Assembly: GCA_039586365.1 (NCBI GenBank)
Contig: JBDHKN010000006.1
Span: forward strand, 7,162-71,161
From: Gemmatimonadota bacterium
GTDB taxonomy: Bacteria > Gemmatimonadota > Gemmatimonadetes > Gemmatimonadales > GWC2-71-9
Direction of reading: 5' to 3'
Length of the DNA stretch: 64,000 nt
In this document: piece by piece, positions 1-64,000 of the stretch
How the letters are laid out: each line of letters begins with the position of its first letter
How positions within the stretch are numbered: the first letter of the stretch is position 1
Translations under genes and position numbers: made by a program
The notes under the pieces: model-generated
The model's input: only the letters and a program-made list of their open reading frames with translations
Told to the model about the DNA's origin: nothing
Databases searched by the model: none

Positions 1-97
1 CGGAATGGCAATTCTCTCTACCCCACGTGGCCTGATGAGCGACCGCGATGCCCGCCGGCAGCGGGTTGGTGGTGAGTTGGTAGCCGTGGTCTGGTAA
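1..97 (+). CDS. rpsH: 30S ribosomal protein S8, C-terminal fragment (gene runs off the 5' edge)
   Basis: Frame from nt 2 reads [31 protein letters not shown], stop TAA at 95-97. This matches the conserved S8 C-terminus, and the position directly upstream of rplF is the usual spc-operon order. Confidence 0.85.
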
Positions 98-107
98 GGG
101 GGCGCAG

Positions 108-650
108 ATGTCTCGAATTGGCAAGAAGCCGGTGGCGGTCCCGAGCGGAGTGACGGTTCAGATCGATGGTACCCGAGTCACCGTCAAAGGACCCAAGGGA
201 CAGCTAAGTCGGAAATTGTCCTCGGAGATGACGATAGCTCTCGAGGAGGGGCGGGTCAGTGTGGTCCGTCCTTCCGATACGAAACGGCACCGCGCGCTCC
301 ATGGACTCACTCGAAGCCTGCTCAACAATATGGTAGAGGGAGTGACTAACGGCTTCAGCAAGAAGCTCGAGATCCAAGGTGTTGGCTACAAGGCGGAGCC
401 AACTGCGAGCGGGATAAGGGTGCTGGTGGGGTATTCGCATCCGGTTGACTACGACGCACCCGAAGGAATCAAGATCTCATGTGAGACTGGCGCTGTTGTG
501 CGGGTCGACGGTATCGACAAGGAACTCGTGGGACAGGTCGCGGCGGAGATTCGCAGAATTCGACCACCGGAGCCATACAAAGGCAAAGGCATCCGGTACG
601 AGGGTGAGCACGTTCGCCGTAAGGCGGGCAAGGCAGGAGCTAAAGCATGA
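108..650 (+). CDS. rplF: 50S ribosomal protein L6
   Basis: 180-aa ORF starting [17 protein letters not shown]...VKGPKGQL, a typical L6 N-terminus. Operon context supports it. Confidence 0.97.
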
Positions 651-1018
651 GGTGGATTGGAAAGCCGAAGAACAGGAAAGAACGCCGCTACCGGCGACAT
701 TTGCGAGTCCGCAAGAAGGTCAATGGCACAGCGGAGAGCCCGCGGCTCGTGGTCTTTCGTTCGCTCAAACACACGTATGCTCAGCTCGTTGACGATTCCA
801 GAGGTCGCACACTCGTGGGTGTGAGCGACAGATCGCGGGAGTTGGTGCGCGACAAGGCTGGGAAGGTGGGTGCGGCTCATGCGGTTGGAGTGTTGCTAGC
901 AAAGCGGGCTACTGATCTGGGTGTGAAGCGAGTAGTGTTCGATCGCGGAGGCTATCTATACCATGGGCGCGTCAAGGCTGTGGCTGACGGTGCCCGCGAA
1001 GGTGGACTGGAGTTCTAG
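647..1018 (+). CDS. rplR: 50S ribosomal protein L18
   Basis: 123-aa ORF with [15 protein letters not shown]...[19 protein letters not shown] and an L18 C-terminal [14 protein letters not shown]. Its ATGA overlaps the rplF stop. Confidence 0.95.
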
Positions 1019-1022
1019 GCAA

Positions 1023-1580
1023 ATGGCGCAAGAGAAAGAGCGTGGCCCTCGACGTGAGCGCCGAGAGCGTGAGTCGGAGCTAATTGAGAACGTCATTTCG
1101 ATCAATCGCGTAGCTAAAGTGGTGAAAGGTGGTCGACGGTTCTCCTTCAATGCACTCGTGGCTGTTGGTGACGGTAACGGGACGGTCGGTGTGGGAATGG
1201 GGAAGGCGAACGAGGTATCGGAGACGGTTCGTAAAGGCGTTGAGGCGGCGAAGCGCAATATGTGCGAGGTACCGCGTGCCGGAAGCACTATCCCACACGA
1301 AGTAGTTGGAACGCATGGTGCCGGCCGGGTTCTGCTGAAACCCGCTGCATCCGGAACCGGGGTAATCGCTGGCGGGCCAGTGCGATCGGTGCTCGAGTGC
1401 GCAGGGATCAGCGATATTCTGACTAAGTCGCTAGGATCCTCTAATGCCCTGAACATGGTCTGGGCGACGGTCGATGGACTCCACAGCCTGATGACTCCAG
1501 AACAGGTCGCGAGGGAACGCGAGTTGGACGTATCTGATATTGCGTACAGACCGCGGCAACGGGAGGAGGAAGATGCCTAG
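1023..1580 (+). CDS. rpsE: 30S ribosomal protein S5
   Basis: Internal ATG at 1023 of ORF 963-1580. Contains [39 protein letters not shown], the S5 signature. The 20 codons upstream of 1023 overlap rplR and are unlikely to be translated. Confidence 0.93.
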
Positions 1581-1950
1581 CGAGAGCGGGTCGCAGGCCA
1601 AAAAGGGCACGACTGCCGCCAAGAAAGGCAGGACCAAGAAGGCCGCGAAGAAGACAACTGCGAAGAAGACAACCGCGAAGAAGACAGCCAAGAAGAAGAC
1701 GGTTCGGAAAAGTCCCACTTCGCGCAAGAAGAGTGCGGCGGCCACTAGTCCCACAAATGATAGCTCTAAGAGACTCCGAGTACGGCAGGTGCGCTCTGGG
1801 ATCGGATACGCCACGCGTGTCCGCCGCACTCTGACTGCTCTAGGACTGAAACACCATCAAGACGAGGTAGTGGTCGTCGACAATCCCGCCATTCAGGGAA
1901 TGCTGAGACGAGTGCATCACCTTGTCAGGGTTACTTCCGAGGAAAGCTGA
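1573..1950 (+). CDS. rpmD: 50S ribosomal protein L30 with a long Lys/Ala/Thr-rich N-terminal extension
   Basis: C-terminal ~60 aa ([53 protein letters not shown]) is a canonical L30. ATG 1573 follows GGGAGGAGGA. No in-frame ATG/GTG/TTG lies between 1573 and the L30 core, so the KKxxAKK extension appears obligatorily translated. Confidence 0.85.
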
Positions 1951-2402
1951 TGTCTGAGGAACAGAAGCTCGGCTTGCACAACCTGCCCGCTCCGCCGGGA
2001 GCTGACAAGGCTCCGAAGCGGAAGGGACGGGGCACAGGCTCTGGGCTCGGTAAGACGGCCGGGCGCGGACATAAGGGGCAGCGCTCGAGAGCCAGTGGTA
2101 ACGTAAGGCCGGGATTTGAGGGGGGGCAGATGCCACTCATCCGGCGCGTACCCAAACGTGGCTTCATCAACCCATTCCGTGTGCCGAATCAGGTCGTGAA
2201 CCTGCGCGATTTGGAGAAAGTGGTAGGTGACGAGATCACTCCTGCAACGCTAATCGAGGCGGGGCTCGTGGGTGCCTCCGATTGTCCCGTCAAGATCCTG
2301 GCTACCGGCGAGGTCACACGGGCATACGTGATCAGAGGATGCACAACATCACGCACAGCTAGGGAGAAGATTGAGCAAGCAGGTGGTCGCATCGAGAACT
2401 GA
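1950..2402 (+). CDS. rplO: 50S ribosomal protein L15
   Basis: 150-aa ORF with [25 protein letters not shown], the L15 glycine-rich motif. Its start overlaps the rpmD stop. Confidence 0.95.
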
Positions 2403-2405
2403 CCC

Positions 2406-3716
2406 ATGACAGCACCTCGCATCCCGAATCTGTTCGCCGTACCGGAGCTCAAAGACAAGCTCCTGTTCACGCTAATGTGTCTCGCTATCTACAGGCTGGG
2501 TGCCCACATCGCAACGCCAGGCGTGGACGTCCAGGTGCTGGCCGACTTCATCCGTAACCAAGGGTCGCAGACTCTCTTCGGTGTCTACGACATGTTTGTT
2601 GGTGGAGGCCTCTCCCGCGCCACAGTGCTGGCGCTCGGGATCATGCCATACATATCCGCCTCCATCATGTTCCAGCTCGGGGGCGCGGTATTCCCGACCA
2701 TCGACAAGCTGCAAAAAGAAGAGGAGGGTCGGAAGAAGATCACCCAGTGGACCCGCTACCTGACGGTGCTGCTGTCGGTGGGCCAGGCGTACGGTTTTGC
2801 CATCTTCGCGGAACAACAGGGTGCTGTTCCCGGTGCGGGAATGGGCTTCCGCACGTTGACTGTACTGACACTCACGACTGGTGCGGTATTCGTGATGTGG
2901 CTAGGTGAGCAGATCACCGAGCGCGGCATCGGTAACGGCATGAGCCTCCTGATCTTCTTTTCGATAATGGAAGGAATGTGGCCTGGCCTGTTCCGGACGC
3001 TCGACTTCGTGCAGACGGGGGTGATCAACTTCCCCAAGCTGGCCGTGTTAGGTGGCGTCATGGTAGGCGTCGTGGCAGGGGTCGTCGCTGTGACTGTGGC
3101 AGCCAGGAGAATCCCGATTCAGATCCCCCGTAAGGTGATGGGACGTGGCCGAATCAGAGAAGGCCAGAAGACTTTCATCCCGATACGCATCAACTCGGCA
3201 GGAGTGATGCCCATCATCTTTGCTCAGGCTCTGATAATCGTGCCCGGTACCATAGCAACATTTAGCAATGTTGGATGGCTACGTGCGATGTCTGAGATGT
3301 TCCGCCCCGGTACGGGGGTGTACTACTCTACTTATGCGCTCTTGATCATCTTCTTCACTTACTTCTACACATCGATCATCTTCAACCCAGTGGATATTGC
3401 GGAAAACCTGAAGAAGCAGGGCGGTTTCATTCCAGGTGTGAAACCAGGAGCAGCTACCGCAGATTACATCGACACTGTGCTTAGTAGGGTTACGCTACCC
3501 GGTTCGTTGTTTCTCACGGTTGTTGCGCTACTGCCGTTCTTCATTTTTGACGCTTTCAATGTGCCGTTCCGATTCGGGGGAACTGCCCTGTTAATCGTTG
3601 TTGGTGTGGCGCTCGATACATGGGTACAAGTGCAGCAACATGCCCAGCTGCGTCATTACGACGATTTCATGAAACACGGGCGTGTCAAGTTCCGAGGACG
3701 GCGTCGCTACATGTAA
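2406..3716 (+). CDS. secY: Preprotein translocase subunit SecY
   Basis: 436-aa polytopic membrane ORF with LGIMPYISASIM and GEQITERGIGNGMSLLIF, which are SecY hallmarks. It follows rplO. Confidence 0.97.
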   Translation: MTAPRIPNLFAVPELKDKLLFTLMCLAIYRLGAHIATPGVDVQVLADFIRNQGSQTLFGVYDMFVGGGLSRATVLALGIMPYISASIMFQLGGAVFPTIDKLQKEEEGRKKITQWTRYLTVLLSVGQAYGFAIFAEQQGAVPGAGMGFRTLTVLTLTTGAVFVMWLGEQITERGIGNGMSLLIFFSIMEGMWPGLFRTLDFVQTGVINFPKLAVLGGVMVGVVAGVVAVTVAARRIPIQIPRKVMGRGRIREGQKTFIPIRINSAGVMPIIFAQALIIVPGTIATFSNVGWLRAMSEMFRPGTGVYYSTYALLIIFFTYFYTSIIFNPVDIAENLKKQGGFIPGVKPGAATADYIDTVLSRVTLPGSLFLTVVALLPFFIFDAFNVPFRFGGTALLIVVGVALDTWVQVQQHAQLRHYDDFMKHGRVKFRGRRRYM

Positions 3717-3849
3717 CCAAATCAGTGGTGCGCCAGTTCGTATCGGTGTAGGGTGAGTAATCTGGCGTAGGGAATCATACTCGGCGCTCCGAGTCACGGT
3801 GGCGATCCGTGGTTGGCGGTACCCTGCGCGCTATGGAGGTTATGGGAGT

Positions 3850-4623
3850 TTGGTGACAATCAAGTCGGTAAGGGAAATTGAGACGATGGCGGCGGCGGGT
3901 CGCATACTTGCTGACGCGTTGGCTCTCCTCTCTGAGCGGGTGAAGTCGGGCGTGAGCACTGAGGAGCTCGATGGGCTCGCAGAGGAGTTCATTCGCAGCC
4001 ACCCCGGAGCGCGACCGTCGTTCAAGGGGTTGTATGGCTTCCCCAAGTCGATCTGCACATCAATCAACCAGGAAATCGTGCACGGAATACCTTCGCGAAA
4101 CCGAGTCCTCCGCGACGGAGATATCCTGAGCATCGACTGTGGCGTCCTACTCGATGGCCTCCACGCAGACTCGGCAACTACGGTTCCGGTGGGTGAGATT
4201 GGTGACGGCGCCCGGGAGCTGCTCGAGGCGACCGAACGATCCTTGTTTGCAGGAATTCGCGCTGCCGTCCTGGGCAATCACGTGGGGGACATTGGCCATG
4301 CTGTCCAGCAGGTAGCTGAGGGAGCTGGCTTCAGCGTGGTGAGGGACCTGGTGGGCCACGGCATCGGCGCGAGCTTCCATGAAGAACCCCAGGTACCCAA
4401 CTACGGAGAGCCGAAACGCGGCCCGCGACTCGCCGCCGGAATGACGCTTGCCATTGAGCCCATGGTTAACACCGGGCGAGCCGATACGAGGACGCTAGAT
4501 GATAAGTGGACTATCGTTACCGCCGACGGATCGCTATCAGCCCATTTCGAGCACACGGTGGTGATCGCTGAAGAGGGGCCGCGGATACTCACGGCGGCTG
4601 AGGTTACGACTAAGGCGAACTAG
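3850..4623 (+). CDS. map: Type I methionine aminopeptidase
   Basis: ORF 3799-4623. The core from VTIKSVREIETMAAAGRILA, plus HGIPS, DCG and GHGIG..FHE motifs, is typical of MAP. TTG 3850 or GTG 3853 after GGAGG (3834-3838) fits family N-termini better than ATG 3799, so the start is uncertain. Confidence 0.9.
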   Translation: MVTIKSVREIETMAAAGRILADALALLSERVKSGVSTEELDGLAEEFIRSHPGARPSFKGLYGFPKSICTSINQEIVHGIPSRNRVLRDGDILSIDCGVLLDGLHADSATTVPVGEIGDGARELLEATERSLFAGIRAAVLGNHVGDIGHAVQQVAEGAGFSVVRDLVGHGIGASFHEEPQVPNYGEPKRGPRLAAGMTLAIEPMVNTGRADTRTLDDKWTIVTADGSLSAHFEHTVVIAEEGPRILTAAEVTTKAN

Positions 4624-4716
4624 GTGTACGAGCTCGGTTGGAGATCGGATGGGTTTCTTATGGGTCCCGGCGACGACGCGAGGTGCCGTTCCTGAGCGAT
4701 CTTCTGGTGGTTTCGC

Positions 4717-5508
4717 CTAGCGTGTCAGGACCTCCAGCAACCACCGGTGGATCTCCGGGTTCCCCGCCACGATAGGACCCTGGTGCACGACGTCCCAACC
4801 TCCGTCAGTGTCTGTCACCACTCCCCCGGCCTCCCGGACCAGTAGCGTTCCTGCTGCCACGTCCCAAGGTGCCAACGACAACTCCCAGAACCCGTCGAAA
4901 CGGCCCGAGCTAACGTCTACAAGATCAAGCGCGGCGGATCCTGCGCGCCGGATTCCGCTAGTACTGCACAGTATGTTGGCGAGATTTCTTAGATACTGCG
5001 GTAGCTGGTCCAACGCCTTGAATGGGAAACCGGTGCCGATCAAAGACAGAGCCGGATCGGACGTGTCTGACACCTCCAGTCGGCGTTCACCGGACCAGGC
5101 ACCCCCGCCTGCTGTGGCGTGATACACCATGTTGCGGGAGACATCGACCACGACGCCGACAATAAGTCTGCCGTCTACCATCGCAGCGATGCTTACCGCA
5201 TATGTTGGATATCCGTGCAGGAAGTTGGTAGTGCCGTCGAGAGGGTCCACGATCCACAACAGCCCACCCTCCTCACCGAGGCCGCCAGGTGTGAGTTCTT
5301 CACCCATTACTGCAGAGTCTGGAACCTCCCTGAGCAACATCTCCGTAATCAGCTGTTCTGATTCGCGGTCCACCTGCGTGACGAAGTCACTGGTCCCCTT
5401 TAGTCCCCAAGTGGCAGGCCGAGGTGGATGCTGTACCGACCGGATATATCCTGCCGCTCGCTGGGCTGTGTCCAGCGTCAGGGTCAGTATGTCTGCGTAT
5501 TTTCCCAA
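4717..5508 (-). CDS. Inositol monophosphatase family protein (SuhB-like)
   Basis: 263-aa ORF with WIVDPLDGTTNFLHGYP and a WDVAAG motif, characteristic of the IMPase family. Confidence 0.85.
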   Translation of the reverse strand: MGKYADILTLTLDTAQRAAGYIRSVQHPPRPATWGLKGTSDFVTQVDRESEQLITEMLLREVPDSAVMGEELTPGGLGEEGGLLWIVDPLDGTTNFLHGYPTYAVSIAAMVDGRLIVGVVVDVSRNMVYHATAGGGAWSGERRLEVSDTSDPALSLIGTGFPFKALDQLPQYLRNLANILCSTSGIRRAGSAALDLVDVSSGRFDGFWELSLAPWDVAAGTLLVREAGGVVTDTDGGWDVVHQGPIVAGNPEIHRWLLEVLTR

Positions 5509-5545
5509 CCTTGCGACCCCCTTGGTGTTTCCATAGCTTGCTCTG

Positions 5546-6544
5546 ATGCGACGAGTATTCTCAGGAATTCAGCCATCTGGCGAACTGCACCTCGGCAACT
5601 ACCTAGGTGCCGTGCAGAATTGGGTGCGGATGCAACAGGAGTATGAGTGTGTCTTCTGCATCGTCGATTACCACGCTGTAACCCAAGACTACGATCAAGC
5701 CGTCCTAAGCGCCCGCACATTCGATATGGCGGTCAGCCTCATTGCTGCCGGTATCGACCCTGAGCGCGCAATCCTGTTCGTACAATCACACGTTCCCGAG
5801 CACACTGAGCTGGGCTGGGTCTTCACTACGGTGACACCGATTGGTGAGCTCGAGCGGATGACCCAATTTAAGGATAAGTCTCGCCGTCACGAAAGTGTGT
5901 TGGCCGGACTTCTCAACTATCCTGTACTTCAGGCAGCTGACGTGCTGTTGTACAAAGCAGAGTTCGTACCGGTCGGTGACGACCAAGTCCAGCACGTTGA
6001 GCTGATGCGCGGGATAGCTCGGAAGTGGAATGCCAGGTACGCAGACGGCTACTTCCCAGAGCCACAAGCCGTGATCACGGAAGCGAGGCGGATAATCGGC
6101 CTGGACGGACAGGCCAAGATGTCGAAGAGTCTGGACAATACCATCGGTATCATGGAAAGCCCCGACAGCATTTGGAAGCGCCTCAGACCGGCGGTGACCG
6201 ATCCGGCTCGCGTGAAACGCACGGACCGTGGAACACCGGAAGTGTGCAATATCTACTCACTGCACCGGTACTTCTCTTCACCAGATGTGGTAACTGAAGT
6301 GGCAGACAAGTGCCGGTCCGCCGCCTGGGGGTGCTTGGACTGTAAGCAGGCCTTGGCCGAATCTGTGACTGGTGCCTTCGCTGATATGCGGGAGAGAGCA
6401 GCGGAGCTGAAGTCGGATCCCGGTAAAGTGCATGAGATTCTTCGCGCTGGTGCTGATCGGGCGCGTGGAATCGCAGTGCAAACGATGAGCGGCGTGCGTG
6501 AGCGGATGGGATTGATGTCTGCTAGGCTCTGGCAGAACGGGTGA
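5546..6544 (+). CDS. trpS: Tryptophan--tRNA ligase
   Basis: 332 aa. N-terminal GIQPSGELHLGNYLGA (HIGH-type) and KMSKS present, with class I TrpRS length and layout. Confidence 0.95.
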   Translation: MRRVFSGIQPSGELHLGNYLGAVQNWVRMQQEYECVFCIVDYHAVTQDYDQAVLSARTFDMAVSLIAAGIDPERAILFVQSHVPEHTELGWVFTTVTPIGELERMTQFKDKSRRHESVLAGLLNYPVLQAADVLLYKAEFVPVGDDQVQHVELMRGIARKWNARYADGYFPEPQAVITEARRIIGLDGQAKMSKSLDNTIGIMESPDSIWKRLRPAVTDPARVKRTDRGTPEVCNIYSLHRYFSSPDVVTEVADKCRSAAWGCLDCKQALAESVTGAFADMRERAAELKSDPGKVHEILRAGADRARGIAVQTMSGVRERMGLMSARLWQNG

Positions 6545-6627
6545 GATGGCGGCGCCGCAGAGTACATTTGATCTCAAGGCGGAGCAGGTGGGCGTCCGTA
6601 CGGCCCCCTCTATTCAACGGCCTTAGG

Positions 6628-7656
6628 GTGAAGCGAGCAGTCGTAGATCTGTCATCGTCGTTACCGATCTGGTCGATGCCTCCCGATTTGGTTGCCACAT
6701 TGCGTCGCGCTTTTGGTCTTGGCTGGGAGGTTGTTGAGGTAGCCGAACGAACTCCGAGTGAGGGTGATGAATCCGGTGCGTCGTTGGAGGTAGGGCACGC
6801 TGCTGTCGATGCGGAAGTGTACCTCGGATGGGGTGTCTCGTTGGAGGTGATCAAACAAGCCGGAGAGAAGCTTCGGTGGGTGCACACTGCTGCTGCTGGA
6901 GTCGGCAGCAGCATCACACCTGAGTTGCACTCCAGTCGTGCCGTCTTCACCAATTCCCGAGGCATACACGCGGCCCCGATCGCTGATTGGGTCGTCGCGG
7001 CGATCGGCTTCTGTGTACGCGGCTTTCACGTTGCAGTAGCAGCTCAAAGAGAGAAGCGGTGGGCTAGGAGTCAGCTGACTCAACTTGACAGCCCGATTCG
7101 GGAATTTGCTGATCTCCGAGTTGGTCTCGTAGGATATGGCGGTATCGGACGCGTGGTCGCCAGGCGTTGTCGGGCGCTGGGCATGACGGTTCGGGCTGTG
7201 CGCCGAAGCTCCCGCAAGGCGCGGCCTATGAACCTAGTCTGGCTAGGGTGTGCGGGTGATCTTCCTGACCTTGCTCGCCGGAGTGACGTTCTAGTGATTG
7301 CCGTTCCCCATACGCGGGAAACTGTGAGGCTGATTGACGAGTCGGTGTTGGCCTTGCTGCCGCGAGGGGCTTACGTTCTCAATGTGGCCCGGGGTGCGGT
7401 CCTGGACGAGGAAGCCGTAGTGAGTCACCTTGATAGCGGGCAGCTGGCAGGCTGTGTGCTGGATGTTTGTGGTGCCGAGCCGTTACCGGAGGATCACGAG
7501 TTTTGGTGCAATCCCAAGGTGTTTGTCACACCCCATGTGAGCGGCGTATCGCACGGGTTCTGGAAGCGGGAGATGGCTCTCATTCTCGAGAATATCGGTC
7601 GGCACAAGAAGGGTGACCGCCTCAGGAACTTAGTCGACATGGAGTCCGGTTATTGA
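6628..7656 (+). CDS. D-isomer-specific 2-hydroxyacid dehydrogenase family protein
   Basis: ORF 6541-7656 with NAD-binding VGLVGYGGIGRVVARR and a C-terminal family pattern (NVARG...D, TPHVSG). The Arg-rich first ~29 codons look untranslated, so GTG 6628 (VKRAVVDL) is proposed. Start is uncertain. Confidence 0.72.
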   Translation: MKRAVVDLSSSLPIWSMPPDLVATLRRAFGLGWEVVEVAERTPSEGDESGASLEVGHAAVDAEVYLGWGVSLEVIKQAGEKLRWVHTAAAGVGSSITPELHSSRAVFTNSRGIHAAPIADWVVAAIGFCVRGFHVAVAAQREKRWARSQLTQLDSPIREFADLRVGLVGYGGIGRVVARRCRALGMTVRAVRRSSRKARPMNLVWLGCAGDLPDLARRSDVLVIAVPHTRETVRLIDESVLALLPRGAYVLNVARGAVLDEEAVVSHLDSGQLAGCVLDVCGAEPLPEDHEFWCNPKVFVTPHVSGVSHGFWKREMALILENIGRHKKGDRLRNLVDMESGY

Positions 7657-7659
7657 TCT

Positions 7660-8727
7660 ATGGAGAGCATAATCAAAGCGGCGGTAGAGCGTGGCGCGTC
7701 CGACGTGCATATCAAGGCAGGTGACGTATTCCGCGCGAGAATTGGAGGTGAACTGAAGCCGCTCACCAAGCAACGGCTCACACCTGAGCAGACCAAGAGT
7801 ATCGCGCTTCGATTTATCGTTTCGGAGGAAGTCCGCAGCCGTGTTGACCAGATTCAGGACTACGATTGCTCATGGGGATCTCCTGGGATTGGCCGATTCC
7901 GAGTGAACATTCTGCGGCAGCGGTCATCGTTCATGATAGTAATGCGGGTCATTCCGTTTGAAGTTCCAACCCTGGATAAGCTGCAGCTCCCACGAGTCCT
8001 CGAGACGATTGCGGAGTTCGAACGCGGGATCGTCTTAGTCACTGGACCGACTGGTAGTGGGAAGAGCGCAACTATGGCAGGATTACTCAATCACATCAAC
8101 ACGACTAGTAAGCGGCACATCGTCACTCTGGAGGATCCAATAGAGTTCCTACATCGCGATCTCAATAGCTCTGTCACGCAGCGCGAGATTGGAGCTGACA
8201 CGACCAGTTTCAGCGTCGGGCTCAAGGCTGCGATGAGGCAAGACTGCAATGTCATAATGATCGATCAGCTGCCAGATCTGCTCACTGTTGACACGGCACT
8301 CAAAGTGGGCGAAATGGGTCATCTTCTCATGAGTACCCTACCAACGCCGGACGCCACCACCACAATTGCGCGTCTCGTAGCCATGTTCCCGCCTGACGAA
8401 CAGGAGATTGCGCGACAGAGACTGGCGAATACTCTGATGGCAGTTGTTTCGCAGCGGCTGCTTCCGCGAGCCGATGGGACCGGGAGGTGTCCCGTGTGTG
8501 AAGTGCTCATCTGCACACCAGAAATCAGCGATCTGATCAGCGACCGGACCCGAGTGGGTGACCTCAAGGGTTTCATTGCAAAGGGGGTCAACGAGAGCGG
8601 CATGCAGACTTTCGATCAACACCTGACGGATCTTGTGGATGGGAAAGTCATCACTCTGGAGGCGGCCAAGATCGCAGCCAACGATCCCACGGCGTTCGAG
8701 GATCGATTGGGTGAAGGTTCAGAGTAG
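7660..8727 (+). CDS. pilT: Type IV pilus retraction ATPase PilT family
   Basis: 355 aa with Walker A GPTGSGKSATMA and ASDVHI, HIVTLEDPIEF and REIG motifs typical of PilT/PilU. No other pilus genes are adjacent. Confidence 0.88.
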   Translation: MESIIKAAVERGASDVHIKAGDVFRARIGGELKPLTKQRLTPEQTKSIALRFIVSEEVRSRVDQIQDYDCSWGSPGIGRFRVNILRQRSSFMIVMRVIPFEVPTLDKLQLPRVLETIAEFERGIVLVTGPTGSGKSATMAGLLNHINTTSKRHIVTLEDPIEFLHRDLNSSVTQREIGADTTSFSVGLKAAMRQDCNVIMIDQLPDLLTVDTALKVGEMGHLLMSTLPTPDATTTIARLVAMFPPDEQEIARQRLANTLMAVVSQRLLPRADGTGRCPVCEVLICTPEISDLISDRTRVGDLKGFIAKGVNESGMQTFDQHLTDLVDGKVITLEAAKIAANDPTAFEDRLGEGSE

Positions 8728-8829
8728 CTATCCACAGCACGGCACCCGAGGGAAGCCGATTCTACTACCGGTCAGGATGGTTGAGATCCACTGGTACGTG
8801 TCCCGTTCCATCTAACCCTAGCTACAGAA

Positions 8830-9735
8830 ATGAATCAAAGACCTGACAGACCAAATGGACTCCTGGTTCCACTCACGACCCCGTTCGATAGCGCCACAGG
8901 GGACATCGCACCAATTCACTTGCGGGATAATGCGCGAGCGCTGCTGGAGGCTGGTGTAAACGGTCTCGTAGCGTGTGGATCTACTGGGGAAGCGGCTCTG
9001 CTCAACGAAGAAGAGTATTGCAGCGTTGTATCCTGGCTTCGTGACGTGGTTCCAGGTGATAAATGGCTCATAGCTGGGGCAGGTCGTGAAAGCACACGTG
9101 CCACTGTCAGCGCCTGTCGCGTTGCCGCCGACGAAGGTGCCGACGCTGTATTGGTGAGGGCCCCTTCATACTATGCACCTTCGCTAACCGGCGCGGCACT
9201 GACTGCTCACTTCGAAAAGGTAGCCGACGAGTCTCCAGTGCCGGTGCTGCTCTATAACATGCCTAAGTATACGCACATTGCCATGACGGATTCTCTGTTT
9301 GCGTCATTGTCCGATCACAGCAATGTCTGGGGAGCTAAGGATTCCTCAGGGGACATCAAGAACTTCGCTAGCTACCGCGATGCAGTCCCGCACTGGACGC
9401 TGCTCATCGGCTCAGGAGCATTGTACTACGCAGCTCTCGAGATGGGTGGTGCTGGAGCTGTCGCCGCAACTGGATGCTTCGCGGTTGGGCACACTCTTGA
9501 GATTGGCGCGGCGTTCGCAGCCGGTGACAGACGCCGGGCTGGTGCGGCTCAGGAGATCGTGGGACCGCTGCATCGTGAGATTGTTGGGGGGTTCGGAGTG
9601 GCTGGTGTGAAGGCTGCAGTGGACTTTGTTGGACTAGCTGGCGGTGCAGTCAGACCTCCCTTGCGTGATTTGCCAGACAAGGACCGTGACAAGGTGAGAG
9701 GCGTCCTACGCCCAGCCGGTCTGGTTTCTGATTAG
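8830..9735 (+). CDS. Dihydrodipicolinate synthase / N-acetylneuraminate lyase family protein
   Basis: 301 aa with GLVACGSTGEAALLNEEE and a YNMP motif, giving the DapA-family layout. The specific substrate cannot be assigned. Confidence 0.72.
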   Translation: MNQRPDRPNGLLVPLTTPFDSATGDIAPIHLRDNARALLEAGVNGLVACGSTGEAALLNEEEYCSVVSWLRDVVPGDKWLIAGAGRESTRATVSACRVAADEGADAVLVRAPSYYAPSLTGAALTAHFEKVADESPVPVLLYNMPKYTHIAMTDSLFASLSDHSNVWGAKDSSGDIKNFASYRDAVPHWTLLIGSGALYYAALEMGGAGAVAATGCFAVGHTLEIGAAFAAGDRRRAGAAQEIVGPLHREIVGGFGVAGVKAAVDFVGLAGGAVRPPLRDLPDKDRDKVRGVLRPAGLVSD

Positions 9736-9736
9736 T

Positions 9737-10849
9737 GTGCTGGACGTCGGCTGGGCCGCCCAATTCCTGCAACGGATCGCGGTGCCGCGCCTACCAGGAT
9801 CGGAATCTCTAAGGGACGTCGAAGCAGCCATCGTCGAGCGCTTGACTGAATCGGGCTACACGGTTTTCAAAGACAGTTTCATCGCCTCAGCAAGCCCACT
9901 CATATCGGCTTCGGTAGCCGGAGCCGGGTTCGGCTGGACCGCGCTAATCCTCGTACCGCTGTTGACCTTCGGACCGCCGGGTTGGACCGTGGCGCTCACT
10001 GGGATAGGTGCATTCACTCTGGTCTCGCTTTTGGCGGTTGGACTGTATCGGGGCTGGGTGGAGCTTGGTATGCTCAAGGCCGAGGCCGTCAACATCTGGG
10101 CAAAACGTGATCGGCCCGCAGTATGGCTGGTTGCACACTCTGACAGCAAATCCCAGCAGCTATCGCTAGGTGGGCGGGTATTGGCTGTCACGATACTGTG
10201 TGCGGGATTGGCCCTCATGATCGTGGCACTTACCCTCAGGATATTCACTCCGCTACCATGGTGGTTTGCGTTCCCGGTTGGCGTGGCGACAGCGTTAGGG
10301 GGCGGTGCACTATCTCGCGCTACGGTATCGAACGATTCTCCGGGAGCGGTCGACAATGCCACCGGCGTGTTGGCCGCACTGGTCGCCGCTGATGGCCTGC
10401 GAACCCGAGGCGATATTGGTGTGCTGATAACTGGTGCGGAGGAATTCGGCATGGCGGGAGCCGCTGCATGGACCAGCCAGTACGGTGGAGAAGGGATGTT
10501 CGTCAACTTTGACAGCCTCGATTCGCGTGGAAGCTACCGAGTGACGATCCATCGGGCTCGCGCTCAGGATGAGATGAGTGGCCGGGGCCAAGAGATCGCG
10601 AATGCGTTGACCTCACAGCTAACGAGTCTGGGACAAAGGGTCGTCTGTCGCAGCTTGCCTCCAGGGATACTGGTAGATGGAGTGGCCCTTGCTCGAGCTG
10701 GGATGCCGGGAGTATCCCTGAGCCGCGGTGACTGGAACACGCTGAGAGTAGTCCATACATCGAGGGACTCGAGCGATCGGGTCGACGTCGCCGCTGCTGT
10801 CATGGCGGGTAGGGCGACTGCTGCAGCGCTGGACGGTTGGCTTGGTTGA
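9737..10849 (+). CDS. Membrane-anchored M28 family metallopeptidase
   Basis: 370 aa. Several hydrophobic helices in the middle, then DNATGVLAALVAA and ITGAEEFGMAGAAAW, which are M28 zinc-ligand regions. Confidence 0.68.
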   Translation: MLDVGWAAQFLQRIAVPRLPGSESLRDVEAAIVERLTESGYTVFKDSFIASASPLISASVAGAGFGWTALILVPLLTFGPPGWTVALTGIGAFTLVSLLAVGLYRGWVELGMLKAEAVNIWAKRDRPAVWLVAHSDSKSQQLSLGGRVLAVTILCAGLALMIVALTLRIFTPLPWWFAFPVGVATALGGGALSRATVSNDSPGAVDNATGVLAALVAADGLRTRGDIGVLITGAEEFGMAGAAAWTSQYGGEGMFVNFDSLDSRGSYRVTIHRARAQDEMSGRGQEIANALTSQLTSLGQRVVCRSLPPGILVDGVALARAGMPGVSLSRGDWNTLRVVHTSRDSSDRVDVAAAVMAGRATAAALDGWLG

Positions 10850-10886
10850 CGGCCCTAGCGGTGAAGCCTAGCTTTCTCCGAAGGAT

Positions 10887-10913
10887 ACCCCGGGGGTAGC
10901 CCCGGGGTTTTTT
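10887..10913 (+). terminator. Rho-independent terminator after the M28 peptidase gene
   Basis: ACCCCGGGG-GTAG-CCCCGGGGT, a 9-bp GC-rich stem, followed by a T6 run. It lies 38 nt after the stop at 10849. Confidence 0.8.
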
Positions 10914-10943
10914 GCGCTCTACCCGCGGAAGGTGGGTTGCACA

Positions 10944-12227
10944 ATGTTTGGTCCTGTTGCCCGCTGCGTTGTCGTTGTGGGGGCTCAATGGGGGGACGAG
11001 GGGAAGGGCAAGATCGTCGACATTATGTCTCAACACGCCGATCTGGTAGTCCGCTATCAGGGAGGGGCCAACGCCGGCCACACTGTGGTGTGTGGCAAGG
11101 AACAGTTCATTCTTCACCTGGTTCCTTCCGGGATCCTCCATCAGTCGGCCCTCTGTCTCATAGCAAACGGCGTTGTGCTGGATCCGAATACGCTGATGGA
11201 AGAACTTGAGGCCCTGGAACAACGAGGGACTGAGGTTGAGGGGCGCCTGCTGATCTCTGACCGGGCCCACCTGGTGCTTCCCTATCACGTACTGCTGGAC
11301 CGGGCCCGCGAGAGGACAGGCAATATCGGCACTACTGGGCGGGGTATCGGGCCTGCGTATGAAGATAAGTATGGGCGGCGCGGTATTCGCGTGGGCGACC
11401 TGCGGGACGGAAACCGGCTCCAGGAGTTGGTCAGGAGTAACGTCGAGCGTGCCAACCGCCTTTGCGAGATGTTGGATTTCAGCGAACGGGCGGACTTGGC
11501 GGATCACGTGCGAATACTCGAACGGGTCAGGCCGAGGCTCCTACCACTCATAGCGGATACCGGCTTCCTTATACATGAGGCCATAAAGGCGCGGCGGAAC
11601 GTACTGCTTGAGGGAGCCCAGGGAACGCTGCTAGATGTGGATCATGGAACCTACCCATTCGTGACCTCATCTAACACGACCGCGGGGGGGGCAGCAACCG
11701 GATCGGGCATCGGTCCGACGTCAATCGAAGCCGTAGTGGGCGTTGTGAAAGCGTACACAACTCGTGTTGGGAACGGGCCACTGCCGACTGAAGCGAAAGA
11801 TGACGTGGGTAGGCGTTTACGAGAACTGGGGGGGGAGTATGGGGCCACCACGGGCAGGCCACGCCGATGCGGCTGGTTCGATGCTGTCGTCGCTTCGTAC
11901 GCGGCTCGAGTCAACGGTATCACGCAGCTGGCCGTGACGAAGCTCGATGTACTAGACACCGTCCCCTCGGTCCCGATCTGTGTGGGATATGAGCTGGATG
12001 GGGAACGAATGCTCTCTTTCCCGGCTGACATTGCTAGTCTCGATCGAATCGAGCCAGTATACCAGGAGATGGAAGGCTGGGTGACGTCCACGGGAGATGC
12101 ACGTCGACCCGATGATCTACCTCGCCAAGCTCGAGCCTACCTCGATCGGATTGCTGAGATGATCGGAGCACCTATCGAATACGTCAGCGTCGGGAGCCGT
12201 CGCGACCAGGTCATCCAGTTCAATTGA
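10944..12227 (+). CDS. purA: Adenylosuccinate synthetase
   Basis: VVVVGAQWGDEGKGKIVD N-terminal P-loop, with GGANAGHTV and TTGRGIGPAYEDK motifs. ATG 10944 within ORF 10932-12227. Confidence 0.97.
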   Translation: MFGPVARCVVVVGAQWGDEGKGKIVDIMSQHADLVVRYQGGANAGHTVVCGKEQFILHLVPSGILHQSALCLIANGVVLDPNTLMEELEALEQRGTEVEGRLLISDRAHLVLPYHVLLDRARERTGNIGTTGRGIGPAYEDKYGRRGIRVGDLRDGNRLQELVRSNVERANRLCEMLDFSERADLADHVRILERVRPRLLPLIADTGFLIHEAIKARRNVLLEGAQGTLLDVDHGTYPFVTSSNTTAGGAATGSGIGPTSIEAVVGVVKAYTTRVGNGPLPTEAKDDVGRRLRELGGEYGATTGRPRRCGWFDAVVASYAARVNGITQLAVTKLDVLDTVPSVPICVGYELDGERMLSFPADIASLDRIEPVYQEMEGWVTSTGDARRPDDLPRQARAYLDRIAEMIGAPIEYVSVGSRRDQVIQFN

Positions 12228-12282
12228 AGAGGTTGGAAGTGAACAGTCGGTCGCAAGTTCTAGAAGTCTGAATGTGAGGTTG

Positions 12283-14676
12283 TTACAGGAACTTGGTCAA
12301 CCGCTCACGAATGCTTCTACCGGGCGAGCGTTCCCTGCGGTTGCTGCCCTTGGAGTAGTAGCTGTAGTAACGGTCGTGTCGCTGACTCACGCTATTGAGG
12401 ACCACCCCAGCTATTCTAGCATGCACCCGGCCTAGCTGACTCATAGTCCGCTGCGCTGCTGACTCCTCAGTGTCACCACTCCTAAACACCAAGATCATTG
12501 CATCGACCGATGCGCCAACCACTATCGCGTCAGTCACCGGCAGGGCAGGAGGCGTGTCCAACACCACGTAGGCATAGTCGCGTCGAGCGTCGCCCAGTAA
12601 TTGCCGCATGGCATCCGATCCCAAGAGTTCTGCTGGATTGGGTGGCTTGGGACCGCTGGGTAGAACGTCGAGGTTCTCCGCGACGTCTGGTCTCATGGCT
12701 TCGCGCATGCTGGCGTTACCGATCAGCACGTCCGTGAGGCCGGGTTCGTCGACCAACTGGAAGGTCCGATGAATCAAAGGCCGCCGTAAATCTCCGTCGA
12801 TCAAGAGAACACGGTTGCCACTCTGCGCGAGCACCAAAGCCAGGTTTGCCGCGGTCGTGGATTTCCCTTCGCCAGGGCCAGGGCTCGTGACCGCAACGAC
12901 TTGAACTGGCCGCTCAGCTGCGACGAACGTCACGTTGGTCCTCAGTGAACGGTAGGCTTCGACGGTTGGGTCGTCGGGGTCGAGCACGCGCATGGCCAGT
13001 ATGGGCTTGCGCCCACCGTTGGCCACGACCGACAGCTTGGGCTCGTAGGGGATCAGGCCAAGCACTGGTACGCCGACAACACGTTCCACATCTGCTGCGG
13101 TTTTGATCGTCTGGTCTAGGTACTCGAGGAAGAAGGCTCCACCTATGCCGAGCAGTAACCCTACAAGCAGACCCAACAGGATCTTCTGCCTGAGATTTGT
13201 GCCGATCGGCATGGGGGGTGAAGCCCCATCCAGGATGGTCACGTACGGAGCAATCGAGGCTTCCTGCATCTGGACTTGCTGGTACTGTCCGAGCAAGTAA
13301 CTATATGTGTCGTGCAGTATGTCACGTTCGATTTCCAACTGTGCGATTCGAGTTGCCTTACCCGGAAAAGTCCCAAGTCGGGCTCGTAGTTCGGCAATGT
13401 TGGCACCCATTGCCGCGCGTCGGTCCTCCAAACCTTGAGCCGCAGCTTCTACGGCAGCCCTGAGGGCTTCGTGCCCCGCGCGAATGCGTTGGCTGATCGC
13501 ACCGACCTGGGGGTTGTCCTCACTCAATCCCAAAGCTCCAGCAGTTAGCGTCCTCTGTTCCTGGTACAGATCGAGCAGACTGTGAATCTGAAACACGATG
13601 GCCGCGTTGGCTGCGCTACCTTGTAGGGCCGCGAGCCGGTTCAGCGTTTCGATGCCGATTGAGTCTTCGTAGGCGAGCGCCTCTCGGAGCGTGGAGAGCT
13701 CGATCAGGATCCGCTGTCTCTCCTGTTCCGCAGACTGAATCGACTGAACGACGGCCCGCTCTTCTGCCGAGAGGTCAGTGATCTGCTGCCCCTCCTTGAA
13801 TTCCTGCAGCTCCCTGAGCTTCGCCTGGAGGTCGTTATCTGCCCGGTCTAGCTGCACCAATATGTGTTGCGCTCGCTGCGTGGCCAGTTGCCTTGCCCGG
13901 TCCGCTCCGTCGAGCCTGAGTTGCAGAGCGGACTGGTTGAGAACGTGCGGCACCAGAGTGGGATCGCTACCGGTGAACGTGATATCCACCGCGTTGGTGG
14001 CTTCCCTCACGCCGTACCAGACACTTGCGTTCACCCAGGCAGCCGCGGCTTCAGGACTCACGATACGGAACCGGACCATACCATCGGGCAGCTGCGCAGT
14101 GAGCAATTGAAACGAGAATCCAGGCCCCTCGACAGTCTCCTGGCGTGTCCCTGACCAGACCAGGGCACCAGTCAGTTCGTCCTGCAGTTGGAATCGCCGG
14201 GGCGCGTCTGAATGCAGCAGTACATAGTCTCCCAGGGGTGCGTCCGGCTCAACCTGCACAGCTGCGAATACGTTGCCACGGTGGACCGAGGGGTCGATGA
14301 GCTCTAGCTGCAGATCGAGAGCATCCACCACTCGCAGAGCGAGTTGTTGTGTTGTCAGCACAAGAGCTTCGGAGAGAACCGGGTCCGTGCGCAGGGCGAG
14401 TTCATCCACATCAATATCGTCCATGCGTGCGAACACTTGTTTCGGCGAACTTATCTGCACGGTTAGCTGCGATCTGTACTGTGTGACGGCATCTCGTCCA
14501 GTGAAGTACGCAGCACCGGTGACGAGCGCAGGGACGATCACGACCACCCGCCAGTGGTGAGATACAACGGCTGCGAGATCCTTGAGGTGGACCTCGCGTC
14601 CCGCTGAAGCTAGGCCAGCTGCAGGCAACTTCGCTGGCTTAGAGCCCGTGACACCCTCAGCCGTAGTGTGCGCCAC
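12283..14676 (-). CDS. Polysaccharide co-polymerase / tyrosine autokinase (Wzc/GumC-like)
   Basis: 797 aa. N-terminal chain-length-determinant region with coiled coils and a TM segment, a C-terminal CpsD-type ATPase (VTSPGPGEGKSTTAANLA, DTPP), and a Tyr-rich tail YYSYYSKG. Confidence 0.85.
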   Translation of the reverse strand: MAHTTAEGVTGSKPAKLPAAGLASAGREVHLKDLAAVVSHHWRVVVIVPALVTGAAYFTGRDAVTQYRSQLTVQISSPKQVFARMDDIDVDELALRTDPVLSEALVLTTQQLALRVVDALDLQLELIDPSVHRGNVFAAVQVEPDAPLGDYVLLHSDAPRRFQLQDELTGALVWSGTRQETVEGPGFSFQLLTAQLPDGMVRFRIVSPEAAAAWVNASVWYGVREATNAVDITFTGSDPTLVPHVLNQSALQLRLDGADRARQLATQRAQHILVQLDRADNDLQAKLRELQEFKEGQQITDLSAEERAVVQSIQSAEQERQRILIELSTLREALAYEDSIGIETLNRLAALQGSAANAAIVFQIHSLLDLYQEQRTLTAGALGLSEDNPQVGAISQRIRAGHEALRAAVEAAAQGLEDRRAAMGANIAELRARLGTFPGKATRIAQLEIERDILHDTYSYLLGQYQQVQMQEASIAPYVTILDGASPPMPIGTNLRQKILLGLLVGLLLGIGGAFFLEYLDQTIKTAADVERVVGVPVLGLIPYEPKLSVVANGGRKPILAMRVLDPDDPTVEAYRSLRTNVTFVAAERPVQVVAVTSPGPGEGKSTTAANLALVLAQSGNRVLLIDGDLRRPLIHRTFQLVDEPGLTDVLIGNASMREAMRPDVAENLDVLPSGPKPPNPAELLGSDAMRQLLGDARRDYAYVVLDTPPALPVTDAIVVGASVDAMILVFRSGDTEESAAQRTMSQLGRVHARIAGVVLNSVSQRHDRYYSYYSKGSNRRERSPGRSIRERLTKFL

Positions 14677-15030
14677 TCGGCGGCTCCGTCAAAGCCGCTG
14701 GCCAGGCGGCGCCCCTCAATTCTCGAGGCAGTGATGGGCTCCTGCAGTTAGAGCTGTAGGATTTCAAGACGCAGGCCGAATCGAGAACGTGGCTATTAGC
14801 AAATGTCTGTCTTCCGAAACTCGGTTGCGGGCTCACGGTGTGAGTGCCCTGCCACATGTTTCATTAGACTGAAGGGCTAGGCACGGCGGTCAGCTGTTTG
14901 GGGCAATATAAGGGAACTCGAAGAAGTTGCACAAGTCGTGATACTTCAAACTGTTACGTGCCATCGTGCAGGTATTTCTGAGCCGCCATTGGTATGTCTT
15001 AGTGACAGCTCACTCACTGCGTCCGAGTGT

Positions 15031-17550
15031 TTAGAAGGGTTTTCGGTTTCCTTGGTTCGTCCAAATGAGTACGACGCCGCAGCCGCTCTCGGCCCCCCCA
15101 TATTTCGCCGGCATTTCGGATGGGCTACGGTAGATCTCCATTCCGATAACTTCCTCCGGCTGAATCACCTGGGCAAGTGATTCGAAGGTGTCAAACGGAA
15201 TTTGCCTGTCATCAACGAACAGATTGGGGGCTGTGCATCCCCCGCCCGGGCCTGATGGCATGCCTGTCACCCGGAGCAGAGTCCCAGACATCCCATCTCT
15301 ACCATCGGGTACGATGATCACGCCGGGGATTGCGGTCAGGAGGTCGCCGATGTCCCTGGCCGCGCCGAGTCGGCTCTCGATCCCTTGGCGATCCATGAAT
15401 CGTCCCAATCCCCGCTCCCGCCTCTCAGAGAAACCGACGTCATCAAGGTATTGCACAGCGGTGGCGGAGACTTCGATTGGCTCCAGCGCAATGACTGCCG
15501 TGGGCTCGAGGAGCACACTGAGGGTCACCTGAGCTTCGCTCTCGTCGATCCAGAGTTCCTGCACCCAATTGCGGTATCCCGTGCGCCGGAACGAGATTGT
15601 GTTCGCGCCTCGCGCCCACTGGGCTGCGACGAGGTCAAAAGTCCCATCCTCGCGGCTCACCACCGATTCGCGGCCGTTGAGGCTCACTGCGACACCCTCG
15701 AGGCCCTGACCCGACGCCCGATCGACGACCAACCCGGAGAGGAGCGCCTGGGAGATCGTGGTCGTGCCGGGCTCATCGTCAATTCCCATGCCGAGATTGA
15801 CCATCCATATCGGCGGTGGTGCGGGATGAGAATAACTGTATGCCTGATCTGGACGCCTGTCCCACGCGTATAACAAGTCGCCTTCAGCCATCCGGGGAAA
15901 GATGACATTCGCGGTTCGGCTCTTCCTCCTCCGGTGGTCTGCCTTGATGGAAACCGGGCGTCCAACCGGCAGACCGCAGAGGACAAAGAAACCCGCGTCG
16001 TCAGTCTCACCAACTTGCTGCATATCTCTGATTGTGAATCGCTCATCATCCGGAACGACCTCTTGCCAGGACGCCGTAACACGCGCGCCGGAGACGGCTT
16101 CGTGGTCACTGCCCGCGACGCGGCCGACTACAACTCTCAGATCCTGACGATTGGAGCTTGTGCCGCAAAGGTGGGCCGCCATGGTGTTGGAGTGGGGGAT
16201 CGTCACCACGACCGTATCGGTGCGTTCACGGGCAAGATCTACGGTGATTTCCGGGGAATCCAAGCCGATTGAGTCGAGCCAGGGGTGCGCGAAAGAAACC
16301 GTGTACTCACCTTCCAACGGTACGGCAAGGTGGAACTCACCGTTGCGGTCCGTGGACGTCCAGAAGTCGGTTCCTGCGATCACCACGTGCCCGCCGGCGA
16401 GCGGTTGGGACTTTGTGCTGTCGAAAATCGGCCCAATTATATGCGCGAGCGTGGCTGGGTAGATCTTGGATCCGTCGCTAGCGGTGATCTCGAGGATCTC
16501 TCCTCCGATGTCCTGGAAGCCATTGATGACGGCTTCCTGCCGACGGGCACCCTCTACGGCATTGCCCCTCACCCGCACGTGGATGAGCGGAGTCCTCGCC
16601 TGCCATCGCTGGACTATCCATGCCCCGGAAGGGATCTTCATGAACTCAACTGTGGCTCCTGCACGTTCATCCGCCACGTTCCCGGGCAACTCGGTGTACG
16701 CAACTTCGAGTTTGTGGAGTTCGGATGTCGACTCGTCCAGCCAAAGCGCCCCTCTCACTTCGGTCACACTACGGTCCGGGGTGGGCTCAAAAGCAAGACC
16801 GACGCGTCCGGGGTGTTCGACGGAGTCGCGCACTACGTGAAAGCAATGAGTGCTCAGAAAGGCGTCGTCCAAGAGGACACGGGCATCCGGCACGTAGTAC
16901 CAATTCTCGTTGCCCCGCCGAACGATGTAGCCATCGGCTGCGAGTTGCGCTGCAGGAAGGCTCATGTAGGGCTGAGCCGTGACGCCCTCCCTAGTACGTC
17001 CGGTCTCTTTGGTTATGCGACGCCGGTTTGCAGAGAGATCTCTGGTGTAGCTGTACCTTCTATAGTGATATAGTTCCTGAGTCCCGCTCCAGGCCGTTGC
17101 TGCTAGGGCCTTGCGGATCTCTTCCCAAATGAGGCCCGTGGCGAGCGCTCGCTCAGGGTTCACGTGACAGCGATCCTCCCCGGCCACCTCTACTACATCG
17201 AGGCGCACCGGGAGTGCGGTGACCTCCAATGAGAGTGTGAGGATGGTGTCTGACAGGAGTTGAAAAGGGTCGGAGACAAAGGTGCCATAGCCGATCCGCT
17301 CGGATCGTAGGCGGTAGACACCACTGTTCGGGGCCGCTAGGTCGAACCGTCCCTCTGATGAAGTGAGAGCGCGAGCCACTTCCACGCTATCCTCGTTGAG
17401 GAGAACGACGAAACCGGTTCCAACCGGCACACCGTTAGTGGCATCTACGACCGTCCCCTGAACTGCCTGTGCGGCGAGGCTGAATGGCACTGACAAAACC
17501 AGTGCGGCAGCCGTGAGCGAAACCTCGAGTCTTGCCATTGCCCTTTGCAT
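15031..17550 (-). CDS. Secreted CarboxypepD_reg-repeat protein ending in a TonB-receptor Plug-like domain
   Basis: Signal-peptide-like start MQRAMARLEVSLTAAALVLSVPFSLAAQA (ATG 17550). Repeated G.V.D...G.P..GA.V segments. The last ~120 aa carry a Plug-like pattern (IGDLLTAIPGV...LFVDDRQI...EVIGMEIYRSPSEMPAKYGG...GVVLIWT). Confidence 0.6.
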   Translation of the reverse strand: MQRAMARLEVSLTAAALVLSVPFSLAAQAVQGTVVDATNGVPVGTGFVVLLNEDSVEVARALTSSEGRFDLAAPNSGVYRLRSERIGYGTFVSDPFQLLSDTILTLSLEVTALPVRLDVVEVAGEDRCHVNPERALATGLIWEEIRKALAATAWSGTQELYHYRRYSYTRDLSANRRRITKETGRTREGVTAQPYMSLPAAQLAADGYIVRRGNENWYYVPDARVLLDDAFLSTHCFHVVRDSVEHPGRVGLAFEPTPDRSVTEVRGALWLDESTSELHKLEVAYTELPGNVADERAGATVEFMKIPSGAWIVQRWQARTPLIHVRVRGNAVEGARRQEAVINGFQDIGGEILEITASDGSKIYPATLAHIIGPIFDSTKSQPLAGGHVVIAGTDFWTSTDRNGEFHLAVPLEGEYTVSFAHPWLDSIGLDSPEITVDLARERTDTVVVTIPHSNTMAAHLCGTSSNRQDLRVVVGRVAGSDHEAVSGARVTASWQEVVPDDERFTIRDMQQVGETDDAGFFVLCGLPVGRPVSIKADHRRRKSRTANVIFPRMAEGDLLYAWDRRPDQAYSYSHPAPPPIWMVNLGMGIDDEPGTTTISQALLSGLVVDRASGQGLEGVAVSLNGRESVVSREDGTFDLVAAQWARGANTISFRRTGYRNWVQELWIDESEAQVTLSVLLEPTAVIALEPIEVSATAVQYLDDVGFSERRERGLGRFMDRQGIESRLGAARDIGDLLTAIPGVIIVPDGRDGMSGTLLRVTGMPSGPGGGCTAPNLFVDDRQIPFDTFESLAQVIQPEEVIGMEIYRSPSEMPAKYGGAESGCGVVLIWTNQGNRKPF

Positions 17551-17684
17551 AGACAGCCTAATCGGGTCCGTGCTGGTTGTCCTCCACAGGCCTAACGCTG
17601 CTCCTCGGCATACGTGTGAATATACTGGATGGTGACCTGCAGGTTCCGCCATTCAATTCCAAGCCGTCCCCTGAGCCTGTGCAG

Positions 17685-19352
17685 CTACTCTGGCCCAATC
17701 CGCTCCGTCCAGAGGTTGACCGGTGCGTAGAGCTTGTAAACCGGGCACATCTCGGGATTGGCGCTCCACTGGGTGGCTAGGTACCGATCGAAGAAGTTCC
17801 ACACCACCAGACCGTCGTCACTCTCGGGCTCCAACAGGTATGCCGCCACGGGGCCAAGCGCCTGGGCGGTGCTGACGAACAACGTGCCGACAGGAAACTC
17901 CTTCTCAACCATCGCATACTCACCCCGCACGGAACTGGTGTAGTGCCCCTGGTTCAACCGGGTGGCAGGGATTACCTCGGTGACCGTGAAGGACTCGACC
18001 GTCAGCTTTGTTGTTTCCTTCAACTGCTCCACGGCCACTCCGTGCTGGAGCAACTTCTTGAGAACAGCATCGTCCTGGATGGGGATCAGATAACCGCGGG
18101 GAAAGCGGACTGTACGCTTAGGTGTATAGCGAGCGAGGTAGGGTACGTTTGCATATGTCTTCTTCACGCCTGTGGGTCGGTAGCGTGGACGACCACCGGG
18201 TCGCTCCATCAACTCCATCTCATATCCTTGGATCGTGATGTGCAAGTCGATTGGCGCGCGGTCGTACTCAACCACGAAGACATCTTGCCTTGAAGGATTT
18301 GCTCCCCGCGCGATGGCTCTCCGGTCAGCGTCGCGCACGAGTGCCACCATCTCGTCCCTATTGGCGTGAATATGATCGAGGAAGGCCAGAAAGAGGTTGT
18401 AAGCTCCCTGCACTCGGGTCTCGAAGTCGACGTACGGGTACTGCTCGTTCAAGACCGAGAAGCGGTTCCTCAGGCCCACATAGTTGCTTAGATACCGCGG
18501 TTGGGGTCCCAAAGGAATCCAACCCGTCTCCGGCTTGCTTGGGTCGATGAAGTCACCATGAGGGACGGTTAGCGTATGATATCCCTCACGCATGCGCTCT
18601 TCCACGGCCGGTAGCAGCACGTCAGCCATGTAGCTCAGGATAGCTGCATCGCCGTTGGGATTGAGGCCCCATGTCCAAGTGACCGGTTCCTGGTGGTAGG
18701 AACCATTGTGCGTGTGGCTGTCGAGGAAAAAGATGGGGTCCCAGCCGAGTAACACGTGCTGGATGAGTCCGGCCACCTCTGGGCTCTCGACCTTCATCCC
18801 GTCGCGGTTCAGGTCGAGGTTCTGTCCGTTGTAGCGTATGCCCACCCCCTGTTCTGGTCCCACTTGGTTAGTACGGTTCTGCGTGCTGATGTTCTCGTTT
18901 CCGTCTGCATTGAAAATGGGAGCAATTAGAATCACGAGCTTGTCGAGGTAGCCGGCTGTCTTTCCCAGTGTGATGTCTCGGGCAAGCATCTGGGCGGCTT
19001 CTTTCCCTTCGACCTCACCAGCGTGGATGTTGGCCTGGATGTACACCACCGCACGCTCGTCGTATCGCAGGTCGGTCGGCGATGCAGGCACTGGGTCGCC
19101 GATGACTATGAGTGGCACCTCTCTTCCCTCCGTGCTGGTTCCCATTGTCTCCACCCTGACCAAGGAACTCTGGCGCTGCAGCTGCCTGATGAACTCCATG
19201 ATATCCGCGTGGCGGGAAGTCGCTTTGAACCCACTCGCTTCAGCTACGGTCAGCAGGCCTTGCTGCCCGGCGAGTCCTGCGGTAGTACAGGGCAGAGCCG
19301 CAAACGCCAGGGCCACCCACCGTCCGATTTGGACTACTCTCATCCCTTTCAT
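17685..19352 (-). CDS. M14 family zinc carboxypeptidase (secreted)
   Basis: ATG 19352 preceded by GAGGAGAG. Signal peptide MKGMRVVQIGRWVALAFAALPC. IQANIHAGEVEGKEA matches the M14 HxxE zinc motif region. Confidence 0.78.
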   Translation of the reverse strand: MKGMRVVQIGRWVALAFAALPCTTAGLAGQQGLLTVAEASGFKATSRHADIMEFIRQLQRQSSLVRVETMGTSTEGREVPLIVIGDPVPASPTDLRYDERAVVYIQANIHAGEVEGKEAAQMLARDITLGKTAGYLDKLVILIAPIFNADGNENISTQNRTNQVGPEQGVGIRYNGQNLDLNRDGMKVESPEVAGLIQHVLLGWDPIFFLDSHTHNGSYHQEPVTWTWGLNPNGDAAILSYMADVLLPAVEERMREGYHTLTVPHGDFIDPSKPETGWIPLGPQPRYLSNYVGLRNRFSVLNEQYPYVDFETRVQGAYNLFLAFLDHIHANRDEMVALVRDADRRAIARGANPSRQDVFVVEYDRAPIDLHITIQGYEMELMERPGGRPRYRPTGVKKTYANVPYLARYTPKRTVRFPRGYLIPIQDDAVLKKLLQHGVAVEQLKETTKLTVESFTVTEVIPATRLNQGHYTSSVRGEYAMVEKEFPVGTLFVSTAQALGPVAAYLLEPESDDGLVVWNFFDRYLATQWSANPEMCPVYKLYAPVNLWTERIGPE

Positions 19353-19793
19353 GATGTCTCTCCTCAATCCTTGGCTCCCGAGCCACGTTGATACGTGTCT
19401 ATCCAAAGATAGCTCGCGCAGTTCTCTTGATTCGCAGTCGTGTCTCAATGACTAGAGGTCTCCTAGCCGTCTCACTGACTGGGCTTCCACGGCGTCGGGT
19501 TGGGCCGTCGCCATCCGACGGTGAAGGTCAACTTGTCCAAGATGGTACGCCAGAGCGGCAGCCAGGTGGGTCAACTTCGGCACCGTTGCAGTCATGGGAA
19601 TCCTCACCTCGCAGACGCCGTCAGTACGACTCGCAGCCGGTATCTGCCAGCAAAGTCCTGAGGGGCAGCGTCCAATTTCTGGGGAGTCTTCTGTCGTGAC
19701 ACCGGGCTGGCCATGGCGGCAGAGACTGGTCGTGGGTAGCAGGTTGGCAGCCCAGTGACGGTCCTGGGTCCATTAACGGTCACTGCCAGGCTG

Positions 19794-20288
19794 CTAGCCC
19801 CTGCCCGGGGGTGGGAAGGAGTGTGCCGAATACTGGATCTTCCATTCGCCGTCTCGTAGGACATAGATACTCGTGTAGGTGCCCGACGACCGTGCTGTGT
19901 CGCCGGCCGTGAGAATGGCTGTGAACTCAAAAGTGGCGGTGGAGACCGCTACGTCGCGGCTGAGCACATCAATGTGGATGTCTAGCCAGCGCAGGTCTGC
20001 CTCCACTACTCCGCCGAACTGAGCATCCATGATGTCGGCAAAGGCTCCATGAGAACGCGTCACCCGACCACGCGCCACATAGGTCAGCTCATCGCTATCG
20101 CGATAGTAGCTGAGCAGACGACCAAACTGCAGCGCGTTGGTTGCCTGGGGGATCTCGTCGAACAGCTGGCCAACCCTACTAGCGATTGCATCCCGTTCCT
20201 CGGGGGTGAGCAGGTGTTCGGACGCAGGTTCGCAGCCCAGGCTTAGGCCGACCAGCAGGCCAACCGCTGCAACATTTGACAGGGTCAT
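19794..20288 (-). CDS. SnoaL/DUF4440-like (NTF2-fold) lipoprotein
   Basis: 164 aa. Lipobox LVGLSLGC near the N-terminus and an NTF2-like C-terminal pattern (YTSIYVLRDGEWKI). The family call is tentative. Confidence 0.45.
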   Translation of the reverse strand: MTLSNVAAVGLLVGLSLGCEPASEHLLTPEERDAIASRVGQLFDEIPQATNALQFGRLLSYYRDSDELTYVARGRVTRSHGAFADIMDAQFGGVVEADLRWLDIHIDVLSRDVAVSTATFEFTAILTAGDTARSSGTYTSIYVLRDGEWKIQYSAHSFPPPGRG

Positions 20289-20618
20289 GATGGTCTCCGT
20301 CGTACAAGTCCGATCGATAGCAGGCGGCAGACCCGATTAGTACTGCCGGCCATCCTGTGCTCAGACACGGACAGGGTCAAGTAACCATCCCTGGTCGAGA
20401 GCTACAAGCCCTGCTGCCGCCACAAACCGAGGACTCGCGTTGCACGTTCTCGTCAAGACAGCAAGTGAACGTACGGCGTTGCTCCGGGTCCGAAGAAACT
20501 CCGTAGACCAGAATCCCCTCGATCCAGTCATTGGTCAGCTTGCTGGGCGCGTAGCCGACTTCTATACTTCTGGACTTCAATAACTTCCCTTTAACAAGTT
20601 GATCGCGAAGACTCCCCG

Positions 20619-21953
20619 ATGGCCGATACCTCGCTCATGGACAGACTCGTGTCGCTCGCCAAGCGACGTGGATTCGTTTACCAATCTTCCGAGATCTACG
20701 GTGGGGTCGGATCCGTGTGGGATTACGGGCCGCTGGGCGTCGAGCTCAAGAAGAACCTCAAAGAGCGCTGGTGGCGCTCCATGGTTCACGAGCGCGAGGA
20801 CATTGAGGGACTAGATGCCGCGATCCTGATGCACCCGAGGGTTTGGGAAGCCTCCGGACACGTGTCGGGATTCACCGATCCGCTGGTCGATTGCAGACAG
20901 TGCAAGAACCGGTTTCGTGATGATGATCCGCGGATCAAGGGGGAACCGGGGCATCCCGAGACCAAATGCCCAGTCTGCGGTAACAAGGGAACCTTGACCG
21001 AACCACGCCTTTTCAACCTCATGTTCAAGACCTTCATGGGGCCGGTGGAAGAGGACGCTGCGATCGTGTATCTGCGGCCGGAGACCGCTCAGGGCATCTA
21101 CGTCAACTACCTCAACGTGCAGCAATCCGCAAGGCAGAAGATTCCGTTTGGAATAGCTCAGGTCGGCAAGGCATTTCGCAACGAAATAACCCCTGGGAAC
21201 TTCATCTTCCGCACCCGCGAGTTCGAGCAGATGGAGATGCAGTTTTTTGTGAAGCCGGGTGACGACGACAAATGGTTCGAGGAATGGCGTGGCATCCGCA
21301 TGCAGTGGCACAAAGACCTCGGGATCGCTCCCGGGAAGCTGCGCTTTCACGAACACGCATCAGATGAATTAGCCCACTACGCCAAGGTTGCCTACGACAT
21401 CGAGTACCAATTCCCCTTCGGGTGGCAAGAATTCGAGGGTATCCACAATCGGACCGACTTCGACCTCCATCGCCACCAGGAATACTCAGGCAAGAAACTC
21501 GAGTACGTGGATACGGCCAACAATGAACGCTACATCCCCTACATAATCGAGACGTCGCTCGGGGCGGACCGGCTAGCATTGGTGGTTCTGGTTGACGCGT
21601 ATCGCGAGGAGGAGGTGCATGGGGAAAAGCGAGTCGTGCTTGGGCTCCATCCGACGATCGCGCCCGTCAAAGTAGGCGTCTTCCCATTGGTAAAGAAAGA
21701 CGGTATGCCGGAGCTGTCGCGCCGGATGTTCGACGACCTACGCTCACGGTTCCCGGCGTTCTATGACGACGGTGGGTCAATCGGTCGACGTTACCGGCGT
21801 CAGGACGAGGCGGGCACACCATTCGGGGTCACGGTGGACGGCCAAAGCCTCGAAGATGGCACCGTTACTGTTCGGCACCGGGACACGTTGGAGCAGGACA
21901 GGGTGAGCAAAGACCAACTGATTCAGTATGTCACTGAGCGACTGAGCGGGTGA
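20619..21953 (+). CDS. glyQS: Glycine--tRNA ligase (dimeric class II GlyQS type)
   Basis: 444 aa. [32 protein letters not shown], the RPETAQG motif, and CPVCG zinc-knuckle insertions typical of GlyRS. Confidence 0.95.
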
Positions 21954-22065
21954 GGATAGACAGGATCGTCTCTGCCGGGGAAGAGTTGCAGGAAACCCTC
22001 GGCCGGGAGCATACCTTACTCTCGCCGGTCACAAGAGCGAACCGGAATTTCAGAAAATCTTCTGA

Positions 22066-22290
22066 TTAGCCGGGTATCTCCCAGCCTGGCAAATGGAAGC
22101 TGCTCTTCAGGCGATGCTGCTGGAGCGTTTCGATGAGCGCTGGTACCCCAATCGCGCAGCCGGCAGGTTCCTTCATGAGTTGACGGAACACGGCCAGCAG
22201 ATCCCAACCGATCGCTTGGCCAAGGATGCTACTGGCTGCCGGCTCTGGCTCGAACCGGTGCGCGTTCGCTTGGAAGAGTTGTTGAATTGA
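22066..22290 (+). pseudogene. Possible orphan C-terminal remnant of a larger (metallopeptidase-like?) gene
   Basis: The frame is open only from 22066, after an in-frame TGA at 22063. The sequence ...LLERFDERWYPNRAAGRFLHELTEHGQQIPTDRLA... resembles the C-terminal end of longer proteins, and there is no upstream coding partner. Weak call. Confidence 0.3.
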
Positions 22291-22362
22291 GTCGCCAGCC
22301 GACAGCAGCTACGCATCAGCCGAAAGGTGAAGGCCGCCAGCTGAAAGCTCAACTTCGCCGCT

Positions 22363-22659
22363 CTAACCCCTCTTGCGCACGTACTCCGAGACTACATCCT
22401 GCGCGAATTCGAGAATCTGCTCCGGCGAATCGTCGGGATCGCACATCTCAGGCGTCTCGATGATATCGGTGACCATCTCTTCCCACCATGGTGCTTCCAG
22501 GATAGCCGTGCACCCTTCTGCGTCGAGTCCTACCCCGATCATCTCGTCCCGCGTCGGAATGTCGAATTCGATGCACACCCCGCCACCTGATCCACCGTCC
22601 TTCAGGCGGACCTTCTGTCGCAGGTACTTGATGATCGCCCGCAGTTCCTCGGAGTTCAT
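22363..22659 (-). CDS. Acidic hypothetical protein
   Basis: ATG 22659 lies 6 nt after AAGGAG. 98 aa (MNSEELRAIIKYLRQK...), no family recognised. Same strand as the NSS transporter and downstream of it. Confidence 0.4.
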   Translation of the reverse strand: MNSEELRAIIKYLRQKVRLKDGGSGGGVCIEFDIPTRDEMIGVGLDAEGCTAILEAPWWEEMVTDIIETPEMCDPDDSPEQILEFAQDVVSEYVRKRG

Positions 22660-22768
22660 TCGGGACTCCTTCACTGATCACTTTTCTCCACTGACTGCTC
22701 GCCTATCATACTTCACCGCTTGCTGCTGCACTACTCACCGCATACTGCCAGGGTGTCGTGACGTCGGC

Positions 22769-22870
22769 TCACTGCTGATCTTTCTTGGCAGACTGAAACA
22801 GCAGATACACAAATCCGCCCCAAACCCCCGCCAGCACGATGATCATCATGATCCAGCCGCTTGCGCTCAT
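22769..22870 (-). CDS. MetS-like small membrane subunit of the NSS transporter (33 aa, absent from the ORF track)
   Basis: Reverse strand reads MSASGWIMMIIVLAGVWGGFVYLLFQSAKKDQQ*: one TM helix plus a basic tail. Its ATG at 22870 lies one nt from the transporter stop at 22872-22874. Confidence 0.6.
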   Translation of the reverse strand: MSASGWIMMIIVLAGVWGGFVYLLFQSAKKDQQ

Positions 22871-22871
22871 A

Positions 22872-24335
22872 CTAGGCTCCTTCCTTTACGCCGACGCGGG
22901 CAGCCCACCAGCGGTTGAAGAGAATGAGTACCGCGATCAACAGCGCCCACTGCGCGAGCGTCGTTCCCAGGCTCAAGGTGTGGAACGGGTTCCACCAGCC
23001 CTCCGGGTCGTATACAGCTACAGCTTGATAGAACCACCAGATCATGAGCGCGACGAACTCCAAGGGGATTACGTACTTTATGACGAACACGAACCAGCGA
23101 CCAATGGGTCGCCGTTCCTCTGGGGTGTTGATCAGCCGGTCGCGGAATCGTCCCGCTCCGTACTTGGCTGCGGCCAGAGAAATGAAGAGACCAGACACTA
23201 TTAGCCCAAGTCCCCACACCCAGTCCTGATTCTGGAAGAATCCGAGCTTCCAAGCTGAGGGAAGTCCCAAGAGGAATCCGACCACCCCAACAAGTGGTAC
23301 CGCAATCTTACGCTTGATCCCTAGGTCGACGCCTATGCGCGTTGCCATCTCGATCATTGCAATGAGCGAGGACATTGCGGCAAAGCTCAGGGCGAGGAAA
23401 AACATGGCGAGGAATAGCTGTCCGGCCGGTATCTGTGCAAAGAGCTGAGGCATCCAGATAAAGGTCAGTCCTTCATTGCCCGCACCTAACGCTACTCGAG
23501 CTTCCACCTCCGGCAACACTGCGAAGACGGTGCACATGACCGCGATGCCGGCCAGCAGCGATGCGGTGTAGTCGCCAAACGCCGTAGTGTAACCGGTCAG
23601 CACGAAGTCGTGCTTCTTCTGGAGGTATACGCCGTAGGTCATTGCCAAGCCCCATGCTGCGCCGACGCTCCAGGCGGACTGACTCAACGCCTCGAGCCAC
23701 ACTTCGTGAGATAGTAAGTCACGCCAGACCGGCGTAAACAGGAATCCAAGGCCTTTGATTGCCCCGGGGAGGGTCACAGCCCGTATCGCTGCCACCGTCA
23801 ATAACACAAACAATATCGGAATCAGCAGGCGGTTAGTCCGTTCGATACCCTTGACGACTCCGCGGGAGATGATGAAACAGCCGACAGCCATCGCCAGAAA
23901 ATGAAAGTACACAGGCTGGATACCGCTGCTTGTGAAATTCTCCCAATACGTCTCAAAGTTGCCACTGGTGAATCCGGGGCCGAGCGTCGCGAAGAAATAT
24001 TTGATGCACCATCCAGTGACGACAGAGTAGTAGAACATGATGAAGCAGGTGCAGAGTCCCACAAAGGCACCCATCCAGTTGTACTTGCTCCCAATCAGAT
24101 GTCCGATAGCTCCCGCGGGACCCCTCCGAGTGTGCTTACCCAGTGCGAACTCGCTGATTATCAAGGGGAGGGACCAGGCAAACATGAACAGCAGCCAGGC
24201 GATCAGGAATGCACCGCCGCCGTTGGCGGCCGCAACTCGGGGAAACCGCCAGATATTTCCGGTTCCCACGGCCATGCCTATGGCCGCGAGCAGGATGCCC
24301 CAGCGGGTGCTGAATTGGTCGTTGTTTTCGGTCAT
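22872..24335 (-). CDS. Sodium-dependent transporter, neurotransmitter:sodium symporter (SNF/NSS) family
   Basis: ATG 24335 gives MTENNDQFSTRWGILLAAIGMAVGTGNIWRFP, the NSS signature, with ~11-12 TM segments. The upstream 51 codons of ORF 22872-24488 look non-coding. Confidence 0.9.
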   Translation of the reverse strand: MTENNDQFSTRWGILLAAIGMAVGTGNIWRFPRVAAANGGGAFLIAWLLFMFAWSLPLIISEFALGKHTRRGPAGAIGHLIGSKYNWMGAFVGLCTCFIMFYYSVVTGWCIKYFFATLGPGFTSGNFETYWENFTSSGIQPVYFHFLAMAVGCFIISRGVVKGIERTNRLLIPILFVLLTVAAIRAVTLPGAIKGLGFLFTPVWRDLLSHEVWLEALSQSAWSVGAAWGLAMTYGVYLQKKHDFVLTGYTTAFGDYTASLLAGIAVMCTVFAVLPEVEARVALGAGNEGLTFIWMPQLFAQIPAGQLFLAMFFLALSFAAMSSLIAMIEMATRIGVDLGIKRKIAVPLVGVVGFLLGLPSAWKLGFFQNQDWVWGLGLIVSGLFISLAAAKYGAGRFRDRLINTPEERRPIGRWFVFVIKYVIPLEFVALMIWWFYQAVAVYDPEGWWNPFHTLSLGTTLAQWALLIAVLILFNRWWAARVGVKEGA

Positions 24336-24789
24336 GTGTGCCCTCAGTGAGTTTTCGGATGGTTCCAAGCCCAAACTCTGGCCGGTCATTTTAGCCCGAT
24401 TCCAGGGAAATGGGAACAGCAGAGGGATGCTAGGGGTGCTACTCCGACAGCCCGAGTCATCATCTCTTTCCCCAACTGTCTGACGCAAGTCTCGGCCTCG
24501 GCGTAGCTAAATGCACCGGTGCGAAGTCCCCAAACTGAATCCAAGCCACTTGCGACTCACCCAATCCCTAAAGGCAATTTGGGAGGCAGTGTGCGACCTT
24601 TTGGAGCAACAAAGATGTTGCTCATTTCGTGCTCCAACTTGGAGTTTCCTGGCATCCGCCACGTTCCTGCGCTCAAGAATTGCGGTGTCGTTACTTTAGG
24701 TTTCTGGCGGGGATTCCGTTGGAACCTTATTATCCCGCGCCTGGGTTACAGCATTCTCCTGCCGTTTGATGATTCTCGGAGGTCTGTGC

Positions 24790-26103
24790 TTGAAGGAACA
24801 AAGCTCGAGCCACAAAGAACGTTCCCGCTCCGCAGTGCTATGTGAGCGTGCTGGCAAAGTGCTCGTGGGCGGAGTGAACAGTCCGGTGCGTGCCTTCCGA
24901 GCGGTGGGAGGCAAGCCGGTCTTCATAGACCGCATGGAGGGTGCGTGCGTCCACGACGTGGATGGAAACACCTATGTAGATCTAGTGGGCAGTTGGGGGC
25001 CCTCGGTTGTGGGGCACGCGCACGCGGACGTGGTTGAGGCGGTGCGAGAGGCGGCCGCACGGGGTCTGAGTTTTGGCGCTTGTTGTGCAGCGGAGGCTGA
25101 GTTGGCGGAACTCATCGTCGGGGCCGTGCCATCCATTGAGCTGGTCCGGTTCGTCAACAGCGGTACCGAAGCTACCATGAGTGCGATCCGCCTCGCACGG
25201 GCCGCCACGGGTAGGTCCAAGATCCTCAAGTTCGTGGGGTGCTACCATGGGCACGTCGACGGGCTGTTAGTGGCTGCCGGTTCGGGAGCGGCTACGTTTG
25301 GGGTGCCCGATTCGGCTGGTGTGCCTGCATCGTACACCCGTGAAACCCTACTGGCTCAATTCAATGACTTGAAGGCAGTAGAACGGGTCATGAGCCGGCA
25401 TGGCTCGGAGGTAGCCGCGATCTTGGTTGAGCCGGTGGCGGGGAATATGGGCTACGTGGAGCCGGTTCGCGGATTCTTGGGGGGGCTGCGCACACTGTGC
25501 GATGAACATGGCAGCCTGTTGATCTTCGACGAAGTGATGACCGGCTTCAGGGTCGCGTGGGGCGGTTATCAGAACTCTTGTGGCATCAATCCCAATTTGA
25601 CCTGCTTGGGCAAAGTCATTGGTGGTGGGATGCCGGTAGCAGCCTATGGTGGTGCGAAGGAACTCATGGAGCTGGTGAGTCCTCTGGGGCCAACCTATCA
25701 AGCCGGTACGCTGAGCGGCAGCCCCGTCGGCATGGCTGCCGGTATCGCGACTCTGAAGCTGTGCAAGGCGACCGGCTTCTACGATTCGCTACATGGCAAG
25801 TCCCTGCAACTTGCGCTGGGGCTCCAAGCAGCAGCAGCTGAGGCGGGTCTTACCGTGCAGACGGGTGCCACTGGAGGGATGTTGGGTATGGCTTTCCTGG
25901 ACCGGCCGGTGCGCAACTTCGCTGACGCGCAGGCCTGCAATCACGATCTGTTTGCTGCGTTCTTCCGAGCGATGCTGGACCGGGGCGTTTGGCTGCCACC
26001 CTCGGGATACGAAGCCATGTTCCTCTCCGCCGCGCACGACGACGACGCGATCGGGCGGATTCTCGACGCAGCAAGAGAGAGCTTCCGAATTCGACTGCCA
26101 TGA
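24790..26103 (+). CDS. hemL: Glutamate-1-semialdehyde 2,1-aminomutase
   Basis: GGVNSPVRAFRAVGG, SGTEATMSAIRLAR, DEVMTGFR and the GKVIGGG lysine motif. Start is uncertain: TTG 24790, 7 nt after GGAGG, or ATG 24766. Confidence 0.92.
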   Translation: MKEQSSSHKERSRSAVLCERAGKVLVGGVNSPVRAFRAVGGKPVFIDRMEGACVHDVDGNTYVDLVGSWGPSVVGHAHADVVEAVREAAARGLSFGACCAAEAELAELIVGAVPSIELVRFVNSGTEATMSAIRLARAATGRSKILKFVGCYHGHVDGLLVAAGSGAATFGVPDSAGVPASYTRETLLAQFNDLKAVERVMSRHGSEVAAILVEPVAGNMGYVEPVRGFLGGLRTLCDEHGSLLIFDEVMTGFRVAWGGYQNSCGINPNLTCLGKVIGGGMPVAAYGGAKELMELVSPLGPTYQAGTLSGSPVGMAAGIATLKLCKATGFYDSLHGKSLQLALGLQAAAAEAGLTVQTGATGGMLGMAFLDRPVRNFADAQACNHDLFAAFFRAMLDRGVWLPPSGYEAMFLSAAHDDDAIGRILDAARESFRIRLP

Positions 26104-26990
26104 ACTCCCTACGTGTGGGAACTCGTGGCAGCGATCTGGCGCTATGGCAGGCGAACTGGATCTGTGATCGGTTGCGCGATACGCACTCAGGTGTGGCGGC
26201 CGAGCTAGTTGTCATCAAGACCCACGGTGACGTGACTGCGGATGAGAGGTTCGGTCGGACCTGGCCTGTAGGAGCGTTCGTCAGGGCGTTGGAAACGGCC
26301 CTGCTCGACGAGAGGATCGATGTCGCGGTGCACAGCTGCAAAGACCTGCAGACCACTCAGACGAGCGGGCTGCGGATTGCGGCAACGCCGGTGCGGGAAG
26401 TCGCGAACGACGTGCTCCTAACCAGCACGGGCGTACGATTGGACAGCCTGCCTCCCCTCGCGCGCATCGGGACGAGCAGTCCGCGCCGGGCCGCCCAGAT
26501 ACTACAACTGGGGGACTTCGAGATCGTCCCTCTGCGGGGCAATGTTCCGACTCGTATAGCCAAGATGGAGCAGCAAGGTCTCGATGGGATCGTGCTGGCG
26601 GCGGCCGGGCTCAGGCGGTTGGGGATCGACTATCCCCACGCGATCGACCTCCCCACGGATAGCTTCGTTCCCGCGCCGGGCCAGGGTGCGTTGGCGGTTC
26701 AGGTGCGTGCAGGGAGTGAAGCCTCGGAGCTAGTGACGGTCCTGGAGGATCCGCCGACGCGCGCAGCCGTTACCGCCGAGCGGTGTCTCCTCCGCGAGAT
26801 CAACGCGGGCTGCCACACACCGGTCGGTGCGCTGGCCACGGTGGATGCCGGGACGATATCACTCCAGGCGCAGTTGTTCAGTGACGATTACAGGCGCTGC
26901 GTGGCAGGTAGCGAGTCGGGTATGATTCCCGAGGTCATCGGAGCAAGCTTAGCCCGCAGACTGATGGAAGAGCTACGGGGCCGGCGGTAG
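26100..26990 (+). CDS. hemC: Hydroxymethylbilane synthase (porphobilinogen deaminase)
   Basis: ATG 26100 (ATGA overlap with the hemL stop) gives MNSLRVGTRGSDLALWQANW, with IKTHGD, GTSSPRR, RGNVPTR and a GCHTPVGA cysteine motif. Confidence 0.93.
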   Translation: MNSLRVGTRGSDLALWQANWICDRLRDTHSGVAAELVVIKTHGDVTADERFGRTWPVGAFVRALETALLDERIDVAVHSCKDLQTTQTSGLRIAATPVREVANDVLLTSTGVRLDSLPPLARIGTSSPRRAAQILQLGDFEIVPLRGNVPTRIAKMEQQGLDGIVLAAAGLRRLGIDYPHAIDLPTDSFVPAPGQGALAVQVRAGSEASELVTVLEDPPTRAAVTAERCLLREINAGCHTPVGALATVDAGTISLQAQLFSDDYRRCVAGSESGMIPEVIGASLARRLMEELRGRR

Positions 26991-26997
26991 TAGCTGC

Positions 26998-28023
26998 TCA
27001 GCCGTGGGTTTCTTGCCACCAGCGGGCGTAGTCCAACGCTGCATAAGAGAATATCAGGTCTGCACCGGCGCGCGATATCCCCAAGAGCGCCTCTGTCATG
27101 CAGGCCCGGTAGTCGAGCCAACCCCTATCCGCCGCCGCTTTGATCATGGAGTATTCTCCGCTCACTTGGTATGCGGCGATTGGTAGTGCAGTACCTTTCC
27201 GGAGCCGGCTTATCACGTCGAGGTAGGGAAGAGCTGGTTTGACCATTAGGATGTCCGCACCCTCATCCTCGTCGAGCATGGCCTCGACTGACGCTTCGCG
27301 GGCGTTTGCCGGGTCAATCTGGTAAGTCTTTTTGTCCGTGGGGACGTTTGGGGCGGCAGCCGGGGCGGAATCGAGCGCCTCCCGAAATGGTCCGTAGTAC
27401 CCCGAGGCATACTTTGCGGTGTAACTCAGAATAGCCACGTCAAACGCCTCTGCCGCGTCTAGGGCAGCGCGGATGGCGGCGACCCGCCCATCCATCATGT
27501 CGGACGGAGCGACCATGTCTGCACCGGCTTCCGCATGCAGCACGGCCATCCTGGCCAACATATCTACGGTTTCATCGTTGAGTATTGTCCCATCTGGAGA
27601 GACCAGTCCGTCGTGTCCATGACTCGAATAGGGGTCAAGAGCGATATCAGTGACAATGTAGGCTTCGGGGATCGCTTGCTTCAGAGTCTGAACCGCTTGG
27701 CAGAGCAGGTTGTCCGGATTCACCGCCTCCTGCGCATCAGGTGTCTTGCGAGATGGATCGATGGCAGGGAACAGAGCGAAAGCACCTAGGCCCAGCGAAA
27801 GGGCCTCCTTACATCGCTTGATGATTAGATCTACCGACAGGCGGGCATGGCCAGGCATCGCTTCGATCGGCTGGGATATGTTCCGACCAGCTACTGTGAA
27901 CAGCGGCAGGACCAGGTGGTTGGGCCCGAGGTTGGCCTCCTGTACCAAGCCACGTATGACGGCGTTGCGTCGCAGTCGGCGGGGGCGACGCCACGGACGG
28001 GGAAGTTCGGACAGCGAATGCAT
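26998..28023 (-). CDS. hemB: Porphobilinogen synthase (delta-aminolevulinate dehydratase)
   Basis: 341 aa with RPRRLRRNAVIRGLVQE, VAPSDMMDGRV, YASGYYGPFREA, MVKPALPYLD and the active-site pattern. Confidence 0.95.
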   Translation of the reverse strand: MHSLSELPRPWRRPRRLRRNAVIRGLVQEANLGPNHLVLPLFTVAGRNISQPIEAMPGHARLSVDLIIKRCKEALSLGLGAFALFPAIDPSRKTPDAQEAVNPDNLLCQAVQTLKQAIPEAYIVTDIALDPYSSHGHDGLVSPDGTILNDETVDMLARMAVLHAEAGADMVAPSDMMDGRVAAIRAALDAAEAFDVAILSYTAKYASGYYGPFREALDSAPAAAPNVPTDKKTYQIDPANAREASVEAMLDEDEGADILMVKPALPYLDVISRLRKGTALPIAAYQVSGEYSMIKAAADRGWLDYRACMTEALLGISRAGADLIFSYAALDYARWWQETHG

Positions 28024-28150
28024 GCTACGTTCCTTTCGCCACTACAGTCAGTCAAGCTATCGCCTTCGAAAGTAATTGACCCACCGCCAAGCTCGAGCGA
28101 TAGGGGGGAGTCTGTCCGTTGTGAGCTGCAGCACACCAAGACCCGTAAAC

Positions 28151-28166
28151 GTGACAAAAATCTCGC
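28151..28166. promoter_or_regulatory. Rex-type operator box 1 (GTGA-N8-TCGC), abutting the -35 of the rex promoter
   Basis: GTGACAAAAATCTCGC. One of seven copies of the consensus cGTGAcAAAtATCTCACa, which fits the known Rex half-site pattern TGTGA-N8-TCACA. Confidence 0.55.
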
Positions 28167-28172
28167 AAGGCC

Positions 28173-28200
28173 TTGACTCGGGTCCGCCGAGCGCTAAAAT
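28173..28200 (+). promoter_or_regulatory. Sigma70-like promoter of rex
   Basis: TTGACT (28173-28178), 16 nt, TAAAAT (28195-28200), bracketed by Rex boxes 1 and 2. Confidence 0.6.
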
Positions 28201-28218
28201 GAGAAAAGTCGCACAAAC

Positions 28219-28234
28219 GTGACGAATATCTCGC
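28219..28234. promoter_or_regulatory. Rex-type operator box 2, in the rex leader
   Basis: GTGACGAATATCTCGC, 18 nt downstream of the -10 hexamer. Confidence 0.55.
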
Positions 28235-28278
28235 AAAGCGCCAGCGAAGGCAGTGTTCCGTCGCTGAGCGGAGGTGCT

Positions 28279-28914
28279 TTGGCACGCCTTAGAAGATTGG
28301 TACTCGAACGATTGATGCGGTACTATCGGTTCCTCTCGGGATCGACGGGCAGGAAGTCGCCCAAGACAGTCACGAGTGCTCAAATCGCCGAGGCTCTGGA
28401 TCTCGATCCCACCCAAGTGCGCAAGGATTTCGGTGCCATCGGTCTCCTCGGCATGGGCCGAGTCGGATTCGATAGATGTGAGGTATGCCGTTCTATCAGG
28501 GTGGTCATGGGTTTCGACCAGGAATATGAGGCAGTGGTGATAGGCGCCGGTAACCTGGGTGCCGCACTCATGACTTATTCTGGGTTTGATTCCTATGGGT
28601 TGCGCATAGTGGCGGCCTTCGACAATGACCGGCGTGTCATAGGCCGTAAAATCGCAGGACATAAGATTCAATCCACCAGGTCGCTCACGCCGTTCATCAA
28701 AAAGCATGCGATTCGCCTCGCTATCCTCACGACGCCGGTCGAGGTGTCTCAGAAGGTCACGGATCGTCTGGTAGCGACCGGCATAGAGGCGATCTGGAAC
28801 TTCACTCCCACTCACCTCGTGGTACCGCCGAGCGTATTCGTGCGGAACGAGCACATTTCGCTGGGTTTGTCGGTGCTCGCGTACCATTTGAAGGAAGACG
28901 CGGCGGAGGAGTAG
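28279..28914 (+). CDS. rex: Redox-sensing transcriptional repressor Rex
   Basis: LERLMRYYRFL winged-helix start, QVRKDF, and Rossmann VVIGAGNLGAALMTYSGF. TTG 28279 after GGAGG gives a ~211-aa protein of typical Rex length. The track start GTG 28219 coincides with operator box 2 and lacks an RBS. Confidence 0.85.
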   Translation: MARLRRLVLERLMRYYRFLSGSTGRKSPKTVTSAQIAEALDLDPTQVRKDFGAIGLLGMGRVGFDRCEVCRSIRVVMGFDQEYEAVVIGAGNLGAALMTYSGFDSYGLRIVAAFDNDRRVIGRKIAGHKIQSTRSLTPFIKKHAIRLAILTTPVEVSQKVTDRLVATGIEAIWNFTPTHLVVPPSVFVRNEHISLGLSVLAYHLKEDAAEE

Positions 28915-29016
28915 GCGGCCGTGGCGTCCCCCGGGGATTTCCCGAAAATAATGCCAAGGATTTCTGAAGGGTCGTGCTGCCGCATTGCCCTTGGCGCCCA
29001 GTCCCAATGGTAAATC

Positions 29017-29032
29017 GTGACGATAATCTCAC
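29017..29032. promoter_or_regulatory. Rex-type operator box 3
   Basis: GTGACGATAATCTCAC, GTGA-N8-TCAC. Confidence 0.55.
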
Positions 29033-29048
29033 ATACTCATGAGATATC

Positions 29049-29064
29049 GTGATAAATATCTCGT
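29049..29064. promoter_or_regulatory. Rex-type operator box 4
   Basis: GTGATAAATATCTCGT, 32 nt after box 3. It is embedded in the perfect inverted repeat GAGATAT-N8-ATATCTC (29041-29062). Confidence 0.5.
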
Positions 29065-29115
29065 AATCCTTCGCAATGCACTTGCCTCCGCCGGACCGGG
29101 CTGCCAGATTGAATC

Positions 29116-29131
29116 GTGACAAAAATCTCAC
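29116..29131. promoter_or_regulatory. Rex-type operator box 5
   Basis: GTGACAAAAATCTCAC, 67 nt after box 4. Confidence 0.55.
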
Positions 29132-29147
29132 ACTGAGCAGGTTTACC

Positions 29148-29163
29148 GTGACAAATATCTCAC
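29148..29163. promoter_or_regulatory. Rex-type operator box 6, abutting the -35 of the apr promoter
   Basis: GTGACAAATATCTCAC followed by AAGGCCTTGAC, the same junction as box 1 at the rex promoter. Confidence 0.55.
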
Positions 29164-29169
29164 AAGGCC

Positions 29170-29197
29170 TTGACGGGGGTGTTTCACGAGCTAATAT
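29170..29197 (+). promoter_or_regulatory. Sigma70-like promoter of aprBA (and possibly the downstream cluster)
   Basis: TTGACG (29170-29175), 16 nt, TAATAT (29192-29197). This implies a ~225-nt leader before the aprB ATG at 29430. Confidence 0.6.
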
Positions 29198-29215
29198 GAG
29201 CTTGAGCGTGAAATC

Positions 29216-29231
29216 GTGACAAAAATCTCAC
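29216..29231. promoter_or_regulatory. Rex-type operator box 7, just downstream of the apr -10
   Basis: GTGACAAAAATCTCAC, 18 nt after TAATAT. This is the same geometry as box 2. Confidence 0.55.
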
Positions 29232-29429
29232 AACCCAGGCGCAGTCGCTGCGCACCCGAATTGGACGTCTTTTGGTAGCGTGTCTGACGGGTAGAGCAGC
29301 TGTCGATGTGGTCCGCGCCGACTCTCTGTTGCTTGGCGCCTGTCGGCAGATGATGCCGGTGTGGATTTCCAATTGCAGGTTGGGTCGTATTCCCGGGATG
29401 CCCTATCTGAGTAGAAAGGAAGAAGGAAG

Positions 29430-29897
29430 ATGCCAAGTTTCGTAAACCCGGACAAATGTGACGGATGCAAGGCTCTCGACAAGACGGCCTGTCAGTTCAT
29501 TTGCCCGAACGACCTCATGGTCTTGAACAAGGATACCATGAAGGCCTTCAACCAGGATCCACAGATGTGCTGGGAGTGCTACAGCTGCGTGAAGATCTGT
29601 CCGACGCAGGCGATTGAGGTACGTGGGTACGCTGACTTCGTGCCGCTGGGAGCGAGTGTTACGGCGATGCGCAGTACCGAGGACATCATGTGGACGGTTC
29701 AGTTCCGCAGTAAGGAGATCAAGCCGAAGCGGTTCAAGTTTCCCCACCGTAGGGGTGTTGAGGAAGGCAAAGCACAGCCATTCGATCACTATCCGACGGG
29801 CGACGATGATATCAAGAGCCCGACCTTGATGTGTGAGCCAGCCGGACTGAATACCGATAGAGGTCCGGTGAAAATGGACAAGGTGCCGACGGTGTAG
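29430..29897 (+). CDS. aprB: Adenylylsulfate (APS) reductase beta subunit
   Basis: MPSFVNPDKCDGCKALDKTACQFICPNDLM...CWECYSCVKICPTQAI, two [4Fe-4S] motifs, plus the extended C-terminal tail typical of AprB. RBS GAAAGGAAGAAGGAAG. Confidence 0.95.
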   Translation: MPSFVNPDKCDGCKALDKTACQFICPNDLMVLNKDTMKAFNQDPQMCWECYSCVKICPTQAIEVRGYADFVPLGASVTAMRSTEDIMWTVQFRSKEIKPKRFKFPHRRGVEEGKAQPFDHYPTGDDDIKSPTLMCEPAGLNTDRGPVKMDKVPTV

Positions 29898-29961
29898 TCG
29901 AGCACGGTCATGCAAAGAACTTGTTTCTTCGGCTGAGGAAACTCCAAGGAGAAGAGCGAAA

Positions 29962-31854
29962 ATGCCGAAATTTGAAACCGTAACGGTTGAGACGGACCTG
30001 CTGATCTGCGGCGGCGGGATGGCCGCCTGCGGTGCAGCTGTGGAAGCGGCGTACTGGGCCAAAAGGCATGGGCTGAAGGTCACGGTGGTCGACAAGGCGG
30101 CGATGGACCGCTCTGGGGCTGTCGCGATGGGCCTCTCTGCCATCAACCAGTACGTGGACCTGAACAGCGGTAACAACACGCTGAACGATTACATCGACTA
30201 CGTCCGCAACGACCTCATGGGTATCACGCGTGAGGATCTGGTAGCGAGCATCGCACGTCACGTGGACTCGACTGTCCACCTCTTCGAGAAGTGGGGTCTG
30301 CCCATCTGGAAGGACCAGGACGGCAACTATGTCCACGAGGGTCGTTGGCAGTTGATGATCAATGGTGAGTCGTACAAAGTCATCGTTGCCGAGGCAGCCA
30401 AGAACGCCCTGGCTGAGGCCGGTGGGGAGTACTTCGAGCGCGTCTTCATAACCCACCCACTGATGGACGGTGACAAGTGCGTGGGTGCGATTGGCTTCAG
30501 CGTCAGAGAGAACAAGGTGTATGTCTTCAAGGCCAAGGCCACGTTGGTGGCCATGGGTGGAGCGGTGCACGTGTTCAAGCCGCGCTCCACTGGTGAGGGC
30601 TTCGGCCGTTCCTGGTATCCGCCGTTCAACTCCGGCGCCAGCGCCTTTTTCACAATCTATGCCGGTGCCGAGATGACCTGTCAGGAAGTCCGGTTCATTC
30701 CGGTGCGCTTCAAAGACGCGTACGGACCGGTCGGTGCGTGGTTCCTGCTATTCAAGTCTATCGCAACGAATGCTTACGGCGGCAACTACATGCAGGACAA
30801 CGCCGCAGAGCTCGACAAGTGGGAGCCCTACGGCAAGGTGAAGCCGCGTCCCGCCAACATCCGCAATTGGCTGATGATGTTGGATGTAATGGAAGGCAAG
30901 AGCCCCATCTACATGCAGACAGCCGATGCCATCAAGGCAATTGCCGACAAAGCACCGGACGAGAAGGCCGCTAAGAAGAAGCTGAAGGAGCTGGAAGCAG
31001 AAGCTTGGGAGGACTTCCTCGACATGACGATCTCGCAGGCGATTCTCTGGGCTGCAACGAATGTCGAGCCCGAAAGGAAGCCGTCCGAGATCATGGCTTG
31101 TGATCCCTACTTCATCGGCTCCCACTCCGGTGCGTCCGGGGCTTGGGTCTCTGGACCGGAAGACCTCCAGACTGCGGAGACCAAGGCTGAGTACTTCTGG
31201 GGCTATCCGCACATGACGACGGTCAAAGGGATGTTCGCCGCGGGTGACGCCTCGGGAGCTTCGAGCCACAAGTTCTCATCCGGCTCGCACGCCGAAGGCC
31301 GTATTGCCGCCAAGGGAGCCATCTCCTACATCGTCGACAACAACACCCCACCCAACGTGGACCAGAAGCAGGTCGACGCGTTGACAGAGGAGATCCTGAA
31401 GCCACTCGACACCTTTGAGCAGTTCAAGGGTGCCACGACTGATCCGAACATCAATCCCAACTACATCCGCCCAACGCAGTTCATGTACCGGCTGCAGAAG
31501 ATCATGGACGAGTATTCGGGTGGTGTGTCGAGTCAGTTCAAGACCAATGACAAGCTCCTCGAGAAGGGCATGGAGTTGCTGGGTTACCTCAAGGAAGATG
31601 CTGGTCAACTCGCGGCGGAGAACCTACACGAGCTGATGCGGTGCTGGGAGAACGTCCATCGGATGTTCCAGGCGGACGCGCACATGCGTTCCATTCTCTT
31701 TCGTGAGGAGACTCGTTGGCCAGGTTACTACTTCCGGGCTGACAAGCCAAGCATGGACGACAAGAATTGGCTCGCCTTCTGCAATTGTGTTTACAAGAAG
31801 GACACGGGCGAGTGGGAGATGATCAAGAGGCCTGTCAAGCGCATCACAGCGTAG
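29962..31854 (+). CDS. aprA: Adenylylsulfate (APS) reductase alpha subunit (FAD)
   Basis: 630 aa with N-terminal FAD fold DLLICGGGMAACGAA and AprA-specific blocks (RWQLMINGESYK, FAAGDASGASSHKFSSGSHAEGR, RWPGYYFRAD). Confidence 0.97.
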   Translation: MPKFETVTVETDLLICGGGMAACGAAVEAAYWAKRHGLKVTVVDKAAMDRSGAVAMGLSAINQYVDLNSGNNTLNDYIDYVRNDLMGITREDLVASIARHVDSTVHLFEKWGLPIWKDQDGNYVHEGRWQLMINGESYKVIVAEAAKNALAEAGGEYFERVFITHPLMDGDKCVGAIGFSVRENKVYVFKAKATLVAMGGAVHVFKPRSTGEGFGRSWYPPFNSGASAFFTIYAGAEMTCQEVRFIPVRFKDAYGPVGAWFLLFKSIATNAYGGNYMQDNAAELDKWEPYGKVKPRPANIRNWLMMLDVMEGKSPIYMQTADAIKAIADKAPDEKAAKKKLKELEAEAWEDFLDMTISQAILWAATNVEPERKPSEIMACDPYFIGSHSGASGAWVSGPEDLQTAETKAEYFWGYPHMTTVKGMFAAGDASGASSHKFSSGSHAEGRIAAKGAISYIVDNNTPPNVDQKQVDALTEEILKPLDTFEQFKGATTDPNINPNYIRPTQFMYRLQKIMDEYSGGVSSQFKTNDKLLEKGMELLGYLKEDAGQLAAENLHELMRCWENVHRMFQADAHMRSILFREETRWPGYYFRADKPSMDDKNWLAFCNCVYKKDTGEWEMIKRPVKRITA

Positions 31855-32037
31855 GCTAAATAGATCTGCCAGGATTCTTGGGCGTCGCGGTGCGGCGTCC
31901 GAGGGTCCTGACTCCTGAATCAACTTCGATTTTCCTTCGTGCAAGTCCGAAGGCGTCTTTACAGACTGTGGGGCCGTGAACGGATGATCGCGGTTCCCGG
32001 ACCAATCCGAAGGACCGTTGAGCAACCGAGGAATCCC

Positions 32038-32322
32038 ATGGCAGACACACGTCGAACCTGCCCCCACTGCGGATCCCACCTCAAGAAGTGGTTGGTTCCG
32101 GCTGAGGCGAGCTGGAGCGAGGAGTTCTTCTTTGTCTGTTTCAATGACGACTGCTCCTACTATAAGGACGGCTGGCGCTGGATGAAAGAGAAGTACAACC
32201 AAGAAGCTTCCTATCGATACATGATCAATCCAACTACCGGTGCCGCATCGATGATACCAGTGTGGTCTGACTCCGCAACTCGGGAAATGGTGGTGGAGGA
32301 TGCCGAAGGAGATGAAGCATGA
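32038..32322 (+). CDS. Small zinc-ribbon protein of unknown function (apr/qmo-embedded)
   Basis: ATG 32038, 8 nt after GAGGA, gives 94 aa: MADTRRTCPHCGSHL...FVCFNDDCSYYKDGWRWM... (CxxC ... CxxxxC) with an acidic tail. Its stop overlaps the next start (ATGA at 32319-32322). Confidence 0.6.
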   Translation: MADTRRTCPHCGSHLKKWLVPAEASWSEEFFFVCFNDDCSYYKDGWRWMKEKYNQEASYRYMINPTTGAASMIPVWSDSATREMVVEDAEGDEA

Positions 32323-33209
32323 GCGACGGTCAGGACTCCCCGACCAGGGACCAACGTGAACAGCTGCAAGAGAAGATATTGACGGAATACCCTCGGCTCG
32401 GGCGGGACGACACGTTCCAGTTCTCTTGTCACCCCGGCGTGTCCTGCTTCAACAAGTGCTGCGGCGACGTCAACATATTCCTTTCTCCATATGATGTACT
32501 GCGAATGAAGCGGCGGCTCGGCATGAGTTCGACCGCTTTTCTGGACAAATACGCCCTCATGCCCGTTCAGAAGGACATGAAGACACCCGTCGTCATGCTG
32601 CGTATGAACGAGGACGATACTAAGAGTTGCCCTCACTTGACGGGCGGGGGGTGCGGCATCTACTCGGACCGACCATGGCCTTGTCGCATGTATCCGTTGG
32701 GGTTGGCGGCACAAAAGGATACGTCAGATGGATGGCGGGGTGATCGGTTCTATTTCGTGCTGCAAGAAGAAGGGTGTAAGGGATTCGGGGAAGGGCAGCA
32801 GTGGACGGTGCAGCAGTGGCTCGATGACCAAGGCATCGGCGAGTACGACGAATGGGGAGAAGCGTTCAAGGAACTGGCGCTTCACAAGTTCTTCGAGGAA
32901 GGTGGCGTCCTTTCACCTGAGAAGATGCACATGTTCTTCACTGCGTGCTACGACTTGGACAAGTTCCGGGAGTTCGTGTTCGGTAGCACGCTGTTGCAGC
33001 GGTTCGAGATGGACGAAGACTTCGTTGAAGAAATGCGCTACGAGGATGAAGCGTTGTTGCGGTTCGCGTTCTTGTGGCTGCGATTCAGTCTCTTCGGCGA
33101 GCCAACAATGAAGGTGAAGAAGGGCGTTTTCGAAGCCTTCAAGGGAAGCGTCGACAAGAAGCGGTTGTTCGACAGAGAGTTGGTCAAGACCTCCGAAGGG
33201 GATGCATGA
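32319..33209 (+). CDS. YkgJ-family (UPF0153) cysteine-cluster protein, long form
   Basis: 296 aa. CHPGVSCFNKCCGD and CPHLTGGGCGIYSDRPWPCRMYP match the YkgJ/CxxCxxCC family pattern. Overlaps both neighbours' stop/start codons. Confidence 0.75.
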   Translation: MSDGQDSPTRDQREQLQEKILTEYPRLGRDDTFQFSCHPGVSCFNKCCGDVNIFLSPYDVLRMKRRLGMSSTAFLDKYALMPVQKDMKTPVVMLRMNEDDTKSCPHLTGGGCGIYSDRPWPCRMYPLGLAAQKDTSDGWRGDRFYFVLQEEGCKGFGEGQQWTVQQWLDDQGIGEYDEWGEAFKELALHKFFEEGGVLSPEKMHMFFTACYDLDKFREFVFGSTLLQRFEMDEDFVEEMRYEDEALLRFAFLWLRFSLFGEPTMKVKKGVFEAFKGSVDKKRLFDRELVKTSEGDA

Positions 33210-34474
33210 TGAGCGGGCATGGCAAGAAGGGAAAGATCCTCGTGGTTGGTGGCGGGATCAGCGGTGTGACTGCAGCTGTGGAAGCAGCCGAGGCGGGTTG
33301 CGAGGTGGTGCTGGTGGAGAGGAATCCGTACTTGGGTGGCCGGGTGGCTCAAATGAACCAGTACTTCCCGAAACTCTGTCCGCCCAATTGCGGCTTGGAG
33401 ATAAACTTCCGTCGCATGAAGACCAATCCGCGGATTCAAATTCTAACGACGTCGGAAGTCGAGCAGATCACTGGTGCACCGGGCCACTACAAGGCAACGA
33501 TCCGCCAGCATCCGCGGTTTGTAAACAGTAAATGCACCGGTTGCGGCGCATGCGTAGATGCTTGTCCAGTGGAGCGGCCCGACGCATTCAACTACGGAAT
33601 GGGGTCGACCAAGGCAGTGTACCTGCCCTACGAGATGGCCTACCCGATGCGGTTCGTGATCGACGGCAGCGTGTGCCCCGGAGCAGAGTGCGGCAAGTGC
33701 GTACCGGCGTGTCCCTACGATGCCATCGACCTGGCCATGCAACCGGGGGTAATCGAACTGGAAGTCCAGGCGGTTGTCTGGGCCACCGGCTGGGACCCCT
33801 ACGATGCGAAGAAGATCGAAGGTCTGGGTTTTGGGACATATCCGAACGTGATAACCAATGTCATGATGGAGCGGCTGGCTGCACTCGGTGGTCCCACTGC
33901 AGGAAAGATTCAGCGACCCTCGGATGCCAAGGAAATCGAGTCGGCAGCGTTCGTTCAGTGTGCCGGTTCTCGCGACGAAAACTACCTGAAGCACTGCTCT
34001 GGAGTGTGCTGTCTCGGATCGCTCAAGCAGGCCCGCTACGTTCGCGAACAGTATCCCGAGGCGCAGATCTACATCTTCTACATCGACATCCGCGCACCAG
34101 GTCGGCTCGAGGATTTCTTCGTGGCGACCGAGGCAGACGAGAGACTCACTCTGATCAAAGGCAAAGTCGCTAAGATCGTCGAAGATTCGGCTAGTGGCGA
34201 TCTGCAGGTCGAGGCGGAGGACACGCTCTCGGGTGAGCGGGTGATACAGAAGGTAGATCTCGTTGTGCTGGCGACAGGTTTGGTGCCAAACGGTGCCGGT
34301 GCCACACAGGTCGAGGGTGGCTTGTCGACCGATGAGGACGGGTTCCTGCAGACCGAGCAGTCGCTTGGTGGACTGCTGGCCGCCGGATGTGCTAAGCGCC
34401 CGACGGAAGTGGCAACATGTGTTCGTGATGCCACCGGCGCTGTAGCAAAGGCTTTGCACTTCAGCGGGGAGTAG
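33206..34474 (+). CDS. qmoA: Quinone-interacting membrane-bound oxidoreductase subunit A (HdrA-like flavoprotein)
   Basis: ATGATG at 33206 overlaps the upstream stop. KILVVGGGISGVTAAVEAAEAGCEVVLVERNPYLGGR FAD fold, CTGCGACVDACP ferredoxin motif, and the GCAKRP C-terminal FAD motif. Confidence 0.9.
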   Translation: MMSGHGKKGKILVVGGGISGVTAAVEAAEAGCEVVLVERNPYLGGRVAQMNQYFPKLCPPNCGLEINFRRMKTNPRIQILTTSEVEQITGAPGHYKATIRQHPRFVNSKCTGCGACVDACPVERPDAFNYGMGSTKAVYLPYEMAYPMRFVIDGSVCPGAECGKCVPACPYDAIDLAMQPGVIELEVQAVVWATGWDPYDAKKIEGLGFGTYPNVITNVMMERLAALGGPTAGKIQRPSDAKEIESAAFVQCAGSRDENYLKHCSGVCCLGSLKQARYVREQYPEAQIYIFYIDIRAPGRLEDFFVATEADERLTLIKGKVAKIVEDSASGDLQVEAEDTLSGERVIQKVDLVVLATGLVPNGAGATQVEGGLSTDEDGFLQTEQSLGGLLAAGCAKRPTEVATCVRDATGAVAKALHFSGE

Positions 34475-34478
34475 AGCG

Positions 34479-36722
34479 GTGGAAAAGAAAGTAGCCGTTT
34501 ACATATGCCAAGGTTGCGATATCGGAGCCTCGTTGGATGTCGGGGCGCTGAGCAAGGTTGCCACTGGTGAGTGCAACGCGGCGATTTGCCGTGACCACGA
34601 ATGTCTCTGCTGCGACGAAGGCCGCGAAATGATAAAGCAGGATGTCCGGGAGGGCGCCAACGCTCTGGTGGTCGCTGCCTGCTCACCGCGCTTCATGACT
34701 GACGTCTTCATGTTCGATGGGTGCCGGACGGAACGGGTGAACTTGCGGGAGCACGTGGTCTGGAGCCACGAGCCAAACGACGAAGACACCCAGATGCTCG
34801 CTGACGACTATCTGCGCATGGGGGTAGCGCGGGCAAAGAAAGCGGAACTGCCCGATTCCTTCGAGACAGAGATCAACAAGACTGTTCTCGTGGTAGGGGG
34901 CGGGGCGACGGGCATGACGGCAGCCTTGGACGCAGCTGGTGCTGGCTACGAAGTGGTGCTGGTGGAAAGAGAGGAACAACTGGGTGGCTGGGCCGGCAAG
35001 TTCAAGTATCGGTTCCCGCTGAGTGCACCCTACCGAGAGCTGGAGTTGGTCGATCTCAAGCCGCGCATTGAAGCGGTCGAGAGCAATGAACGGATCAAGG
35101 TCTACAAAGGTGCCACGATAGGGCGCATTGACGGACAGCCCGGACAGTTTGATGTCTCTGTCAAGGCCAATGGCTCGTCAGCCGAGTTCCGTGTCGGCGC
35201 TATCGTGCAGGCAACGGGCTGGAAGCCATACGACGCGTCCAAACTTGGCCACTTGGGATACGGTCGCTGCCCCAACGTGATCACCAACGTTGAGATGGAG
35301 GAGTTGATCGCTGCCGGCAAGATCAACCGTCCCTCCGATGGTAAGCCCGCCCGTCGCATTGCCTTCATCCAGTGCGCGGGATCTCGCGATAAGGAACACT
35401 TGCCGTACTGCTCGGGAGTGTGTTGTCGCGTGACGATCAAGCAAGCGATGGTTGCCCGGCAGTACGACTCGGAGACTGAGGCCTACGTGCTCTACAAGGA
35501 CATCCGCACGCCGGGTCAATACGAGGACTTTTATCGCCGGGCTCAAGAAGACAGCGGCATCTTCTTCACCAAGGCGGAGGTCGTGGGTGTCGAGGAGACG
35601 GGAGAGCACAACCTGCAGGTGGAAGCAAAGGACACGCTGCTCGGTGACAGGATCTTGGTCGAGGCCGACTTGGTCGTCTTGGCCACCGGTATGGTGCCCA
35701 CCGCGGCTGATGGAGAGCTAATCCGCCGCTTCGTAGACGCCAAGGCGGTCGTCGCAAAAGGCGAAGCAGGTGCACAACTGGAAGCGGCCAAGAAGACGGT
35801 GGAGGAACTGCAGCATGTTGAGGGAACCTCGATTCTCAATTTGACCTATCGGCAGGGACCGGACCTCCCGTCTCTCAAATACGACTTCCCCGACTCGCAT
35901 TTCATCTGTTTCCCTTACGAGACACGACGCACCAGTATCTATACGGCCGGCTGCCTGCGCGCACCGAGTGATTCCCTGGTTTCTATGGAGGACGGTGCCG
36001 GTGCTGCGCTCAAGGCAATTCAGAGCCTAGAGTTGGCCGCCAAAGGAGAGGCGGTGCATCCTCGTTGGGGTGATGCTTCCTTTCCCGACTTCTTCCTGCA
36101 GCGGTGTACGCAGTGCAAGCGGTGCACTGAGGAATGCCCCTTTGGAACTCTGAACGAGGATGTCAAGGGCACGCCGCAACCCAATATCACTCGCTGCCGC
36201 CGGTGCGGCATTTGTATGGGCGCGTGTCCCGAACGGATCATCTCGTTCAAAGACTACTCCGTAGAAATCATCTCCTCGATGATCAAATCGGTTGAGATCC
36301 CCGACGAGTTCGAGGAGAAGCCTCGTCTGCTCGGCCTGATCTGTGAGAATGATGCCTATCCCACTCTTGACACAGCCGGCCTCAAGCGAATCAAGCACAG
36401 CGCGTTCATTCGCCTTATACCGGTGCGGTGCCTGGGATCCGTAAACATCGTCTGGATTGCCGACGCTTTGTCGCGTGGCTTTGACGGAATCCTGCTAGTC
36501 GGATGCAAGTCGGGCGACGACTACCAGTGCCATTTCATCCGCGGCAGCGAACTGATGGGCACGCGAAGCGACAACATCCGTGAGAAGCTCACCCAACTGG
36601 CCCTGGAAGAGGAACGCGTGCGGCTGGAGCAACTGCCTATCTCCGAATACGAGAGGCTACCGCAAATCATCAACGAGTTTGCGGAGCAGATTGAAGAGAT
36701 TGGATTGAACCCGTTCAAGTGA
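34479..36722 (+). CDS. qmoB: Qmo subunit B (HdrA-like with C-terminal MvhD-like domain)
   Basis: 747 aa. VLVVGGGATGMTAALDAAGAGYEVVLVERE, two CxxCxxCxxxCP motifs (CTQCKRCTEECP, CRRCGICMGACP), and an MvhD-like end (ILLVGCKSGDDYQCHF). Confidence 0.9.
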   Translation: MEKKVAVYICQGCDIGASLDVGALSKVATGECNAAICRDHECLCCDEGREMIKQDVREGANALVVAACSPRFMTDVFMFDGCRTERVNLREHVVWSHEPNDEDTQMLADDYLRMGVARAKKAELPDSFETEINKTVLVVGGGATGMTAALDAAGAGYEVVLVEREEQLGGWAGKFKYRFPLSAPYRELELVDLKPRIEAVESNERIKVYKGATIGRIDGQPGQFDVSVKANGSSAEFRVGAIVQATGWKPYDASKLGHLGYGRCPNVITNVEMEELIAAGKINRPSDGKPARRIAFIQCAGSRDKEHLPYCSGVCCRVTIKQAMVARQYDSETEAYVLYKDIRTPGQYEDFYRRAQEDSGIFFTKAEVVGVEETGEHNLQVEAKDTLLGDRILVEADLVVLATGMVPTAADGELIRRFVDAKAVVAKGEAGAQLEAAKKTVEELQHVEGTSILNLTYRQGPDLPSLKYDFPDSHFICFPYETRRTSIYTAGCLRAPSDSLVSMEDGAGAALKAIQSLELAAKGEAVHPRWGDASFPDFFLQRCTQCKRCTEECPFGTLNEDVKGTPQPNITRCRRCGICMGACPERIISFKDYSVEIISSMIKSVEIPDEFEEKPRLLGLICENDAYPTLDTAGLKRIKHSAFIRLIPVRCLGSVNIVWIADALSRGFDGILLVGCKSGDDYQCHFIRGSELMGTRSDNIREKLTQLALEEERVRLEQLPISEYERLPQIINEFAEQIEEIGLNPFK

Positions 36723-36739
36723 CCCTAGGAGCGCCGAGG

Positions 36740-36844
36740 ATGTCCGAGGCCCTATTGTTGAAACCGGACCGGAAGTTCGTCGAGGCGATCGTCGCATCAG
36801 GTGGTGACGGATCTGGGCTCAGTGGGGTCTCAGAGACCGTCTAA
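36740..36844 (+). pseudogene. qmoC: 34-codon ORF encoding only the conserved QmoC N-terminus (remnant or leader of split qmoC)
   Basis: MSEALLLKPDRKFVEAIVASGGDG... follows the QmoC N-terminal pattern (xPDxxFVxxxxxxGGD) but then runs out of frame to a TAA that overlaps the next ATG (TAATG at 36842-36846). RBS AGGAG/GAGGA upstream. Confidence 0.5.
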
Positions 36845-37911
36845 TGGCGGACCCTGACATCTGGCTTTGCCACCAGTGCAACGACTGTTCCAAGAAATGC
36901 CCGCGCGGGGCACGACCGGGTGACGTGCTCGCAGCGGTACGCAAACAAGCGGTGCAGTACCATTCGGCTCCGCGGTTTCTTGGCAACTTGGTGAATCGCA
37001 CCAAGTACTTCCCGCTGCTGTTCATGGCTTTGCCGGCAATACTACTGGCGCTGGCACTTACGGTTCGCGAGCCCCTGGAGCAGTTGCTCTCGCTCGGTGA
37101 GCCCCACGAAGCTCTGTACGCTGCGTTTTTCCCCCATTGGCTGCTGATCGGGTTCTACGCGTCCTTCACGGGTTTGGCCTTCATCGGTGCTGTGGTAGGC
37201 GTTGTGCGGTTCTGGCAAGCGATGCGAGTTGCTGACGCAGGTACCGATTCGGGACCACAGACTCTCGGAGTTGTACCCAGTATGGTACGGACCCTCAGAT
37301 CGATCCTCTTCCATGACAAGTTCGCCAAGTGTACGGATCAAGCCTCTCGGCGCTGGACGCATTTGCTGGCTTTCTACGGTTTCGTAGCGTTGTTCGTGGT
37401 CACGATCTGGGCGACCATCGACCTTTACTTAATGCCCGTATTTGGAGTGGATTCGCTCTATCCCTTTGACCTTCTTCACCCTATGAAGCTGCTCGCGAAC
37501 GTAGGTGGTGTGGTGTTGGTGGTCGGGTGTGTGAAGGCGATAACTGACCGCAGGCGTAGCCAATCGTCGGTCACCACGGCATTCGACAATCTCTTTGTTT
37601 GGTTGCTGCTGGGTGTGGCCGTTACGGGGTTCCTGACTGAGGTGTTCCGGTTCGCAATAGAGGGCGCAGGGCAATCAGGACTGACATTCAGCGCCTATTT
37701 CACGTATTTCGTACACCTGGTACTGGTGTTCGGGCTGCTGGTTTACCTGCCCTATTCGAAGTTCGCTCACTTGATATACCGCACGGTTGCTCTGGTTTAC
37801 GCCGAGCATTCTGGACGGAACTTAGACGGTCGCCAACTGCTGCCGGCGGCAGGCGCCCGGCCGCAGATTGAATCTCATGCTGACAAGGCCATCGAGGCCG
37901 CAAACGCGTGA
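36844..37911 (+). CDS. qmoC: Qmo subunit C, N-terminally truncated form (one Fe-S motif plus a heme-b membrane domain)
   Basis: [28 protein letters not shown] followed by ~6 TM helices (HdrE/NarI-like). The frame is also open upstream from 36808 (RIWAQWGLRDRL), which corresponds to canonical QmoC sequence following its first Fe-S motif. Confidence 0.85.
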
Positions 37912-37925
37912 CAGGGGAACAAAAC

Positions 37926-39158
37926 ATGGATCAGCTAGTCAAGCCACATGGCAAAGAAAAGAAGCTCAAGCCCCTTATTCTCAAGGGCAAGGAGCTTGGT
38001 GAGGAACAGAAGAAAGCCGAGTCTCTCAAGAAGATCACCATGACTTCACGCGAGACGGGAGATGCCATCATGATGGGCATCGGCGGGTTCACACCGCTCG
38101 ATGGCTTCATGGGCAGTGCCGACTGGAAGGGTGTCTGCACGGACATGAAGCTGAGCGACGGAACGTTCTGGCCGATTCCCGTGACTGTGTCGGCTACGAA
38201 GCATGACGCCGACTCGATCAAAGAGGGTCAGGAAGTGACCCTGGTCGACGAAGAGACCGGGACCAACATGGCCACAATGAAGGTGACGGAAAAGTACACC
38301 ATCGATAAGCAGTTGGAGTGCAAAGAAGTGTACAGGACGGATGATTCGGAACATCCCGGCGTAGCGATGGTGATGGCGCAGGAGGACTTCAATCTGGGCG
38401 GGCCAATCAAGGTTCTGAGTGAGAGTTACTTCCCAGAGGAGTTCAAAGATGTCTACATGCGGCCCGCTGAGTCGCGGCAGCTGTTCAATGAGAAGGGGTG
38501 GCGGACCGTAGCTGCGTTGCAGTTGCGCAACCCGATGCACCGCTCGCACGAGTACCTGGCCAAGATCGCTTTGGAAGTTCTGGACGGCCTGTTTATCCAT
38601 CAATTGGTCGGCAAACTGAAACCGGGCGACATACCGGCCGATGTTCGAGTCAACTGTATCAACACTTTGGTGGAGAACTACTTCCTGAAGGACTCGGTTG
38701 TTCAGGGCGGTTACCCACTCGACATGCGCTACGCTGGGCCACGCGAGGCCCTACTCCACGCGGTGTTTCGGCAGAACTATGGATGCAGTCACTTGATTGT
38801 GGGCCGTGACCACGCTGGAGTAGGTAGCTACTACGGACCGTTCGACGCGCAAGAGATCTTCCATGAGATACCGGCGGGAGCACTCGAGACCCAACCGCTG
38901 AAGATCGACTGGACCTTCTACTGCTTCAAGTGTCGCGGCATGGCTTCCATGAAGACCTGCCCGCATGGCAAGGATGACCGGCTTCTATTGAGCGGCACGG
39001 TTCTGAGAAAGACTCTCTCGGAGGGTGGAGATCCACCAGATGACTTCAGCCGTCCTGAGGTGTTGGCCATTCTGAAGGACTACTACTCCGGTCTGGAAGA
39101 GAAGGTCGAGATAAAGCTACACCAGTTCGCAACGGGGGATGTGAAGAAGAAGAAGTGA
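37926..39158 (+). CDS. sat: Sulfate adenylyltransferase (ATP sulfurylase)
   Basis: MDQLVKPHG..., [22 protein letters not shown], and a zinc-type CFKC...CPH motif. GTG 37908, which overlaps the qmoC stop, is an alternative start. Confidence 0.95.
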
Positions 39159-39324
39159 AGGATTGGCCGTACGTGAAGACCGTGCCACAGTACACGGCTG
39201 ACCTGTGAGCGTATCGCTCGAGTGAACGGCTTCGCCGCGGGCAACTAACAGCGACATGTAGACCGCAACCAGGCCATGATGAGCGGCCAGATGTGAAACG
39301 TGGGCCCAAGAACGGAGGACGTAG

Positions 39325-39642
39325 ATGGAACAGAAGGAATTCGGTGGTAGGCTGCTAGAAATCGACGAGGACGGATTCATCCAGGATCCCGATGCTTGGG
39401 ATCAGGCCGTTGCCGCCGATCTTGCGAAGACCGAAGGCGTTGACAACATGACGGACGATCACTGGAAGGTCGTCAACTATTTGAGGGAGTACTATCTCGA
39501 GTACAACATGGCTCCCATGATCCGCAAGCTTTGCAAGCAGACGGGCTTCAAGCTGAAGGAGATCTACGATCTGTTTCCCAGCGGCCCGGCGAAGGGTGCC
39601 TGTAAGGTGGCTGGACTTCCCAAGCCTACCGGCTGTGTGTGA
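39325..39642 (+). CDS. dsrC: DsrC (dissimilatory sulfite reductase-associated sulfur carrier)
   Basis: 105 aa. HWKVVNYLREYY and the C-terminal arm CKVAGLPKPTGCV, with both conserved cysteines. Confidence 0.95.
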   Translation: MEQKEFGGRLLEIDEDGFIQDPDAWDQAVAADLAKTEGVDNMTDDHWKVVNYLREYYLEYNMAPMIRKLCKQTGFKLKEIYDLFPSGPAKGACKVAGLPKPTGCV

Positions 39643-39651
39643 TCTGAGTGA

Positions 39652-39694
39652 CTCGCGGGCCGGACTAATGCCGCACGCGTTGTCCGGCCGCGAG
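39652..39694 (+). terminator. GC-rich hairpin immediately after dsrC (possible terminator or processing site)
   Basis: CTCGCGGGCCGGAC ... GTCCGGCCGCGAG, a ~13-bp stem with one bulge and a 16-nt loop, starting 10 nt after the stop. There is no T-run. A second hairpin CAGCCAG-N7-CTGGCTG lies at 39721-39741. Confidence 0.4.
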
Positions 39695-39775
39695 CCGCAA
39701 TAGGAGCAACTTGGATCGCTCAGCCAGCTGGCCGCTGGCTGACACTCACTGGCAACAAAGGAGGAGGGCAGGATC

Positions 39776-40309
39776 TTGTCTCTGGACGTACTGTTGCGCA
39801 ACAGTGAAGATGCCATCCTTTCGAGATGGTTAGACGACGCATTGGCTGTGTATCCCGGAGATTCAGCTGCAATATTCAAGCGCGAGAAGGATCCCTTCGC
39901 CAACCCCATTGGACGCAGCCTCCGGGAAGGAACGCGAGGAATTCTCCGTGCCCTAGTGAACGGAAAGAATGCCGAAGTGGTGCGCCAACATGTGTCCGAG
40001 ATCATGAGGATCGGGGCGGTGCAACAGCATTCGCCCTCCCGGGCAATCGGTTTCCTGTTTTCTCTCAAGGGTGCGATCCGAGCTGAACTGCATGGAGCAG
40101 TCACGCAAGCCGAATATTCGTCCGCGTTGGCGGAACTAGACAACCAGATCGATCAGATTGGTCTGATGGCCTTCGACATCTACGTCCAGTACAGAGAGCA
40201 AGTGTGCGAGCTACGCATCAACGAAGTCAAGCGGCAGGTCTCTCGGATTGTGGACAAGATGAACAGGCGTGTTCCTGATCAGGAATTGGTCCAGATCGAT
40301 CACCCATGA
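39776..40309 (+). CDS. dsrT: DsrT-like protein (RsbRD N-terminal-type domain)
   Basis: 177 aa, TTG start after GGAGGAGGG. LSRWLDDALAVYP...DPFANPIG pattern, positioned directly upstream of dsrMKJOP as described for dsrT. Confidence 0.62.
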   Translation: MSLDVLLRNSEDAILSRWLDDALAVYPGDSAAIFKREKDPFANPIGRSLREGTRGILRALVNGKNAEVVRQHVSEIMRIGAVQQHSPSRAIGFLFSLKGAIRAELHGAVTQAEYSSALAELDNQIDQIGLMAFDIYVQYREQVCELRINEVKRQVSRIVDKMNRRVPDQELVQIDHP

Positions 40310-40349
40310 GAGTGTCGGTGGGAGTGAACGTGAGAAGGAAGGGTTTCTG

Positions 40350-41339
40350 ATGAACATCCTGGTGCCCCTCTTAGGTGTGGGTGGGCTCTTCCTGCTGGGC
40401 TTACTCGGTGCAGCAGCCGGAATGCAGTGGCTTTTCGGTATTCTGTTACCCTACGTTGCCCTGGCTCTCTTTCTCGGCGGTCTGATATACCGGGTCATTA
40501 GTTGGGCGAACATCCCCGTTCCTTTCCGGATCCCGACAACATGTGGGCAGCAGAAGTCACTGCCTTGGATTAGGCAGCAAAAGCTGGACAATCCCAGCAC
40601 CACGCTTGGTGTCGTAGGGAGAATGGCGCTGGAGGTACTCTTCTTCCGCTCGTTGCTGAGGAACACCAAGACCGCATTGGTCGATGGCGACAAGCTTGCC
40701 TATGGAACTGATCTATCGCTTTGGCTCGGAGCCATGGCGATGCACTGGTCGCTGTTGATAGTCCTGATCAGACACCTGCGGTTTTTCACCAATCCGGTCC
40801 CCTCCCTTGTGACATTTATTGAACAGACTGACGGGTTCATGGAGGTGGGTCTGCCGGTCATCTTCGCGACCACAATCGTATTCGCTGTGGCATTGGCATA
40901 TCTGCTATACAGGAGGGTCGCCAATCCCCAGGTGAGATACATCTCACTGGCCGGCGACTACTTCGCGCTGTTTCTGCTGTTGGGAATCGGTATGAGCGGA
41001 TTCTGGCTCAGGCACCTGGCCAAGACAGACGTAACAGCAGTCAAAGAACTCGTCCTGGGATTGACGTATTTCGCGCCCAGCGTCCCAGACGGAATAAGCC
41101 CACTGTTCTTTGGGCACCTCTTTCTGGTGTCTGTGCTGCTGAGCTACTTCCCGGTCAGTAAGCTGCTGCACATGCCCGGTGTGTTTCTGAGCCCGACTCG
41201 GAACATGGCAAACAACAATCGAGCGGTTAGGCACGTGAACCCGTGGGATTACCCCGTCAAAGTGCACAGCTACGAAGAGTATGAGGATGAACTCAGGGAC
41301 AAGATGAAAGCGGCCGGCATCCCGGTCGAGAGGCAATAG
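40350..41339 (+). CDS. dsrM: DsrM (NarI-like diheme-b membrane subunit)
   Basis: ATG 40350 (MNILVPLLGVGG...). Five or more TM helices, a NarI/HdrE-type pattern including LLHMPGVFLSPTRN, followed by dsrK. Confidence 0.9.
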   Translation: MNILVPLLGVGGLFLLGLLGAAAGMQWLFGILLPYVALALFLGGLIYRVISWANIPVPFRIPTTCGQQKSLPWIRQQKLDNPSTTLGVVGRMALEVLFFRSLLRNTKTALVDGDKLAYGTDLSLWLGAMAMHWSLLIVLIRHLRFFTNPVPSLVTFIEQTDGFMEVGLPVIFATTIVFAVALAYLLYRRVANPQVRYISLAGDYFALFLLLGIGMSGFWLRHLAKTDVTAVKELVLGLTYFAPSVPDGISPLFFGHLFLVSVLLSYFPVSKLLHMPGVFLSPTRNMANNNRAVRHVNPWDYPVKVHSYEEYEDELRDKMKAAGIPVERQ

Positions 41340-41343
41340 ATCG

Positions 41344-42987
41344 ATGTCAAAGCCGGACGAATCAGACTATTACAGGCAGGAAGACCTGCTGAAGCTGGAC
41401 TGGCGCCCCCCCAATACGGCGTGGATGGACACTCCTGTGGACATCAGGCCGGGTTCGTTCATATATCCCGGCAAAGCCAAGAATCTCAAGGTTCTGGACT
41501 TGCCGAATCCGAGGGACTGGGCGGTAACGGACGACGACTGGAAGCTTCCTGAGGGCTGGAAGCGGACTGTCTTGGAGGGGATGGCGGAGCGGCTGAAGCG
41601 ATATCGCACGTTCAGGATCTTCATGGACACCTGTGTACGTTGCGGGGCCTGCGCAGATAAGTGCCACTTCTTCATCGGTAGTGGTGACCCAAAGAACATG
41701 CCGGTACTCCGGGCCGAACTGCTGCGGTCCATCTACCGCAAGGATTTCACGGCGCTGGGTAGGGTCTTCGGCAGGCTGGCTGGCGGCCGCGAACTCACCG
41801 AAGACGTGATCAAGGAGTGGTTTTACTACTTCTTCCAGTGTACTGAGTGTAGGCGTTGCTCGGTCTTCTGTCCTTACGGCATCGACACGGCCGAGATCAC
41901 TATGATCGGGAGGGAGCTGCTGGGCCTCCTCGGGGTTTACGTAAACTGGGTGATCGAGCCGGTCGCAAACTGCTACAAGGTGGGAAACCACTTGGGAATA
42001 CAGCCACACGGCCTGGCGGACACCTTGGAGTTCATGGCGGGTGACATCGAAGAAGCGACTGGCATCAAAGTCGACATCCCGATCAACAAGAAGGGCGCTG
42101 AGATCCTTTTCGTCACCCCGTCGGGCGATTTCGTGGCCGATCCTGGAATCTACACGTGTATGTCCTATATGCTGCTGTTCCATGAACTGGGGATCGACTA
42201 CACCTGGAGTACGTACGCTTCTGATGGGGGCAATTTCGGGCTGTTCACATCACATGAGATGATGAAACGCCTCAACGCCAAGATCTACGCCGAGGCCAAG
42301 CGTTTGGGAGTAAAGTGGATCTTGGGAGGCGAGTGCGGCCACATGTGGAGGGTAATCCATCAGTACATGGATACCATGAATGGTCCGGCTGACTTCCTGG
42401 AGGTGCCTCAGTCTCCCATAACAGGAACCGTGTTCGAGAACGCTCGATCCACAAAGATGACGCACCTGATGGAGTTCACTGCTGACCTAATCCGGCATGG
42501 AAAGCTGAAGCTCGATCCCTCACGCAATGACCACATCAGGGTCACCTTCCACGACTCGTGTAACCCGGCCCGAGCCATGGGCATCTTTGAAGAACCACGC
42601 TACGTCTTGCGAAATGTGTGCAACAACTTCTTCGAGATGCCCGAGAACACCATACGGGAGCAAACGTTTTGCTGTGGAGGTGGTGCCGGGCTGGGAACGG
42701 ACGAGAACATGGAGATGCGGTTGCGCGGTGGCCTTCCGAGGGGTAACGCGGTGAGGTACGTGCAAGAGAAGCACGGGGTGAATCAGCTTGCCGCGATGTG
42801 TGCTATCGACCGGGCAACCCTGGTGACCGTGTGTGACTACTGGGCACCTGGAGTCAAGGTGACCGGTATCAGCGAGCTGGTTGCAAATGCCATGATCTTC
42901 CGGGGTGAGAACAAGCGGACGCACAACCTACGTTTGGAACCGATCCCTGGGATGGGAGCTGAGGAGGGGGAACCCAGCGATGACTGA
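41344..42987 (+). CDS. dsrK: DsrK (HdrD-like catalytic Fe-S subunit)
   Basis: 547 aa. CVRCGACADKCHFF, CTECRRCSVFCPYG, and CCG-domain motifs (HDSCN, FCCGGGAG). Confidence 0.93.
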   Translation: MSKPDESDYYRQEDLLKLDWRPPNTAWMDTPVDIRPGSFIYPGKAKNLKVLDLPNPRDWAVTDDDWKLPEGWKRTVLEGMAERLKRYRTFRIFMDTCVRCGACADKCHFFIGSGDPKNMPVLRAELLRSIYRKDFTALGRVFGRLAGGRELTEDVIKEWFYYFFQCTECRRCSVFCPYGIDTAEITMIGRELLGLLGVYVNWVIEPVANCYKVGNHLGIQPHGLADTLEFMAGDIEEATGIKVDIPINKKGAEILFVTPSGDFVADPGIYTCMSYMLLFHELGIDYTWSTYASDGGNFGLFTSHEMMKRLNAKIYAEAKRLGVKWILGGECGHMWRVIHQYMDTMNGPADFLEVPQSPITGTVFENARSTKMTHLMEFTADLIRHGKLKLDPSRNDHIRVTFHDSCNPARAMGIFEEPRYVLRNVCNNFFEMPENTIREQTFCCGGGAGLGTDENMEMRLRGGLPRGNAVRYVQEKHGVNQLAAMCAIDRATLVTVCDYWAPGVKVTGISELVANAMIFRGENKRTHNLRLEPIPGMGAEEGEPSDD

Positions 42988-43360
42988 CAAGGCAAAGGCA
43001 ATTGCCGGTCTGGCTGTCTTCGTCGTTCTGGTGACATATCCCTTCTGGTCCGGGCTGGGATCTGATGCAGAAGCTGGCGCACCCGAGCTGGAGCTGCCCG
43101 AGGACGAAGCCAATTGTGTGGAAGAGACGCAGTTTATGACGGCGAACCACATGGACTTGTTGAACCAATGGCGGAACGCGGTAGTGCGCGACGGCGAAAG
43201 GGAGTACATGTCGACCTCAGGTGAACGGCACGTGATGAGCCTGACCGGTACGTGTATGGGATGTCACAGCAACAGGGACGCGTTTTGCACGCGGTGTCAT
43301 GACTACTCGGACGTGTCACCGGCCTGCTGGGATTGTCATGTCGAGCCGGAAGGGAGCTGA
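42980..43360 (+). CDS. dsrJ: DsrJ (periplasmic triheme cytochrome c)
   Basis: ATG 42980 overlaps the dsrK end. N-terminal anchor helix, the conserved NCVEETQFM..H segment, and three CxxCH motifs (CMGCH, CTRCH, CWDCH). Confidence 0.9.
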   Translation: MTDKAKAIAGLAVFVVLVTYPFWSGLGSDAEAGAPELELPEDEANCVEETQFMTANHMDLLNQWRNAVVRDGEREYMSTSGERHVMSLTGTCMGCHSNRDAFCTRCHDYSDVSPACWDCHVEPEGS

Positions 43361-43363
43361 ACG

Positions 43364-44167
43364 ATGGGGGTGAGCCGACGCGATTTTCTCAAGGAGGCCG
43401 GATCCGCTGCATTGGGCGTGGGCTGTGGCTTGCCGTTCCTGGGCACTGGGTGCAGGGCCGGGAGTGAAGAGCCACATGAAGCTGAATCGTCTGCAAGCCA
43501 ATGGGCGATGGTGGTTGATATCGAGAAGTGCCGCAGCGAGGAAGTGCGGCGAGTCTGTACGGAAGCCTGCAATATCGCGCACAATGTTCCTGCGATCCCT
43601 GATCCGGCAGAAGAGATCAAATGGATCTGGGCAGAGCATTATGAGAACGTTTTTCCCGATCAAGTCCACAACCGCACGGCCGCCTTCATAAGACAGACAC
43701 CGGTGCTCGTGCTCTGCAACCATTGTGACAACCCACCCTGCGTAAGGGTATGTCCCACCCAGGCTACTTGGAAGCGGGAGGCGGATGGAATCGTAATGAT
43801 GGACATGCACCGGTGCATAGGCTGTCGCTATTGCATGGCGGCATGTCCCTACGGATCCAGGAGCTTCAACTGGGGTGACCCGCGTGAGTACATCCCGACG
43901 GACGAGAACGGCCAGTTTCTGTCGGATTACCCGACACGGTCGAAGGGTGTGGTGGAAAAGTGCAACTTCTGCGCAGAGAGATTGCGGGAGGGACTTCGGC
44001 CGGCCTGTGTGGAAGCGGTGAACCAGATACCGGGTGGGGAGGGGGCACTGACGTTCGGGGATCTGAGTGATCCGGAGTCAGAGGTCAGTCGTATGTTGAG
44101 TGAGACTAATACGATCAGCAGAAGAGTAAACCTAGGAACCGGCCCAAATGTGTACTATAAGATCTAA
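43364..44167 (+). CDS. dsrO: DsrO (periplasmic ferredoxin-like, Tat-exported)
   Basis: Twin-arginine signal MGVSRRDFLKEAG. Poly-ferredoxin motifs CNHCDNPPCVRVCP, CIGCRYCMAACP and CNFCAERL. Confidence 0.9.
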   Translation: MGVSRRDFLKEAGSAALGVGCGLPFLGTGCRAGSEEPHEAESSASQWAMVVDIEKCRSEEVRRVCTEACNIAHNVPAIPDPAEEIKWIWAEHYENVFPDQVHNRTAAFIRQTPVLVLCNHCDNPPCVRVCPTQATWKREADGIVMMDMHRCIGCRYCMAACPYGSRSFNWGDPREYIPTDENGQFLSDYPTRSKGVVEKCNFCAERLREGLRPACVEAVNQIPGGEGALTFGDLSDPESEVSRMLSETNTISRRVNLGTGPNVYYKI

Positions 44168-44209
44168 CTTGCTACGCGCGACAATCGGGAGAACCAAGAG
44201 GTAGCCGCT

Positions 44210-45370
44210 ATGCTGGAAACCGCATTCCGCGGGGGTAGGAAGTATTGGATTCTCCTAGGGGTCTGGGGATTGTTGATCCTTGTTGGCTTGGGAGCCTATG
44301 GCAGGCAGTTGGTGGAAGGTCTGCGTATCACCGGTATGAGCCAAGACGTGACTTGGGGATTGTACATCGCGCAATTCACTTTCCTCGTCGGTGTGGCAGC
44401 TTCTGCAGTAATGGTGGTTTTGCCGTACTACCTGCACAACTACAAGGCGTTCGGCAAGATGGTGATTCTGGGCGAGTTTCTCGCCATTTCGGCGGTGCTC
44501 ATGTGCATGTTGTTCGTCTTCGTCGACATGGGTCAGCCCAGGAGGGTGCTCAACGTACTGCTCCACCCTACCCTCAACTCCGTGATGTTCTGGGATTTCC
44601 TGGTCCTTGGAGGCTACGGCATCATAAACTTCGTTGTCGGGGCCGTGACATTTGACGCCGAGCGGAAGGGAACCCCTGCGCCCAGGTGGATCAAGCCGCT
44701 AATCTACCTTTCGATCCCTTGGGCGGTCAGCATCCATACGGTCACGGCCTTTCTCTATTCAGGGCTTGAAGCCAGGTCATTCTGGATGACCGCTATATTG
44801 GCTCCCCGTTTCTTGGCTTCGGCATTTGCGTCGGGCCCCAGCCTGTTGATCGTGCTGGCTCTGATTCTGCGGAGGTTCACCAAGTTCGACCCCGGCAAGG
44901 AAGCTATTCAGAAGCTGGCTCTGATAGTCACCTATGCGATGGTGATTAACGTCTTCTTCGTAGGCGTCGAGCTGTTTTCCGGCCTATACAGTGACATGCC
45001 GCACCATGTGCATGCGTTCGAGTATCTGTTCGTTGGCCTGCACGGGCATGCCGCTCTCACTCCTTGGGTGTGGGTTGGCGAGGTCTTCACGGTGTGTTGT
45101 GTTGTGGGTCTGTTGATCCCCAAGGTACGTAGGCAGGAGAAGTACTTGGCAGTGCTTGCCGTTGGGGTGATCACCGCCATTTGGATCGAGAAGGGTGTCG
45201 CAATGGTGGTGACTGGCTTCATTCCGTCGCCACTGGGCAGGATAACGGAGTATGCGCCAACAGCGCCGGAGATCGCAATCACGATCGGTGTCTACGCGTT
45301 GGGGTTCTTCGTGCTTACAGTGCTTTACAAGATGGTTGTGAGTGTTAGAGAACAGTTGGATCTAGCTTGA
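44210..45370 (+). CDS. dsrP: DsrP (NrfD/PsrC-like integral membrane subunit)
   Basis: 386 aa, ~10 TM helices, with an NrfD-like N-terminal pattern ([15 protein letters not shown]). Follows dsrO. Confidence 0.9.
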
Positions 45371-45419
45371 AAGAAGGAGCGGTAACAACGCCATCATTCC
45401 AAGACCAAAGGAGATGACG

Positions 45420-46640
45420 ATGGCAGACTTAGGTAGCAACGGTACGCCGTTACTGGACGAACTGGAGAAAGGGCCGTGGCCCAGTTTTGTCACGGAAATC
45501 AAGCAGACTGCCGGGTTTAGCAAACCAGCCGAGCAGTTGTTGGCGTTGCTGGAACGGTCCTACAGAGAGAGAATTGGTCACTGGAAGCACGGCGGTATTG
45601 TGGGTGTGATGGGATACGGTGGAGGCGTGATCGGCCGCTACAACGATCTACCTGAGGAATATCCGGAGATCGCCCATTTCCACACTCTGCGGGTCAACAT
45701 GCCTACCGGTTGGTTCTACACGTCCGAGGCGTTGAGAACGATCTGTGACATTTGGGAGAGACACGGCTCCGGATTGACAAACATGCATGGGTCCACGGGT
45801 GACATCATCTTGTTGGGCACCACGACGGACGAGCTCGAGCCGACTTTTGCCGAGTTGACTGCCAACAGTTTCGACCTGGGTGGATCCGGTTCCGATATGC
45901 GCACGCCTAGCGCGTGTGTGGGTCCTGCCCGGTGCGAATGGGCTTGCTACGACACGCTACACCTGTGCAATGACCTTACACAACATTTCCAAGACGAGCT
46001 GCACCGCCCAGCATTTCCCTACAAGTTCAAGTTCAAGTGTGCGGGCTGTCCGAACGACTGTGTGGCGTCAGTAGCCAGAGCAGATATGTCGATTATCGGC
46101 ACCTGGCGGGACGAGATCCAGATCGATCAGGCAGAGGTGAAAGCTGCGGCCAAGACGGGACTCGACATCCAGAAGGATGTCTGCTTCCTTTGCCCCACCA
46201 AATGCATCGAGTGGGATGGCAAGAAGCTGGAGATCGACGACGAGAACTGCGTGAAGTGCATGCACTGTATCAACGTTATGCCCAAGGCGTTGCGCCCCGG
46301 CAAAGATCGTGGGGCGACGATTCTGCTCGGTGCCAAAGCACCGATTGTCGAAGGTGCATTGTTATCCTCGGTGTTGGTCCCGTTCATGAAACTCGAACCA
46401 CCGTATGATGAGCTCAAGGACCTCGTGGAGAGGATTTGGGATTTCTGGGGCGAGCACGGCAAGAACCGAGAGCGTGTGGGAGAGCTGATGCAGCGTGTGG
46501 GGCTGGGGAACTTCTTGGAGGCGATCGAGGTGGAGCCGATTCCGGAAATGATCGCGTATCCGCGAGAGAACCCATACGTATTCTACGAAGAGTACTATGA
46601 AGAAGGCGAAGAAGGGGAAGAAGCGGAGGAGGACGAGTAA
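45420..46640 (+). CDS. dsrA: Dissimilatory sulfite reductase alpha subunit, reductive bacterial-type sequence features
   Basis: [89 protein letters not shown] 45420, 6 nt after AAGGAG, is preferred to 45414. Unusual poly-Glu tail. Confidence 0.97.
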
Positions 46641-46702
46641 AGCAACCGGATCAGTGGATCCGACAGAGCATTAAAAAACAATCGTTCTTGGGAGATATAT
46701 CG

Positions 46703-47779
46703 ATGGCAACCGAGAGAATAACTGATATCGGGCCTCCGCATTACGAAAAATTCCTACCACCCGTGATAAAGCAAAACTACGGGAAGTGGAAATACCACGA
46801 GATCCTCAGGCCCGGCGTGATGGTTCACGTGGCCGAATCCGGCGACAAGCTCTTCACGGTGCGTGCGGCCTCACCACGGCTGCTCGGCATCAAGAAGATC
46901 CGCGAGTTCGCGGATCTGGCGGACAAGTATTGTGGTGGGCACCTCCGCTTCACTAGCCGCAACAACGTCGAATTCCTGCTTACGGACGATTCGAAGATCA
47001 ACGATCTCATCGCCGACCTGAAGAAATTGGGACATCCGGTGGGCGGCATAGGCAACGCGATCTCCAACATCGTTCACACGCAGGGATGGGTACACTGCCA
47101 CTCAGCTGCGACGGATGCATCCGGTGTTGTGAAAGCGGTGATGGACGATCTGTGTGGGTACTTCACTGGCGATATCGAACTGCCAGGCAAGCTGCGGGTC
47201 GCCCTTGCGTGCTGTCTCAATATGTGTGGTGCGGTGCACTGTTCGGACATCGCGATCCTAGGTATACACCGCAGGCCGCCAAGAATCCAAGCTGGTCTGA
47301 ATAAGGTATGCGAAATCCCCAACGTGGTGGCTTCCTGTCCCACGGCAGCAATCCGGCCGGCAACAGTTGACGGTGCTCCCACGGTAGAGATAGATGAAGA
47401 GAACTGCATGTTCTGCGCGAACTGTTTCTCGGTCTGCCCGGCACTACCAATGGCTGACGCGCTCAACGACGGTGTATCCATCTGGGTCGGGGGGAAAGTC
47501 TCGAACGCCCGCAAGGAACCAACCTTCTCCAAGCTGGCTATTCCGTTCTTGCCCAACAATCCGCCGCGGTGGCCGGAGGTGACTGAGGCTGTGCGGAACA
47601 TAGTGGAAGTATGGGTCAAGAACGCCCGCAAGTTCGAGCGGATGGGTGAGTTCATCGAGCGTATCGGCTGGCCCCGTTTCTTCAAGATGACGGGCATTGA
47701 GTTCGCTAAAGAGCATATTGACGATTACAAATACGCGGGCCTTTCGTACAAACGGTCTGCACAGCTCAGACACAACTAG
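46703..47779 (+). CDS. dsrB: Dissimilatory sulfite reductase beta subunit
   Basis: [73 protein letters not shown], and a ferredoxin insert [12 protein letters not shown]. Confidence 0.97.
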
Positions 47780-47789
47780 GAGGTGTACG

Positions 47790-48035
47790 GTGGCCGTCAC
47801 GCCCGAAGAAGTAGCGGACGCCATGTACGAGTTGGTCAAGGAGTATCAGGGCAAGAAGAAGCTCAAAGCCGGTGACTTGACCAAGGCGATGATCCAGAAG
47901 TATGGCGAAGGCGAAGTGGACAAGAAGCTGTGCAAGGCCGCCATCCGGACTCTGATGGATTCGGGAAGGTGTGTCTACACGTACTTCGGCGGCAGCTTCA
48001 TAGAACTCCCGCCCGAGGAAGGCGTTGAGAGGTAG
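47790..48035 (+). CDS. dsrD: DsrD-like small winged-helix protein
   Basis: GTG 47790, 6 nt after AGGAGG, gives 81 aa. Lys-rich centre (QGKKKLKAGDLTK) and a C-terminal ...AIRTLMDSGRCVYTYFGGSFIEL resembling the DsrD ...ILTALV...YWSSGSTTMY pattern. Located directly after dsrB. Confidence 0.7.
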   Translation: MAVTPEEVADAMYELVKEYQGKKKLKAGDLTKAMIQKYGEGEVDKKLCKAAIRTLMDSGRCVYTYFGGSFIELPPEEGVER

Positions 48036-48147
48036 GCTGTCTCCCGGGGGGAAAGTGATGTCAGATGCATGCACTCTCCGCTCCCAGCGGGCGGAAGAGG
48101 CGTGTGTCTGTGACGATAGATAATCACGTGTCACGCGAGGTGATCGT

Positions 48148-49824
48148 ATGGCTATGAAGAAGGTCAAGAAAAAGAAGAAGTCTTTCGGTTCGAGGGGCGG
48201 CGCCTCGCGTGACCAATCGCCACTGCGACCCAAACACGTGGAGAAGAAGCCCCCATGTAGGGATACATGTCCGAGCGGCAACGATATTCGCAAGTTTCTG
48301 ACGACGCTCGCTCATGCTGAGCGGCTAGGAAAGACGGCGGAGCAAGCACTCCAAGAAGCTTGGGAGGTCTACACGGACACTAGTCCGTTTCCGTCGGTGT
48401 GTGGCCGGGTATGTCCGGCTCCATGTGAAACCGGATGCAACCGGAAGGACCTCGATGGTGCGGTGAGTATCAATAAGGTCGAACGGGCCATCGGCGACTT
48501 CGGTCTGGCGAGGGGTCTCAAGCTGAAGGCCCTCTCTGATGAGAAGAAACCGCAGAAGATAGCCGTCGTAGGCGCGGGTCCCAGTGGCCTTTCCTGTGCC
48601 TACCAGCTGGCTCGGCGCGGATATGGCGTAACCGTCTTCGAGTCCACGGAGAAGACTGGCGGCATGTTGCGGTGGGGCATCCCCGGGTATCGGCTACCCG
48701 AATCGGTACTCGACGGAGAGATCCAGAAGATCCTCGACCTGGGAGTGGAACTCAAGTGCGGCGTGAAGGTGGGCAAGGACATCACCGTTGATGAGCTGAA
48801 GCAGTCATACGATGCCGTATACGTCGCGCTCGGCGCCCAGCAGGGAGTCACTCTGGGCGTTGAAGGTGAGGATGCTCCCAACGTGTTCTCCGGAGTGGAT
48901 TTCCTCAGCCGTTTCCACCACGGTGAAAAGCTGGACCTGGGCAAGGATGTGGTGGTAATCATCGTCGGTGGAGGTGACACCGCCATCGACGCGGCGCGGA
49001 TCTGCAAACGGCTGGGCGCCAATGTAACGATCCTATACCGCCGAACCCGCAAGGAGATGCCGGCGATCGATGAGGAAGTCGATGAGGCGATCAAAGAAGG
49101 CATCACAATCGAGTTTCTGGCCGCACCAATAGGTTTCCGCAAAGAGGGCGACCTCGTCGTAGCGATGCGAGCTATCCGCATGGAGTTGGGTGAGCCGGAC
49201 TCGTCAGGTCGTCGTCGACCGGTTCCCATCGAGGGTTCGGAGTTCGAGATACCCGCCAGCGCAGTCATCTCTGCGGTGAGTCAGGCACCCGATTTCGGCG
49301 GCTTCGAGGATCTCATCGAAGGCAAGGATTGGATCAAGGTCGACAACCAGGGGGCAACCAAGGTGGCAGGAATATGGGCTGGTGGCGACGTGACAGCCCT
49401 GGATCTAGTCACGACTGCCGTAGGTCACGGTCGGCGCGCAGCCGAGGCGATCGAACGCAAATTCCTGGGCAGGCAATTCGAAGAAGACAGGATGACGGTG
49501 ATCAGAAGTGATCGTATGCTGTTGGATCACTACGACAAGATAGACCGTCAAGAACCTGCAGCCCTGGATGTTGGCGAGCGTTTGACCTCGATCGAAACGG
49601 AAGTCAACTTGGGTCTAACCGATGACCAAGTGCTGACTGAAGCGCGGCGCTGCATGAGCTGCGGATACTGCATCGATTGCGAGAAGTGCTGGATGTACTG
49701 TCAGGACCAGGCGATTGACAAGCCGCTGCAGAAGGGATTGCTGTATCCGTTCAAGATGCAGAACTGCACAGGCTGCAGTAAGTGTGCGGAAATATGCCCT
49801 TGTGGCTTCATAGAGATGCACTGA
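48148..49824 (+). CDS. dsrL: DsrL-type NAD(P)H:acceptor oxidoreductase (GltD-like flavoprotein with a C-terminal 2x[4Fe-4S] ferredoxin domain)
   Basis: 558 aa. GRVCPAPCETGCNR, IAVVGAGPSGLSCAYQLARRGYGVTVFE, IVGGGDTAIDAAR, and a C-terminal CMSCGYCIDCEKCWMYCQ...CTGCSKCAEICPCG. N-terminus MAMKKVKKKKKS. Confidence 0.85.
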   Translation: MAMKKVKKKKKSFGSRGGASRDQSPLRPKHVEKKPPCRDTCPSGNDIRKFLTTLAHAERLGKTAEQALQEAWEVYTDTSPFPSVCGRVCPAPCETGCNRKDLDGAVSINKVERAIGDFGLARGLKLKALSDEKKPQKIAVVGAGPSGLSCAYQLARRGYGVTVFESTEKTGGMLRWGIPGYRLPESVLDGEIQKILDLGVELKCGVKVGKDITVDELKQSYDAVYVALGAQQGVTLGVEGEDAPNVFSGVDFLSRFHHGEKLDLGKDVVVIIVGGGDTAIDAARICKRLGANVTILYRRTRKEMPAIDEEVDEAIKEGITIEFLAAPIGFRKEGDLVVAMRAIRMELGEPDSSGRRRPVPIEGSEFEIPASAVISAVSQAPDFGGFEDLIEGKDWIKVDNQGATKVAGIWAGGDVTALDLVTTAVGHGRRAAEAIERKFLGRQFEEDRMTVIRSDRMLLDHYDKIDRQEPAALDVGERLTSIETEVNLGLTDDQVLTEARRCMSCGYCIDCEKCWMYCQDQAIDKPLQKGLLYPFKMQNCTGCSKCAEICPCGFIEMH

Positions 49825-49828
49825 CCTT

Positions 49829-51238
49829 GTGAGCACACCGCGAGTACTGATCGCAGGGCTACGCGGAGGCAGCGGCAAGACGGTAATATCTCTGGGACTC
49901 GTGGCAACCTGGCGCAAGCAAGGTTGTCACGTTTCGCCCTTCAAGAAGGGACCAGACTACATCGATGCAGCCTGGCTATCGGCTGCGGCAGGCAAACCCT
50001 GCCGGAACCTCGATCTCTTCCTCATGACCCCAGATACGGTCCTGCGCTCGTTCGCAGCTGCGGCCGGGCCGGCCGACGTGGCTGTCATAGAGGGCAATCG
50101 CGGGTTGTTCGACGGCATGGACGCCCGGGGCAGCTACAGCACGGCCGAGTTGGCCAAGTTGCTGAAGAGCCCGGTGTTGCTCGCTGTCGATTGCACAAAG
50201 GCAACGCGTACCATCGCGGCAATGGTCCTAGGTTGTCAGAGACTCGATCCCAGCGTCTCGCTTCGCGGTGTCATTCTGAACAATGTGGCCGGTCCTCGGC
50301 ACGAGTCGGTGCTGCGTGAAGCAATGGCTGAGATCAGCGGGCTGCCCGTGGTGGGTGCGCTGGGCCGAATCCCCGGAGAGCTCTTTCCAGAACGGCACCT
50401 TGGGCTCGTGCCACCCCAAGAGCACGAGCAATTGTCTCCAGCGATACAACAGGCCGCCAGTGCGGTCGAACAGCAGTTGGACTTGGCCGCCATCTGGGAC
50501 ATTGCGCGCCAAGCTCCAGAGCTCGACCCCCACGACTCGAATCCGACTGCCACAGGTGACGAGGGGCGGAATGCCGTCAGGATCGGTGTGTTCCGCGACG
50601 CTGCATTTCAGTTCTACTATCCCGAGAACCTCGAGGCCCTGGTTCGGCAGGGGGCGATCTTGCTGGAGGTTTCTCCGCTCCACGATACTGCGCTACCGGA
50701 CGTGGATGCCCTGTACCTCGGGGGAGGATTTCCGGAGACAGCAGCACCGGCGTTGGCAGACAACAGGCAATTCCTGGACTCGCTACGTGACTCAGTCAAC
50801 AGTGGCTTGCCGGTATACGCAGAGTGCGGGGGAGCGGTCTTTCTGGGGGAGAAGCTCCTCTACAATCATAGAGAATACCCGATGGCGGGCATACTACCAG
50901 TCGTTTTCTGCTTCGAGGCAAAACCGCGGGGGCACGGCTACGCCGTACTCGAAACCGTGGAGAACAACCCGTTTTTCACAGTCGGGGAATGTCTCCAAGG
51001 GCATGAGTTCCACTACACCCACATGCAGTCGTCTGCGGTGGAGGATCTGAAGTTCGCATTCCGGGTCCGTCGCGGCTATGGATTCGATGGCCAAAGGGAC
51101 GGCTTGTGTTATCGCAATGTGCTCGCGTCCTACACTCACCTGCATGCGTTGGGGACGGAGAGTTGGGCTCCGTCCGTGGTTCGGGCCGCCACCCGGTTCA
51201 AGTCGCGGAGCGCGAGCCATACTGGCGTTGGCCTCTAG
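49829..51238 (+). CDS. dsrN: DsrN (cobyrinate a,c-diamide synthase homologue, putative siroheme amidase)
   Basis: 469 aa. IAGLRGGSGKTVISLGL P-loop and a glutamine-amidotransferase half with ECGG. Located after dsrL in the dsr cluster. Confidence 0.85.
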   Translation: MSTPRVLIAGLRGGSGKTVISLGLVATWRKQGCHVSPFKKGPDYIDAAWLSAAAGKPCRNLDLFLMTPDTVLRSFAAAAGPADVAVIEGNRGLFDGMDARGSYSTAELAKLLKSPVLLAVDCTKATRTIAAMVLGCQRLDPSVSLRGVILNNVAGPRHESVLREAMAEISGLPVVGALGRIPGELFPERHLGLVPPQEHEQLSPAIQQAASAVEQQLDLAAIWDIARQAPELDPHDSNPTATGDEGRNAVRIGVFRDAAFQFYYPENLEALVRQGAILLEVSPLHDTALPDVDALYLGGGFPETAAPALADNRQFLDSLRDSVNSGLPVYAECGGAVFLGEKLLYNHREYPMAGILPVVFCFEAKPRGHGYAVLETVENNPFFTVGECLQGHEFHYTHMQSSAVEDLKFAFRVRRGYGFDGQRDGLCYRNVLASYTHLHALGTESWAPSVVRAATRFKSRSASHTGVGL

Positions 51239-51250
51239 GAGGACGGAACC

Positions 51251-51904
51251 GTGCCGATCATCACAATCTCGCGGGGGACGTTGAGTGGCGGACAAGCGGT
51301 GGCTGAGTGTCTCGCTGGTAGACTTGGGTACCCGTGTGTCGGTCGCGAGATCGTTCAAGAAGCGGCCCGAAAGCTGGGTGTATCTGAGGAGACCCTGAGT
51401 GGGAAGTTCGAGACCCCCCCTGGACGATGGCATCGGCTGACTAACGAGCGTAGGCTGTACCTTCACGCGGTTCAGGCTGCCCTAGCGGACCAGTGTGTGA
51501 CTGGGGAGCTGGTTTACCACGGTCTGGCTGGGCAGCTGCTGCTGCGGGGCCAGCCCGGAGTGCTGCGAGCCCGGCTTATTGCACCATTGGATATGCGAGT
51601 GCGTGCCTTGACGGAAGCACACCATAGAATGAGCCCCAAGGCTGCGGAGGAATTCATCGAGAGCGTGGATGAAGACCGCAGGCGTTGGGTCAGACTGATG
51701 TACGGAGCCGACGTCGAGGACCCATCTCTGTACGATCTAACGATCAACCTACAGTCCATTTCCACTGAGACAGCGTGTACGAGCATTGCGGAAGCGGTTG
51801 CACAGCCACAGTACAAGATAACGGACGAAGTAAGGGCGAAGCTGGAGGCGTTCGCGGCCCAATGCCACGAACAACTGCAGGCGGCTGCGTCGCAGCGCTC
51901 ATGA
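51251..51904 (+). CDS. Cytidylate-kinase-like family protein (PF13189-type, degenerate P-loop), paralog 1
   Basis: 217 aa, GTG start. IITISRGTLSGGQAVAECLAGRLGY has the family's SR.xGSGG pattern in place of GxxGxGKS/T. Function unknown. Confidence 0.65.
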   Translation: MPIITISRGTLSGGQAVAECLAGRLGYPCVGREIVQEAARKLGVSEETLSGKFETPPGRWHRLTNERRLYLHAVQAALADQCVTGELVYHGLAGQLLLRGQPGVLRARLIAPLDMRVRALTEAHHRMSPKAAEEFIESVDEDRRRWVRLMYGADVEDPSLYDLTINLQSISTETACTSIAEAVAQPQYKITDEVRAKLEAFAAQCHEQLQAAASQRS

Positions 51905-51993
51905 GGCGGATGAACTGTTCATGCCGCTTGCAGGCACAAAGTTGGCTAGCAGGGCGAACTAGCGCCGTCGCCGACGTTAAAGAGGGCTGAAGA

Positions 51994-52812
51994 GTGGCGA
52001 TCATTACCATCAGTCGAGGAAGCAAGAGTGGCGGGCAGGAAATGGCGGAATGTCTGGCCGCGCAACTGCAGTATCGCATCGTTGGACGAGAGATTGTACA
52101 GGAAGCGGCTACCAGGCTCGACGTTTCAGAGGAGGCCTTGAGCCACCAGATGGAGCACACACCCAAGCTGTGGGATAGGCATGCTGCGACGCGGCGGCTA
52201 TATGTGGCGGCCGTGCAAGCGGCCCTCGCCGAGTATGTGGCCGAGGGAGATCTGGTGTACCATGGCTTGGCGGGACAACTACTCCTGAGGGGCCTACCGG
52301 CTGTGCTGCGGGTGCGGCTCATCGCACCGAGAGAGAGGCGGGTCCGAACGCTGGTGGAGACGCGTCAGATGGATGAGGCCTCGGCCGAAGAGTTCATTCA
52401 GCATGTCGATGGAGCACGTGCTCGCTGGGTCAAAATGATGTACGGCGAAAACATCGAGGACCCGGCACTTTATGACATGGTGGTAAACCTGGAGACCATG
52501 TCTGTGCCCGGTGCCTGTGCTGCACTCGCGACTGTGGCAAAGCGGCCGGACTTTGCGGTTACTGGTGAGGTAAAGGCGTGTCTACGGGACTTTCGCTTGG
52601 CGTCCAACGTCAAAGTCGCGCTAGCGAGAGCACGTGAGACACGGCCTCACATTCTGGACGTGTGGGTCAGAGGGGGCGTCGTCGAGATATCCGGCAGCGT
52701 TCCCGTCCTCAAAACAGGCCGGATGGGGGATCGTATCAGCGAGGTAGCACGTTCTGTCCCCGGCGTTGAGGAAGTCCGTATGAAGCTGCAGTGGTACGAC
52801 CCGTATCCTTAG
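51994..52812 (+). CDS. Cytidylate-kinase-like family protein, paralog 2, with a C-terminal BON-like domain
   Basis: 272 aa. IITISRGSKSGGQEMAECLAAQLQY, with about half of positions identical to paralog 1 by eye over ~190 aa. The extra C-terminus VKVALARA...VWVRGGVVEISGSVP...VARSVPGVEEVRMKL resembles a BON domain. Confidence 0.65.
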   Translation: MAIITISRGSKSGGQEMAECLAAQLQYRIVGREIVQEAATRLDVSEEALSHQMEHTPKLWDRHAATRRLYVAAVQAALAEYVAEGDLVYHGLAGQLLLRGLPAVLRVRLIAPRERRVRTLVETRQMDEASAEEFIQHVDGARARWVKMMYGENIEDPALYDMVVNLETMSVPGACAALATVAKRPDFAVTGEVKACLRDFRLASNVKVALARARETRPHILDVWVRGGVVEISGSVPVLKTGRMGDRISEVARSVPGVEEVRMKLQWYDPYP

Positions 52813-52851
52813 GACAGAATCGCGCGTTGGACGAGTGAAGGTGAGGGGTGA

Positions 52852-53922
52852 GTGTCCGACTCTACTGAACAGCCTATGCCTACTATCGCGAGCACACCTG
52901 CCACAACAGGGCAGGTGCTCATAGATCCGGGAACAGCGGAAGGTCCTCAGCGGTTGCGCGTACTTCCTGCGGTGATCCGCCTAGCGGTGTTGCTCTTTGT
53001 CATCATGTTGCTCAACCCGACGGAGGTGCACGCGTGCCAGGAAGCAGCAGTGGCGGCCGACACCAGTATGACCTCATGGTGGGTGTGGCCGCTTGTTCTC
53101 TTCCTAATCACGTTTGTCATGGGGATCCTGGCTGCTCTAGGTGGTGTTGGAGGGGGAGTGCTCTTCGTGCCAATTGTCAGCGGTTTCTTCCCATTTCACC
53201 TCGACTTCGTTCGCGGCTGCGGACTGTTAGTGGCGCTGAGCGGTGCACTTGCCGCGGGTCCGGGTTTCTTGAAGATGAACTTGGCCAGTCTGCGCTTGGC
53301 CATGCCTGTGGCGTTGATTGCATCCACTTGTGCCATTATCGGCGCCATGATCGGGCTCGCGCTCCCGACGAACGTTGTGCAGACGGCGCTAGGTGCCACC
53401 ATCCTGGGGATAGTCGCCCTAATGATGGCAGCGAAGAAGTCAGAGTTCCCCGAAGTCGCCGAAGCGGACCGCCTCTCTTCAGCGCTCAAGATCTATGGTG
53501 TGTATACTGAGGCCAGTCTGGGCCGGGCGATAGACTGGAAAGTGCACCGGACGGTATACGGTCTACTTCTATTCATCATCATCGGTGTCATGGCAGGCAT
53601 GTTTGGGCTCGGCGCGGGTTGGGCCAACGTTCCGGTTCTGAACCTGGTTATGGGTGCCCCGCTCAAGATCAGCGTGGCCACCAGCAAGTTTCTCCTCTCC
53701 ATAACGGATACGTCGGCGGCTTGGATCTATGTTAACAATGGTGCTGTGATCCCGATGATGGTTGTCCCCTCGCTGGTCGGCATCATGCTGGGCTCTTTCA
53801 TCGGCGTGCGAATTTTGCGGGTCGCCAAGCCGGCGTTTGTTCGCAAGATGGTGATCGGACTGTTGCTTTTCGCCGGTGCCAAAGCGATCACCAAAGGACT
53901 AGACCTCCCGTTCATCGTCTAG
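52852..53922 (+). CDS. TauE/SafE (TSUP, DUF81) family anion permease
   Basis: 356 aa. LAALGGVGGGVLFVPI and a repeated 4-TM-type architecture typical of TSUP sulfite/sulfonate exporters. Has a long N-terminal extension. Confidence 0.8.
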   Translation: MSDSTEQPMPTIASTPATTGQVLIDPGTAEGPQRLRVLPAVIRLAVLLFVIMLLNPTEVHACQEAAVAADTSMTSWWVWPLVLFLITFVMGILAALGGVGGGVLFVPIVSGFFPFHLDFVRGCGLLVALSGALAAGPGFLKMNLASLRLAMPVALIASTCAIIGAMIGLALPTNVVQTALGATILGIVALMMAAKKSEFPEVAEADRLSSALKIYGVYTEASLGRAIDWKVHRTVYGLLLFIIIGVMAGMFGLGAGWANVPVLNLVMGAPLKISVATSKFLLSITDTSAAWIYVNNGAVIPMMVVPSLVGIMLGSFIGVRILRVAKPAFVRKMVIGLLLFAGAKAITKGLDLPFIV

Positions 53923-53941
53923 CAGAACATGAGGCATCGCA

Positions 53942-54388
53942 ATGTCTGAGGACGCAATAGAGTCGAGACCCAACGAAGAACAGTTGCTGTACGCCAAGAT
54001 CCTGGAGATTGGCATGTTCGTTGGGCTGGGGCTTCTGCTCGTAACGTTCTTCCTCTATGTCTCTGGCATAGTCGCGCCGGCGGTGCCGGTTGAGGAATTG
54101 CCCAAGTATTGGGAAATGAGCGTCCACGATTATTTGGAAGCCACAAACCACGACTATGTACACCGGGAACACGCCATCACGGGTTGGTCTTGGCTCTCTG
54201 TACTTGGAAAGGGAGACTACCTCAATTTTCTGGGGATCGCCCTACTATCTGGAGTGACGGTCGTCTGCTATTTGGGGATTGTGCCGACGCTAATCAAGAA
54301 GAGGGATCTTGTCTTCGCTGCCATCTCCTTGATGGAAGTCGTGATCCTGACGCTCGCGGCGAGCGGCATCCTCAGTGTCGGGCACTAG
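53942..54388 (+). CDS. Small membrane protein, DUF1634-like partner of TSUP permeases
   Basis: 148 aa with 3-4 TM helices, 19 nt downstream of the TauE/SafE gene. The family call is from memory of the DUF81-DUF1634 pairing and is tentative. Confidence 0.45.
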   Translation: MSEDAIESRPNEEQLLYAKILEIGMFVGLGLLLVTFFLYVSGIVAPAVPVEELPKYWEMSVHDYLEATNHDYVHREHAITGWSWLSVLGKGDYLNFLGIALLSGVTVVCYLGIVPTLIKKRDLVFAAISLMEVVILTLAASGILSVGH

Positions 54389-54437
54389 CACTTGGGTTTC
54401 TGAAGGCGGCAGTGTGACTACTGATTCTAGCGGAACC

Positions 54438-54911
54438 ATGCGGTTCCTTCCGATAGGACTTGACGTCCGTGGCAGGGTTTGCCTGGTTGTTGGCGGTGGG
54501 AGTGTAGGGACTCGCAAGGCAGTGACACTTGCTCAGGCGGGTGCAGCCGTAACGGTAGTCTCGCCTGTCGTCACTGCTGAACTTGCCGAGCAGATACGCG
54601 CTGGCCGCATCAATTGGGTGGAGGGAAAGTTCCGAGACGGGCATCTGTCTGGTGTCTTCCTCGCGGTTGCTGCTACGGATGACGATGCCTTGAATGCCAT
54701 AGTCGTCAGGGTCGCGGGGGAGCGTGGTGCCCTGGTCTGCGATGCCTCGTCAGCCGAGCGCTCTCAAGTGATCTTCGGCGCTGTGCTGGAGAGTGATGAA
54801 GCCACCGTTGCCGTCTTCACGGATGGCCGAAATCCAGCACAGGCTAGGCGGACACGCGACCAGATTGCAGGTTTCATTGCCGCGGAACGCAAGGTTGGGC
54901 CTCAGTCCTGA
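54438..54911 (+). CDS. sirC: Precorrin-2 dehydrogenase / sirohydrochlorin ferrochelatase (SirC/CysG N-terminal type)
   Basis: MRFLPIGLDVRGRVCLVVGGGSVGTRKAVTLAQAGAAVTVVSP, a Rossmann motif characteristic of siroheme synthase N-domains. Alternative starts are 54375 and 54414. Confidence 0.8.
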   Translation: MRFLPIGLDVRGRVCLVVGGGSVGTRKAVTLAQAGAAVTVVSPVVTAELAEQIRAGRINWVEGKFRDGHLSGVFLAVAATDDDALNAIVVRVAGERGALVCDASSAERSQVIFGAVLESDEATVAVFTDGRNPAQARRTRDQIAGFIAAERKVGPQS

Positions 54912-55097
54912 TTTGCCTGTGTCGACGAACTTGATCGGATTGGAGAGAGGAGCGGTGAGCAAGACGCTGGATTAGATTCAAGACGCAGTCCCCCTGCAGG
55001 CAATCTCGCTCGGATGTCTTAGACACTCCACCGAAACATCTTGCCATGAGAAGGCTGTGAGCGAGGTGCCTGTAGTGAATTTGTCGCAGAGTGAGCC

Positions 55098-57344
55098 ATG
55101 TCCACGTTCACCACAGACAGCTCGGCAACATCACCCATGCACCAGGGGCGTAGCTCGCTAGTGCCGGGGCGGCGGGGAGTGTTGTTGCTCAATCTGGGAA
55201 TGCCTGGCCGAAGTGACCCTTCTTCCGTGCGCCAGTTCCTCTTGCAGTTTCTTGACGATCCTCTCGTCATCGGCTCGCTCCCGGAACTCAGGTGGCTCCG
55301 ACGGGGTCTGCGCAGTTGGATGCTCCGCTTGCGGGCAGCGCGCCTGGTGGATTCCTGCCGCACATACAGGGAGGATAGCGGGTCTCAGCCGAACATCATT
55401 GCGGAACAGGCTGCTGCGCTGGGTGCTGTTCTTCCAGAGCACTGGCGGGTATTCACGGGTACACGCTATGGGGAACCATCGATCTCTGCAGTGCTGAAGC
55501 AGATGCAGGACGAGGGTATCGAGCGAATCGTGGCAGTACCGCTGTATCCGCAATTCGACCAGGCGACCACAGGCACGATCATGCGCGAACTGTACCGTGT
55601 CGTGGGTGAAACGGCACGAAGTATGAGCCTTGCCACTCGTGCTGCGTGGCACGACGACAGCGGCTACGTGAGTGCCCAAGCGAGATTGATTGCGGAATGG
55701 GCACAGTCCCATGATCTGTGGCCGGATGACTCGCACTTGCTCTTCACGGCCTACGGTCCACCCGGTTCCGGCGTGCAGCGCGAAGATACGTACGCGCCAC
55801 AGATGAGGAGAACGGTCGATCTGGTGGCTCAACGGTTAGGCTGGTCTGCGGATCTAGTGTCATTAGCCTTCCAGGGACGGTTCGGTATGGAGCCGGGCCC
55901 CGCATGTAGGCCCATCGCCGGCGACGAGCTGGAGCGACTTGCTCGTTTGGGTGTCAAGAAGGTGCTCGTCTGCCACCTCACCTTTGCCGAGCAGGGTGTG
56001 GGTGCCGTGCGGCAGATAGATGGGCAGTCCCAGAAGTTGTTCGCAGCAAGCGGAGGTCGTCTCCACAATTGCCCGACTCTCTACACACAGAGACCGTTTA
56101 TCTCCGCGTTGCGAAGCTTGGTAATAGGAGGTCCTAGGCCGGCTTCGGGCCGAGGGGCTAAACCTCTTCTGGTGCCCAGACTCGACACGGGTCTGACGGA
56201 CGACGATCCGAAGGCTCTGGTGATGATCGGGACGTCGCTGGCAAGGCGGCTGCGGTCCGGGCGCGGTCCGCATCTGAAGCACAACCACCCTGGCGTGTTC
56301 GCCAAGGTACGCAAGTCACGGAAGACCTTGCTGGGATTCCTGGATTGGGTCCGTGAGGAGGGGATTGTCAAGGAGGCGTTCGTCTGGAACACGTGCCAGC
56401 GGCTCGAGTTCTACGGATGGCTCGCGGATCCGGATGACTCCGTCGACCGCGAGTGGGTCGTCGCGACAGTGCGGAGCAGACTGTTCGAGACCGAACCAGA
56501 AGACCTCCATGTCAACGTGTTGTTTGGCGTCAACGCCTGGCATCACCTAATGCGCACAGCGTCTGGATTGAATAGCGCGCTGCCAGGGGACACGGACGTG
56601 GTGGCACAACTGCAAACGTCCTGCCAGATAGCCGAACGTGCGAGGGTTGCGGGCCCAATCGCAGCTCGACTGGTAAGGAGCGCAGTGGAGCTGACCCACA
56701 AAGTACGCGCTGAAACTGCGTGGGGCCAGTTCAGCTCTGGGTACTGCCTCGCTGCTCTGTCCCACGTTCGTGCAGTGAGCGGCGTCGATCTAGACGCGTG
56801 TCGCCACCTCGTCATTGGTGGCTCAGCCACGTCACGTTCAGTGCTGTCCACACTGTCTCAGGAGTTCGCTGTCCCCCAACATAGAATGACGTTGGCTTAT
56901 CGAGACCACCATGGTCAGATGAAGCTATTGCGGGCGGCTCTCGGCCACGGCAAACGCCAGCGCGTGCATTCGTATTCAGAGGAAAGTGTCCTGCGCGCGA
57001 TCGCTGACGCAGACTTTGTGTTTTTCGGTATCGATCACCCACAACCGGTATTGGACGCTGAGGTGATCGGTGGTTTGCGGGATTTCACGAAGCGACCTCT
57101 GACGATCGTCGATTTCAATAGCTATGGTTCAATGCGCTACTCGAGTATCCCTGATGGTGTGAGAGTGTGGACCGAAGCAGAGTTGGATCGAGCAGTTGCG
57201 GCGTATGCCGACCTGATGTGCTCTCGGGCCGAGTTCTCCGCGGCCGTAGAAGCCATGGAAACGTGGATAGAAGACCGCCTACCGGTGTCCGATGTGGATG
57301 CTGACTCCAAGACTGAAATCAGTGCAGCCAAGAGTACTATATGA
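55098..57344 (+). CDS. Fusion protein: ferrochelatase-like N-domain plus glutamyl-tRNA reductase (HemA)-like C-domain
   Basis: Residues ~25-330 carry HemH-family blocks (LLLNLGMPGRSDPSSVRQFLLQFLDDPLVI, VAVPLYPQFDQATTG). Residues ~340-748 carry HemA blocks (FVWNTCQRLEFY vs STCNRTEIY; HLMRTASGLNSALPGDTDVVAQ vs [22 protein letters not shown]). It is a single uninterrupted 748-codon ORF. Confidence 0.7.
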   Translation: MSTFTTDSSATSPMHQGRSSLVPGRRGVLLLNLGMPGRSDPSSVRQFLLQFLDDPLVIGSLPELRWLRRGLRSWMLRLRAARLVDSCRTYREDSGSQPNIIAEQAAALGAVLPEHWRVFTGTRYGEPSISAVLKQMQDEGIERIVAVPLYPQFDQATTGTIMRELYRVVGETARSMSLATRAAWHDDSGYVSAQARLIAEWAQSHDLWPDDSHLLFTAYGPPGSGVQREDTYAPQMRRTVDLVAQRLGWSADLVSLAFQGRFGMEPGPACRPIAGDELERLARLGVKKVLVCHLTFAEQGVGAVRQIDGQSQKLFAASGGRLHNCPTLYTQRPFISALRSLVIGGPRPASGRGAKPLLVPRLDTGLTDDDPKALVMIGTSLARRLRSGRGPHLKHNHPGVFAKVRKSRKTLLGFLDWVREEGIVKEAFVWNTCQRLEFYGWLADPDDSVDREWVVATVRSRLFETEPEDLHVNVLFGVNAWHHLMRTASGLNSALPGDTDVVAQLQTSCQIAERARVAGPIAARLVRSAVELTHKVRAETAWGQFSSGYCLAALSHVRAVSGVDLDACRHLVIGGSATSRSVLSTLSQEFAVPQHRMTLAYRDHHGQMKLLRAALGHGKRQRVHSYSEESVLRAIADADFVFFGIDHPQPVLDAEVIGGLRDFTKRPLTIVDFNSYGSMRYSSIPDGVRVWTEAELDRAVAAYADLMCSRAEFSAAVEAMETWIEDRLPVSDVDADSKTEISAAKSTI

Positions 57345-57387
57345 CTTCATTGAGTGATCCACTCGTTGTGTTGGCGCTCCGATCTCG

Positions 57388-57744
57388 ATGCTGATCTTGA
57401 TTGCACACGGCAGCCGGCGGTCAGAATGGAGAGCGTCTGCAGAGGGTCTGGTCAAATCGCTGCAAACGGACATAGGTCGCGACGCTGTACAGCTCGCTTA
57501 CATGGATTGTACACCGCCGACGCTCATGGAAGTAGTATCCAAAGCGGTACAGCAAGGAATCAAACGAATTCGAGTGCTGCCACTATTTCTAACAGCCGAA
57601 GGACACGTGACCCGTGATATTCACCCTCTTGTGGAGGAGGCACGTGAGTCATATGCCGATGTTGTGTTGGAGCTGCTACCACCAGTTGGCCAGCATCCGA
57701 TGTTCCTGGAACTACTGAAGACAATTGCCATCCGGGAGCCGTGA
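57388..57744 (+). CDS. cbiX: Short CbiX-type sirohydrochlorin chelatase
   Basis: 118 aa. MLILIAHGSRRSEW and VLPLFLTAEGHV (catalytic-His regions), with the length of CbiX(S). Confidence 0.8.
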   Translation: MLILIAHGSRRSEWRASAEGLVKSLQTDIGRDAVQLAYMDCTPPTLMEVVSKAVQQGIKRIRVLPLFLTAEGHVTRDIHPLVEEARESYADVVLELLPPVGQHPMFLELLKTIAIREP

Positions 57745-57748
57745 ATAC

Positions 57749-59296
57749 ATGACGACCGACGGAAGCAAACGGCCACCTGGTATCGTCTATCTAGTGGGTG
57801 CCGGTCCTGGGGATCCCGGTCTAATCACGCTGCGCGCTGTTGAGTGTCTTGGACGGGCCGATGTGGTCATATACGATTATCTCGTCAACCCGGTCCTAGT
57901 CAGGCACGCCGCGGCTGCTGCGGAACTCGTCTGTCTTGGTCGCCCAACTACAGGACGCACTGTCTCCCAGGCAGAGATCAACCAACTAATGCTGGAGGCG
58001 GCTCAGGACGGCAAGATAGTCGTGCGGTTGAAGGGTGGGGATCCCTCGGTATTTGGCCGTGGGGCCGACGAGACAGGAGCCCTGCGGGAGGCAGGAATCC
58101 CCTTCGAGGTTATTCCGGGCATCACAGCTGGCCTAGCGGTCGGAGCCTACTGCGAAATCCCAATTACCCATCACGAGGATGCATCAGCTATCGCGTTGAT
58201 AACGGGTCGGGAACGTGACGAGAAAGGGGAGTCTGCCATTGATCACGCTGCGCTGGCCCGCTTCCCTGGCACACTCGTCTTCTACATGGGAGTCGAAAAG
58301 GTGACTCAGTGGAGCCAAGGCTTGATCGGACACGGAAAGCCACCCGAGACTCCCGTTGCAGTCGTTCGGTGGTGCACGCGTGCCCAGCAGCAAGAGATCC
58401 GCTGCACGCTGGGTACGGTTGCCGATACCATTAGGGACCACGCGCTGCGTCCACCGGCACTGTTCGTAGTAGGCAAAGCGGTGGACCGCGCGCCTGTGCG
58501 CTCCTGGTTCACAGAGCGACCGCTGTTCGGGCAGCGAATTCTCGTACCGGGATCGCAGACAACGTCTGACAGACTGCGCGACAGACTTGCAGAACTCGGG
58601 GCGGATGCGATCACGCAGCCGGCGATTCGGATTAGCGAACCGGCTGACTGGGCAGCCGTGGATGATGCACTGGACAAGCTTGGCCAATACGATTGGCTGG
58701 TGTTCTCGAGTGGAAACGGCGTTGACTACTTGCTCAGAAGAATTGAATACCGGGGTGGGGATGTGCGCTGGCTAGGACGCATCAAGCTTGCGGCTATGGG
58801 CTCGGGCACTGCCGAGCGGTTGGCCCACTATCACCTCAAAGCAGATCTGGTCCCTGCGCAGTTCGTGGCGGAATCCCTGGCGGGTACACTTGTGGGAGAA
58901 GCTGAACGCAGGCGATTTCTGCTGGCCCGGGCTAGCAGGGGTCGGGAAGTGCTGGCAATGGAGCTGAGAGAGGCTGGGGCCCACGTCGATCAGATTGTTG
59001 TGTACGACAGTGTTGATGTTGAGGAACCCGACCCTGACGTAGCCGCTCAGCTCACGGCTGGGGCGATCCATTGGATCACAGTCACGAGTTCGGCCGTAGC
59101 CCGCTCCCTGGTGAACCTCTACGGTGACGACCTTGCAGCGGCGAGAATCGCCAGCATCGGTCCAGTGACCTCTGGTACACTACGCGATTTGGGTCACGAA
59201 CCTTCAGTCGAGGCCACGCCACAATCGATCGAGGGTCTGGTGGAGGCGATTCAGCGTTTGTCGACTGTCGACCGACGACTGACGATGCACGATTGA
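57749..59296 (+). CDS. cobA-hemD: Bifunctional uroporphyrinogen-III C-methyltransferase / uroporphyrinogen-III synthase
   Basis: N-half: VYLVGAGPGDPGLITLRAVECLGRADVVIYD and RLKGGDPSVFGR (SUMT). C-half of ~250 aa with a HemD-like pattern (ILVPGSQ...WLVFSSGNGV...WITVTSS). Confidence 0.9.
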   Translation: MTTDGSKRPPGIVYLVGAGPGDPGLITLRAVECLGRADVVIYDYLVNPVLVRHAAAAAELVCLGRPTTGRTVSQAEINQLMLEAAQDGKIVVRLKGGDPSVFGRGADETGALREAGIPFEVIPGITAGLAVGAYCEIPITHHEDASAIALITGRERDEKGESAIDHAALARFPGTLVFYMGVEKVTQWSQGLIGHGKPPETPVAVVRWCTRAQQQEIRCTLGTVADTIRDHALRPPALFVVGKAVDRAPVRSWFTERPLFGQRILVPGSQTTSDRLRDRLAELGADAITQPAIRISEPADWAAVDDALDKLGQYDWLVFSSGNGVDYLLRRIEYRGGDVRWLGRIKLAAMGSGTAERLAHYHLKADLVPAQFVAESLAGTLVGEAERRRFLLARASRGREVLAMELREAGAHVDQIVVYDSVDVEEPDPDVAAQLTAGAIHWITVTSSAVARSLVNLYGDDLAAARIASIGPVTSGTLRDLGHEPSVEATPQSIEGLVEAIQRLSTVDRRLTMHD

Positions 59297-59362
59297 CTAA
59301 TGGCAAAGGGCGATCCGTGGCCGATCTCCCGAGCTACGTCGTCAACGCTGAATGATCAGTCG

Positions 59363-60025
59363 TCAATAGTCAGTCGTCAATCGGCTGGCTAGTTGGGCCA
59401 CAGTAGTTCGCTTGAGCACTCTGTCTTCGTACAAATCCACCGGACCCTCGTCAGAGAGCAAGTCCTGCCTTCCTGTCAGGATGGCGGCCTGCCCCAGCTC
59501 TCCCAGACACCAGACAGCCATGCCGCGAGACTGCGGCTTGGGGTCCTTCAGGGCTGCGGCAATCGCCGGCATGACTTCCTGAACATGATCGCCTGCTAGA
59601 GCGCCAACACGACCTATGGCCCAGAGTGCGCCAGGTCTGAAGTGCTCGAGATCCTCCTCAGCTAGCTCCAAAATCAGTGTCACTACTATTGGTATGTACT
59701 CGCCGAAGAGCGCCGGCATGTGGTGAACAACTTCGGCAATTGCCTCCGGTGCGTGCCAGCAGATGCCGCCAGACTCTTCGGTTATCAGCCAGAACAAGCG
59801 CCGCAGGTGTTCTCGGACGTAGGCGGGATCGTCGTTCGCGATGCGGACGGCCGCCAATGCCTGTGCCTCGACGGCACGCCAGCAGATTTGTGGATCCTCG
59901 TCATAGGTGAGAGAAATGAGGACTTTGAGGATACGCCTCCTCGTCGCCGCCATTTCAGCAATCTGTTCAAGTTGCCCTTGATCGAGCAGCTGTCGCAGGG
60001 TGTGTTTGAGTGCGATGTGTGCCAT
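59363..60025 (-). CDS. HEAT/armadillo-like repeat protein (possibly DVU0298-type family)
   Basis: ATG 60025 (MAHIALKHTLRQLL...). Helical-repeat composition with ICWRAVEA...ICWHAPEAIAEV...ALWAIGRVG...AVWCLGELG. The family name is recalled, not verified. The upstream 65 codons of the track ORF look non-coding. Confidence 0.45.
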   Translation of the reverse strand: MAHIALKHTLRQLLDQGQLEQIAEMAATRRRILKVLISLTYDEDPQICWRAVEAQALAAVRIANDDPAYVREHLRRLFWLITEESGGICWHAPEAIAEVVHHMPALFGEYIPIVVTLILELAEEDLEHFRPGALWAIGRVGALAGDHVQEVMPAIAAALKDPKPQSRGMAVWCLGELGQAAILTGRQDLLSDEGPVDLYEDRVLKRTTVAQLASRLTTDY

Positions 60026-60241
60026 CCGTAGTAATCCTAGATTGTCGCCGGCCCTACTCCCGGGAGATACCCCACGAAGCATACCGTGTCTATCTGCGAC
60101 GTCAATTTCAGTATAGTGCAACCTGTGTGACTGTTGTCTGATTGCTCTTTCATCACGGAGTGCTATACTGAAAAACCAGTGTGGGTTGGAGAACCGAGGT
60201 GCATGGATTGCGGGAGACACGTACTGGAAGGAGGATGTCGC

Positions 60242-61585
60242 ATGAGCGACCGTGAGGGCATAGCAGCTCTTTGGACCAAGGAAGACTGGTGGGCGGTCTG
60301 GCTCGGGTTGGGGATCATCGCCTGTGCGATCGTCTTCTTTGTGGCAGGAGGCACGCTCAGACCATTGGCCGTCAGCCCTCCGAGGGATTGGACGGTATTT
60401 TCAAGGGTAACATCACATTTTGCTGAGAACTGGATCTGGTACGTTCTGCTCTACCTGGTGTTCGGCGGCGTATTCACGTTGAGTACGTCTGTCATGGGCC
60501 ACAAGGCGAAGCAATACGTACCCGGCTTCACGCTGATATTCCTGGTCTCAGTTTTCATCCTAGTAGTCAGCCAGAGTCAGTTCTTCCACTACTACAGTCT
60601 GGAGGCGCCGTTGGTGGCGCTCATCCTGGGCCTTTTCGTCGGGAACTTCGCCAGGCTGCCCGATTGGCTCGACAGTTCTCTCAGGACCGAGTACTACATC
60701 AAGACAGGCATTGTTTTGCTGGGTGCAACCTTGCCGCTGACCTTGATCGTCACCGCTGGGCCGATCGCCTTTCTTCAAGCTACTATTGTATCGCTCTGCA
60801 CATGGCTGGCAATGTTTTTCTTCGCGACCCGCGTGTTCAAACTCGACAAGCGCTTCGGAGCGGTACTTGGAGCCGGTGGTGCTGTGTGTGGAGTCTCTGC
60901 ATCCATCGCGGTTGGTGGAGCGGTGAAGGCAGACAAGGAACACGTGGCAATCAGCATATCGATTGTATCTCTGTGGGCACTCGTCATGATCTTCTTCCTG
61001 CCACTGGCGAGCAAGGCTCTGGGCCTTCATCCGGGCGTGGCGGGAGCCTGGATAGGAACCAGCGAGTTTGCTGACGCCGCGGGCTACGCGGCCGCGCAGA
61101 CTATTGCTTCGAACTCCGGCAACGAAGCTGCCATCCAGACCTTCACTCTCATGAAAGTGATCGGACGGGATATCTGGATCGGGATCTGGGCGTTCGTGCT
61201 GTCGATCGTCTCTGTGGCCCTGTGGGAGCGAGGGTCCAACACGGGGGGCTCGACGGTGGGAGTAGGGGTCATATGGTCACGATTCCCGAAGTTCGTTATC
61301 GGGTTCTTCCTCGCCTCAGTAATCATGAGCATCCTGGTGGCGAGTTCCTCGGCCGACTACGCAGCCGACATTACACCGAGGCTCATTACGCCCATCAAGA
61401 CACTGCGGACTTGGACGTTTGTCTTCACGTTCCTTTGCATCGGTCTCACCACACGATTTCGTGATCTGGCCAAGTTTGGAATGCCACCCTTCTGGGCATT
61501 TACTGTCGGTGTTCTCGTGAATGTTCCACTGGGCTACTTCTTGTCCACAGTGGTTTTCGGTGACTACTGGATGGCTGTGCAGTGA
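60242..61585 (+). CDS. YeiH/UPF0324-type putative sulfate-exporter family membrane transporter
   Basis: ATG 60242, 7 nt after GGAGG. ~447 aa, 10 or more TM helices, with the KTGIVLLGATL motif typical of the family. Confidence 0.68.
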   Translation: MSDREGIAALWTKEDWWAVWLGLGIIACAIVFFVAGGTLRPLAVSPPRDWTVFSRVTSHFAENWIWYVLLYLVFGGVFTLSTSVMGHKAKQYVPGFTLIFLVSVFILVVSQSQFFHYYSLEAPLVALILGLFVGNFARLPDWLDSSLRTEYYIKTGIVLLGATLPLTLIVTAGPIAFLQATIVSLCTWLAMFFFATRVFKLDKRFGAVLGAGGAVCGVSASIAVGGAVKADKEHVAISISIVSLWALVMIFFLPLASKALGLHPGVAGAWIGTSEFADAAGYAAAQTIASNSGNEAAIQTFTLMKVIGRDIWIGIWAFVLSIVSVALWERGSNTGGSTVGVGVIWSRFPKFVIGFFLASVIMSILVASSSADYAADITPRLITPIKTLRTWTFVFTFLCIGLTTRFRDLAKFGMPPFWAFTVGVLVNVPLGYFLSTVVFGDYWMAVQ

Positions 61586-61604
61586 AGCAATCGCTGTGAT
61601 CTAG

Positions 61605-61641
61605 GCAATCAGCTGCCAGCAGATTGCTGGCAGCTGATTGC
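61605..61641. terminator. Perfect 17-bp hairpin between convergent genes (bidirectional terminator candidate)
   Basis: GCAATCAGCTGCCAGCA-GAT-TGCTGGCAGCTGATTGC, lying between the YeiH stop (61585) and the Fe-S protein stop (61650). There is no flanking T-run. Confidence 0.6.
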
Positions 61642-61649
61642 TGATGGCT

Positions 61650-63269
61650 CTAATGCATCTCCCACTCGATGAACCCAGGTTCCACATCAGTCATGCAGTT
61701 CACAATCAACTCAACCAGGCCGTCATAGAGAATGGAGTGTTTCTCCCATAGGTCGTAGTAGTTGAACAGGTCGCGCAACTGACCTTTACAGTTCGAGCAT
61801 GGTGCACAAACGTATTTCTGAATTGACGGATCGAGCTCGTCCTTGAAGGCATTCAGGATCTGCTCCATCTTCTTGCGGCCGCTGACCTGGGCCCGCCAAT
61901 CAGCGAAGTTGTGGCCCGACATGATCGCAAATCCACTGCCCCCTCCGCAGCAATAATTGTCCACGCCGTGGGGCGTCATCTCCCTGAACCGCGGAGCGAT
62001 CTTCCTGATGACACGTCGCTGTGGCTCAACTATACCCATCAGCCTGACAACGTTGCACGGATCGTGCAAGGTGACGGGGAAATCGTTGCGCAACGGATCG
62101 ACCTTGACCCTCCCAGAAGAAACGAGATTCTCCAGTGTCACGAAACAGCTTTCCCGTGGGATGTTGAGGTCGCCGGTCAACACGCGGTCAGCGATTACCG
62201 TGAGGGCTTTGTGGGCGTGTCCACACTCCCCGAGCACGATCTTCTTTACTCCGAGCTTCTTGGCGATCTGAGCATGCTGGATGGCGACACGGGCAAACTG
62301 AGCGTCGTCATACCAAACACCATAGTTGACGCTGTCGTAACCAGCAAGTTCGCTCGACATGGTCCAGTTCAAGCCAGCTGACTCGAATATTACTGCAAAC
62401 GCCCCGGGATTCATGGGCCAAGACAGGATTTCGCCGGCGTTGTGGATCAGCAGTATGTCGGCGCCCTCCTTGTCCCACGGAGTCTCGATCGTCAAGCCCG
62501 TTTTCTCAGAGACGTCCTCATCTATGAACTCCATATTGTCCTTGACCACGATGGCGTTCATACCCGTAGAAGATCCGACCTTGAGTTGCTGGACGGAGCC
62601 GGCCTCGTGCAGTTCTTTGGGGGCTATACCCATCTCCATGCTGAAGACCTTGCGGATCTCGTGTGCGATCAATGCATTGTCGACGCCGATCGGGCAGGTC
62701 TGGGCACAACGCCGGCATAGGTTGCAGCGATAGGCTAGCTCTGCCAGACGAGCAACCGTGGTCCAGTTCAGCTCTATCTCTCCGTCCTGCCAGGCCTGAA
62801 GCATTCCGCCATTTCCCTTGTGCTTGACGTGTTTCTTGTACAAGCGGCGAAAAACCTCTGAGCGATAGGCAGGTCGATAGACAGGATTGTTCCCGCTTGC
62901 CTCATAGATGTGACATGCATCCGAGCAAGTGTGGCAGGTGGCACAGTGCTCCATCGACATCAGGAGCGGCTGCAGGAAAGTCCAGTTGTTCTCCTTGGTG
63001 AACAGCTTCTGCAGTCCAGAGAGGAACTGCGCAACCAGCTTGTCCTCCTCTTCTTTGGTCTTGGGCTTCGGGATGCTGACGGCAATCGTGTCGTCCATTG
63101 AGGACTCGTATGTCTCCTCAGCCTTTTCGCTCAAGGGCTTGAAGTCCGGCGTAGCCTCAGGAGTCTGGAATGGTTCTGGGAGAGGCTTGAAATCCTCTTT
63201 TCTCAGCTCGGTCAGCTTCGCCGACGGCTTGGATATATCTTCGATTCTTACCCGCTTCCTCGTTTGCAT
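61650..63269 (-). CDS. HdrD/DsrK-like Fe-S oxidoreductase (CCG-domain protein)
   Basis: ATG 63269. CATCHTCSDACHIY and CNLCRRCAQTCPIG ferredoxin motifs, CCG-domain motifs (HDPCN, YCCGGGSG, CAPCSNC), and a ~100-aa acidic/Pro-rich N-terminal extension. Confidence 0.8.
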   Translation of the reverse strand: MQTRKRVRIEDISKPSAKLTELRKEDFKPLPEPFQTPEATPDFKPLSEKAEETYESSMDDTIAVSIPKPKTKEEEDKLVAQFLSGLQKLFTKENNWTFLQPLLMSMEHCATCHTCSDACHIYEASGNNPVYRPAYRSEVFRRLYKKHVKHKGNGGMLQAWQDGEIELNWTTVARLAELAYRCNLCRRCAQTCPIGVDNALIAHEIRKVFSMEMGIAPKELHEAGSVQQLKVGSSTGMNAIVVKDNMEFIDEDVSEKTGLTIETPWDKEGADILLIHNAGEILSWPMNPGAFAVIFESAGLNWTMSSELAGYDSVNYGVWYDDAQFARVAIQHAQIAKKLGVKKIVLGECGHAHKALTVIADRVLTGDLNIPRESCFVTLENLVSSGRVKVDPLRNDFPVTLHDPCNVVRLMGIVEPQRRVIRKIAPRFREMTPHGVDNYCCGGGSGFAIMSGHNFADWRAQVSGRKKMEQILNAFKDELDPSIQKYVCAPCSNCKGQLRDLFNYYDLWEKHSILYDGLVELIVNCMTDVEPGFIEWEMH

Positions 63270-63271
63270 GC

Positions 63272-64000
63272 CTAGTTCTCCTCGACACCGGAGGTTGCCA
63301 CGTCGACCCAATTCTTCTTTCCGTCCCCTCGAATGTGGGGCGCTGACCAACTCACCGGATACTGCAAGGCCTCGGACACCTTACGTTCGATCTTTCCGCC
63401 TTTGAAGCTCGGCTCGTCACTCCACCTGATATCATGCCACATGAAGTACTTGGTAAAGAAATGCGACATATGAGTGAGAGGGATGTAAGCCACCAGGAGA
63501 CAGCCCAGCACAATCTCGAGTGCAACCAAGACTGACGGGGCGTCGAGGCTCGAAAGGTTGAACGTCACGAGCTGGGTGAAGAACGCCCTGAGACCAGAGA
63601 AAGTCGGATCTACGGTAGCGTGCGCTAACAAGGCCACGGCCAACGTCACGATGAAGAAGGCAAGATTGAAGAAATCGGAGTGCTTGGTGTACTCGCGGTA
63701 GTCCGCATTGAAGGTTCGTCGCACGAGAAGTGCAACGGAACCCACCAGACCAAGGCCCAATCCCACATACCCAACCAAGTAGGTCAGGTGGTAGACGGTC
63801 CGTCCCAGCACTCCTCCATCGGCTGAGATGTCCATGCCAGCGGCACCGGCAATCCCTCCCAAAACCAACAAGCCAACCAGACCACCGAGCAGGTACAAAC
63901 CGAAATGGAACGGAAACGAGCGGAGCCATTGTTGCAGGTTGTGTTCGCGAACGCCGGCAAGCAATAGAATTTCGGGAACCATGAACTTCAGTTCGCCAAG
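63272..64000 (-). CDS. NarI/DsrM/HdrE-like heme-b membrane subunit (may extend past the window edge)
   Basis: Five TM helices and YIPLTHMSHFFTKYF, the same type of motif as LLHMPGVF in DsrM. Its stop lies 2 nt before the downstream Fe-S gene start. The frame remains open upstream of ATG 63982 to nt 64000. Confidence 0.7.
   Translation of the reverse strand, partial: LGELKFMVPEILLLAGVREHNLQQWLRSFPFHFGLYLLGGLVGLLVLGGIAGAAGMDISADGGVLGRTVYHLTYLVGYVGLGLGLVGSVALLVRRTFNADYREYTKHSDFFNLAFFIVTLAVALLAHATVDPTFSGLRAFFTQLVTFNLSSLDAPSVLVALEIVLGCLLVAYIPLTHMSHFFTKYFMWHDIRWSDEPSFKGGKIERKVSEALQYPVSWSAPHIRGDGKKNWVDVATSGVEEN

Follow-up and report, generated by a model that had tools for sequence, protein, structure and literature searches.

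A conserved block of sulfate-respiration and siroheme genes in a Gemmatimonadota contig

The window, a 64,000-nt stretch of DNA from a Gemmatimonadota bacterium, carries the full sulfate-reduction gene set together with siroheme genes in one co-directional block, which is very probably the sulfate-respiration supercluster native to, and vertically maintained in, a lineage of uncultured marine-sediment Gemmatimonadota. The dsrAB clade of this lineage was first seen on fosmids from the Wadden Sea and Hydrate Ridge. By ORF coordinates, 29 + strand genes follow one another from rex (28219) to cobA-hemD (59296), in line with the ~30 consecutive co-directional ORFs of the first-pass annotation. The order is rex, aprBA, two accessory genes, qmoABC, sat, dsrC, dsrT-MKJOP and dsrAB, followed by a divergent dsrD, a type 2 dsrL, dsrN, two cytidylate-kinase-like genes and tauE, and finally by a small membrane protein gene, sirC, a ferrochelatase/GluTR-like fusion, cbiX and cobA-hemD. 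The close spacing described earlier was also recovered, since apart from 515 nt ahead of aprB the widest gaps inside the block are ~183-186 nt (aprA/ogr-like gene and sirC/fusion). Gene identities were checked against NCBIfam and Pfam models, and the genes of the block and its surroundings are as follows.

24820-26103, +: hemL (glutamate-1-semialdehyde aminomutase); NCBIfam TIGR00713, 565.8 bits, cut-off 527
26097-26990, +: hemC (hydroxymethylbilane synthase); TIGR00212, 277 bits, cut-off 164; Pfam match
26998-28023, -: hemB (porphobilinogen synthase), divergent from rex; NF006762, 457 bits
28219-28914, +: rex (redox-sensing repressor); NF003994, 207.9 bits, cut-off 130; true start uncertain
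29430-29897, +: aprB; TIGR02060, 186 bits, cut-off 136
29962-31854, +: aprA; TIGR02061, 878 bits, cut-off 642
32038-32322, +: Ogr/Delta-like zinc-finger protein, 94 aa (94-95 aa in relatives); PF04606, 31.6 bits; ATG at 32038, ORF opens at 31939
32319-33209, +: CxxCxxCC protein (PF03692); Pfam, position between aprA and qmoA conserved by synteny
33206-34474, +: qmoA, HdrA-like; 378 bits to NF040770; position and synteny
34479-36722, +: qmoB, HdrA-like, C-terminus MvhD/FlpD-like
36740-37911, +: qmoC, split; NF038018, 283.9 bits, below cut-off 300, match beginning at profile position 57
37926-39158, +: sat (sulfate adenylyltransferase); NF003166, 522 bits, cut-off 387
39325-39642, +: dsrC; TIGR03342, 123 bits; both C-terminal cysteines, C93 and C104
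39776-40309, +: dsrT, immediately ahead of dsrM; PF14361 RsbRD_N, 63.7 bits
40350-45370, +: dsrMKJOP (dsrM 40350-41339; dsrK 41344-42987; dsrJ 42980-43360; dsrO 43364-44167; dsrP 44210-45370); five NCBIfam equivalogs, each above cut-off
45414-46640, +: dsrA; TIGR02064, 573 bits
46703-47779, +: dsrB; TIGR02066, 494 bits
47790-48035, +: divergent dsrD; profile-profile comparison and conserved place after dsrB
48148-49824, +: dsrL, type 2; NF009410, 577 bits; YRR motif; domain matches
49829-51238, +: dsrN (siroheme amidase, CobB family); NF002204, 440 bits; place after dsrL
51251-51904 and 51994-52812, +: two Cytidylate_kin2-family genes; PF13189, 126 bits each; the second with a BON domain
52852-53922, +: tauE/safE-family permease; PF01925, 120 bits
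53942-54388, +: 148-aa membrane protein, paired with the tauE/safE permease in relatives
54438-54911, +: sirC/dsrV (precorrin-2 dehydrogenase); TIGR01470, 103 bits, cut-off 62
55098-57344, +: ferrochelatase-like/GluTR-like fusion; PF00762, 186 bits; PF05201, 67.5 bits
57388-57744, +: small cbiX (sirohydrochlorin chelatase); PF01903, 83 bits
57746-59296, +: cobA-hemD fusion (uroporphyrinogen-III methyltransferase and synthase; dsrW-like); NF004790, 282 bits; HemD models
59363-60220, -: DVU0298-family HEAT-repeat protein; NF045662, 168.6 bits, cut-off 75
60134-61585, +: YeiH-family putative sulfate exporter, a conserved neighbour; PF03601, 161 bits; TIGR00698, 81 bits, below cut-off
61650-63350 and 63272-63982, -: DsrK-like and NarI/DsrM-like paralogue pair; NF045796, 327.5 bits, below cut-off 400; PF02665

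Scores lie above the curated cut-off for Rex, AprB, AprA, Sat, DsrC, DsrM, DsrK, DsrJ, DsrO, DsrP, DsrA, DsrB and DsrN (CobB family) and for SirC (CysG N-terminal domain), CbiX, CobA+HemD, HemL, HemC and HemB. The families proposed in the first-pass annotation were borne out, but four genes (two Cytidylate_kin2, Ogr/Delta zinc-finger and CxxCxxCC) fall outside its categories, qmoC is split, and related genes go on beyond 59296 to ~64 kb; hemL, hemC and hemB do lie upstream as it stated, hemB on the minus strand. The dsrD product had no match in Pfam or PDB sequence searches, and its profile-profile comparison (hhalign) with a Pfam-confirmed DsrD gave 93.4% probability and an E of 2.5e-7. The fusion protein scores 76.9 bits against hemA TIGR01035, under the cut-off of 209.55. 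This GluTR-like fusion belongs to a small family found only within these clusters, possibly a new observation.

From the established roles of these families, we infer the enzyme roles and the direction of the pathway. Sulfate would be activated to APS by Sat, APS would be reduced to sulfite by AprBA using quinone-pool electrons delivered by QmoABC, and sulfite would be reduced onto DsrC by DsrAB, aided by DsrD and with DsrL-2 as NADPH-linked partner, the resulting DsrC trisulfide being reduced by DsrMKJOP with release of sulfide. For cofactor supply, hydroxymethylbilane would come from HemL, HemB and HemC and precorrin-2 from CobA-HemD, with SirC (DsrV) predicted to oxidize precorrin-2 to sirohydrochlorin, CbiX to insert iron to give siroheme, and DsrN to amidate the latter; the TauE and YeiH-type permeases may carry sulfite or sulfate. 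Alignment with four relatives (A1), together with the relatives’ N-termini, revealed an 85-nt frameshifting deletion in qmoC between 36812 and 36813, leaving a stub ORF (36740-36844) and a main ORF (36844-37911) whose stop and start overlap as TAATG, against a QmoC length of 413-425 aa in relatives. The first [4Fe-4S] motif of qmoC is lost through this deletion; either the pathway as encoded in the window may be impaired, or a local error may be present in the contig.

What the analysis shows directly are the identities and order of the genes, their conservation in relatives, the base composition and the motif statistics. Judged by SecY, which is 82-94% identical to proteins labelled, by organism, only Gemmatimonadota, the host is a member of this phylum. 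Eight species-representative MAG loci with Gemmatimonadota or Planctomycetota labels share the gene order that begins with the Ogr-like gene, directly downstream of aprA, and ends with dsrN, and ~10 further, shorter contigs hold part of it, L007 and L008 beginning inside aprA. Metagenome contigs and a 1.88-Mb contig extend the shared order through the siroheme genes: the right-end order dsrN-cmk-cmk/BON-tauE-p148-sirC-fusion-cbiX-cobA/hemD-HEAT(-)-yeiH is found in L081 at 83-98% identity and, whole or in part, in L088, L092, L096 and L102, and the left-end junction hemB(-)-rex-aprBA is present in L104, the 1.88-Mb contig. The Cytidylate_kin2 pair is kept after dsrN in L004, L014, L081, L088 and L102, and the HEAT-repeat gene adjoins cobA-hemD in L081, L089 and L092 too. 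That the block is a chimeric contig uniting separate loci is highly improbable, as all junctions tested recur in independent assemblies of different projects (L102/L104 at 1.88 Mb, JGI L081, L088, L092, L096, L107, L108 and the eight GTDB representative MAGs) and composition is uniform, even though the DsrK and AprB sequences of the window have no exact match on record and the deletion in qmoC is odd.

The compositional comparison proposed in the first-pass annotation gave a GC content of 57.5% for the block versus 58.4% and 55.7% for the flanks, with a tetranucleotide r of 0.90. Its statement that mobility markers are absent was upheld by scans, which gave no tRNA or Rfam match and no long direct repeats bounding the block; the flank ORFs that were scanned included neither an integrase nor a transposase. 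Given flank-like composition and no mobility markers found, the block does not resemble a mobile island. A transfer of the full cassette between phyla as a ‘metabolic island’, with Gemmatimonadota as recipient or donor, is conceivable but the less favoured account. Proteins of the cluster resemble those of Planctomycetota-labelled MAGs almost as closely as those of other Gemmatimonadota: DsrK is 79-85% identical to Planctomycetota-labelled MAGs versus 83-89% to other Gemmatimonadota, DsrC is up to 92% identical to Planctomycetota-labelled MAGs with an identical ogr-to-dsrN order, and AprA/DsrA matches at 81-92% are labelled Gemmatimonadales, Planctomycetota, Latescibacteria and Phycisphaerae. 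For SecY, matches within that identity range bear the Gemmatimonadota label only. In crude NJ trees the Gemmatimonadota sequences share a single clade with those of Planctomycetota, and concomitant transfer was proposed by Mussmann 2005, as relayed in PMC2702500 and PMC4411801. However, the window bears no trace of a recent arrival, the Gemmatimonadota DsrAB form one group in the same crude trees, consistent with a long period of vertical inheritance following any transfer, and cross-phylum transfer of Gemmatimonadota DsrAB is without evidence according to PMC11316326. Binning errors may affect MAG taxonomic labels, and sat has been replaced in some relatives (44-47% vs 66-86% identity), so that the unit is a mosaic and not a fixed cassette.

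The direction of the pathway cannot be read from gene content, and reductive-type sets with DsrL have also been proposed to run in the reverse or disproportionating direction (PMC6018796; PMC6018805). An oxidative or disproportionating use of the same genes, from sulfide or sulfur to sulfate, is nevertheless unlikely here. It would agree with the presence of dsrL, long held to be oxidizer-specific and discussed in Acidobacteria as allowing reversal (PMC6018796), with the sulfite and sulfate exporter annotations of TauE and YeiH, and with the report that genomic features alone cannot separate sulfur-disproportionating organisms from sulfite reducers (PMC6018805). The block, however, carries reductive-type markers, namely a DsrD-like protein, DsrT, the two DsrC cysteines and a DsrL with the YRR motif, the criterion for type 2 (PMC7596348); no DsrEFH-like ORF was found in the block and no dsrEFH, sox or sqr genes in the window, and related Gemmatimonadota MAGs come mainly from deep, sulfate-rich sediment layers (PMC11316326).

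The block also carries putative regulatory elements, as listed below.

28147-28235, +: rex promoter module, two copies of the operator-like motif (28147-28167 and 28215-28235) on either side of a promoter-like site (28173-28200); repeat families D1 and D4
29013-29232, +: operator-like array upstream of aprB, five motif copies (29013, 29045, 29112, 29144, 29212), the last two flanking a promoter-like site at 29170-29197
31870-31909, +: hairpin with a 19-bp stem after aprA; the 84-nt interval that contains it has a predicted fold of -35.5 kcal/mol, z = -4.4

Rex and aprB share a duplicated promoter module with copies of an operator-like motif on both sides. This motif forms a seven-copy family (D1), against 0.01 expected, that occurs only in these two promoter regions and, in relatives, upstream of aprB; the arrangement is possibly a new observation. 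The five aprB-upstream copies are matches at <=3 mismatches versus 0.01 expected, and the module also occurs upstream of aprB in relatives L104 and L105. This layout points to Rex, or else the Ogr-like protein, as a candidate redox-responsive repressor. The motif is 19 bp long with half-sites GTGA...TCAC spaced 8 nt, rather than 6, and the canonical Rex box (TTGTGAANNNNTTCACAA) was not found anywhere in the block; promoter and terminator consensus scans gave no enrichment over shuffles. Strong hairpins lie 3' of aprA, dsrC, dsrD and cobA-hemD, that of aprA being a likely transcript boundary or stabilizer, and the block probably comprises several transcription units, not a single operon.

The novelty implied for this arrangement in the first-pass annotation, to be abandoned if the order proved common in characterised lineages, fails because a search of other genomes found the same ogr-to-dsrN order in the eight MAG loci and because such clustering has been published since 2005; the lineages concerned are uncultured and hence characterised in the genomic sense only. 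Mussmann 2005, as cited in PMC2702500, described clustered sulfate-respiration genes on fosmids of uncultured marine prokaryotes, a clade placed in Gemmatimonadetes by Baker 2015 (PMC4411801). Subsequent reports include the dsr pathway in a single region (Anantharaman 2018; PMC6018805), the siroheme genes dsrV/dsrW (Hausmann 2018; PMC6018796), the supercluster of Ca. Thermonerobacter (Thiel 2019; PMC6338057) and gene clusters of marine Gemmatimonadota in a 2024 paper (PMC11316326). The gene block is real, and its arrangement has been in print for this lineage since the fosmid work.

From 28219 to 59296, ORF listing and translation combined with NCBIfam and Pfam scans recovered an unbroken run of 29 genes on the + strand. 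Related genes carry on past cobA-hemD, so the functional neighbourhood can be taken as ~24.8-64 kb. The genes, in order, are:

28219 onwards, + strand, first part: rex, aprB, aprA, an Ogr/Delta-type zinc-finger gene (ogr), a CxxCxxCC-domain gene (CxxC), qmoA, qmoB, qmoC, sat and dsrC
+ strand, middle part: dsrT, dsrMKJOP, dsrA, dsrB, a small ORF in the dsrD position, dsrL and dsrN
+ strand, last part, to 59296: two Cytidylate_kin2-family genes (cmk; the second with a BON domain), a TauE/SafE permease (tauE), a 148-aa membrane protein (p148), sirC, a 748-aa fusion, a small cbiX and cobA-hemD
Downstream of cobA-hemD, minus strand: a DVU0298-family HEAT-repeat protein
Downstream of cobA-hemD: a YeiH-family putative sulfate exporter
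Downstream of cobA-hemD, minus strand: a DsrK-like/NarI-like pair

The core enzymes are all above the curated NCBIfam cut-offs, with Sat, AprB, AprA, DsrA, DsrB and DsrMKJOP each present and matching their curated family models. The first-pass annotation had described a whole pathway in one co-directional, tightly spaced block with hem genes directly upstream. The spacing was borne out, as internal gaps are at most ~186 nt with the sole exception of 515 nt before aprB, and so was the gene content, but the word whole needs qualifying, since qmoC is possibly impaired or affected by a local sequence error. Likewise, hemL and hemC do lie upstream on the + strand, whereas hemB, although adjacent, is on the minus strand and divergent from rex. 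The block is real and native-looking; the observation is confirmed with these corrections, and its interpretation is partly supported.

To place the block among its relatives, 185,579 species-representative genomes were scanned for DsrK, giving 80 loci onto which the window proteins were mapped by tblastn (loci and contigs of relatives, from species-representative MAGs or JGI metagenomes, carry L numbers below). Exact-sequence look-ups with DsrK and AprB of the window gave no identical entry. Of the 18 closest loci (DsrK 79-89%), nine come from MAGs labelled Gemmatimonadota, eight from MAGs labelled Planctomycetota and one from an unclassified MAG, and they show the same order as the window wherever the contig is long enough; eight of them (L001, L006, L012, L013, L014, L015, L018 and L022) span ogr-CxxC-qmoABC-sat-dsrC-dsrT-dsrMKJOP-dsrAB-dsrD-dsrL-dsrN. 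The Gemmatimonadota MAG loci L001, L004, L006, L013, L014 and L022 share the order from ogr to dsrN at 63-89% protein identity. A second group, labelled Myxococcota, Acidobacteriota or Fibrobacteraceae, is arranged as dsrAB-D-L-N-C-T-MKJOP; several of its loci continue with sirC and cobA-hemD, and three have a divergent aprBA upstream. Two Thermodesulfobacteriota loci read dsrAB-N-C-T-MKJOP-aprBA-CxxC-CxxC-qmoAB. About 40 loci of lower identity, mostly labelled as Desulfobacterota-type (Syntrophaceae, Smithellaceae, Desulfomonilaceae, 'Deltaproteobacteria'), show, within 10 kb of dsrK, nothing above 40% identity to aprBA, qmoAB or sat.

These MAG loci end short of rex and aprB, and conservation of the right end was followed by a metagenome scan queried with the fusion protein. 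The JGI contig L081 (83-98% protein identity) reads dsrAB-D-L-N-cmk-cmk/BON-tauE-p148-sirC-fusion-cbiX-cobA/hemD-HEAT(-)-yeiH, and this module order recurs, whole or in part, in L088, L092, L096, L087 and L090 and on a 1.88-Mb contig (L102). The same 1.88-Mb contig also carries the left end (L104) as hemB(-)-rex-aprBA-ogr-CxxC-qmoABC-sat-(OsmC)-dsrC-dsrT-dsrM. The position of the tauE-sirC-fusion module varies, being downstream of dsrN or, in L105, L107 and L108, upstream of aprBA. Together, the conserved ends and the variant placement of this module indicate a supercluster that is modular and rearranging, yet contiguous. The contiguous order, put forward as novel in the first-pass annotation, is therefore common in relatives, in lineages known only as MAGs, and is not unusual for this lineage; a chimeric contig is excluded because the supercluster is contiguous in independent assemblies that carry the same junctions.

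Several genes within this order show patterns of their own. The identity of sat (37926-39158) is bimodal, at 66-86% in L001, L002, L004, L006 and L014 and 44-53% in L005, L009-L013, L015, L018 and L022, with gene order otherwise conserved, a pattern suggesting that sat was replaced in situ in some lineages; sat is missing from this position in L007 and L008, and several relatives have an OsmC-family gene between sat and dsrC. The Cytidylate_kin2 (PF13189) genes are tandem paralogues (51251-52812), the second with its BON domain at the C-terminus, directly after dsrN, where the pair is also kept in L004, L014, L081, L088 and L102; we know of no role for such genes in dsr clusters. The DVU0298-family HEAT-repeat protein (NCBIfam; 59363-60220, minus strand) adjoins cobA-hemD, and other phyla have weak homologues in their dsr clusters, placed between dsrN and dsrC (L029, L037, L038 and L053), which suggests a conserved, uncharacterised link of this protein to Dsr.

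The composition of the block matches that of its flanks, in agreement with the first-pass view that nothing marks a mobile island. GC content is 57.5% in the block, 58.4% in the left flank and 55.7% in the right flank, tetranucleotide usage of the block correlates with that of the left flank at r = 0.90, and no 5-kb chunk is an outlier. Pfam and NCBIfam scans of all large flank ORFs found no integrase, transposase or conjugation genes at the boundaries, a tRNA scan found no tRNA genes, Rfam gave no non-coding RNA matches, and direct and inverted repeat searches returned across the block, apart from the operator-like family described below, only short two-copy pairs at chance level. At the left end, SecY of the ribosomal-protein operon is 82-94% identical to proteins labelled only Gemmatimonadota or Gemmatimonadales. 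Ribosomal protein L30 (1540-1950) has an apparent lysine/alanine-rich N-terminal extension of ~75 aa with a weak match to the histone-H1-like HC2 family; alternatively, its start may be over-called. The window shows no sign of recent acquisition.

Transfer of the cluster between phyla at some point is a rival, or complementary, reading. Cluster proteins of Planctomycetota-labelled MAGs are almost as close to those of the window as are the proteins of other Gemmatimonadota; matches of AprA and DsrA at 81-92% bear labels from at least three phyla, and SecY matches in the same identity band are Gemmatimonadota only. In neighbour-joining (NJ) trees, which serve as a rough indication only, having no bootstraps and misplacing the partial loci L005 and L011, DsrK and DsrAB of both phyla fall in one clade. 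Inter-phylum transfer is also what Mussmann and colleagues proposed, as relayed in passages of citing papers, whereas a 2024 survey (PMC11316326) states that Gemmatimonadota DsrAB were not exchanged across phyla. Because MAG labels may be wrong and the window itself bears no mark of recent arrival, confidence in transfer is moderate at most. With that reservation, Gemmatimonadota and Planctomycetota clusters, at 79-92% identity and in nearly identical order, may be the record of whole-cassette transfer, which would directly support the 'metabolic island' idea of 2005.

The qualification attached to qmoC comes from alignment with four relatives, which places an 85-nt deletion between 36812 and 36813, in the region from the stub to the start of the main ORF (36740-36846). 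The deletion causes a frameshift and loss of the first CxxCxxCxxxC ([4Fe-4S]) motif, which is kept in 12/12 relatives whose QmoC N-terminus was recovered, and leaves a 34-codon stub ORF, its stop overlapping the start codon of the main ORF as TAATG. The QmoC match scores 283.9 bits against an NCBIfam cut-off of 300 and begins at profile position 57; in every relative examined the protein has 413-425 aa. QmoA and QmoB look intact, and the window lacks an intact QmoABC, in which QmoC would have two [4Fe-4S] motifs besides its haem-b membrane domain. In relatives, GATCTG microhomology is found at both deletion ends, which fits an origin by slippage, and the deletion is either a real slippage event or a sequence or assembly error. 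If real, it would amount to a natural experiment on whether QmoC can do without its first Fe-S cluster.

The block carries several markers of the reductive type. The ORF at 47790-48035, which occupies the conserved place of dsrD after dsrB, had no match to Pfam DsrD (PF08679) or to a solved structure in Pfam and PDB sequence searches. When the ORF after dsrB was gathered from many related loci, those of Desulfobacterota and Moorella proved to be bona fide PF08679 DsrD, and the window-type family aligned with eight Pfam-confirmed DsrD sequences at 93.4% probability (E 2.5e-7; hhalign), a profile-profile match that identifies it as a divergent DsrD. DsrL carries the YRR motif (in NVTILYRRTRKEMPA) of type 2, which defines DsrL-2, the type accompanying reductive DsrAB (PMC7596348). 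DsrC ends in GACKVAGLPKPTGCV, with both conserved C-terminal cysteines (C93 and C104), and matches TIGR03342 at 123 bits. Within the 64-kb window, no DsrE-, DsrF- or DsrH-like ORF is found in the block, every ORF of which was assigned. In an NJ tree built with no bootstraps and no oxidative-type sequences, DsrAB of the window groups with DsrD-carrying clusters, Desulfobacterota and Moorella. With DsrD, DsrT and DsrL-2 present and dsrEFH lacking, the markers speak for reduction or disproportionation, although direction (reduction versus oxidation or disproportionation) is not readable from genes alone.

Given the established roles of these enzyme families, Sat would make APS, AprBA would reduce it with electrons supplied by QmoABC, and DsrAB would reduce sulfite onto DsrC, with DsrD as a probable modulator of the DsrAB step and DsrL-2 as the likely NADPH-linked partner in sulfite reduction; DsrMKJOP would regenerate DsrC. 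The cofactor line would run through HemL, HemB, HemC, HemD, CobA, SirC and CbiX to siroheme, and then by way of DsrN to siroheme amide.

The siroheme set is complete and includes uroporphyrinogen-III methyltransferase (NF004790, 282 bits), precorrin-2 dehydrogenase (TIGR01470, 103 bits) and, as the cbiX product, a sirohydrochlorin chelatase (PF01903, 83 bits), which would insert iron. The gene between sirC and cbiX (55098-57344) encodes a 748-aa fusion of a ferrochelatase-like and a glutamyl-tRNA reductase (GluTR)-like half, with relatives in L081-L097, L102, L103, L105 and L107, and adjoins sirC in sulfate-reduction clusters in every context seen. The GluTR-like half scores 76.9 bits with TIGR01035, below the hemA cut-off of 209.55, and canonical GluTRs score ~60-77 bits against it, compared with 133-450 bits for family members. 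It is strongly conserved across 20 relatives, with the signatures W(N/S)TCQRxE(F/L)YGW, GLNSxLPGDxDVxAQLQ and VIGGS(A/T)TSRS: the nucleophilic cysteine is kept, TCNR having become an invariant TCQR, the GE.QIL.Q motif has become GD.DV.AQ, and the glycine-rich loop at the GxGxxG NADPH site is VIGGS(A/T)TSRS in all family members. The ferrochelatase-like half (PF00762, 186 bits against a cut-off of 27) is poorly conserved. Aligned with 4klr, it has Tyr in place of the His and GVG across the H341/E343 region; the equivalents of human H263 and E343, the catalytic His and Glu of ferrochelatase, are thereby lost, and neither position is constant within the family. When 1.84 billion representatives were searched exhaustively, only 64 50%-identity clusters reached E <= 1e-30, most members being 600-800 aa long with the match in the C-terminal half. 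The fusion could be a new enzyme, or a regulator that senses tetrapyrroles and adjusts the supply of siroheme or siroheme amide; whether for sensing or for modifying tetrapyrroles, such a role is speculative. As a small, cluster-specific GluTR-like family, it is a candidate for a role in siroheme supply.

A 19-21 nt motif with the consensus AATCGTGACAAAAATCTCACA is present in seven copies in the window, all on the + strand and confined to two intergenic regions, before rex and before aprB (28147-28235; 29013-29232), the latter holding a five-copy array. A consensus search returned five copies at <=3 mismatches against 0.01 expected, a degenerate regex found all seven, and a repeat search arrived at the same family on its own, its members spaced 68, 798, 32, 67, 32 and 68 nt apart. 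The regions upstream of rex and aprB are a duplicated module of ~90 bp, with 68 bp from motif to motif in both, laid out as motif, CAAGGCC, TTGAC (-35), 16 nt, TAAWAT (-10), ~17 nt and motif; a core promoter enclosed in this way by operator-like copies is suggestive of repression. Among relatives, the motif also precedes aprB in L104 (two copies ~67 nt apart around TTGACG), L105 (two copies) and L106 (one, degenerate), and it is found essentially nowhere else in ~1.7 Mb of the loci compared.

The half-sites, GTGA-N8-TCAC, resemble Rex and CRP boxes but are 8 nt apart, not 6. A Rex protein is present (NF003994, 207.9 bits against a cut-off of 130); the canonical Rex operator, TTGTGAANNNNTTCACAA (consensus from PMC6391272), is absent from the block, and its two window matches at <=3 mismatches lie outside the block and are at chance level. 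Rex, acting as its own regulator, would be the simplest candidate to bind the motif, and the Ogr-like zinc-finger protein would be the alternative. The duplicated module and array could thus form an operator at which either a non-canonical Rex (GTGA-N8-TCAC) or the Ogr-like protein acts. Were either regulator confirmed, expression of APS reductase would be tied to NADH/NAD+ in non-deltaproteobacterial sulfate reducers, and the promoter/operator module is testable for redox control of this enzyme.

Neither sigma-70 nor intrinsic-terminator consensus scans exceeded the counts in shuffles, and they were used only to place the two promoter-like sites beside the motif; transcripts are predicted to start near 28207 and 29204. 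Strong hairpins follow four genes, namely aprA (31870-31909; 19-bp stem, z -4.4), dsrC (39650-39745; z -3.2), dsrD (48062-48110; z -2.3) and cobA-hemD (after 59296; z -3.8), a canonical U-tract being absent from all four; the block is probably transcribed in several units. Farther downstream, the yeiH-like and dsrK-like genes converge on a perfect inverted repeat (61605-61641; 17 nt, 3-nt loop) that probably terminates transcription in both directions.

As a whole, the block is an instance of an arrangement already described and adds nothing to the literature since 2005; it is a clean, almost complete example of the clusters that make uncultured marine Gemmatimonadota, with the related Planctomycetota clusters, candidate sulfate reducers. 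It is conceivable, if rather doubtful, that the redox operator, the fusion enzyme or sensor and the cassette transfer between Gemmatimonadota and Planctomycetota are undescribed, and further work might be worthwhile only on the operator array, the fusion family and the deletion in qmoC. Besides their clustered sulfate-reduction genes, the fosmids of Mussmann and colleagues reportedly carry genes that make the prosthetic group of sulfite reductase.

According to a passage in PMC2702500, DNA fragments of uncultured prokaryotes with clustered sulfate-reduction genes were reported, and a 'metabolic island' discussed, by Mussmann et al. 2005 (J Bacteriol 187:7126), and PMC7596348 places dsrL-related genes on these fragments. 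As described in later papers, the fosmids resemble the window in their uncultured marine or estuarine sediment hosts, clustered genes and dsrL-related genes, and differ in that the window carries a broken qmoC. Baker et al. 2015 (PMC4411801), citing Mussmann for transfer, placed dsrAB of the Gemmatimonadetes bin SG8-17 in the fosmid clade DSR-J, so that the host phylum is Gemmatimonadota here too; AprA of the window matches 'Gemmatimonas sp. SG8_38_2' (90%) and 'Phycisphaerae bacterium SG8_4' (88%), whose SG8 bin prefix is that of the same study. Marine Gemmatimonadota sulfate-reduction gene clusters (DsrAB, SAT, AprAB and QmoABC) are mentioned only briefly in PMC11316326, whose passages on them do not describe the siroheme module, promoter motif or fusion protein. 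[quoted passage not shown] Ca. Thermonerobacter thiotrophicus has, on a single contig, sat-aprBA-hyp-hyp-qmoC, the two hypothetical genes being conserved, then dsrAB-D-N-hyp-L-C-MK (Thiel 2019, PMC6338057). [quoted passage not shown] Desulfobacterota-type loci have a canonical DsrD (PF08679) and no dsrL, and in Desulfovibrio and other Desulfobacterota the modules are scattered, unlike in the window (PMC2702500), although the enzyme families and sub-operons (aprBA-qmoABC, dsrABD and dsrMKJOP) are the same.

Follow-up and report, generated by a model that had tools for sequence, protein, structure and literature searches.

The window, a stretch of 64,000 nucleotides, carries on its forward strand the genes for the beta and alpha subunits of APS reductase, aprB (29430-29897; TIGR02060, 186 bits, and PF12139) and aprA (29962-31854; TIGR02061, 878 bits). 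A Rex-type regulator is encoded 5' of aprB, and AprB identity among related loci is 74-94%. On the same strand, aprA is immediately followed by a gene for a 94-aa protein with the pattern CPHC-x22-CFNDDC (ZnR, 32038-32322; PF04606) and a gene for a 296-aa YkgJ-like protein containing CHPGVSCFNKCCGD and CPHLTGGGCGIYSDRPWPCRMYP (32319-33209; PF03692). Three further forward-strand genes come next: qmoA (start at 33206 or 33209, end at 34474), which encodes an HdrA-like protein with FAD and Fer4 domains; qmoB (34479-36722), whose HdrA-like product has a C-terminal FlpD/MvhD domain (PF02662, 130 bits); and qmoC (36844-37911; NF038018, 284 bits). The qmoC match begins at model position 57, and an alignment with three related loci (L003, L007 and L017) revealed that an 85-nt deletion disrupts the 5' part of the gene in the window. 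A first-pass annotation of this DNA had described a zinc-ribbon-like gene and a YkgJ-type gene between aprA and qmoA, and its sequence statements hold, apart from one coordinate given below.

The genes of the pair are tightly packed. The stop codon of ZnR and the start codon of the YkgJ-like gene overlap in the ATGA at 32319-32322, as originally described, and the same 4-nt overlap was found in 101 of 136 loci. The YkgJ-like gene had also been said to overlap qmoA; it does, and the ATGATGA concerned spans 33206-33212, not 33206-33209. Its TGA stop codon (33207-33209) overlaps either an in-frame qmoA ATG at 33206 (by 4 nt) or a second ATG at 33209 (by 1 nt), and an overlap between the two genes is kept in 65 of 94 loci. 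This conserved translational coupling fits the proposed co-production of the pair with Qmo. Two apparent gene fusions were rejected: in locus L039, a TAG stop and a 24-nt spacer separate YkgJ from qmoA, and the 508-aa protein P0267, seemingly ZnR-YkgJ-QmoA, has the garbled sequence of a frameshifted gene call.

Upstream, a spacer of 183 nt (64-341 nt among the loci) separates aprBA from the ZnR-YkgJ-qmoABC unit. It contains a GC-rich stem-loop shortly 3' of the aprA stop (31870-31910, forward strand; stem of 18-19 bp, z-score -3.0). Folding z-scores for the first 90 nt 3' of aprA were below -2 in 64 of 76 loci, and the helix obtained with RNAalifold from 44 loci comprises 12 pairs, nine of them with compensatory double changes. 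ZnR, the YkgJ-like gene and qmoABC would then form one unit of transcription and translation, split from aprBA by this conserved stem-loop.

An AGGA ribosome-binding site is located 8 nt 5' of the ZnR start. Since ZnR homologues are 94 aa long in 111 of about 150 loci and have their N-terminus in common, the ATG at 32038 is the real start. The profile searches that the first-pass annotation had proposed for both proteins matched PF04606 for ZnR and PF03692 for the YkgJ-like protein; these were the only matches in Pfam and NCBIfam. ZnR scores 32.4 bits against PF04606 (Ogr_Delta; cut-off 26.3) over residues 7-50, and its cysteines C8, C11, C34 and C39 are invariant, forming a four-cysteine zinc finger or ribbon. 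The alignment has 20 invariant columns, and five tryptophans are conserved. Conserved residues, mainly Trp, Tyr and Phe, are spread over all 94 aa, including the C-terminal part outside the Ogr domain. The AF2 model of ZnR has a pLDDT of 83.9.

The Ogr/Delta family comprises late-gene activators of P2 and P4, and ZnR has in common with them the Pfam domain at residues 7-50 and the four-cysteine ribbon; its CxxC-x22-CxxxxC spacing presumably agrees with that of P2 Ogr as well. ZnR might accordingly be a transcription factor of this kind that regulates qmo or dsr genes, with the YkgJ-like protein as redox-sensing partner. Besides the score above the PF04606 gathering threshold, the orientation of the gene would fit, as it is antisense to its neighbours in four loci (L085, L089, L090 and L091) and small regulators are often encoded on the strand opposite to neighbouring genes. 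We nevertheless consider a regulator very improbable. ZnR is acidic (pI 4.77), matched no PHROG family at E-values up to 0.01 and, unlike Ogr/Delta, extends into a second conserved half (residues 51-85); its gene is coupled in translation to structural genes and invariably has a YkgJ-like partner in sulfur-metabolism loci. Moreover, a Rex-type regulator is already present 5' of aprB. The contexts in which ZnR was found are apr, qmo or dsr loci, none of them phage, plus one pair standing alone in a Zixibacteria-like contig. Orthology with phage Ogr was rejected on account of the missing PHROG match and the acidic pI.

The YkgJ-like protein scores 32.8 bits against PF03692 (CxxCxxCC, UPF0153, COG0727; cut-off 23) over residues 42-128, and this domain is present in all YkgJ-like homologues among the matches listed. 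Its N-terminal domain contains eight cysteines. In a family alignment of 123 sequences (about 29-95% identity), C37, C43, C47, C48, C112 and C122 are invariant, and C104 and C153 are conserved in at least 90%. A conserved helical domain follows at approximately residues 160-277, for which Pfam gave no match. The AF2 model has a pLDDT of 87.5 and a pTM of 0.84. Foldseek searches of the PDB with the models of both proteins returned nothing below E = 0.7, and sequence and profile searches of the PDB found no solved structural relative of either. Homology to the CCG domain of HdrB, HdrD and DsrK was rejected for the YkgJ-like family: hhalign against the DsrK of the window gave a probability of 0.1 and an E-value of 0.63, and PF02754 (CCG domain) was not matched in the Pfam search. 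Judging from the cysteine pattern, the YkgJ-like protein may bind an Fe-S cluster.

Homologous protein clusters in the database numbered 1634 for the YkgJ-like protein and 250 for ZnR, and the best 120 clusters of each showed 70-95% identity. In 80 related loci, differences at the three codon positions were 0.20/0.19/0.50 for ZnR, 0.22/0.15/0.49 for YkgJ and 0.19/0.17/0.54 for QmoA. Because of the many homologous clusters, this codon-position pattern and the shared ZnR start, the two reading frames are not chance ORFs: ZnR and YkgJ-like are real genes under purifying selection. Conservation of the pair is on a par with that of QmoA and QmoB: identity to the window averages 68% for ZnR, 71% for YkgJ, 71% for QmoA, 74% for QmoB and 53% for QmoC. 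The partial correlation of evolutionary distances was 0.36 for ZnR and YkgJ and 0.34 for YkgJ and QmoA, which is the highest value of YkgJ with any protein outside the pair; known subunit pairs gave 0.26 (AprA-AprB), 0.47 (QmoA-QmoB) and 0.30 (QmoB-QmoC). These correlations track gene order and could stem from a shared transfer history instead of contact.

To survey the gene neighborhood, about 160 related loci from Gemmatimonadota, Planctomycetota, Latescibacterota and other MAGs were examined. In the close clade, YkgJ follows ZnR in all informative cases (78/78 metagenome and 80/80 genome loci). Where the respective side was visible, aprA lies directly 5' of ZnR in about 95% (58 of 61 genome and 64 of 65 metagenome loci), and qmoA lies directly 3' of YkgJ in about 85% of informative loci (68/76 genome, 43/53 metagenome). 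The synteny comparison with aprA and qmoA suggested earlier thus ties the pair to Apr and Qmo, and co-location and co-translation with qmoABC were found across genomes, with exceptions. Two types of exception leave the pair behind aprA while qmoAB is replaced, either by a second YkgJ gene (YkgJ2) and a DsrM/DsrK-like module (L002, L018 and L022) or by TauE and a QmoC-like gene, giving the order sat-aprBA-ZnR-YkgJ-TauE-QmoC-like (L019, L036, L041 and L105).

More distant pairs (39-54% identity) are found within dsr clusters, next to a qmoABC that lacks apr, or on their own. One of these ZnR genes adjoins qmoABC with aprBA not in view (L091). In other lineages the pair is near dsrN-dsrC, not next to apr and qmo, and its neighbours are dsrN, a gene for cofactor maturation, and a gene of the FKBP type; the Zixibacteria-like contig has the pair by itself. 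The dsr-linked and solitary placements count against the module proposed below, and a position exactly at the aprA-qmoA junction, which the first-pass annotation had emphasised, is not essential. It had further held that described loci have the order aprBA-qmoABC; this is correct for canonical loci, in which the junction is free of such genes (PMC3333476), but a MAG paper reports two hypothetical genes after aprA (PMC6338057). In cultured sulfate reducers, members of the broader YkgJ-like family occur in unrelated contexts, and canonical apr-qmo junctions are without the pair. It follows from the canonical loci that the pair cannot be a universal requirement.

The canonical loci would also be expected if the two genes were functionally unrelated passengers inserted by chance, as has been argued for DVU0851, the last gene of the qmo operon in Desulfovibrio vulgaris. 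Given that at least 240 GTDB species and at least 499 metagenome stretches keep the arrangement, that the genes show coupling and purifying selection, and that distant lineages have independent associations with dsr and qmo, we find this barely credible. DVU0851 resembles the pair in being a small protein without assigned function that is co-transcribed with qmoABC (PMC3125180). It was rejected as a homologue, as it was reported to have none outside Desulfovibrio (PMC3125180); the pair spans several phyla and sits at the opposite end of qmo. We conclude that the pair is very probably a dedicated accessory of dissimilatory sulfur metabolism.

The YkgJ-like protein may bind metal at two Cys4 sites, and at least one [4Fe-4S] cluster is predicted on the CX5CX3CC motif. 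Together with ZnR it would form a heteromer of two cytoplasmic, acidic, metal-binding proteins, in which the zinc ribbon and the C-terminal helical domain could serve as surfaces for docking to QmoA or AprAB. Located at the QmoA/AprAB interface, such a module might relay or gate electrons between an Hdr-like membrane module and AprAB, the membrane module being Qmo or, where Qmo is replaced, a DsrMK-like complex. QmoA is the Qmo subunit in contact with AprAB (PMC3333476). The obligatory pairing, the synteny, the coupling, the eight- and four-cysteine patterns and the retention behind aprA after the module swap all argue for an accessory module, and the equivalent CX4CX3CC motif of FliB, which binds a [4Fe-4S] cluster (PMC8598068), is in line with the predicted cluster. 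We tentatively prefer an Fe-S/Zn module that relays electrons between Qmo and Apr, with a modifying or maturation enzyme ranked nearly as likely. By analogy, FliB and DpdM, the characterised YkgJ-type proteins, would argue against a relay, as both are N-methyltransferases and not electron carriers (PMC8598068, PMC10516641); in addition, a simple relay would not need a conserved helical domain of 120 aa.

Because the characterised YkgJ-type proteins are exclusively N-methyltransferases (PMC8598068, PMC10516641), an enzymatic modification is a serious rival to the redox role, and one that the first-pass annotation had not considered. The YkgJ-like protein would then be a group-transfer enzyme that depends on a metal or a [4Fe-4S] cluster, in the simplest case an N-methyltransferase, acting on an Apr, Qmo or Dsr protein or cofactor, with ZnR as specificity partner or substrate. 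We regard this as possible, if somewhat doubtful. FliB, the flagellin lysine N-methyltransferase of Salmonella, shares with the window protein an N-terminal CX4-5CX3CC motif (CX4CX3CC in FliB), eight conserved cysteines and the lack of any other recognisable domain or solved structure; its oxygen-sensitive [4Fe-4S] cluster, bound by the motif, is essential for SAM-dependent lysine methylation (PMC8598068). DpdM, a homologue of E. coli YkgJ, methylates dPreQ1 in vivo and has two predicted metal sites, the first consisting of the initial three cysteines of the motif plus a distal one, the second of the fourth cysteine plus three more spaced by about 50, 10 and 10 residues (PMC10516641). The window protein fits this pattern exactly (C37, C43 and C47 with C153; C48 with C104, C112 and C122), its C48, C104, C112, C122 and C153 comparing with C42, C92, C102, C112 and C150 of phiSM DpdM (PMC10516641). 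An enzyme would also agree with a family member fused to a radical SAM domain (P0360), with tandem family members that adjoin PFL-like glycyl-radical enzymes (L087 and L090) and with the proximity of dsr-linked pairs to dsrN and the FKBP-type gene; the conserved C-terminal domain might accommodate a substrate.

On the other hand, the likeness to FliB and DpdM is confined to the cysteine architecture. No NCBIfam model matched the YkgJ-like protein at E-values up to 0.01, and phage YkgJ-type proteins matched its N-terminal half with E-values from 2e-6 to 1, hhalign aligning 30 columns. Compared with FliB, which is about 400 aa long, the window protein has 296 aa; the context of FliB is flagellar, whereas the window protein belongs to apr and qmo, has a conserved helical domain of its own at the C-terminus and is obligatorily accompanied by a zinc ribbon. 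With no NCBIfam match and a non-flagellar context, it was not assigned to the FliB type. Nor was it assigned to DpdM, which acts on DNA and belongs to a deazaguanine cluster of phages: the window protein is encoded in an apr-qmo operon, its match to phage YkgJ-type proteins is limited to the cysteine region, and the window has no queC- or dpdA-type neighbours. Nor is any Apr, Qmo or Dsr protein in these organisms known to be such a target or to carry a modification. Finally, conservation at the level of QmoA and QmoB and the strict coupling to qmoA are features associated more with stoichiometric subunits, but an enzyme is still compatible with them. If the protein were FliB/DpdM-like, it would bring to light a new modification in the sulfate-reduction machinery and add a third function to those of an enzyme superfamily that is poorly understood.

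The location inside a structural operon, with translational coupling, recalls NarJ in narGHJI. A non-catalytic chaperone that inserts cofactors into, or assembles, Qmo or AprAB and is absent from the mature complex would be in keeping with the lineage-specific, non-universal occurrence of the pair and with its occurrence at other places in the DSR supercluster, in the vicinity of further accessory genes. However, the eight invariant cysteines and the strict conservation of the zinc ribbon suggest metal cofactors bound by the pair itself, its conservation exceeds that of QmoC, and Pfam and NCBIfam show no likeness to known redox-enzyme maturation proteins. A chaperone is therefore quite unlikely in our view.

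Regarding the relay that we favour, it is relevant that purified QmoABC and AprAB bind each other without electron transfer, for which reason a third partner was proposed in 2012 (PMC3333476). We think it unlikely, though worth stating, that the pair is this postulated partner, an Fe-S subunit of a novel kind, with no relation to HdrB, by which the Hdr-like Qmo would be made complete in these lineages. If so, injection of low-potential electrons or a bridge between QmoA and AprB would allow quinol-linked (confurcating) APS reduction, and respiratory electron transfer would have gained a subunit whose fold had until now been seen in methyltransferases alone. HdrBC, which Gram-positive sulfate reducers and certain sulfur oxidisers encode after qmoAB, is thought to complete the Hdr-like electron path (PMC10504309). 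Like the pair, HdrBC provides an additional Cys-rich cytoplasmic protein beside QmoAB; in contrast, the two are not homologous, QmoC is also present here, and the pair is located 5' of qmoA and not 3' of qmoB.

The electron donor to APS reductase was still called unclear in 2023 (PMC10553843), and the electron route to this enzyme is a standing question of sulfate-respiration bioenergetics. The pair offers two small, soluble and testable candidates, and we regard it as a good candidate for the missing helper of the APS-reduction step. It is part of apr-qmo-dsr superclusters in widespread sediment lineages (Gemmatimonadota, Planctomycetota, Latescibacterota and some Desulfobacterota MAGs). Whether relay or enzyme, ZnR and YkgJ are of use as markers of a distinct, apparently horizontally mobile type of DSR gene cluster, and merit naming and tracking in metagenome annotation.

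Literature searches turned up no study devoted to these genes; their sole mention in the searchable literature is as "two conserved hypothetical genes" after aprA. These belong to Thermonerobacter thiotrophicus, in which two unnamed genes, reported without analysis, lie directly 3' of aprA and are followed by a qmoC-type gene (PMC6338057). This layout resembles that of the loci with TauE and a QmoC-like gene, and the two genes are likely identical in kind to ZnR and YkgJ.

The window contains a complete dissimilatory-sulfur supercluster with the gene order rex-aprBA-ZnR-YkgJ-qmoABC-sat-dsrC-dsrT-dsrMKJOP-dsrAB-dsrD-dsrL-dsrN; two cytidylate-kinase-like genes and TauE come next. On the forward strand, aprB (29430-29897) and aprA (29962-31854), assigned by matches to their families, are followed by the genes for a 94-aa zinc-ribbon protein (ZnR, 32038-32322; Pfam PF04606 Ogr_Delta, 32.4 bits) and a 296-aa YkgJ-like protein (32319-33209; Pfam PF03692 CxxCxxCC, 32.8 bits). 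Next come qmoA (33206 or 33209 to 34474) and qmoB (34479-36722), both with HdrA-like matches, and qmoC (36844-37911; qmoC family match). An NCBIfam search returned no model for ZnR or the YkgJ-like protein. The stop of ZnR is joined to the start of the YkgJ-like gene by ATGA (32319-32322), and the sequence ATGATGA (33206-33212) contains the YkgJ-like stop (33207-33209) as well as two in-frame candidate starts of qmoA. According to these matches and coordinates, the first-pass annotation had therefore described genes, overlaps, and families accurately; only the span of ATGATGA had to be corrected.

As judged from sequence conservation, both ORFs are real, conserved genes. In a collection of 5.8 billion proteins, the YkgJ-like protein has 1634 related clusters and ZnR has 250, and the best 120 clusters for each have the same length and 70-95% identity. 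Where homologues are named at NCBI, they are called 'YkgJ family cysteine cluster protein' or 'ogr/Delta-like zinc finger family protein' and originate from MAGs of Planctomycetota, Gemmatimonadota, Latescibacteria, and Chitinivibrionia. Compared with 80 related loci, codon position 3 of the two genes differs 2.4-3.2 times more often than positions 1 and 2, a pattern resembling that of QmoA and QmoB; passenger genes are an unlikely explanation. Mean identity to the window was 71% for YkgJ and 68% for ZnR, next to 87% for AprA, 86% for DsrC, 85% for AprB, 74% for QmoB, 71% for QmoA, and 53% for QmoC.

Genomes were scanned using one genome per GTDB species. Relatives were found in at least 240 species, and the best 80 loci, all from MAGs, were analyzed; they belong mainly to Gemmatimonadota and Planctomycetota, with some from Latescibacterota, Desulfobacter(aceae), Chitinivibrionia, and Spirochaetales. 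Among these 80, aprA lies directly upstream of the pair in 58 of the 61 loci in which that side is visible, and qmoA is its immediate downstream neighbour in 68 of 76. A second, independent scan, run on JGI metagenomes with ZnR as the seed, yielded at least 499 stretches. In the best 80 of these, aprA precedes ZnR in 64 of 65 informative loci and a YkgJ-like gene follows it in all 78, the next gene being qmoA in 43 of 53 cases, TauE in four, and a YkgJ paralogue in four. The evidence comes entirely from MAGs and metagenomes, whose taxonomic labels may carry binning errors.

With the genome and metagenome sets combined, 101 of 136 loci show a 4-nt overlap between ZnR and YkgJ, and 65 of 94 show an overlap of 4 or 1 nt between YkgJ and qmoA. 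The spacer between aprA and ZnR measures 64-341 nt in all loci of both sets (median 170). In the window (31855-32037), it begins with a long GC-rich stem-loop directly 3' of the aprA stop (approximately 31870-31910, z = -3.0). The hairpin recurs in most of the homologous spacers of L002-L082 (z < -2 in 64 of 76), with compensatory changes in 9 of 12 pairs and, in L015, L023, and L027, a T-run on its 3' side. It is probably a partial terminator or an mRNA-stabilizing element, by which AprBA would be expressed more strongly than the genes further downstream. The overlaps and the hairpin-containing spacer therefore place the pair in the translation unit of qmo, not in that of aprBA.

Co-evolution was assessed by partial correlations of pairwise distances over the 48 loci with all seven proteins, with known subunit pairs serving as positive controls. 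The values were 0.26 for AprA-AprB, 0.47 for QmoA-QmoB, and 0.30 for QmoB-QmoC. ZnR-YkgJ (0.36) and YkgJ-QmoA (0.34) lay in the same range, whereas AprA-ZnR reached merely 0.08 despite the adjacency of the genes. This fits ZnR, YkgJ, and QmoA evolving as a unit; a shared transfer history of adjacent genes could produce the same pattern.

Several loci deviate from the usual layout. L002, L018, and L022 lack qmoAB; downstream of the pair they have a second YkgJ paralogue together with a DsrM-like and a DsrK-like gene. In L019, L036, L041, and L105, a TauE-type permease, also linked by an ATGA overlap, and a QmoC-like protein follow, and in L035 dsrC comes after the pair. The pair therefore keeps its place beside aprBA even where the membrane module is a different one. 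More distantly related pairs (42-45% identical) occur in L085, L086, L089, and L090. There, YkgJ is present as two tandem paralogues accompanied by a convergent ZnR gene, and the group lies within a dsr cluster, flanked by dsrD on one side and dsrN-dsrC-dsrT-dsrMKJOP on the other; qmoBC-dsrAB is located upstream. L091 has two YkgJ paralogues and ZnR directly upstream of qmoABC, with no aprBA within view, and a Zixibacteria-like pair (YkgJ 54% identical by phmmer, ZnR 52% by tblastn) stands alone beside an IS481 transposase. Two sulfate reducers available in culture, Desulfarculus baarsii and Desulfobaculum xiamenense, have YkgJ-family members (approximately 40% identical) with no ZnR nearby. 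The neighbouring genes have no link to sulfur: a 2-oxoacid:ferredoxin oxidoreductase and a PFL-like enzyme in the former, housekeeping genes in the latter. Thus, what the pair is associated with, in certain lineages, is the set of genes for dissimilatory sulfur metabolism, above all Qmo/Apr; the family as a whole does not share this trait. A further small protein, Zn_ribbon_8 (FmdB-like) and additional to the Ogr_Delta-type ZnR, is encoded just upstream of the tandem YkgJ genes in L085 (6675-6932), L089 (7778-8041), and L090 (7703-7954).

Synteny, coupling, and conservation across both sets confirmed and much strengthened the initial observation of a pair at the apr-qmo junction, and comparative genomics gives good support to its being a functionally linked accessory of Apr/Qmo. 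QmoABC binds AprAB, chiefly via QmoA; attempts to reconstitute electron transfer between them failed, and a third partner, possibly for electron confurcation, has been proposed (Ramos et al., PMC3333476). In 2023, the electron donor of APS reductase was still called unclear (PMC10553843), and we found no Qmo structure in the searchable literature. Our first-ranked, tentative reading is that the pair assists electron transfer between Qmo and Apr as an Fe-S/Zn accessory or adaptor.

The YkgJ-like family (240-300 aa; 179 clusters at E up to 1e-30 among 1.84 billion representatives) has six invariant cysteines (C37, C43, C47, C48, C112, C122) and two nearly invariant ones (C104, C153). Its C-terminal helical domain carries conserved motifs, including Y211, D214, and F216, and matched no Pfam family. 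ZnR has four invariant cysteines (CxxC-x22-CxxxxC) and many invariant aromatic residues over its full length; it gave no PHROG match, and a regulatory role of the pair is unlikely. Both proteins are acidic (pI 4.77 for ZnR, 4.99 for YkgJ), with GRAVY values of -0.67 and -0.55 and no obvious hydrophobic segments. The AlphaFold2 model of YkgJ-like (pLDDT 87.5, pTM 0.84) and the predicted fold of ZnR (pLDDT 83.9) are confident; Foldseek found no PDB neighbour for either (best E-values 0.7), nor did sequence and profile searches of the PDB. Kinship with HdrB-like CCG domains was ruled out, as the family profile is unrelated to the DsrK CCG domain.

Only two YkgJ-type proteins have a characterized function in the searchable literature. 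In Salmonella, FliB acts as a flagellin lysine N-methyltransferase that depends on SAM; it has eight conserved cysteines, and the oxygen-sensitive [4Fe-4S] cluster bound by its CX4CX3CC motif is essential (PMC8598068). DpdM, for which homology to E. coli YkgJ is reported, modifies phage DNA by methylating dPreQ1, and its eight cysteines are predicted to form two metal sites lining a tunnel (PMC10516641). The cysteine pattern of the window protein matches the DpdM scheme residue by residue, although its sequence similarity to phage YkgJ-type proteins is marginal. Since both characterized proteins are methyltransferases, a FliB/DpdM-like modifying enzyme has to be taken seriously as a rival to a role in redox alone; we consider it possible and rank it second, behind the adaptor. 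A non-catalytic assembly factor, ranked third, is improbable. Hints towards an alternative to a purely redox role also come from P0360 (690 aa), a YkgJ-family protein in which an N-terminal radical SAM domain is naturally fused to a C-terminal YkgJ-like domain including the helical part, and from tandem YkgJ-like paralogues directly beside PFL-like glycyl-radical-type enzymes in two unrelated loci (D. baarsii L087, 7234-11104; L090, 8102-12777). The latter may reflect the general biochemical role of the family; in D. baarsii the paralogues also adjoin a four-subunit 2-oxoacid:ferredoxin oxidoreductase.

The only mention of genes at this position in the searchable literature concerns Ca. Thermonerobacter thiotrophicus, in which two hypothetical genes downstream of aprA were recorded with no further comment (Thiel et al. 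2019, PMC6338057); they probably correspond to ZnR and YkgJ. The pair goes unmentioned in large comparative work on Dsr, Apr, and Qmo synteny and on marine Gemmatimonadota. The locus is a new, widespread variant of apr-qmo with two uncharacterized proteins, for which experimental follow-up is worthwhile.

AprA stays 83-92% identical across MAGs assigned to different phyla (L003-L082), which suggests horizontal spread of the whole cluster, or else binning errors. In the same loci, sat downstream of qmoC forms two groups by its identity to the window gene (approximately 41-48% and 66-86%) in otherwise syntenic surroundings, suggesting replacement of sat within the cluster. Both dsrD (47697-48035) and dsrL (48148-49824) adjoin dsrAB, a combination described as unusual by Thiel et al. 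(PMC6338057); the pathway may run as reduction, oxidation, or disproportionation. Compared with L003, L007, and L017, qmoC has an 85-nt deletion at the qmoB-qmoC junction (36722-36850) through which the first CxxCxxCxxxC Fe-S motif is lost and the reading frame changes, so that what is left of the ORF restarts at 36844; because a GATCTG repeat flanks it, the deletion may be a real lesion or an assembly artefact. Tetrapyrrole/siroheme biosynthesis genes, including hemL-, hemC-, and hemB-like genes, a ferrochelatase-GluTR fusion, and cobA-hemD, lie on either side of the supercluster (24766-28023 and 55098-59296). The reverse strand encodes a second pair of DsrK-like and DsrM-like proteins (61650-63982; 60% and 38% identity, respectively), which is homologous to the module replacing qmoAB in L002, L018, and L022; this module is also found just upstream of rex-aprBA in L059, L061, L076, L078, and L079.

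Follow-up and report, generated by a model that had tools for sequence, protein, structure and literature searches.

QmoC is the membrane subunit that connects QmoAB and APS reductase with the quinone pool. Two parts are fused in it, an Fe-S domain resembling HdrC and a di-heme cytochrome b resembling HdrE, and deletion of qmoABC abolishes growth of D. vulgaris on sulfate (PMC3333476). QmoAB also occurs without QmoC, in Gram-positive sulfate reducers and some sulfur oxidisers, which have HdrBC, HdrD or AprM instead (PMC3333476, PMC10504309); organisms without QmoC are thought to lack membrane coupling and to use HdrBC or HdrD (PMC10504309). DsrAB-Sat-AprAB-QmoABC clusters in marine and estuarine Gemmatimonadota have already been published (PMC11316326).

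The locus described here lies in a window of 64,000 nucleotides (the whole stretch of DNA that was analysed), which comes from a Gemmatimonadota-like sediment bacterium. It carries a sulfate-respiration island with the gene order aprBA-qmoABC-sat-dsrC-dsrMKJOP-dsrAB, of which qmoC is the broken member; the neighbouring pathway genes are intact (13/13). The genes around qmoC are:

29430-29897, plus strand: aprB, intact; the exact protein is named adenylylsulfate reductase subunit B by JGI/NCBI
29962-31854, plus strand: aprA, intact; the exact protein is named adenylylsulfate reductase subunit A by JGI/NCBI
31939-32322: small ORF of the Ogr_Delta zinc-finger type, between aprA and qmoA
32319-33209: small ORF with CxxCxxCC (YkgJ-like), between aprA and qmoA
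33209-34474, plus strand: qmoA, intact; the qmoAB products have FAD/NAD-binding, Fer4 and FlpD (MvhD-like) Pfam domains
34479-36722, plus strand: qmoB, intact; named QmoB by JGI
37926-39158, plus strand: sat, intact; Pfam ATP-sulfurylase with PUA_2
39325-39642, plus strand: dsrC, intact; Pfam DsrC
40350-45370, plus strand: dsrMKJOP, intact; Pfam on the L003 orthologues
45414-47779, plus strand: dsrAB, intact; Pfam on the window proteins

Two related lineages with an intact QmoC of 418 aa were used as references, namely L003/L004/L005 (about 91% nucleotide identity) and L166. The protein of the former, P0122, is present on three independent assemblies (L003 from JGI, L004 from ENA and L005 from Logan), L166 is a Logan contig, and the AprA deposited for the MAG 'Gemmatimonas sp. 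SG8_17' is the one encoded on L003. The order aprB-aprA-(two small ORFs)-qmoA-qmoB-qmoC-sat-dsrC is identical in L003 and L004, which places the window gene in the synteny expected of qmoC. The aprBA genes are collinear with those of L003 (dN/dS 0.03), qmoAB shows no frameshift against L003, and the sole intragenic indel in dsrMKJOP and dsrAB is one of 3 nt in dsrK. The Ogr_Delta and CxxCxxCC small genes are conserved as well, both being found at the same aprA/qmoA position in L003 and L004, and an RsbRD_N gene lies between dsrC and dsrMKJOP. On the 3' side of dsrAB, the island is followed by a 558-aa protein (48148-49824) with Pyr_redox_2, Fer4_20 and C-terminal Fer4_21 domains (DsrL/GltD-like), after which comes a CobB/CobQ-like amidase (DsrN-like). 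Two tetrapyrrole (heme/siroheme-type) biosynthesis fusions also adjoin the dsr genes: a 748-aa ORF (55098-57344) combining a ferrochelatase domain with a glutamyl-tRNA reductase N-terminal domain, and a 523-aa ORF (57725-59296) in which a tetrapyrrole methylase is fused to HemD.

In the window, qmoC is divided over two ORFs of 34 codons (36740-36844) and 355 codons (36844-37911), joined by TAATG. Its parts are:

36740-36844, plus strand: 34-codon remnant ORF, MSEALLLKPDRKFVEAIVASGGDG followed by the out-of-frame tail SGLSGVSETV and a stop
36800-36819, plus strand: deletion junction from alignments and blastn, GGTGAC-G/GATCTGG, with the joint (slash) between 36809 and 36810
36811-36843, plus strand: orphaned native-frame codons IWAQWGLRDRL, residues 53-63, frame open
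36844-37911, plus strand: 355-aa ORF, native QmoC residues 64-418, with the second Cys motif and the membrane cytochrome-b-like domain
36868-36903, plus strand: second Cys motif, inside the 355-aa ORF

An earlier note on this DNA had described the 34-codon ORF at 36740, a different open frame and the TAATG, and translation bears out all of these sequence statements. Codons 1-23 of the remnant (36740-36808) are native QmoC residues 1-23, its TAA lies at 36842-36844, and its ATG and the upstream TAGGAGCGCCGAGG match those of intact relatives. The ORF is annotated as a 'hypothetical protein' on the source contig, and it is present on one contig only. The native frame opens again after a TGA at 36805-36807. 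From 36808 to 36844 this frame is free of ATG, GTG and TTG, which leaves the WAQWGL stretch without a canonical start, and the largest conventional product therefore begins at native Met64.

That the 355-aa ORF is QmoC is clear from its relatives. The exact protein is present in the public protein collection, from a single source contig of 201,401 nt, under the JGI name QmoC (E = 1e-236 to itself); homologues at E <= 1e-10 number 1742, many of them named QmoC, and the 90%-identity cluster of the protein also includes the intact P0122. Over residues 53-418, the window QmoC and the 418-aa P0122 are 92.6% identical. The histidines H161, H220, H236, H275, H354 and H372 are kept, which points to an HdrE-like cytochrome b domain preserved at the level of sequence. 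Of the two CX2CX2CX3C motifs of the HdrC-like domain, only the second is present, and the Fer4 Pfam scores of the 355-aa ORF fall under the family cut-offs. In place of an uninterrupted frame of about 390-450 aa, a frameshifting deletion has split the gene into its 34 and 355 codons, and tblastn of the window recovered neither a relocated copy of the missing segment nor a second qmoC; a gene that could stand in for qmoC is likewise absent from the window.

DNA alignment with the two intact lineages showed that exactly 85 nt are absent from the window (alignment columns 122-206), and the segment has equal length in both references. The lost codons are residues 24-52, DLKKCFQCATCSVACEVSTGRTPFPRKEM, and hold the entire first CX2CX2CX3C motif with all four of its cysteines; 85 not being divisible by 3, the loss also shifts the frame. 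The earlier proposal of a deleted first Fe-S motif with an out-of-frame junction is thereby confirmed against close relatives, and the QmoC N-terminus given there fits an alignment of 24 sequences, in which C28, C31, C34 and C38 are present in all 23 others. Nor is the missing block a chance difference in length, given its equal length in both related lineages and the presence of both motifs in 158 of 160 more distant loci. The sequence spanning the joint is GACGGATCTGG (longer form GGTGACGGATCTGGGC), where intact sequence reads GATCTGAAGAAGTGC...GGAGATGATCTGG and includes GATCTGAAGAAGTGCTTCCAG; one example of the strain's own SNPs is GCG at codon 16 (CGTCTAATG).

L003 carries a 12-nt imperfect direct repeat on both sides of the lost piece (GGTGACGATCTG / GGAGATGATCTG), identical at 10 of 12 positions and spaced by 86 nt. 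The window keeps GGTGAC-G-GATCTG, that is, one hybrid copy of the repeat and one extra G, and because of this extra G the loss amounts to 85 nt and not to the 86 nt of a clean event. The two blastn HSPs between the window and L003 overlap on GATCTG. Other origins of the joint were considered and set aside. A hairpin-promoted deletion was rejected, as the lost segment folds no better than shuffled sequences (z = -0.19); religation at a GATC site, for which GACGATCTGG would be the expected product, was dropped by inspection, as was programmed frameshifting at the joint, the slippery heptamer being absent. A search for k-mers of 13 nt or longer common to the lost segment and the rest of the window, of the kind that could tangle an assembly graph, returned none.

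The occurrence of the lesion was assessed in 160 related loci, of which metagenomes and GTDB species representatives supplied 80 each; most belong to MAGs of Gemmatimonadota, Planctomycetota and Acidobacteriota. An uninterrupted N-terminus with both motifs was found in 158 of them. The two exceptions, L129 and L131, have 1-nt frameshifts downstream of motif 1 that are probably sequencing errors; these fall on the DPDIW codons, immediately ahead of the second Cys motif (L129 at ~3200-3210, L131 at ~3195-3205), both in 'MFD' Gemmatimonadales MAGs. Several independent genomes lacking motif 1 were thus not encountered among the 160 loci. The earlier note had suggested looking for the same junction in related genomes; a degenerate exact pattern gave 0 matches in genome and metagenome contig collections that do not include the source contig, so that the junction has no independent confirmation in either collection.

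Short proteins named QmoC do occur in the databases. Among the 120 best matches, eight JGI entries (P0064, P0066, P0072, P0074, P0087, P0108, P0113 and P0117) are only 347-375 aa long, start with M[IL]WAQWGL and have no Fer4 Pfam domains. For the two entries that were checked (L001 3848-5044 and L089 3001-4233), the DNA holds a continuous full-length ORF, and the gene caller had started at an internal ATG, which is preceded by the SD-like AAGGAR within the conserved Arg-Lys-Glu-Met codons. These two are start-calling errors, caused by the resemblance of AAGGAR and the ATG of R-K-E-M to a ribosome-binding site and start. A further entry, P0121, shares its first Met with the window ORF and is truncated by the edge of its own contig. 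The idea that the short entries form a single-motif clade was accordingly rejected for L001 and L089, with their full ORFs, and for P0121, with its contig edge.

The remainder of the gene bears no trace of decay. For 19 kb (26739-45751) the window runs collinear with L003, to which it is 90-92% identical in nucleotides, and as all other indels between them are intergenic or 3 nt long, the gap in qmoC is the sole disruptive difference in this stretch. The remaining 355 codons have a dN/dS of 0.095 against L003, within the 0.03-0.24 of neighbouring genes, and codon changes on the window branch are 10 non-synonymous versus 28 synonymous in qmoC, similar to the 11 versus 29 in sat. All columns that are invariant in the 23 homologues of the alignment of 24 sequences, including the six histidines, are kept by the 355-aa ORF. 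Even in the orphaned codons 1-23 and 53-63, most of the differences from relatives are synonymous when read in the old frame; for residues 53-63, comparison with L003 and L166 gave four synonymous changes and one conservative change (K to R). Relaxed selection on the 355 codons thus left no signal in dN/dS, branch changes or invariant residues. As the rest of the gene is undecayed, the lesion is either very recent or was never in the cell, and by this measure a recent deletion and an artefact look the same. The intact neighbouring genes likewise mean that a real knock-out of this core respiratory gene would be extremely recent, or tolerated. The lesion occurs in one genome and is either an isolated, very recent event or a product of misassembly; it does not amount to a new kind of enzyme. 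Of the three readings offered earlier (decay, an assembly indel and a remodelled Qmo), the first two survive and the third is not supported, and decay itself holds only as one recent hit, as constraint on the rest of the gene is not relaxed.

The reading that we prefer, at a probability of roughly 0.5, is that an ordinary qmoC in one genome suffered a real, repeat-associated and very recent deletion of 85 bp. In its favour are the intact segments of equal length in two lineages, the bracketing repeat, and the otherwise clean 19 kb without N; with no other disruptive indel in 19 kb and zero N, the assembly appears generally clean. Against it stand the undecayed gene, the intact neighbours, the junction unseen elsewhere and a joint that is not the clean 86-nt product of slippage. 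The sequence comparisons establish the gap itself, with its size, its repeat, its uniqueness and the undecayed remainder of the gene; we infer a biological origin of the joint, as opposed to one in assembly, and a loss of function. The short direct repeat around the lost segment, of a type on which slippage classically acts, points to replication slippage or illegitimate recombination between the GGTGACGATCTG and GGAGATGATCTG copies, in which an extra G would have been left at the joint. Such an event would have removed residues 24-52 with the four motif-1 cysteines and shifted the frame, and translation from the native start would then stop after 34 codons. Ribosomes might at best re-start at the overlapping ATG, giving a putative protein without residues 1-63.

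Residues 10-116 of the intact orthologue, with both motifs, align to HdrC of solved structures (8RVV, 5ODC; E = 7e-21). In the two-[4Fe-4S] ferredoxin fold, one motif supplies three of the cysteines of a cluster and the other motif supplies the fourth. Without motif 1, only three Cys ligands would therefore be left for one cluster and a single one for its partner, so that such a product should have no fully ligated cluster and its Fe-S relay would be lost. Electron transfer from the hemes b to QmoB/A would then most probably be interrupted, which would make this a loss-of-function allele. A second, about 45%-identical qmoB-qmoC-like pair was observed in several related Gemmatimonadota MAGs (L143 28-7140, and also in L136 and L140), with genes for a Fer4_11 (DsrO-like) and an NrfD (DsrP-like) protein downstream of it; this pair could be a paralogous Qmo module that gives redundancy.

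Somewhat short of even odds, in our estimate, and just as much in keeping with the data, is that the joint arose in assembly or scaffolding and that the true gene is an intact qmoC of 418 aa. Contig ends may have been joined over about 85 unassembled bases on a short spurious overlap, GATCTG or the 12-nt repeat, or a minority or chimeric path may have been chosen in a strain-mixed assembly graph. An artefact predicts that the rest of the gene and its neighbours look functional, as they do, and the junction falls exactly on a short repeat. Next to the site, moreover, lies a block in which four co-occurring lineages have identical sequence. L002, an independent contig from JGI that belongs to a sister strain, starts 23 nt downstream of the junction; positions 1-12 of this contig equal window positions 36833-36844, the left edge of the four-lineage block. 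As L002 breaks just there, assemblies of this lineage seem to fragment at the site. All relatives are MAGs, recovered from sediments in which several related strains occur, the frameshifts in qmoC of L129 and L131 are likely sequencing artefacts in other MAGs, and no independent assembly shows the junction. Certain scaffolders will fuse the ends of contigs that overlap by as little as 6 nt. De Bruijn assemblers normally make no joins on similarity of 6-12 nt, and the extra G is unlike a simple overlap merge on the repeat. The 64 kb have zero Ns and no other anomalies, and the source contig is long (201 kb), all of which speaks against an artefact.

The earlier note had also raised a functionally remodelled Qmo. 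Under such a reading the deletion would be real, and a single-motif QmoC of 355 aa, made by termination-reinitiation and working, for instance, with one cluster or as a cytochrome-b-only anchor, would be retained by selection. We consider this improbable. A stop/start overlap is present, the remnant TAA sharing its last base with the ATG at 36844 (TAATG at 36842-36846), the upstream ORF has its native ribosome-binding region, and the 355 codons are under purifying selection with all invariant residues kept. The same selection signal, however, is predicted by a recent lesion or an artefact. The overlap noted earlier is thus real, but its interpretation as a coupling device did not hold: in the native frame, TAATG is the CTA-ATG of Leu63-Met64, which is ancestral, CTAATG being found in the homologous stretch of L002 as well (L003 and L166 have CTGATG). 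In the equivalent shifted frame of neighbouring genes, 24 of 257 out-of-frame stops (9%) overlap an in-frame ATG or GTG, so the overlap alone is compatible with chance, and a conserved or selected coupling is not indicated. SD-like pairing upstream of 36844 (-5.9 kcal/mol) is near the bottom of the range of the cluster genes. Reinitiation at 36844 is mechanistically possible from the sequence, and nothing suggests that the arrangement was selected. The synonymous bias that the orphaned segments retain in the old frame, the three-Cys and one-Cys clusters that loss of motif 1 would leave, and the absence of such a form from the other lineages (160 loci) all argue against remodelling. More doubtful still is that a natural strain of sulfate-respiring Gemmatimonadota, with a real deletion, expresses, by reinitiation at TAATG, a motif-1-less QmoC that still feeds APS reductase; were this true, one HdrC-type cluster, or none, would be enough for Qmo function. 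Finally, a single-motif or two-gene QmoC as the normal state of a described clade, to which the eight short entries among the 120 best matches might seem to point, has next to no probability, since both motifs are encoded in one frame at 158 of the 160 loci, the two checked short entries encode full ORFs and P0121 is cut by a contig end.

In itself, the finding has little biological weight: it concerns a well-known gene, of which a single metagenome-derived genome has a damaged copy. It bears rather on how such genomes are read: calling sulfate respiration from the presence of 'QmoC' in the source genome would be over-confident unless the site is verified, and the two checked short 'QmoC' entries (of eight) show that the R-K-E-M codons also give rise to start-calling errors in databases. 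A conserved block coding for Fe-S motifs is, moreover, a spot where strain-mixed assemblies break. If the preferred deletion is real, it would constitute a natural qmoC knock-out in an uncultured lineage, in which a replacement might be sought, for example in a second Qmo-like operon such as that of related MAGs.

Compared with QmoC type I of Desulfovibrio, Chlorobaculum, Archaeoglobus and Gemmatimonadota MAGs, the window copy is alike in its position after qmoA-qmoB and keeps the second Cys motif, the cytochrome-b-like domain and all invariant residues, but it is without residues 24-52, its frame is broken, and its largest translatable product is without residues 1-63. With regard to HdrC (5ODC, 8RVV), only the motif-2 half of the HdrC-like domain is kept, and the window QmoC is fused to a membrane domain, whereas HdrC has none. 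If the lesion is real, the cell would resemble the QmoC-less systems in having QmoAB without a working membrane partner. Those systems, however, have no qmoC and an adjacent substitute, whereas the window has a damaged qmoC and no hdrBC or hdrD after qmoB. With pseudogene deletions by slippage at short direct repeats, the locus shares the 12-nt bracketing repeat (10/12) of which one hybrid copy is left, but the extra G and the loss of 85 instead of 86 nt set it apart from the textbook clean product. The window qmoC is a damaged member of a known family.
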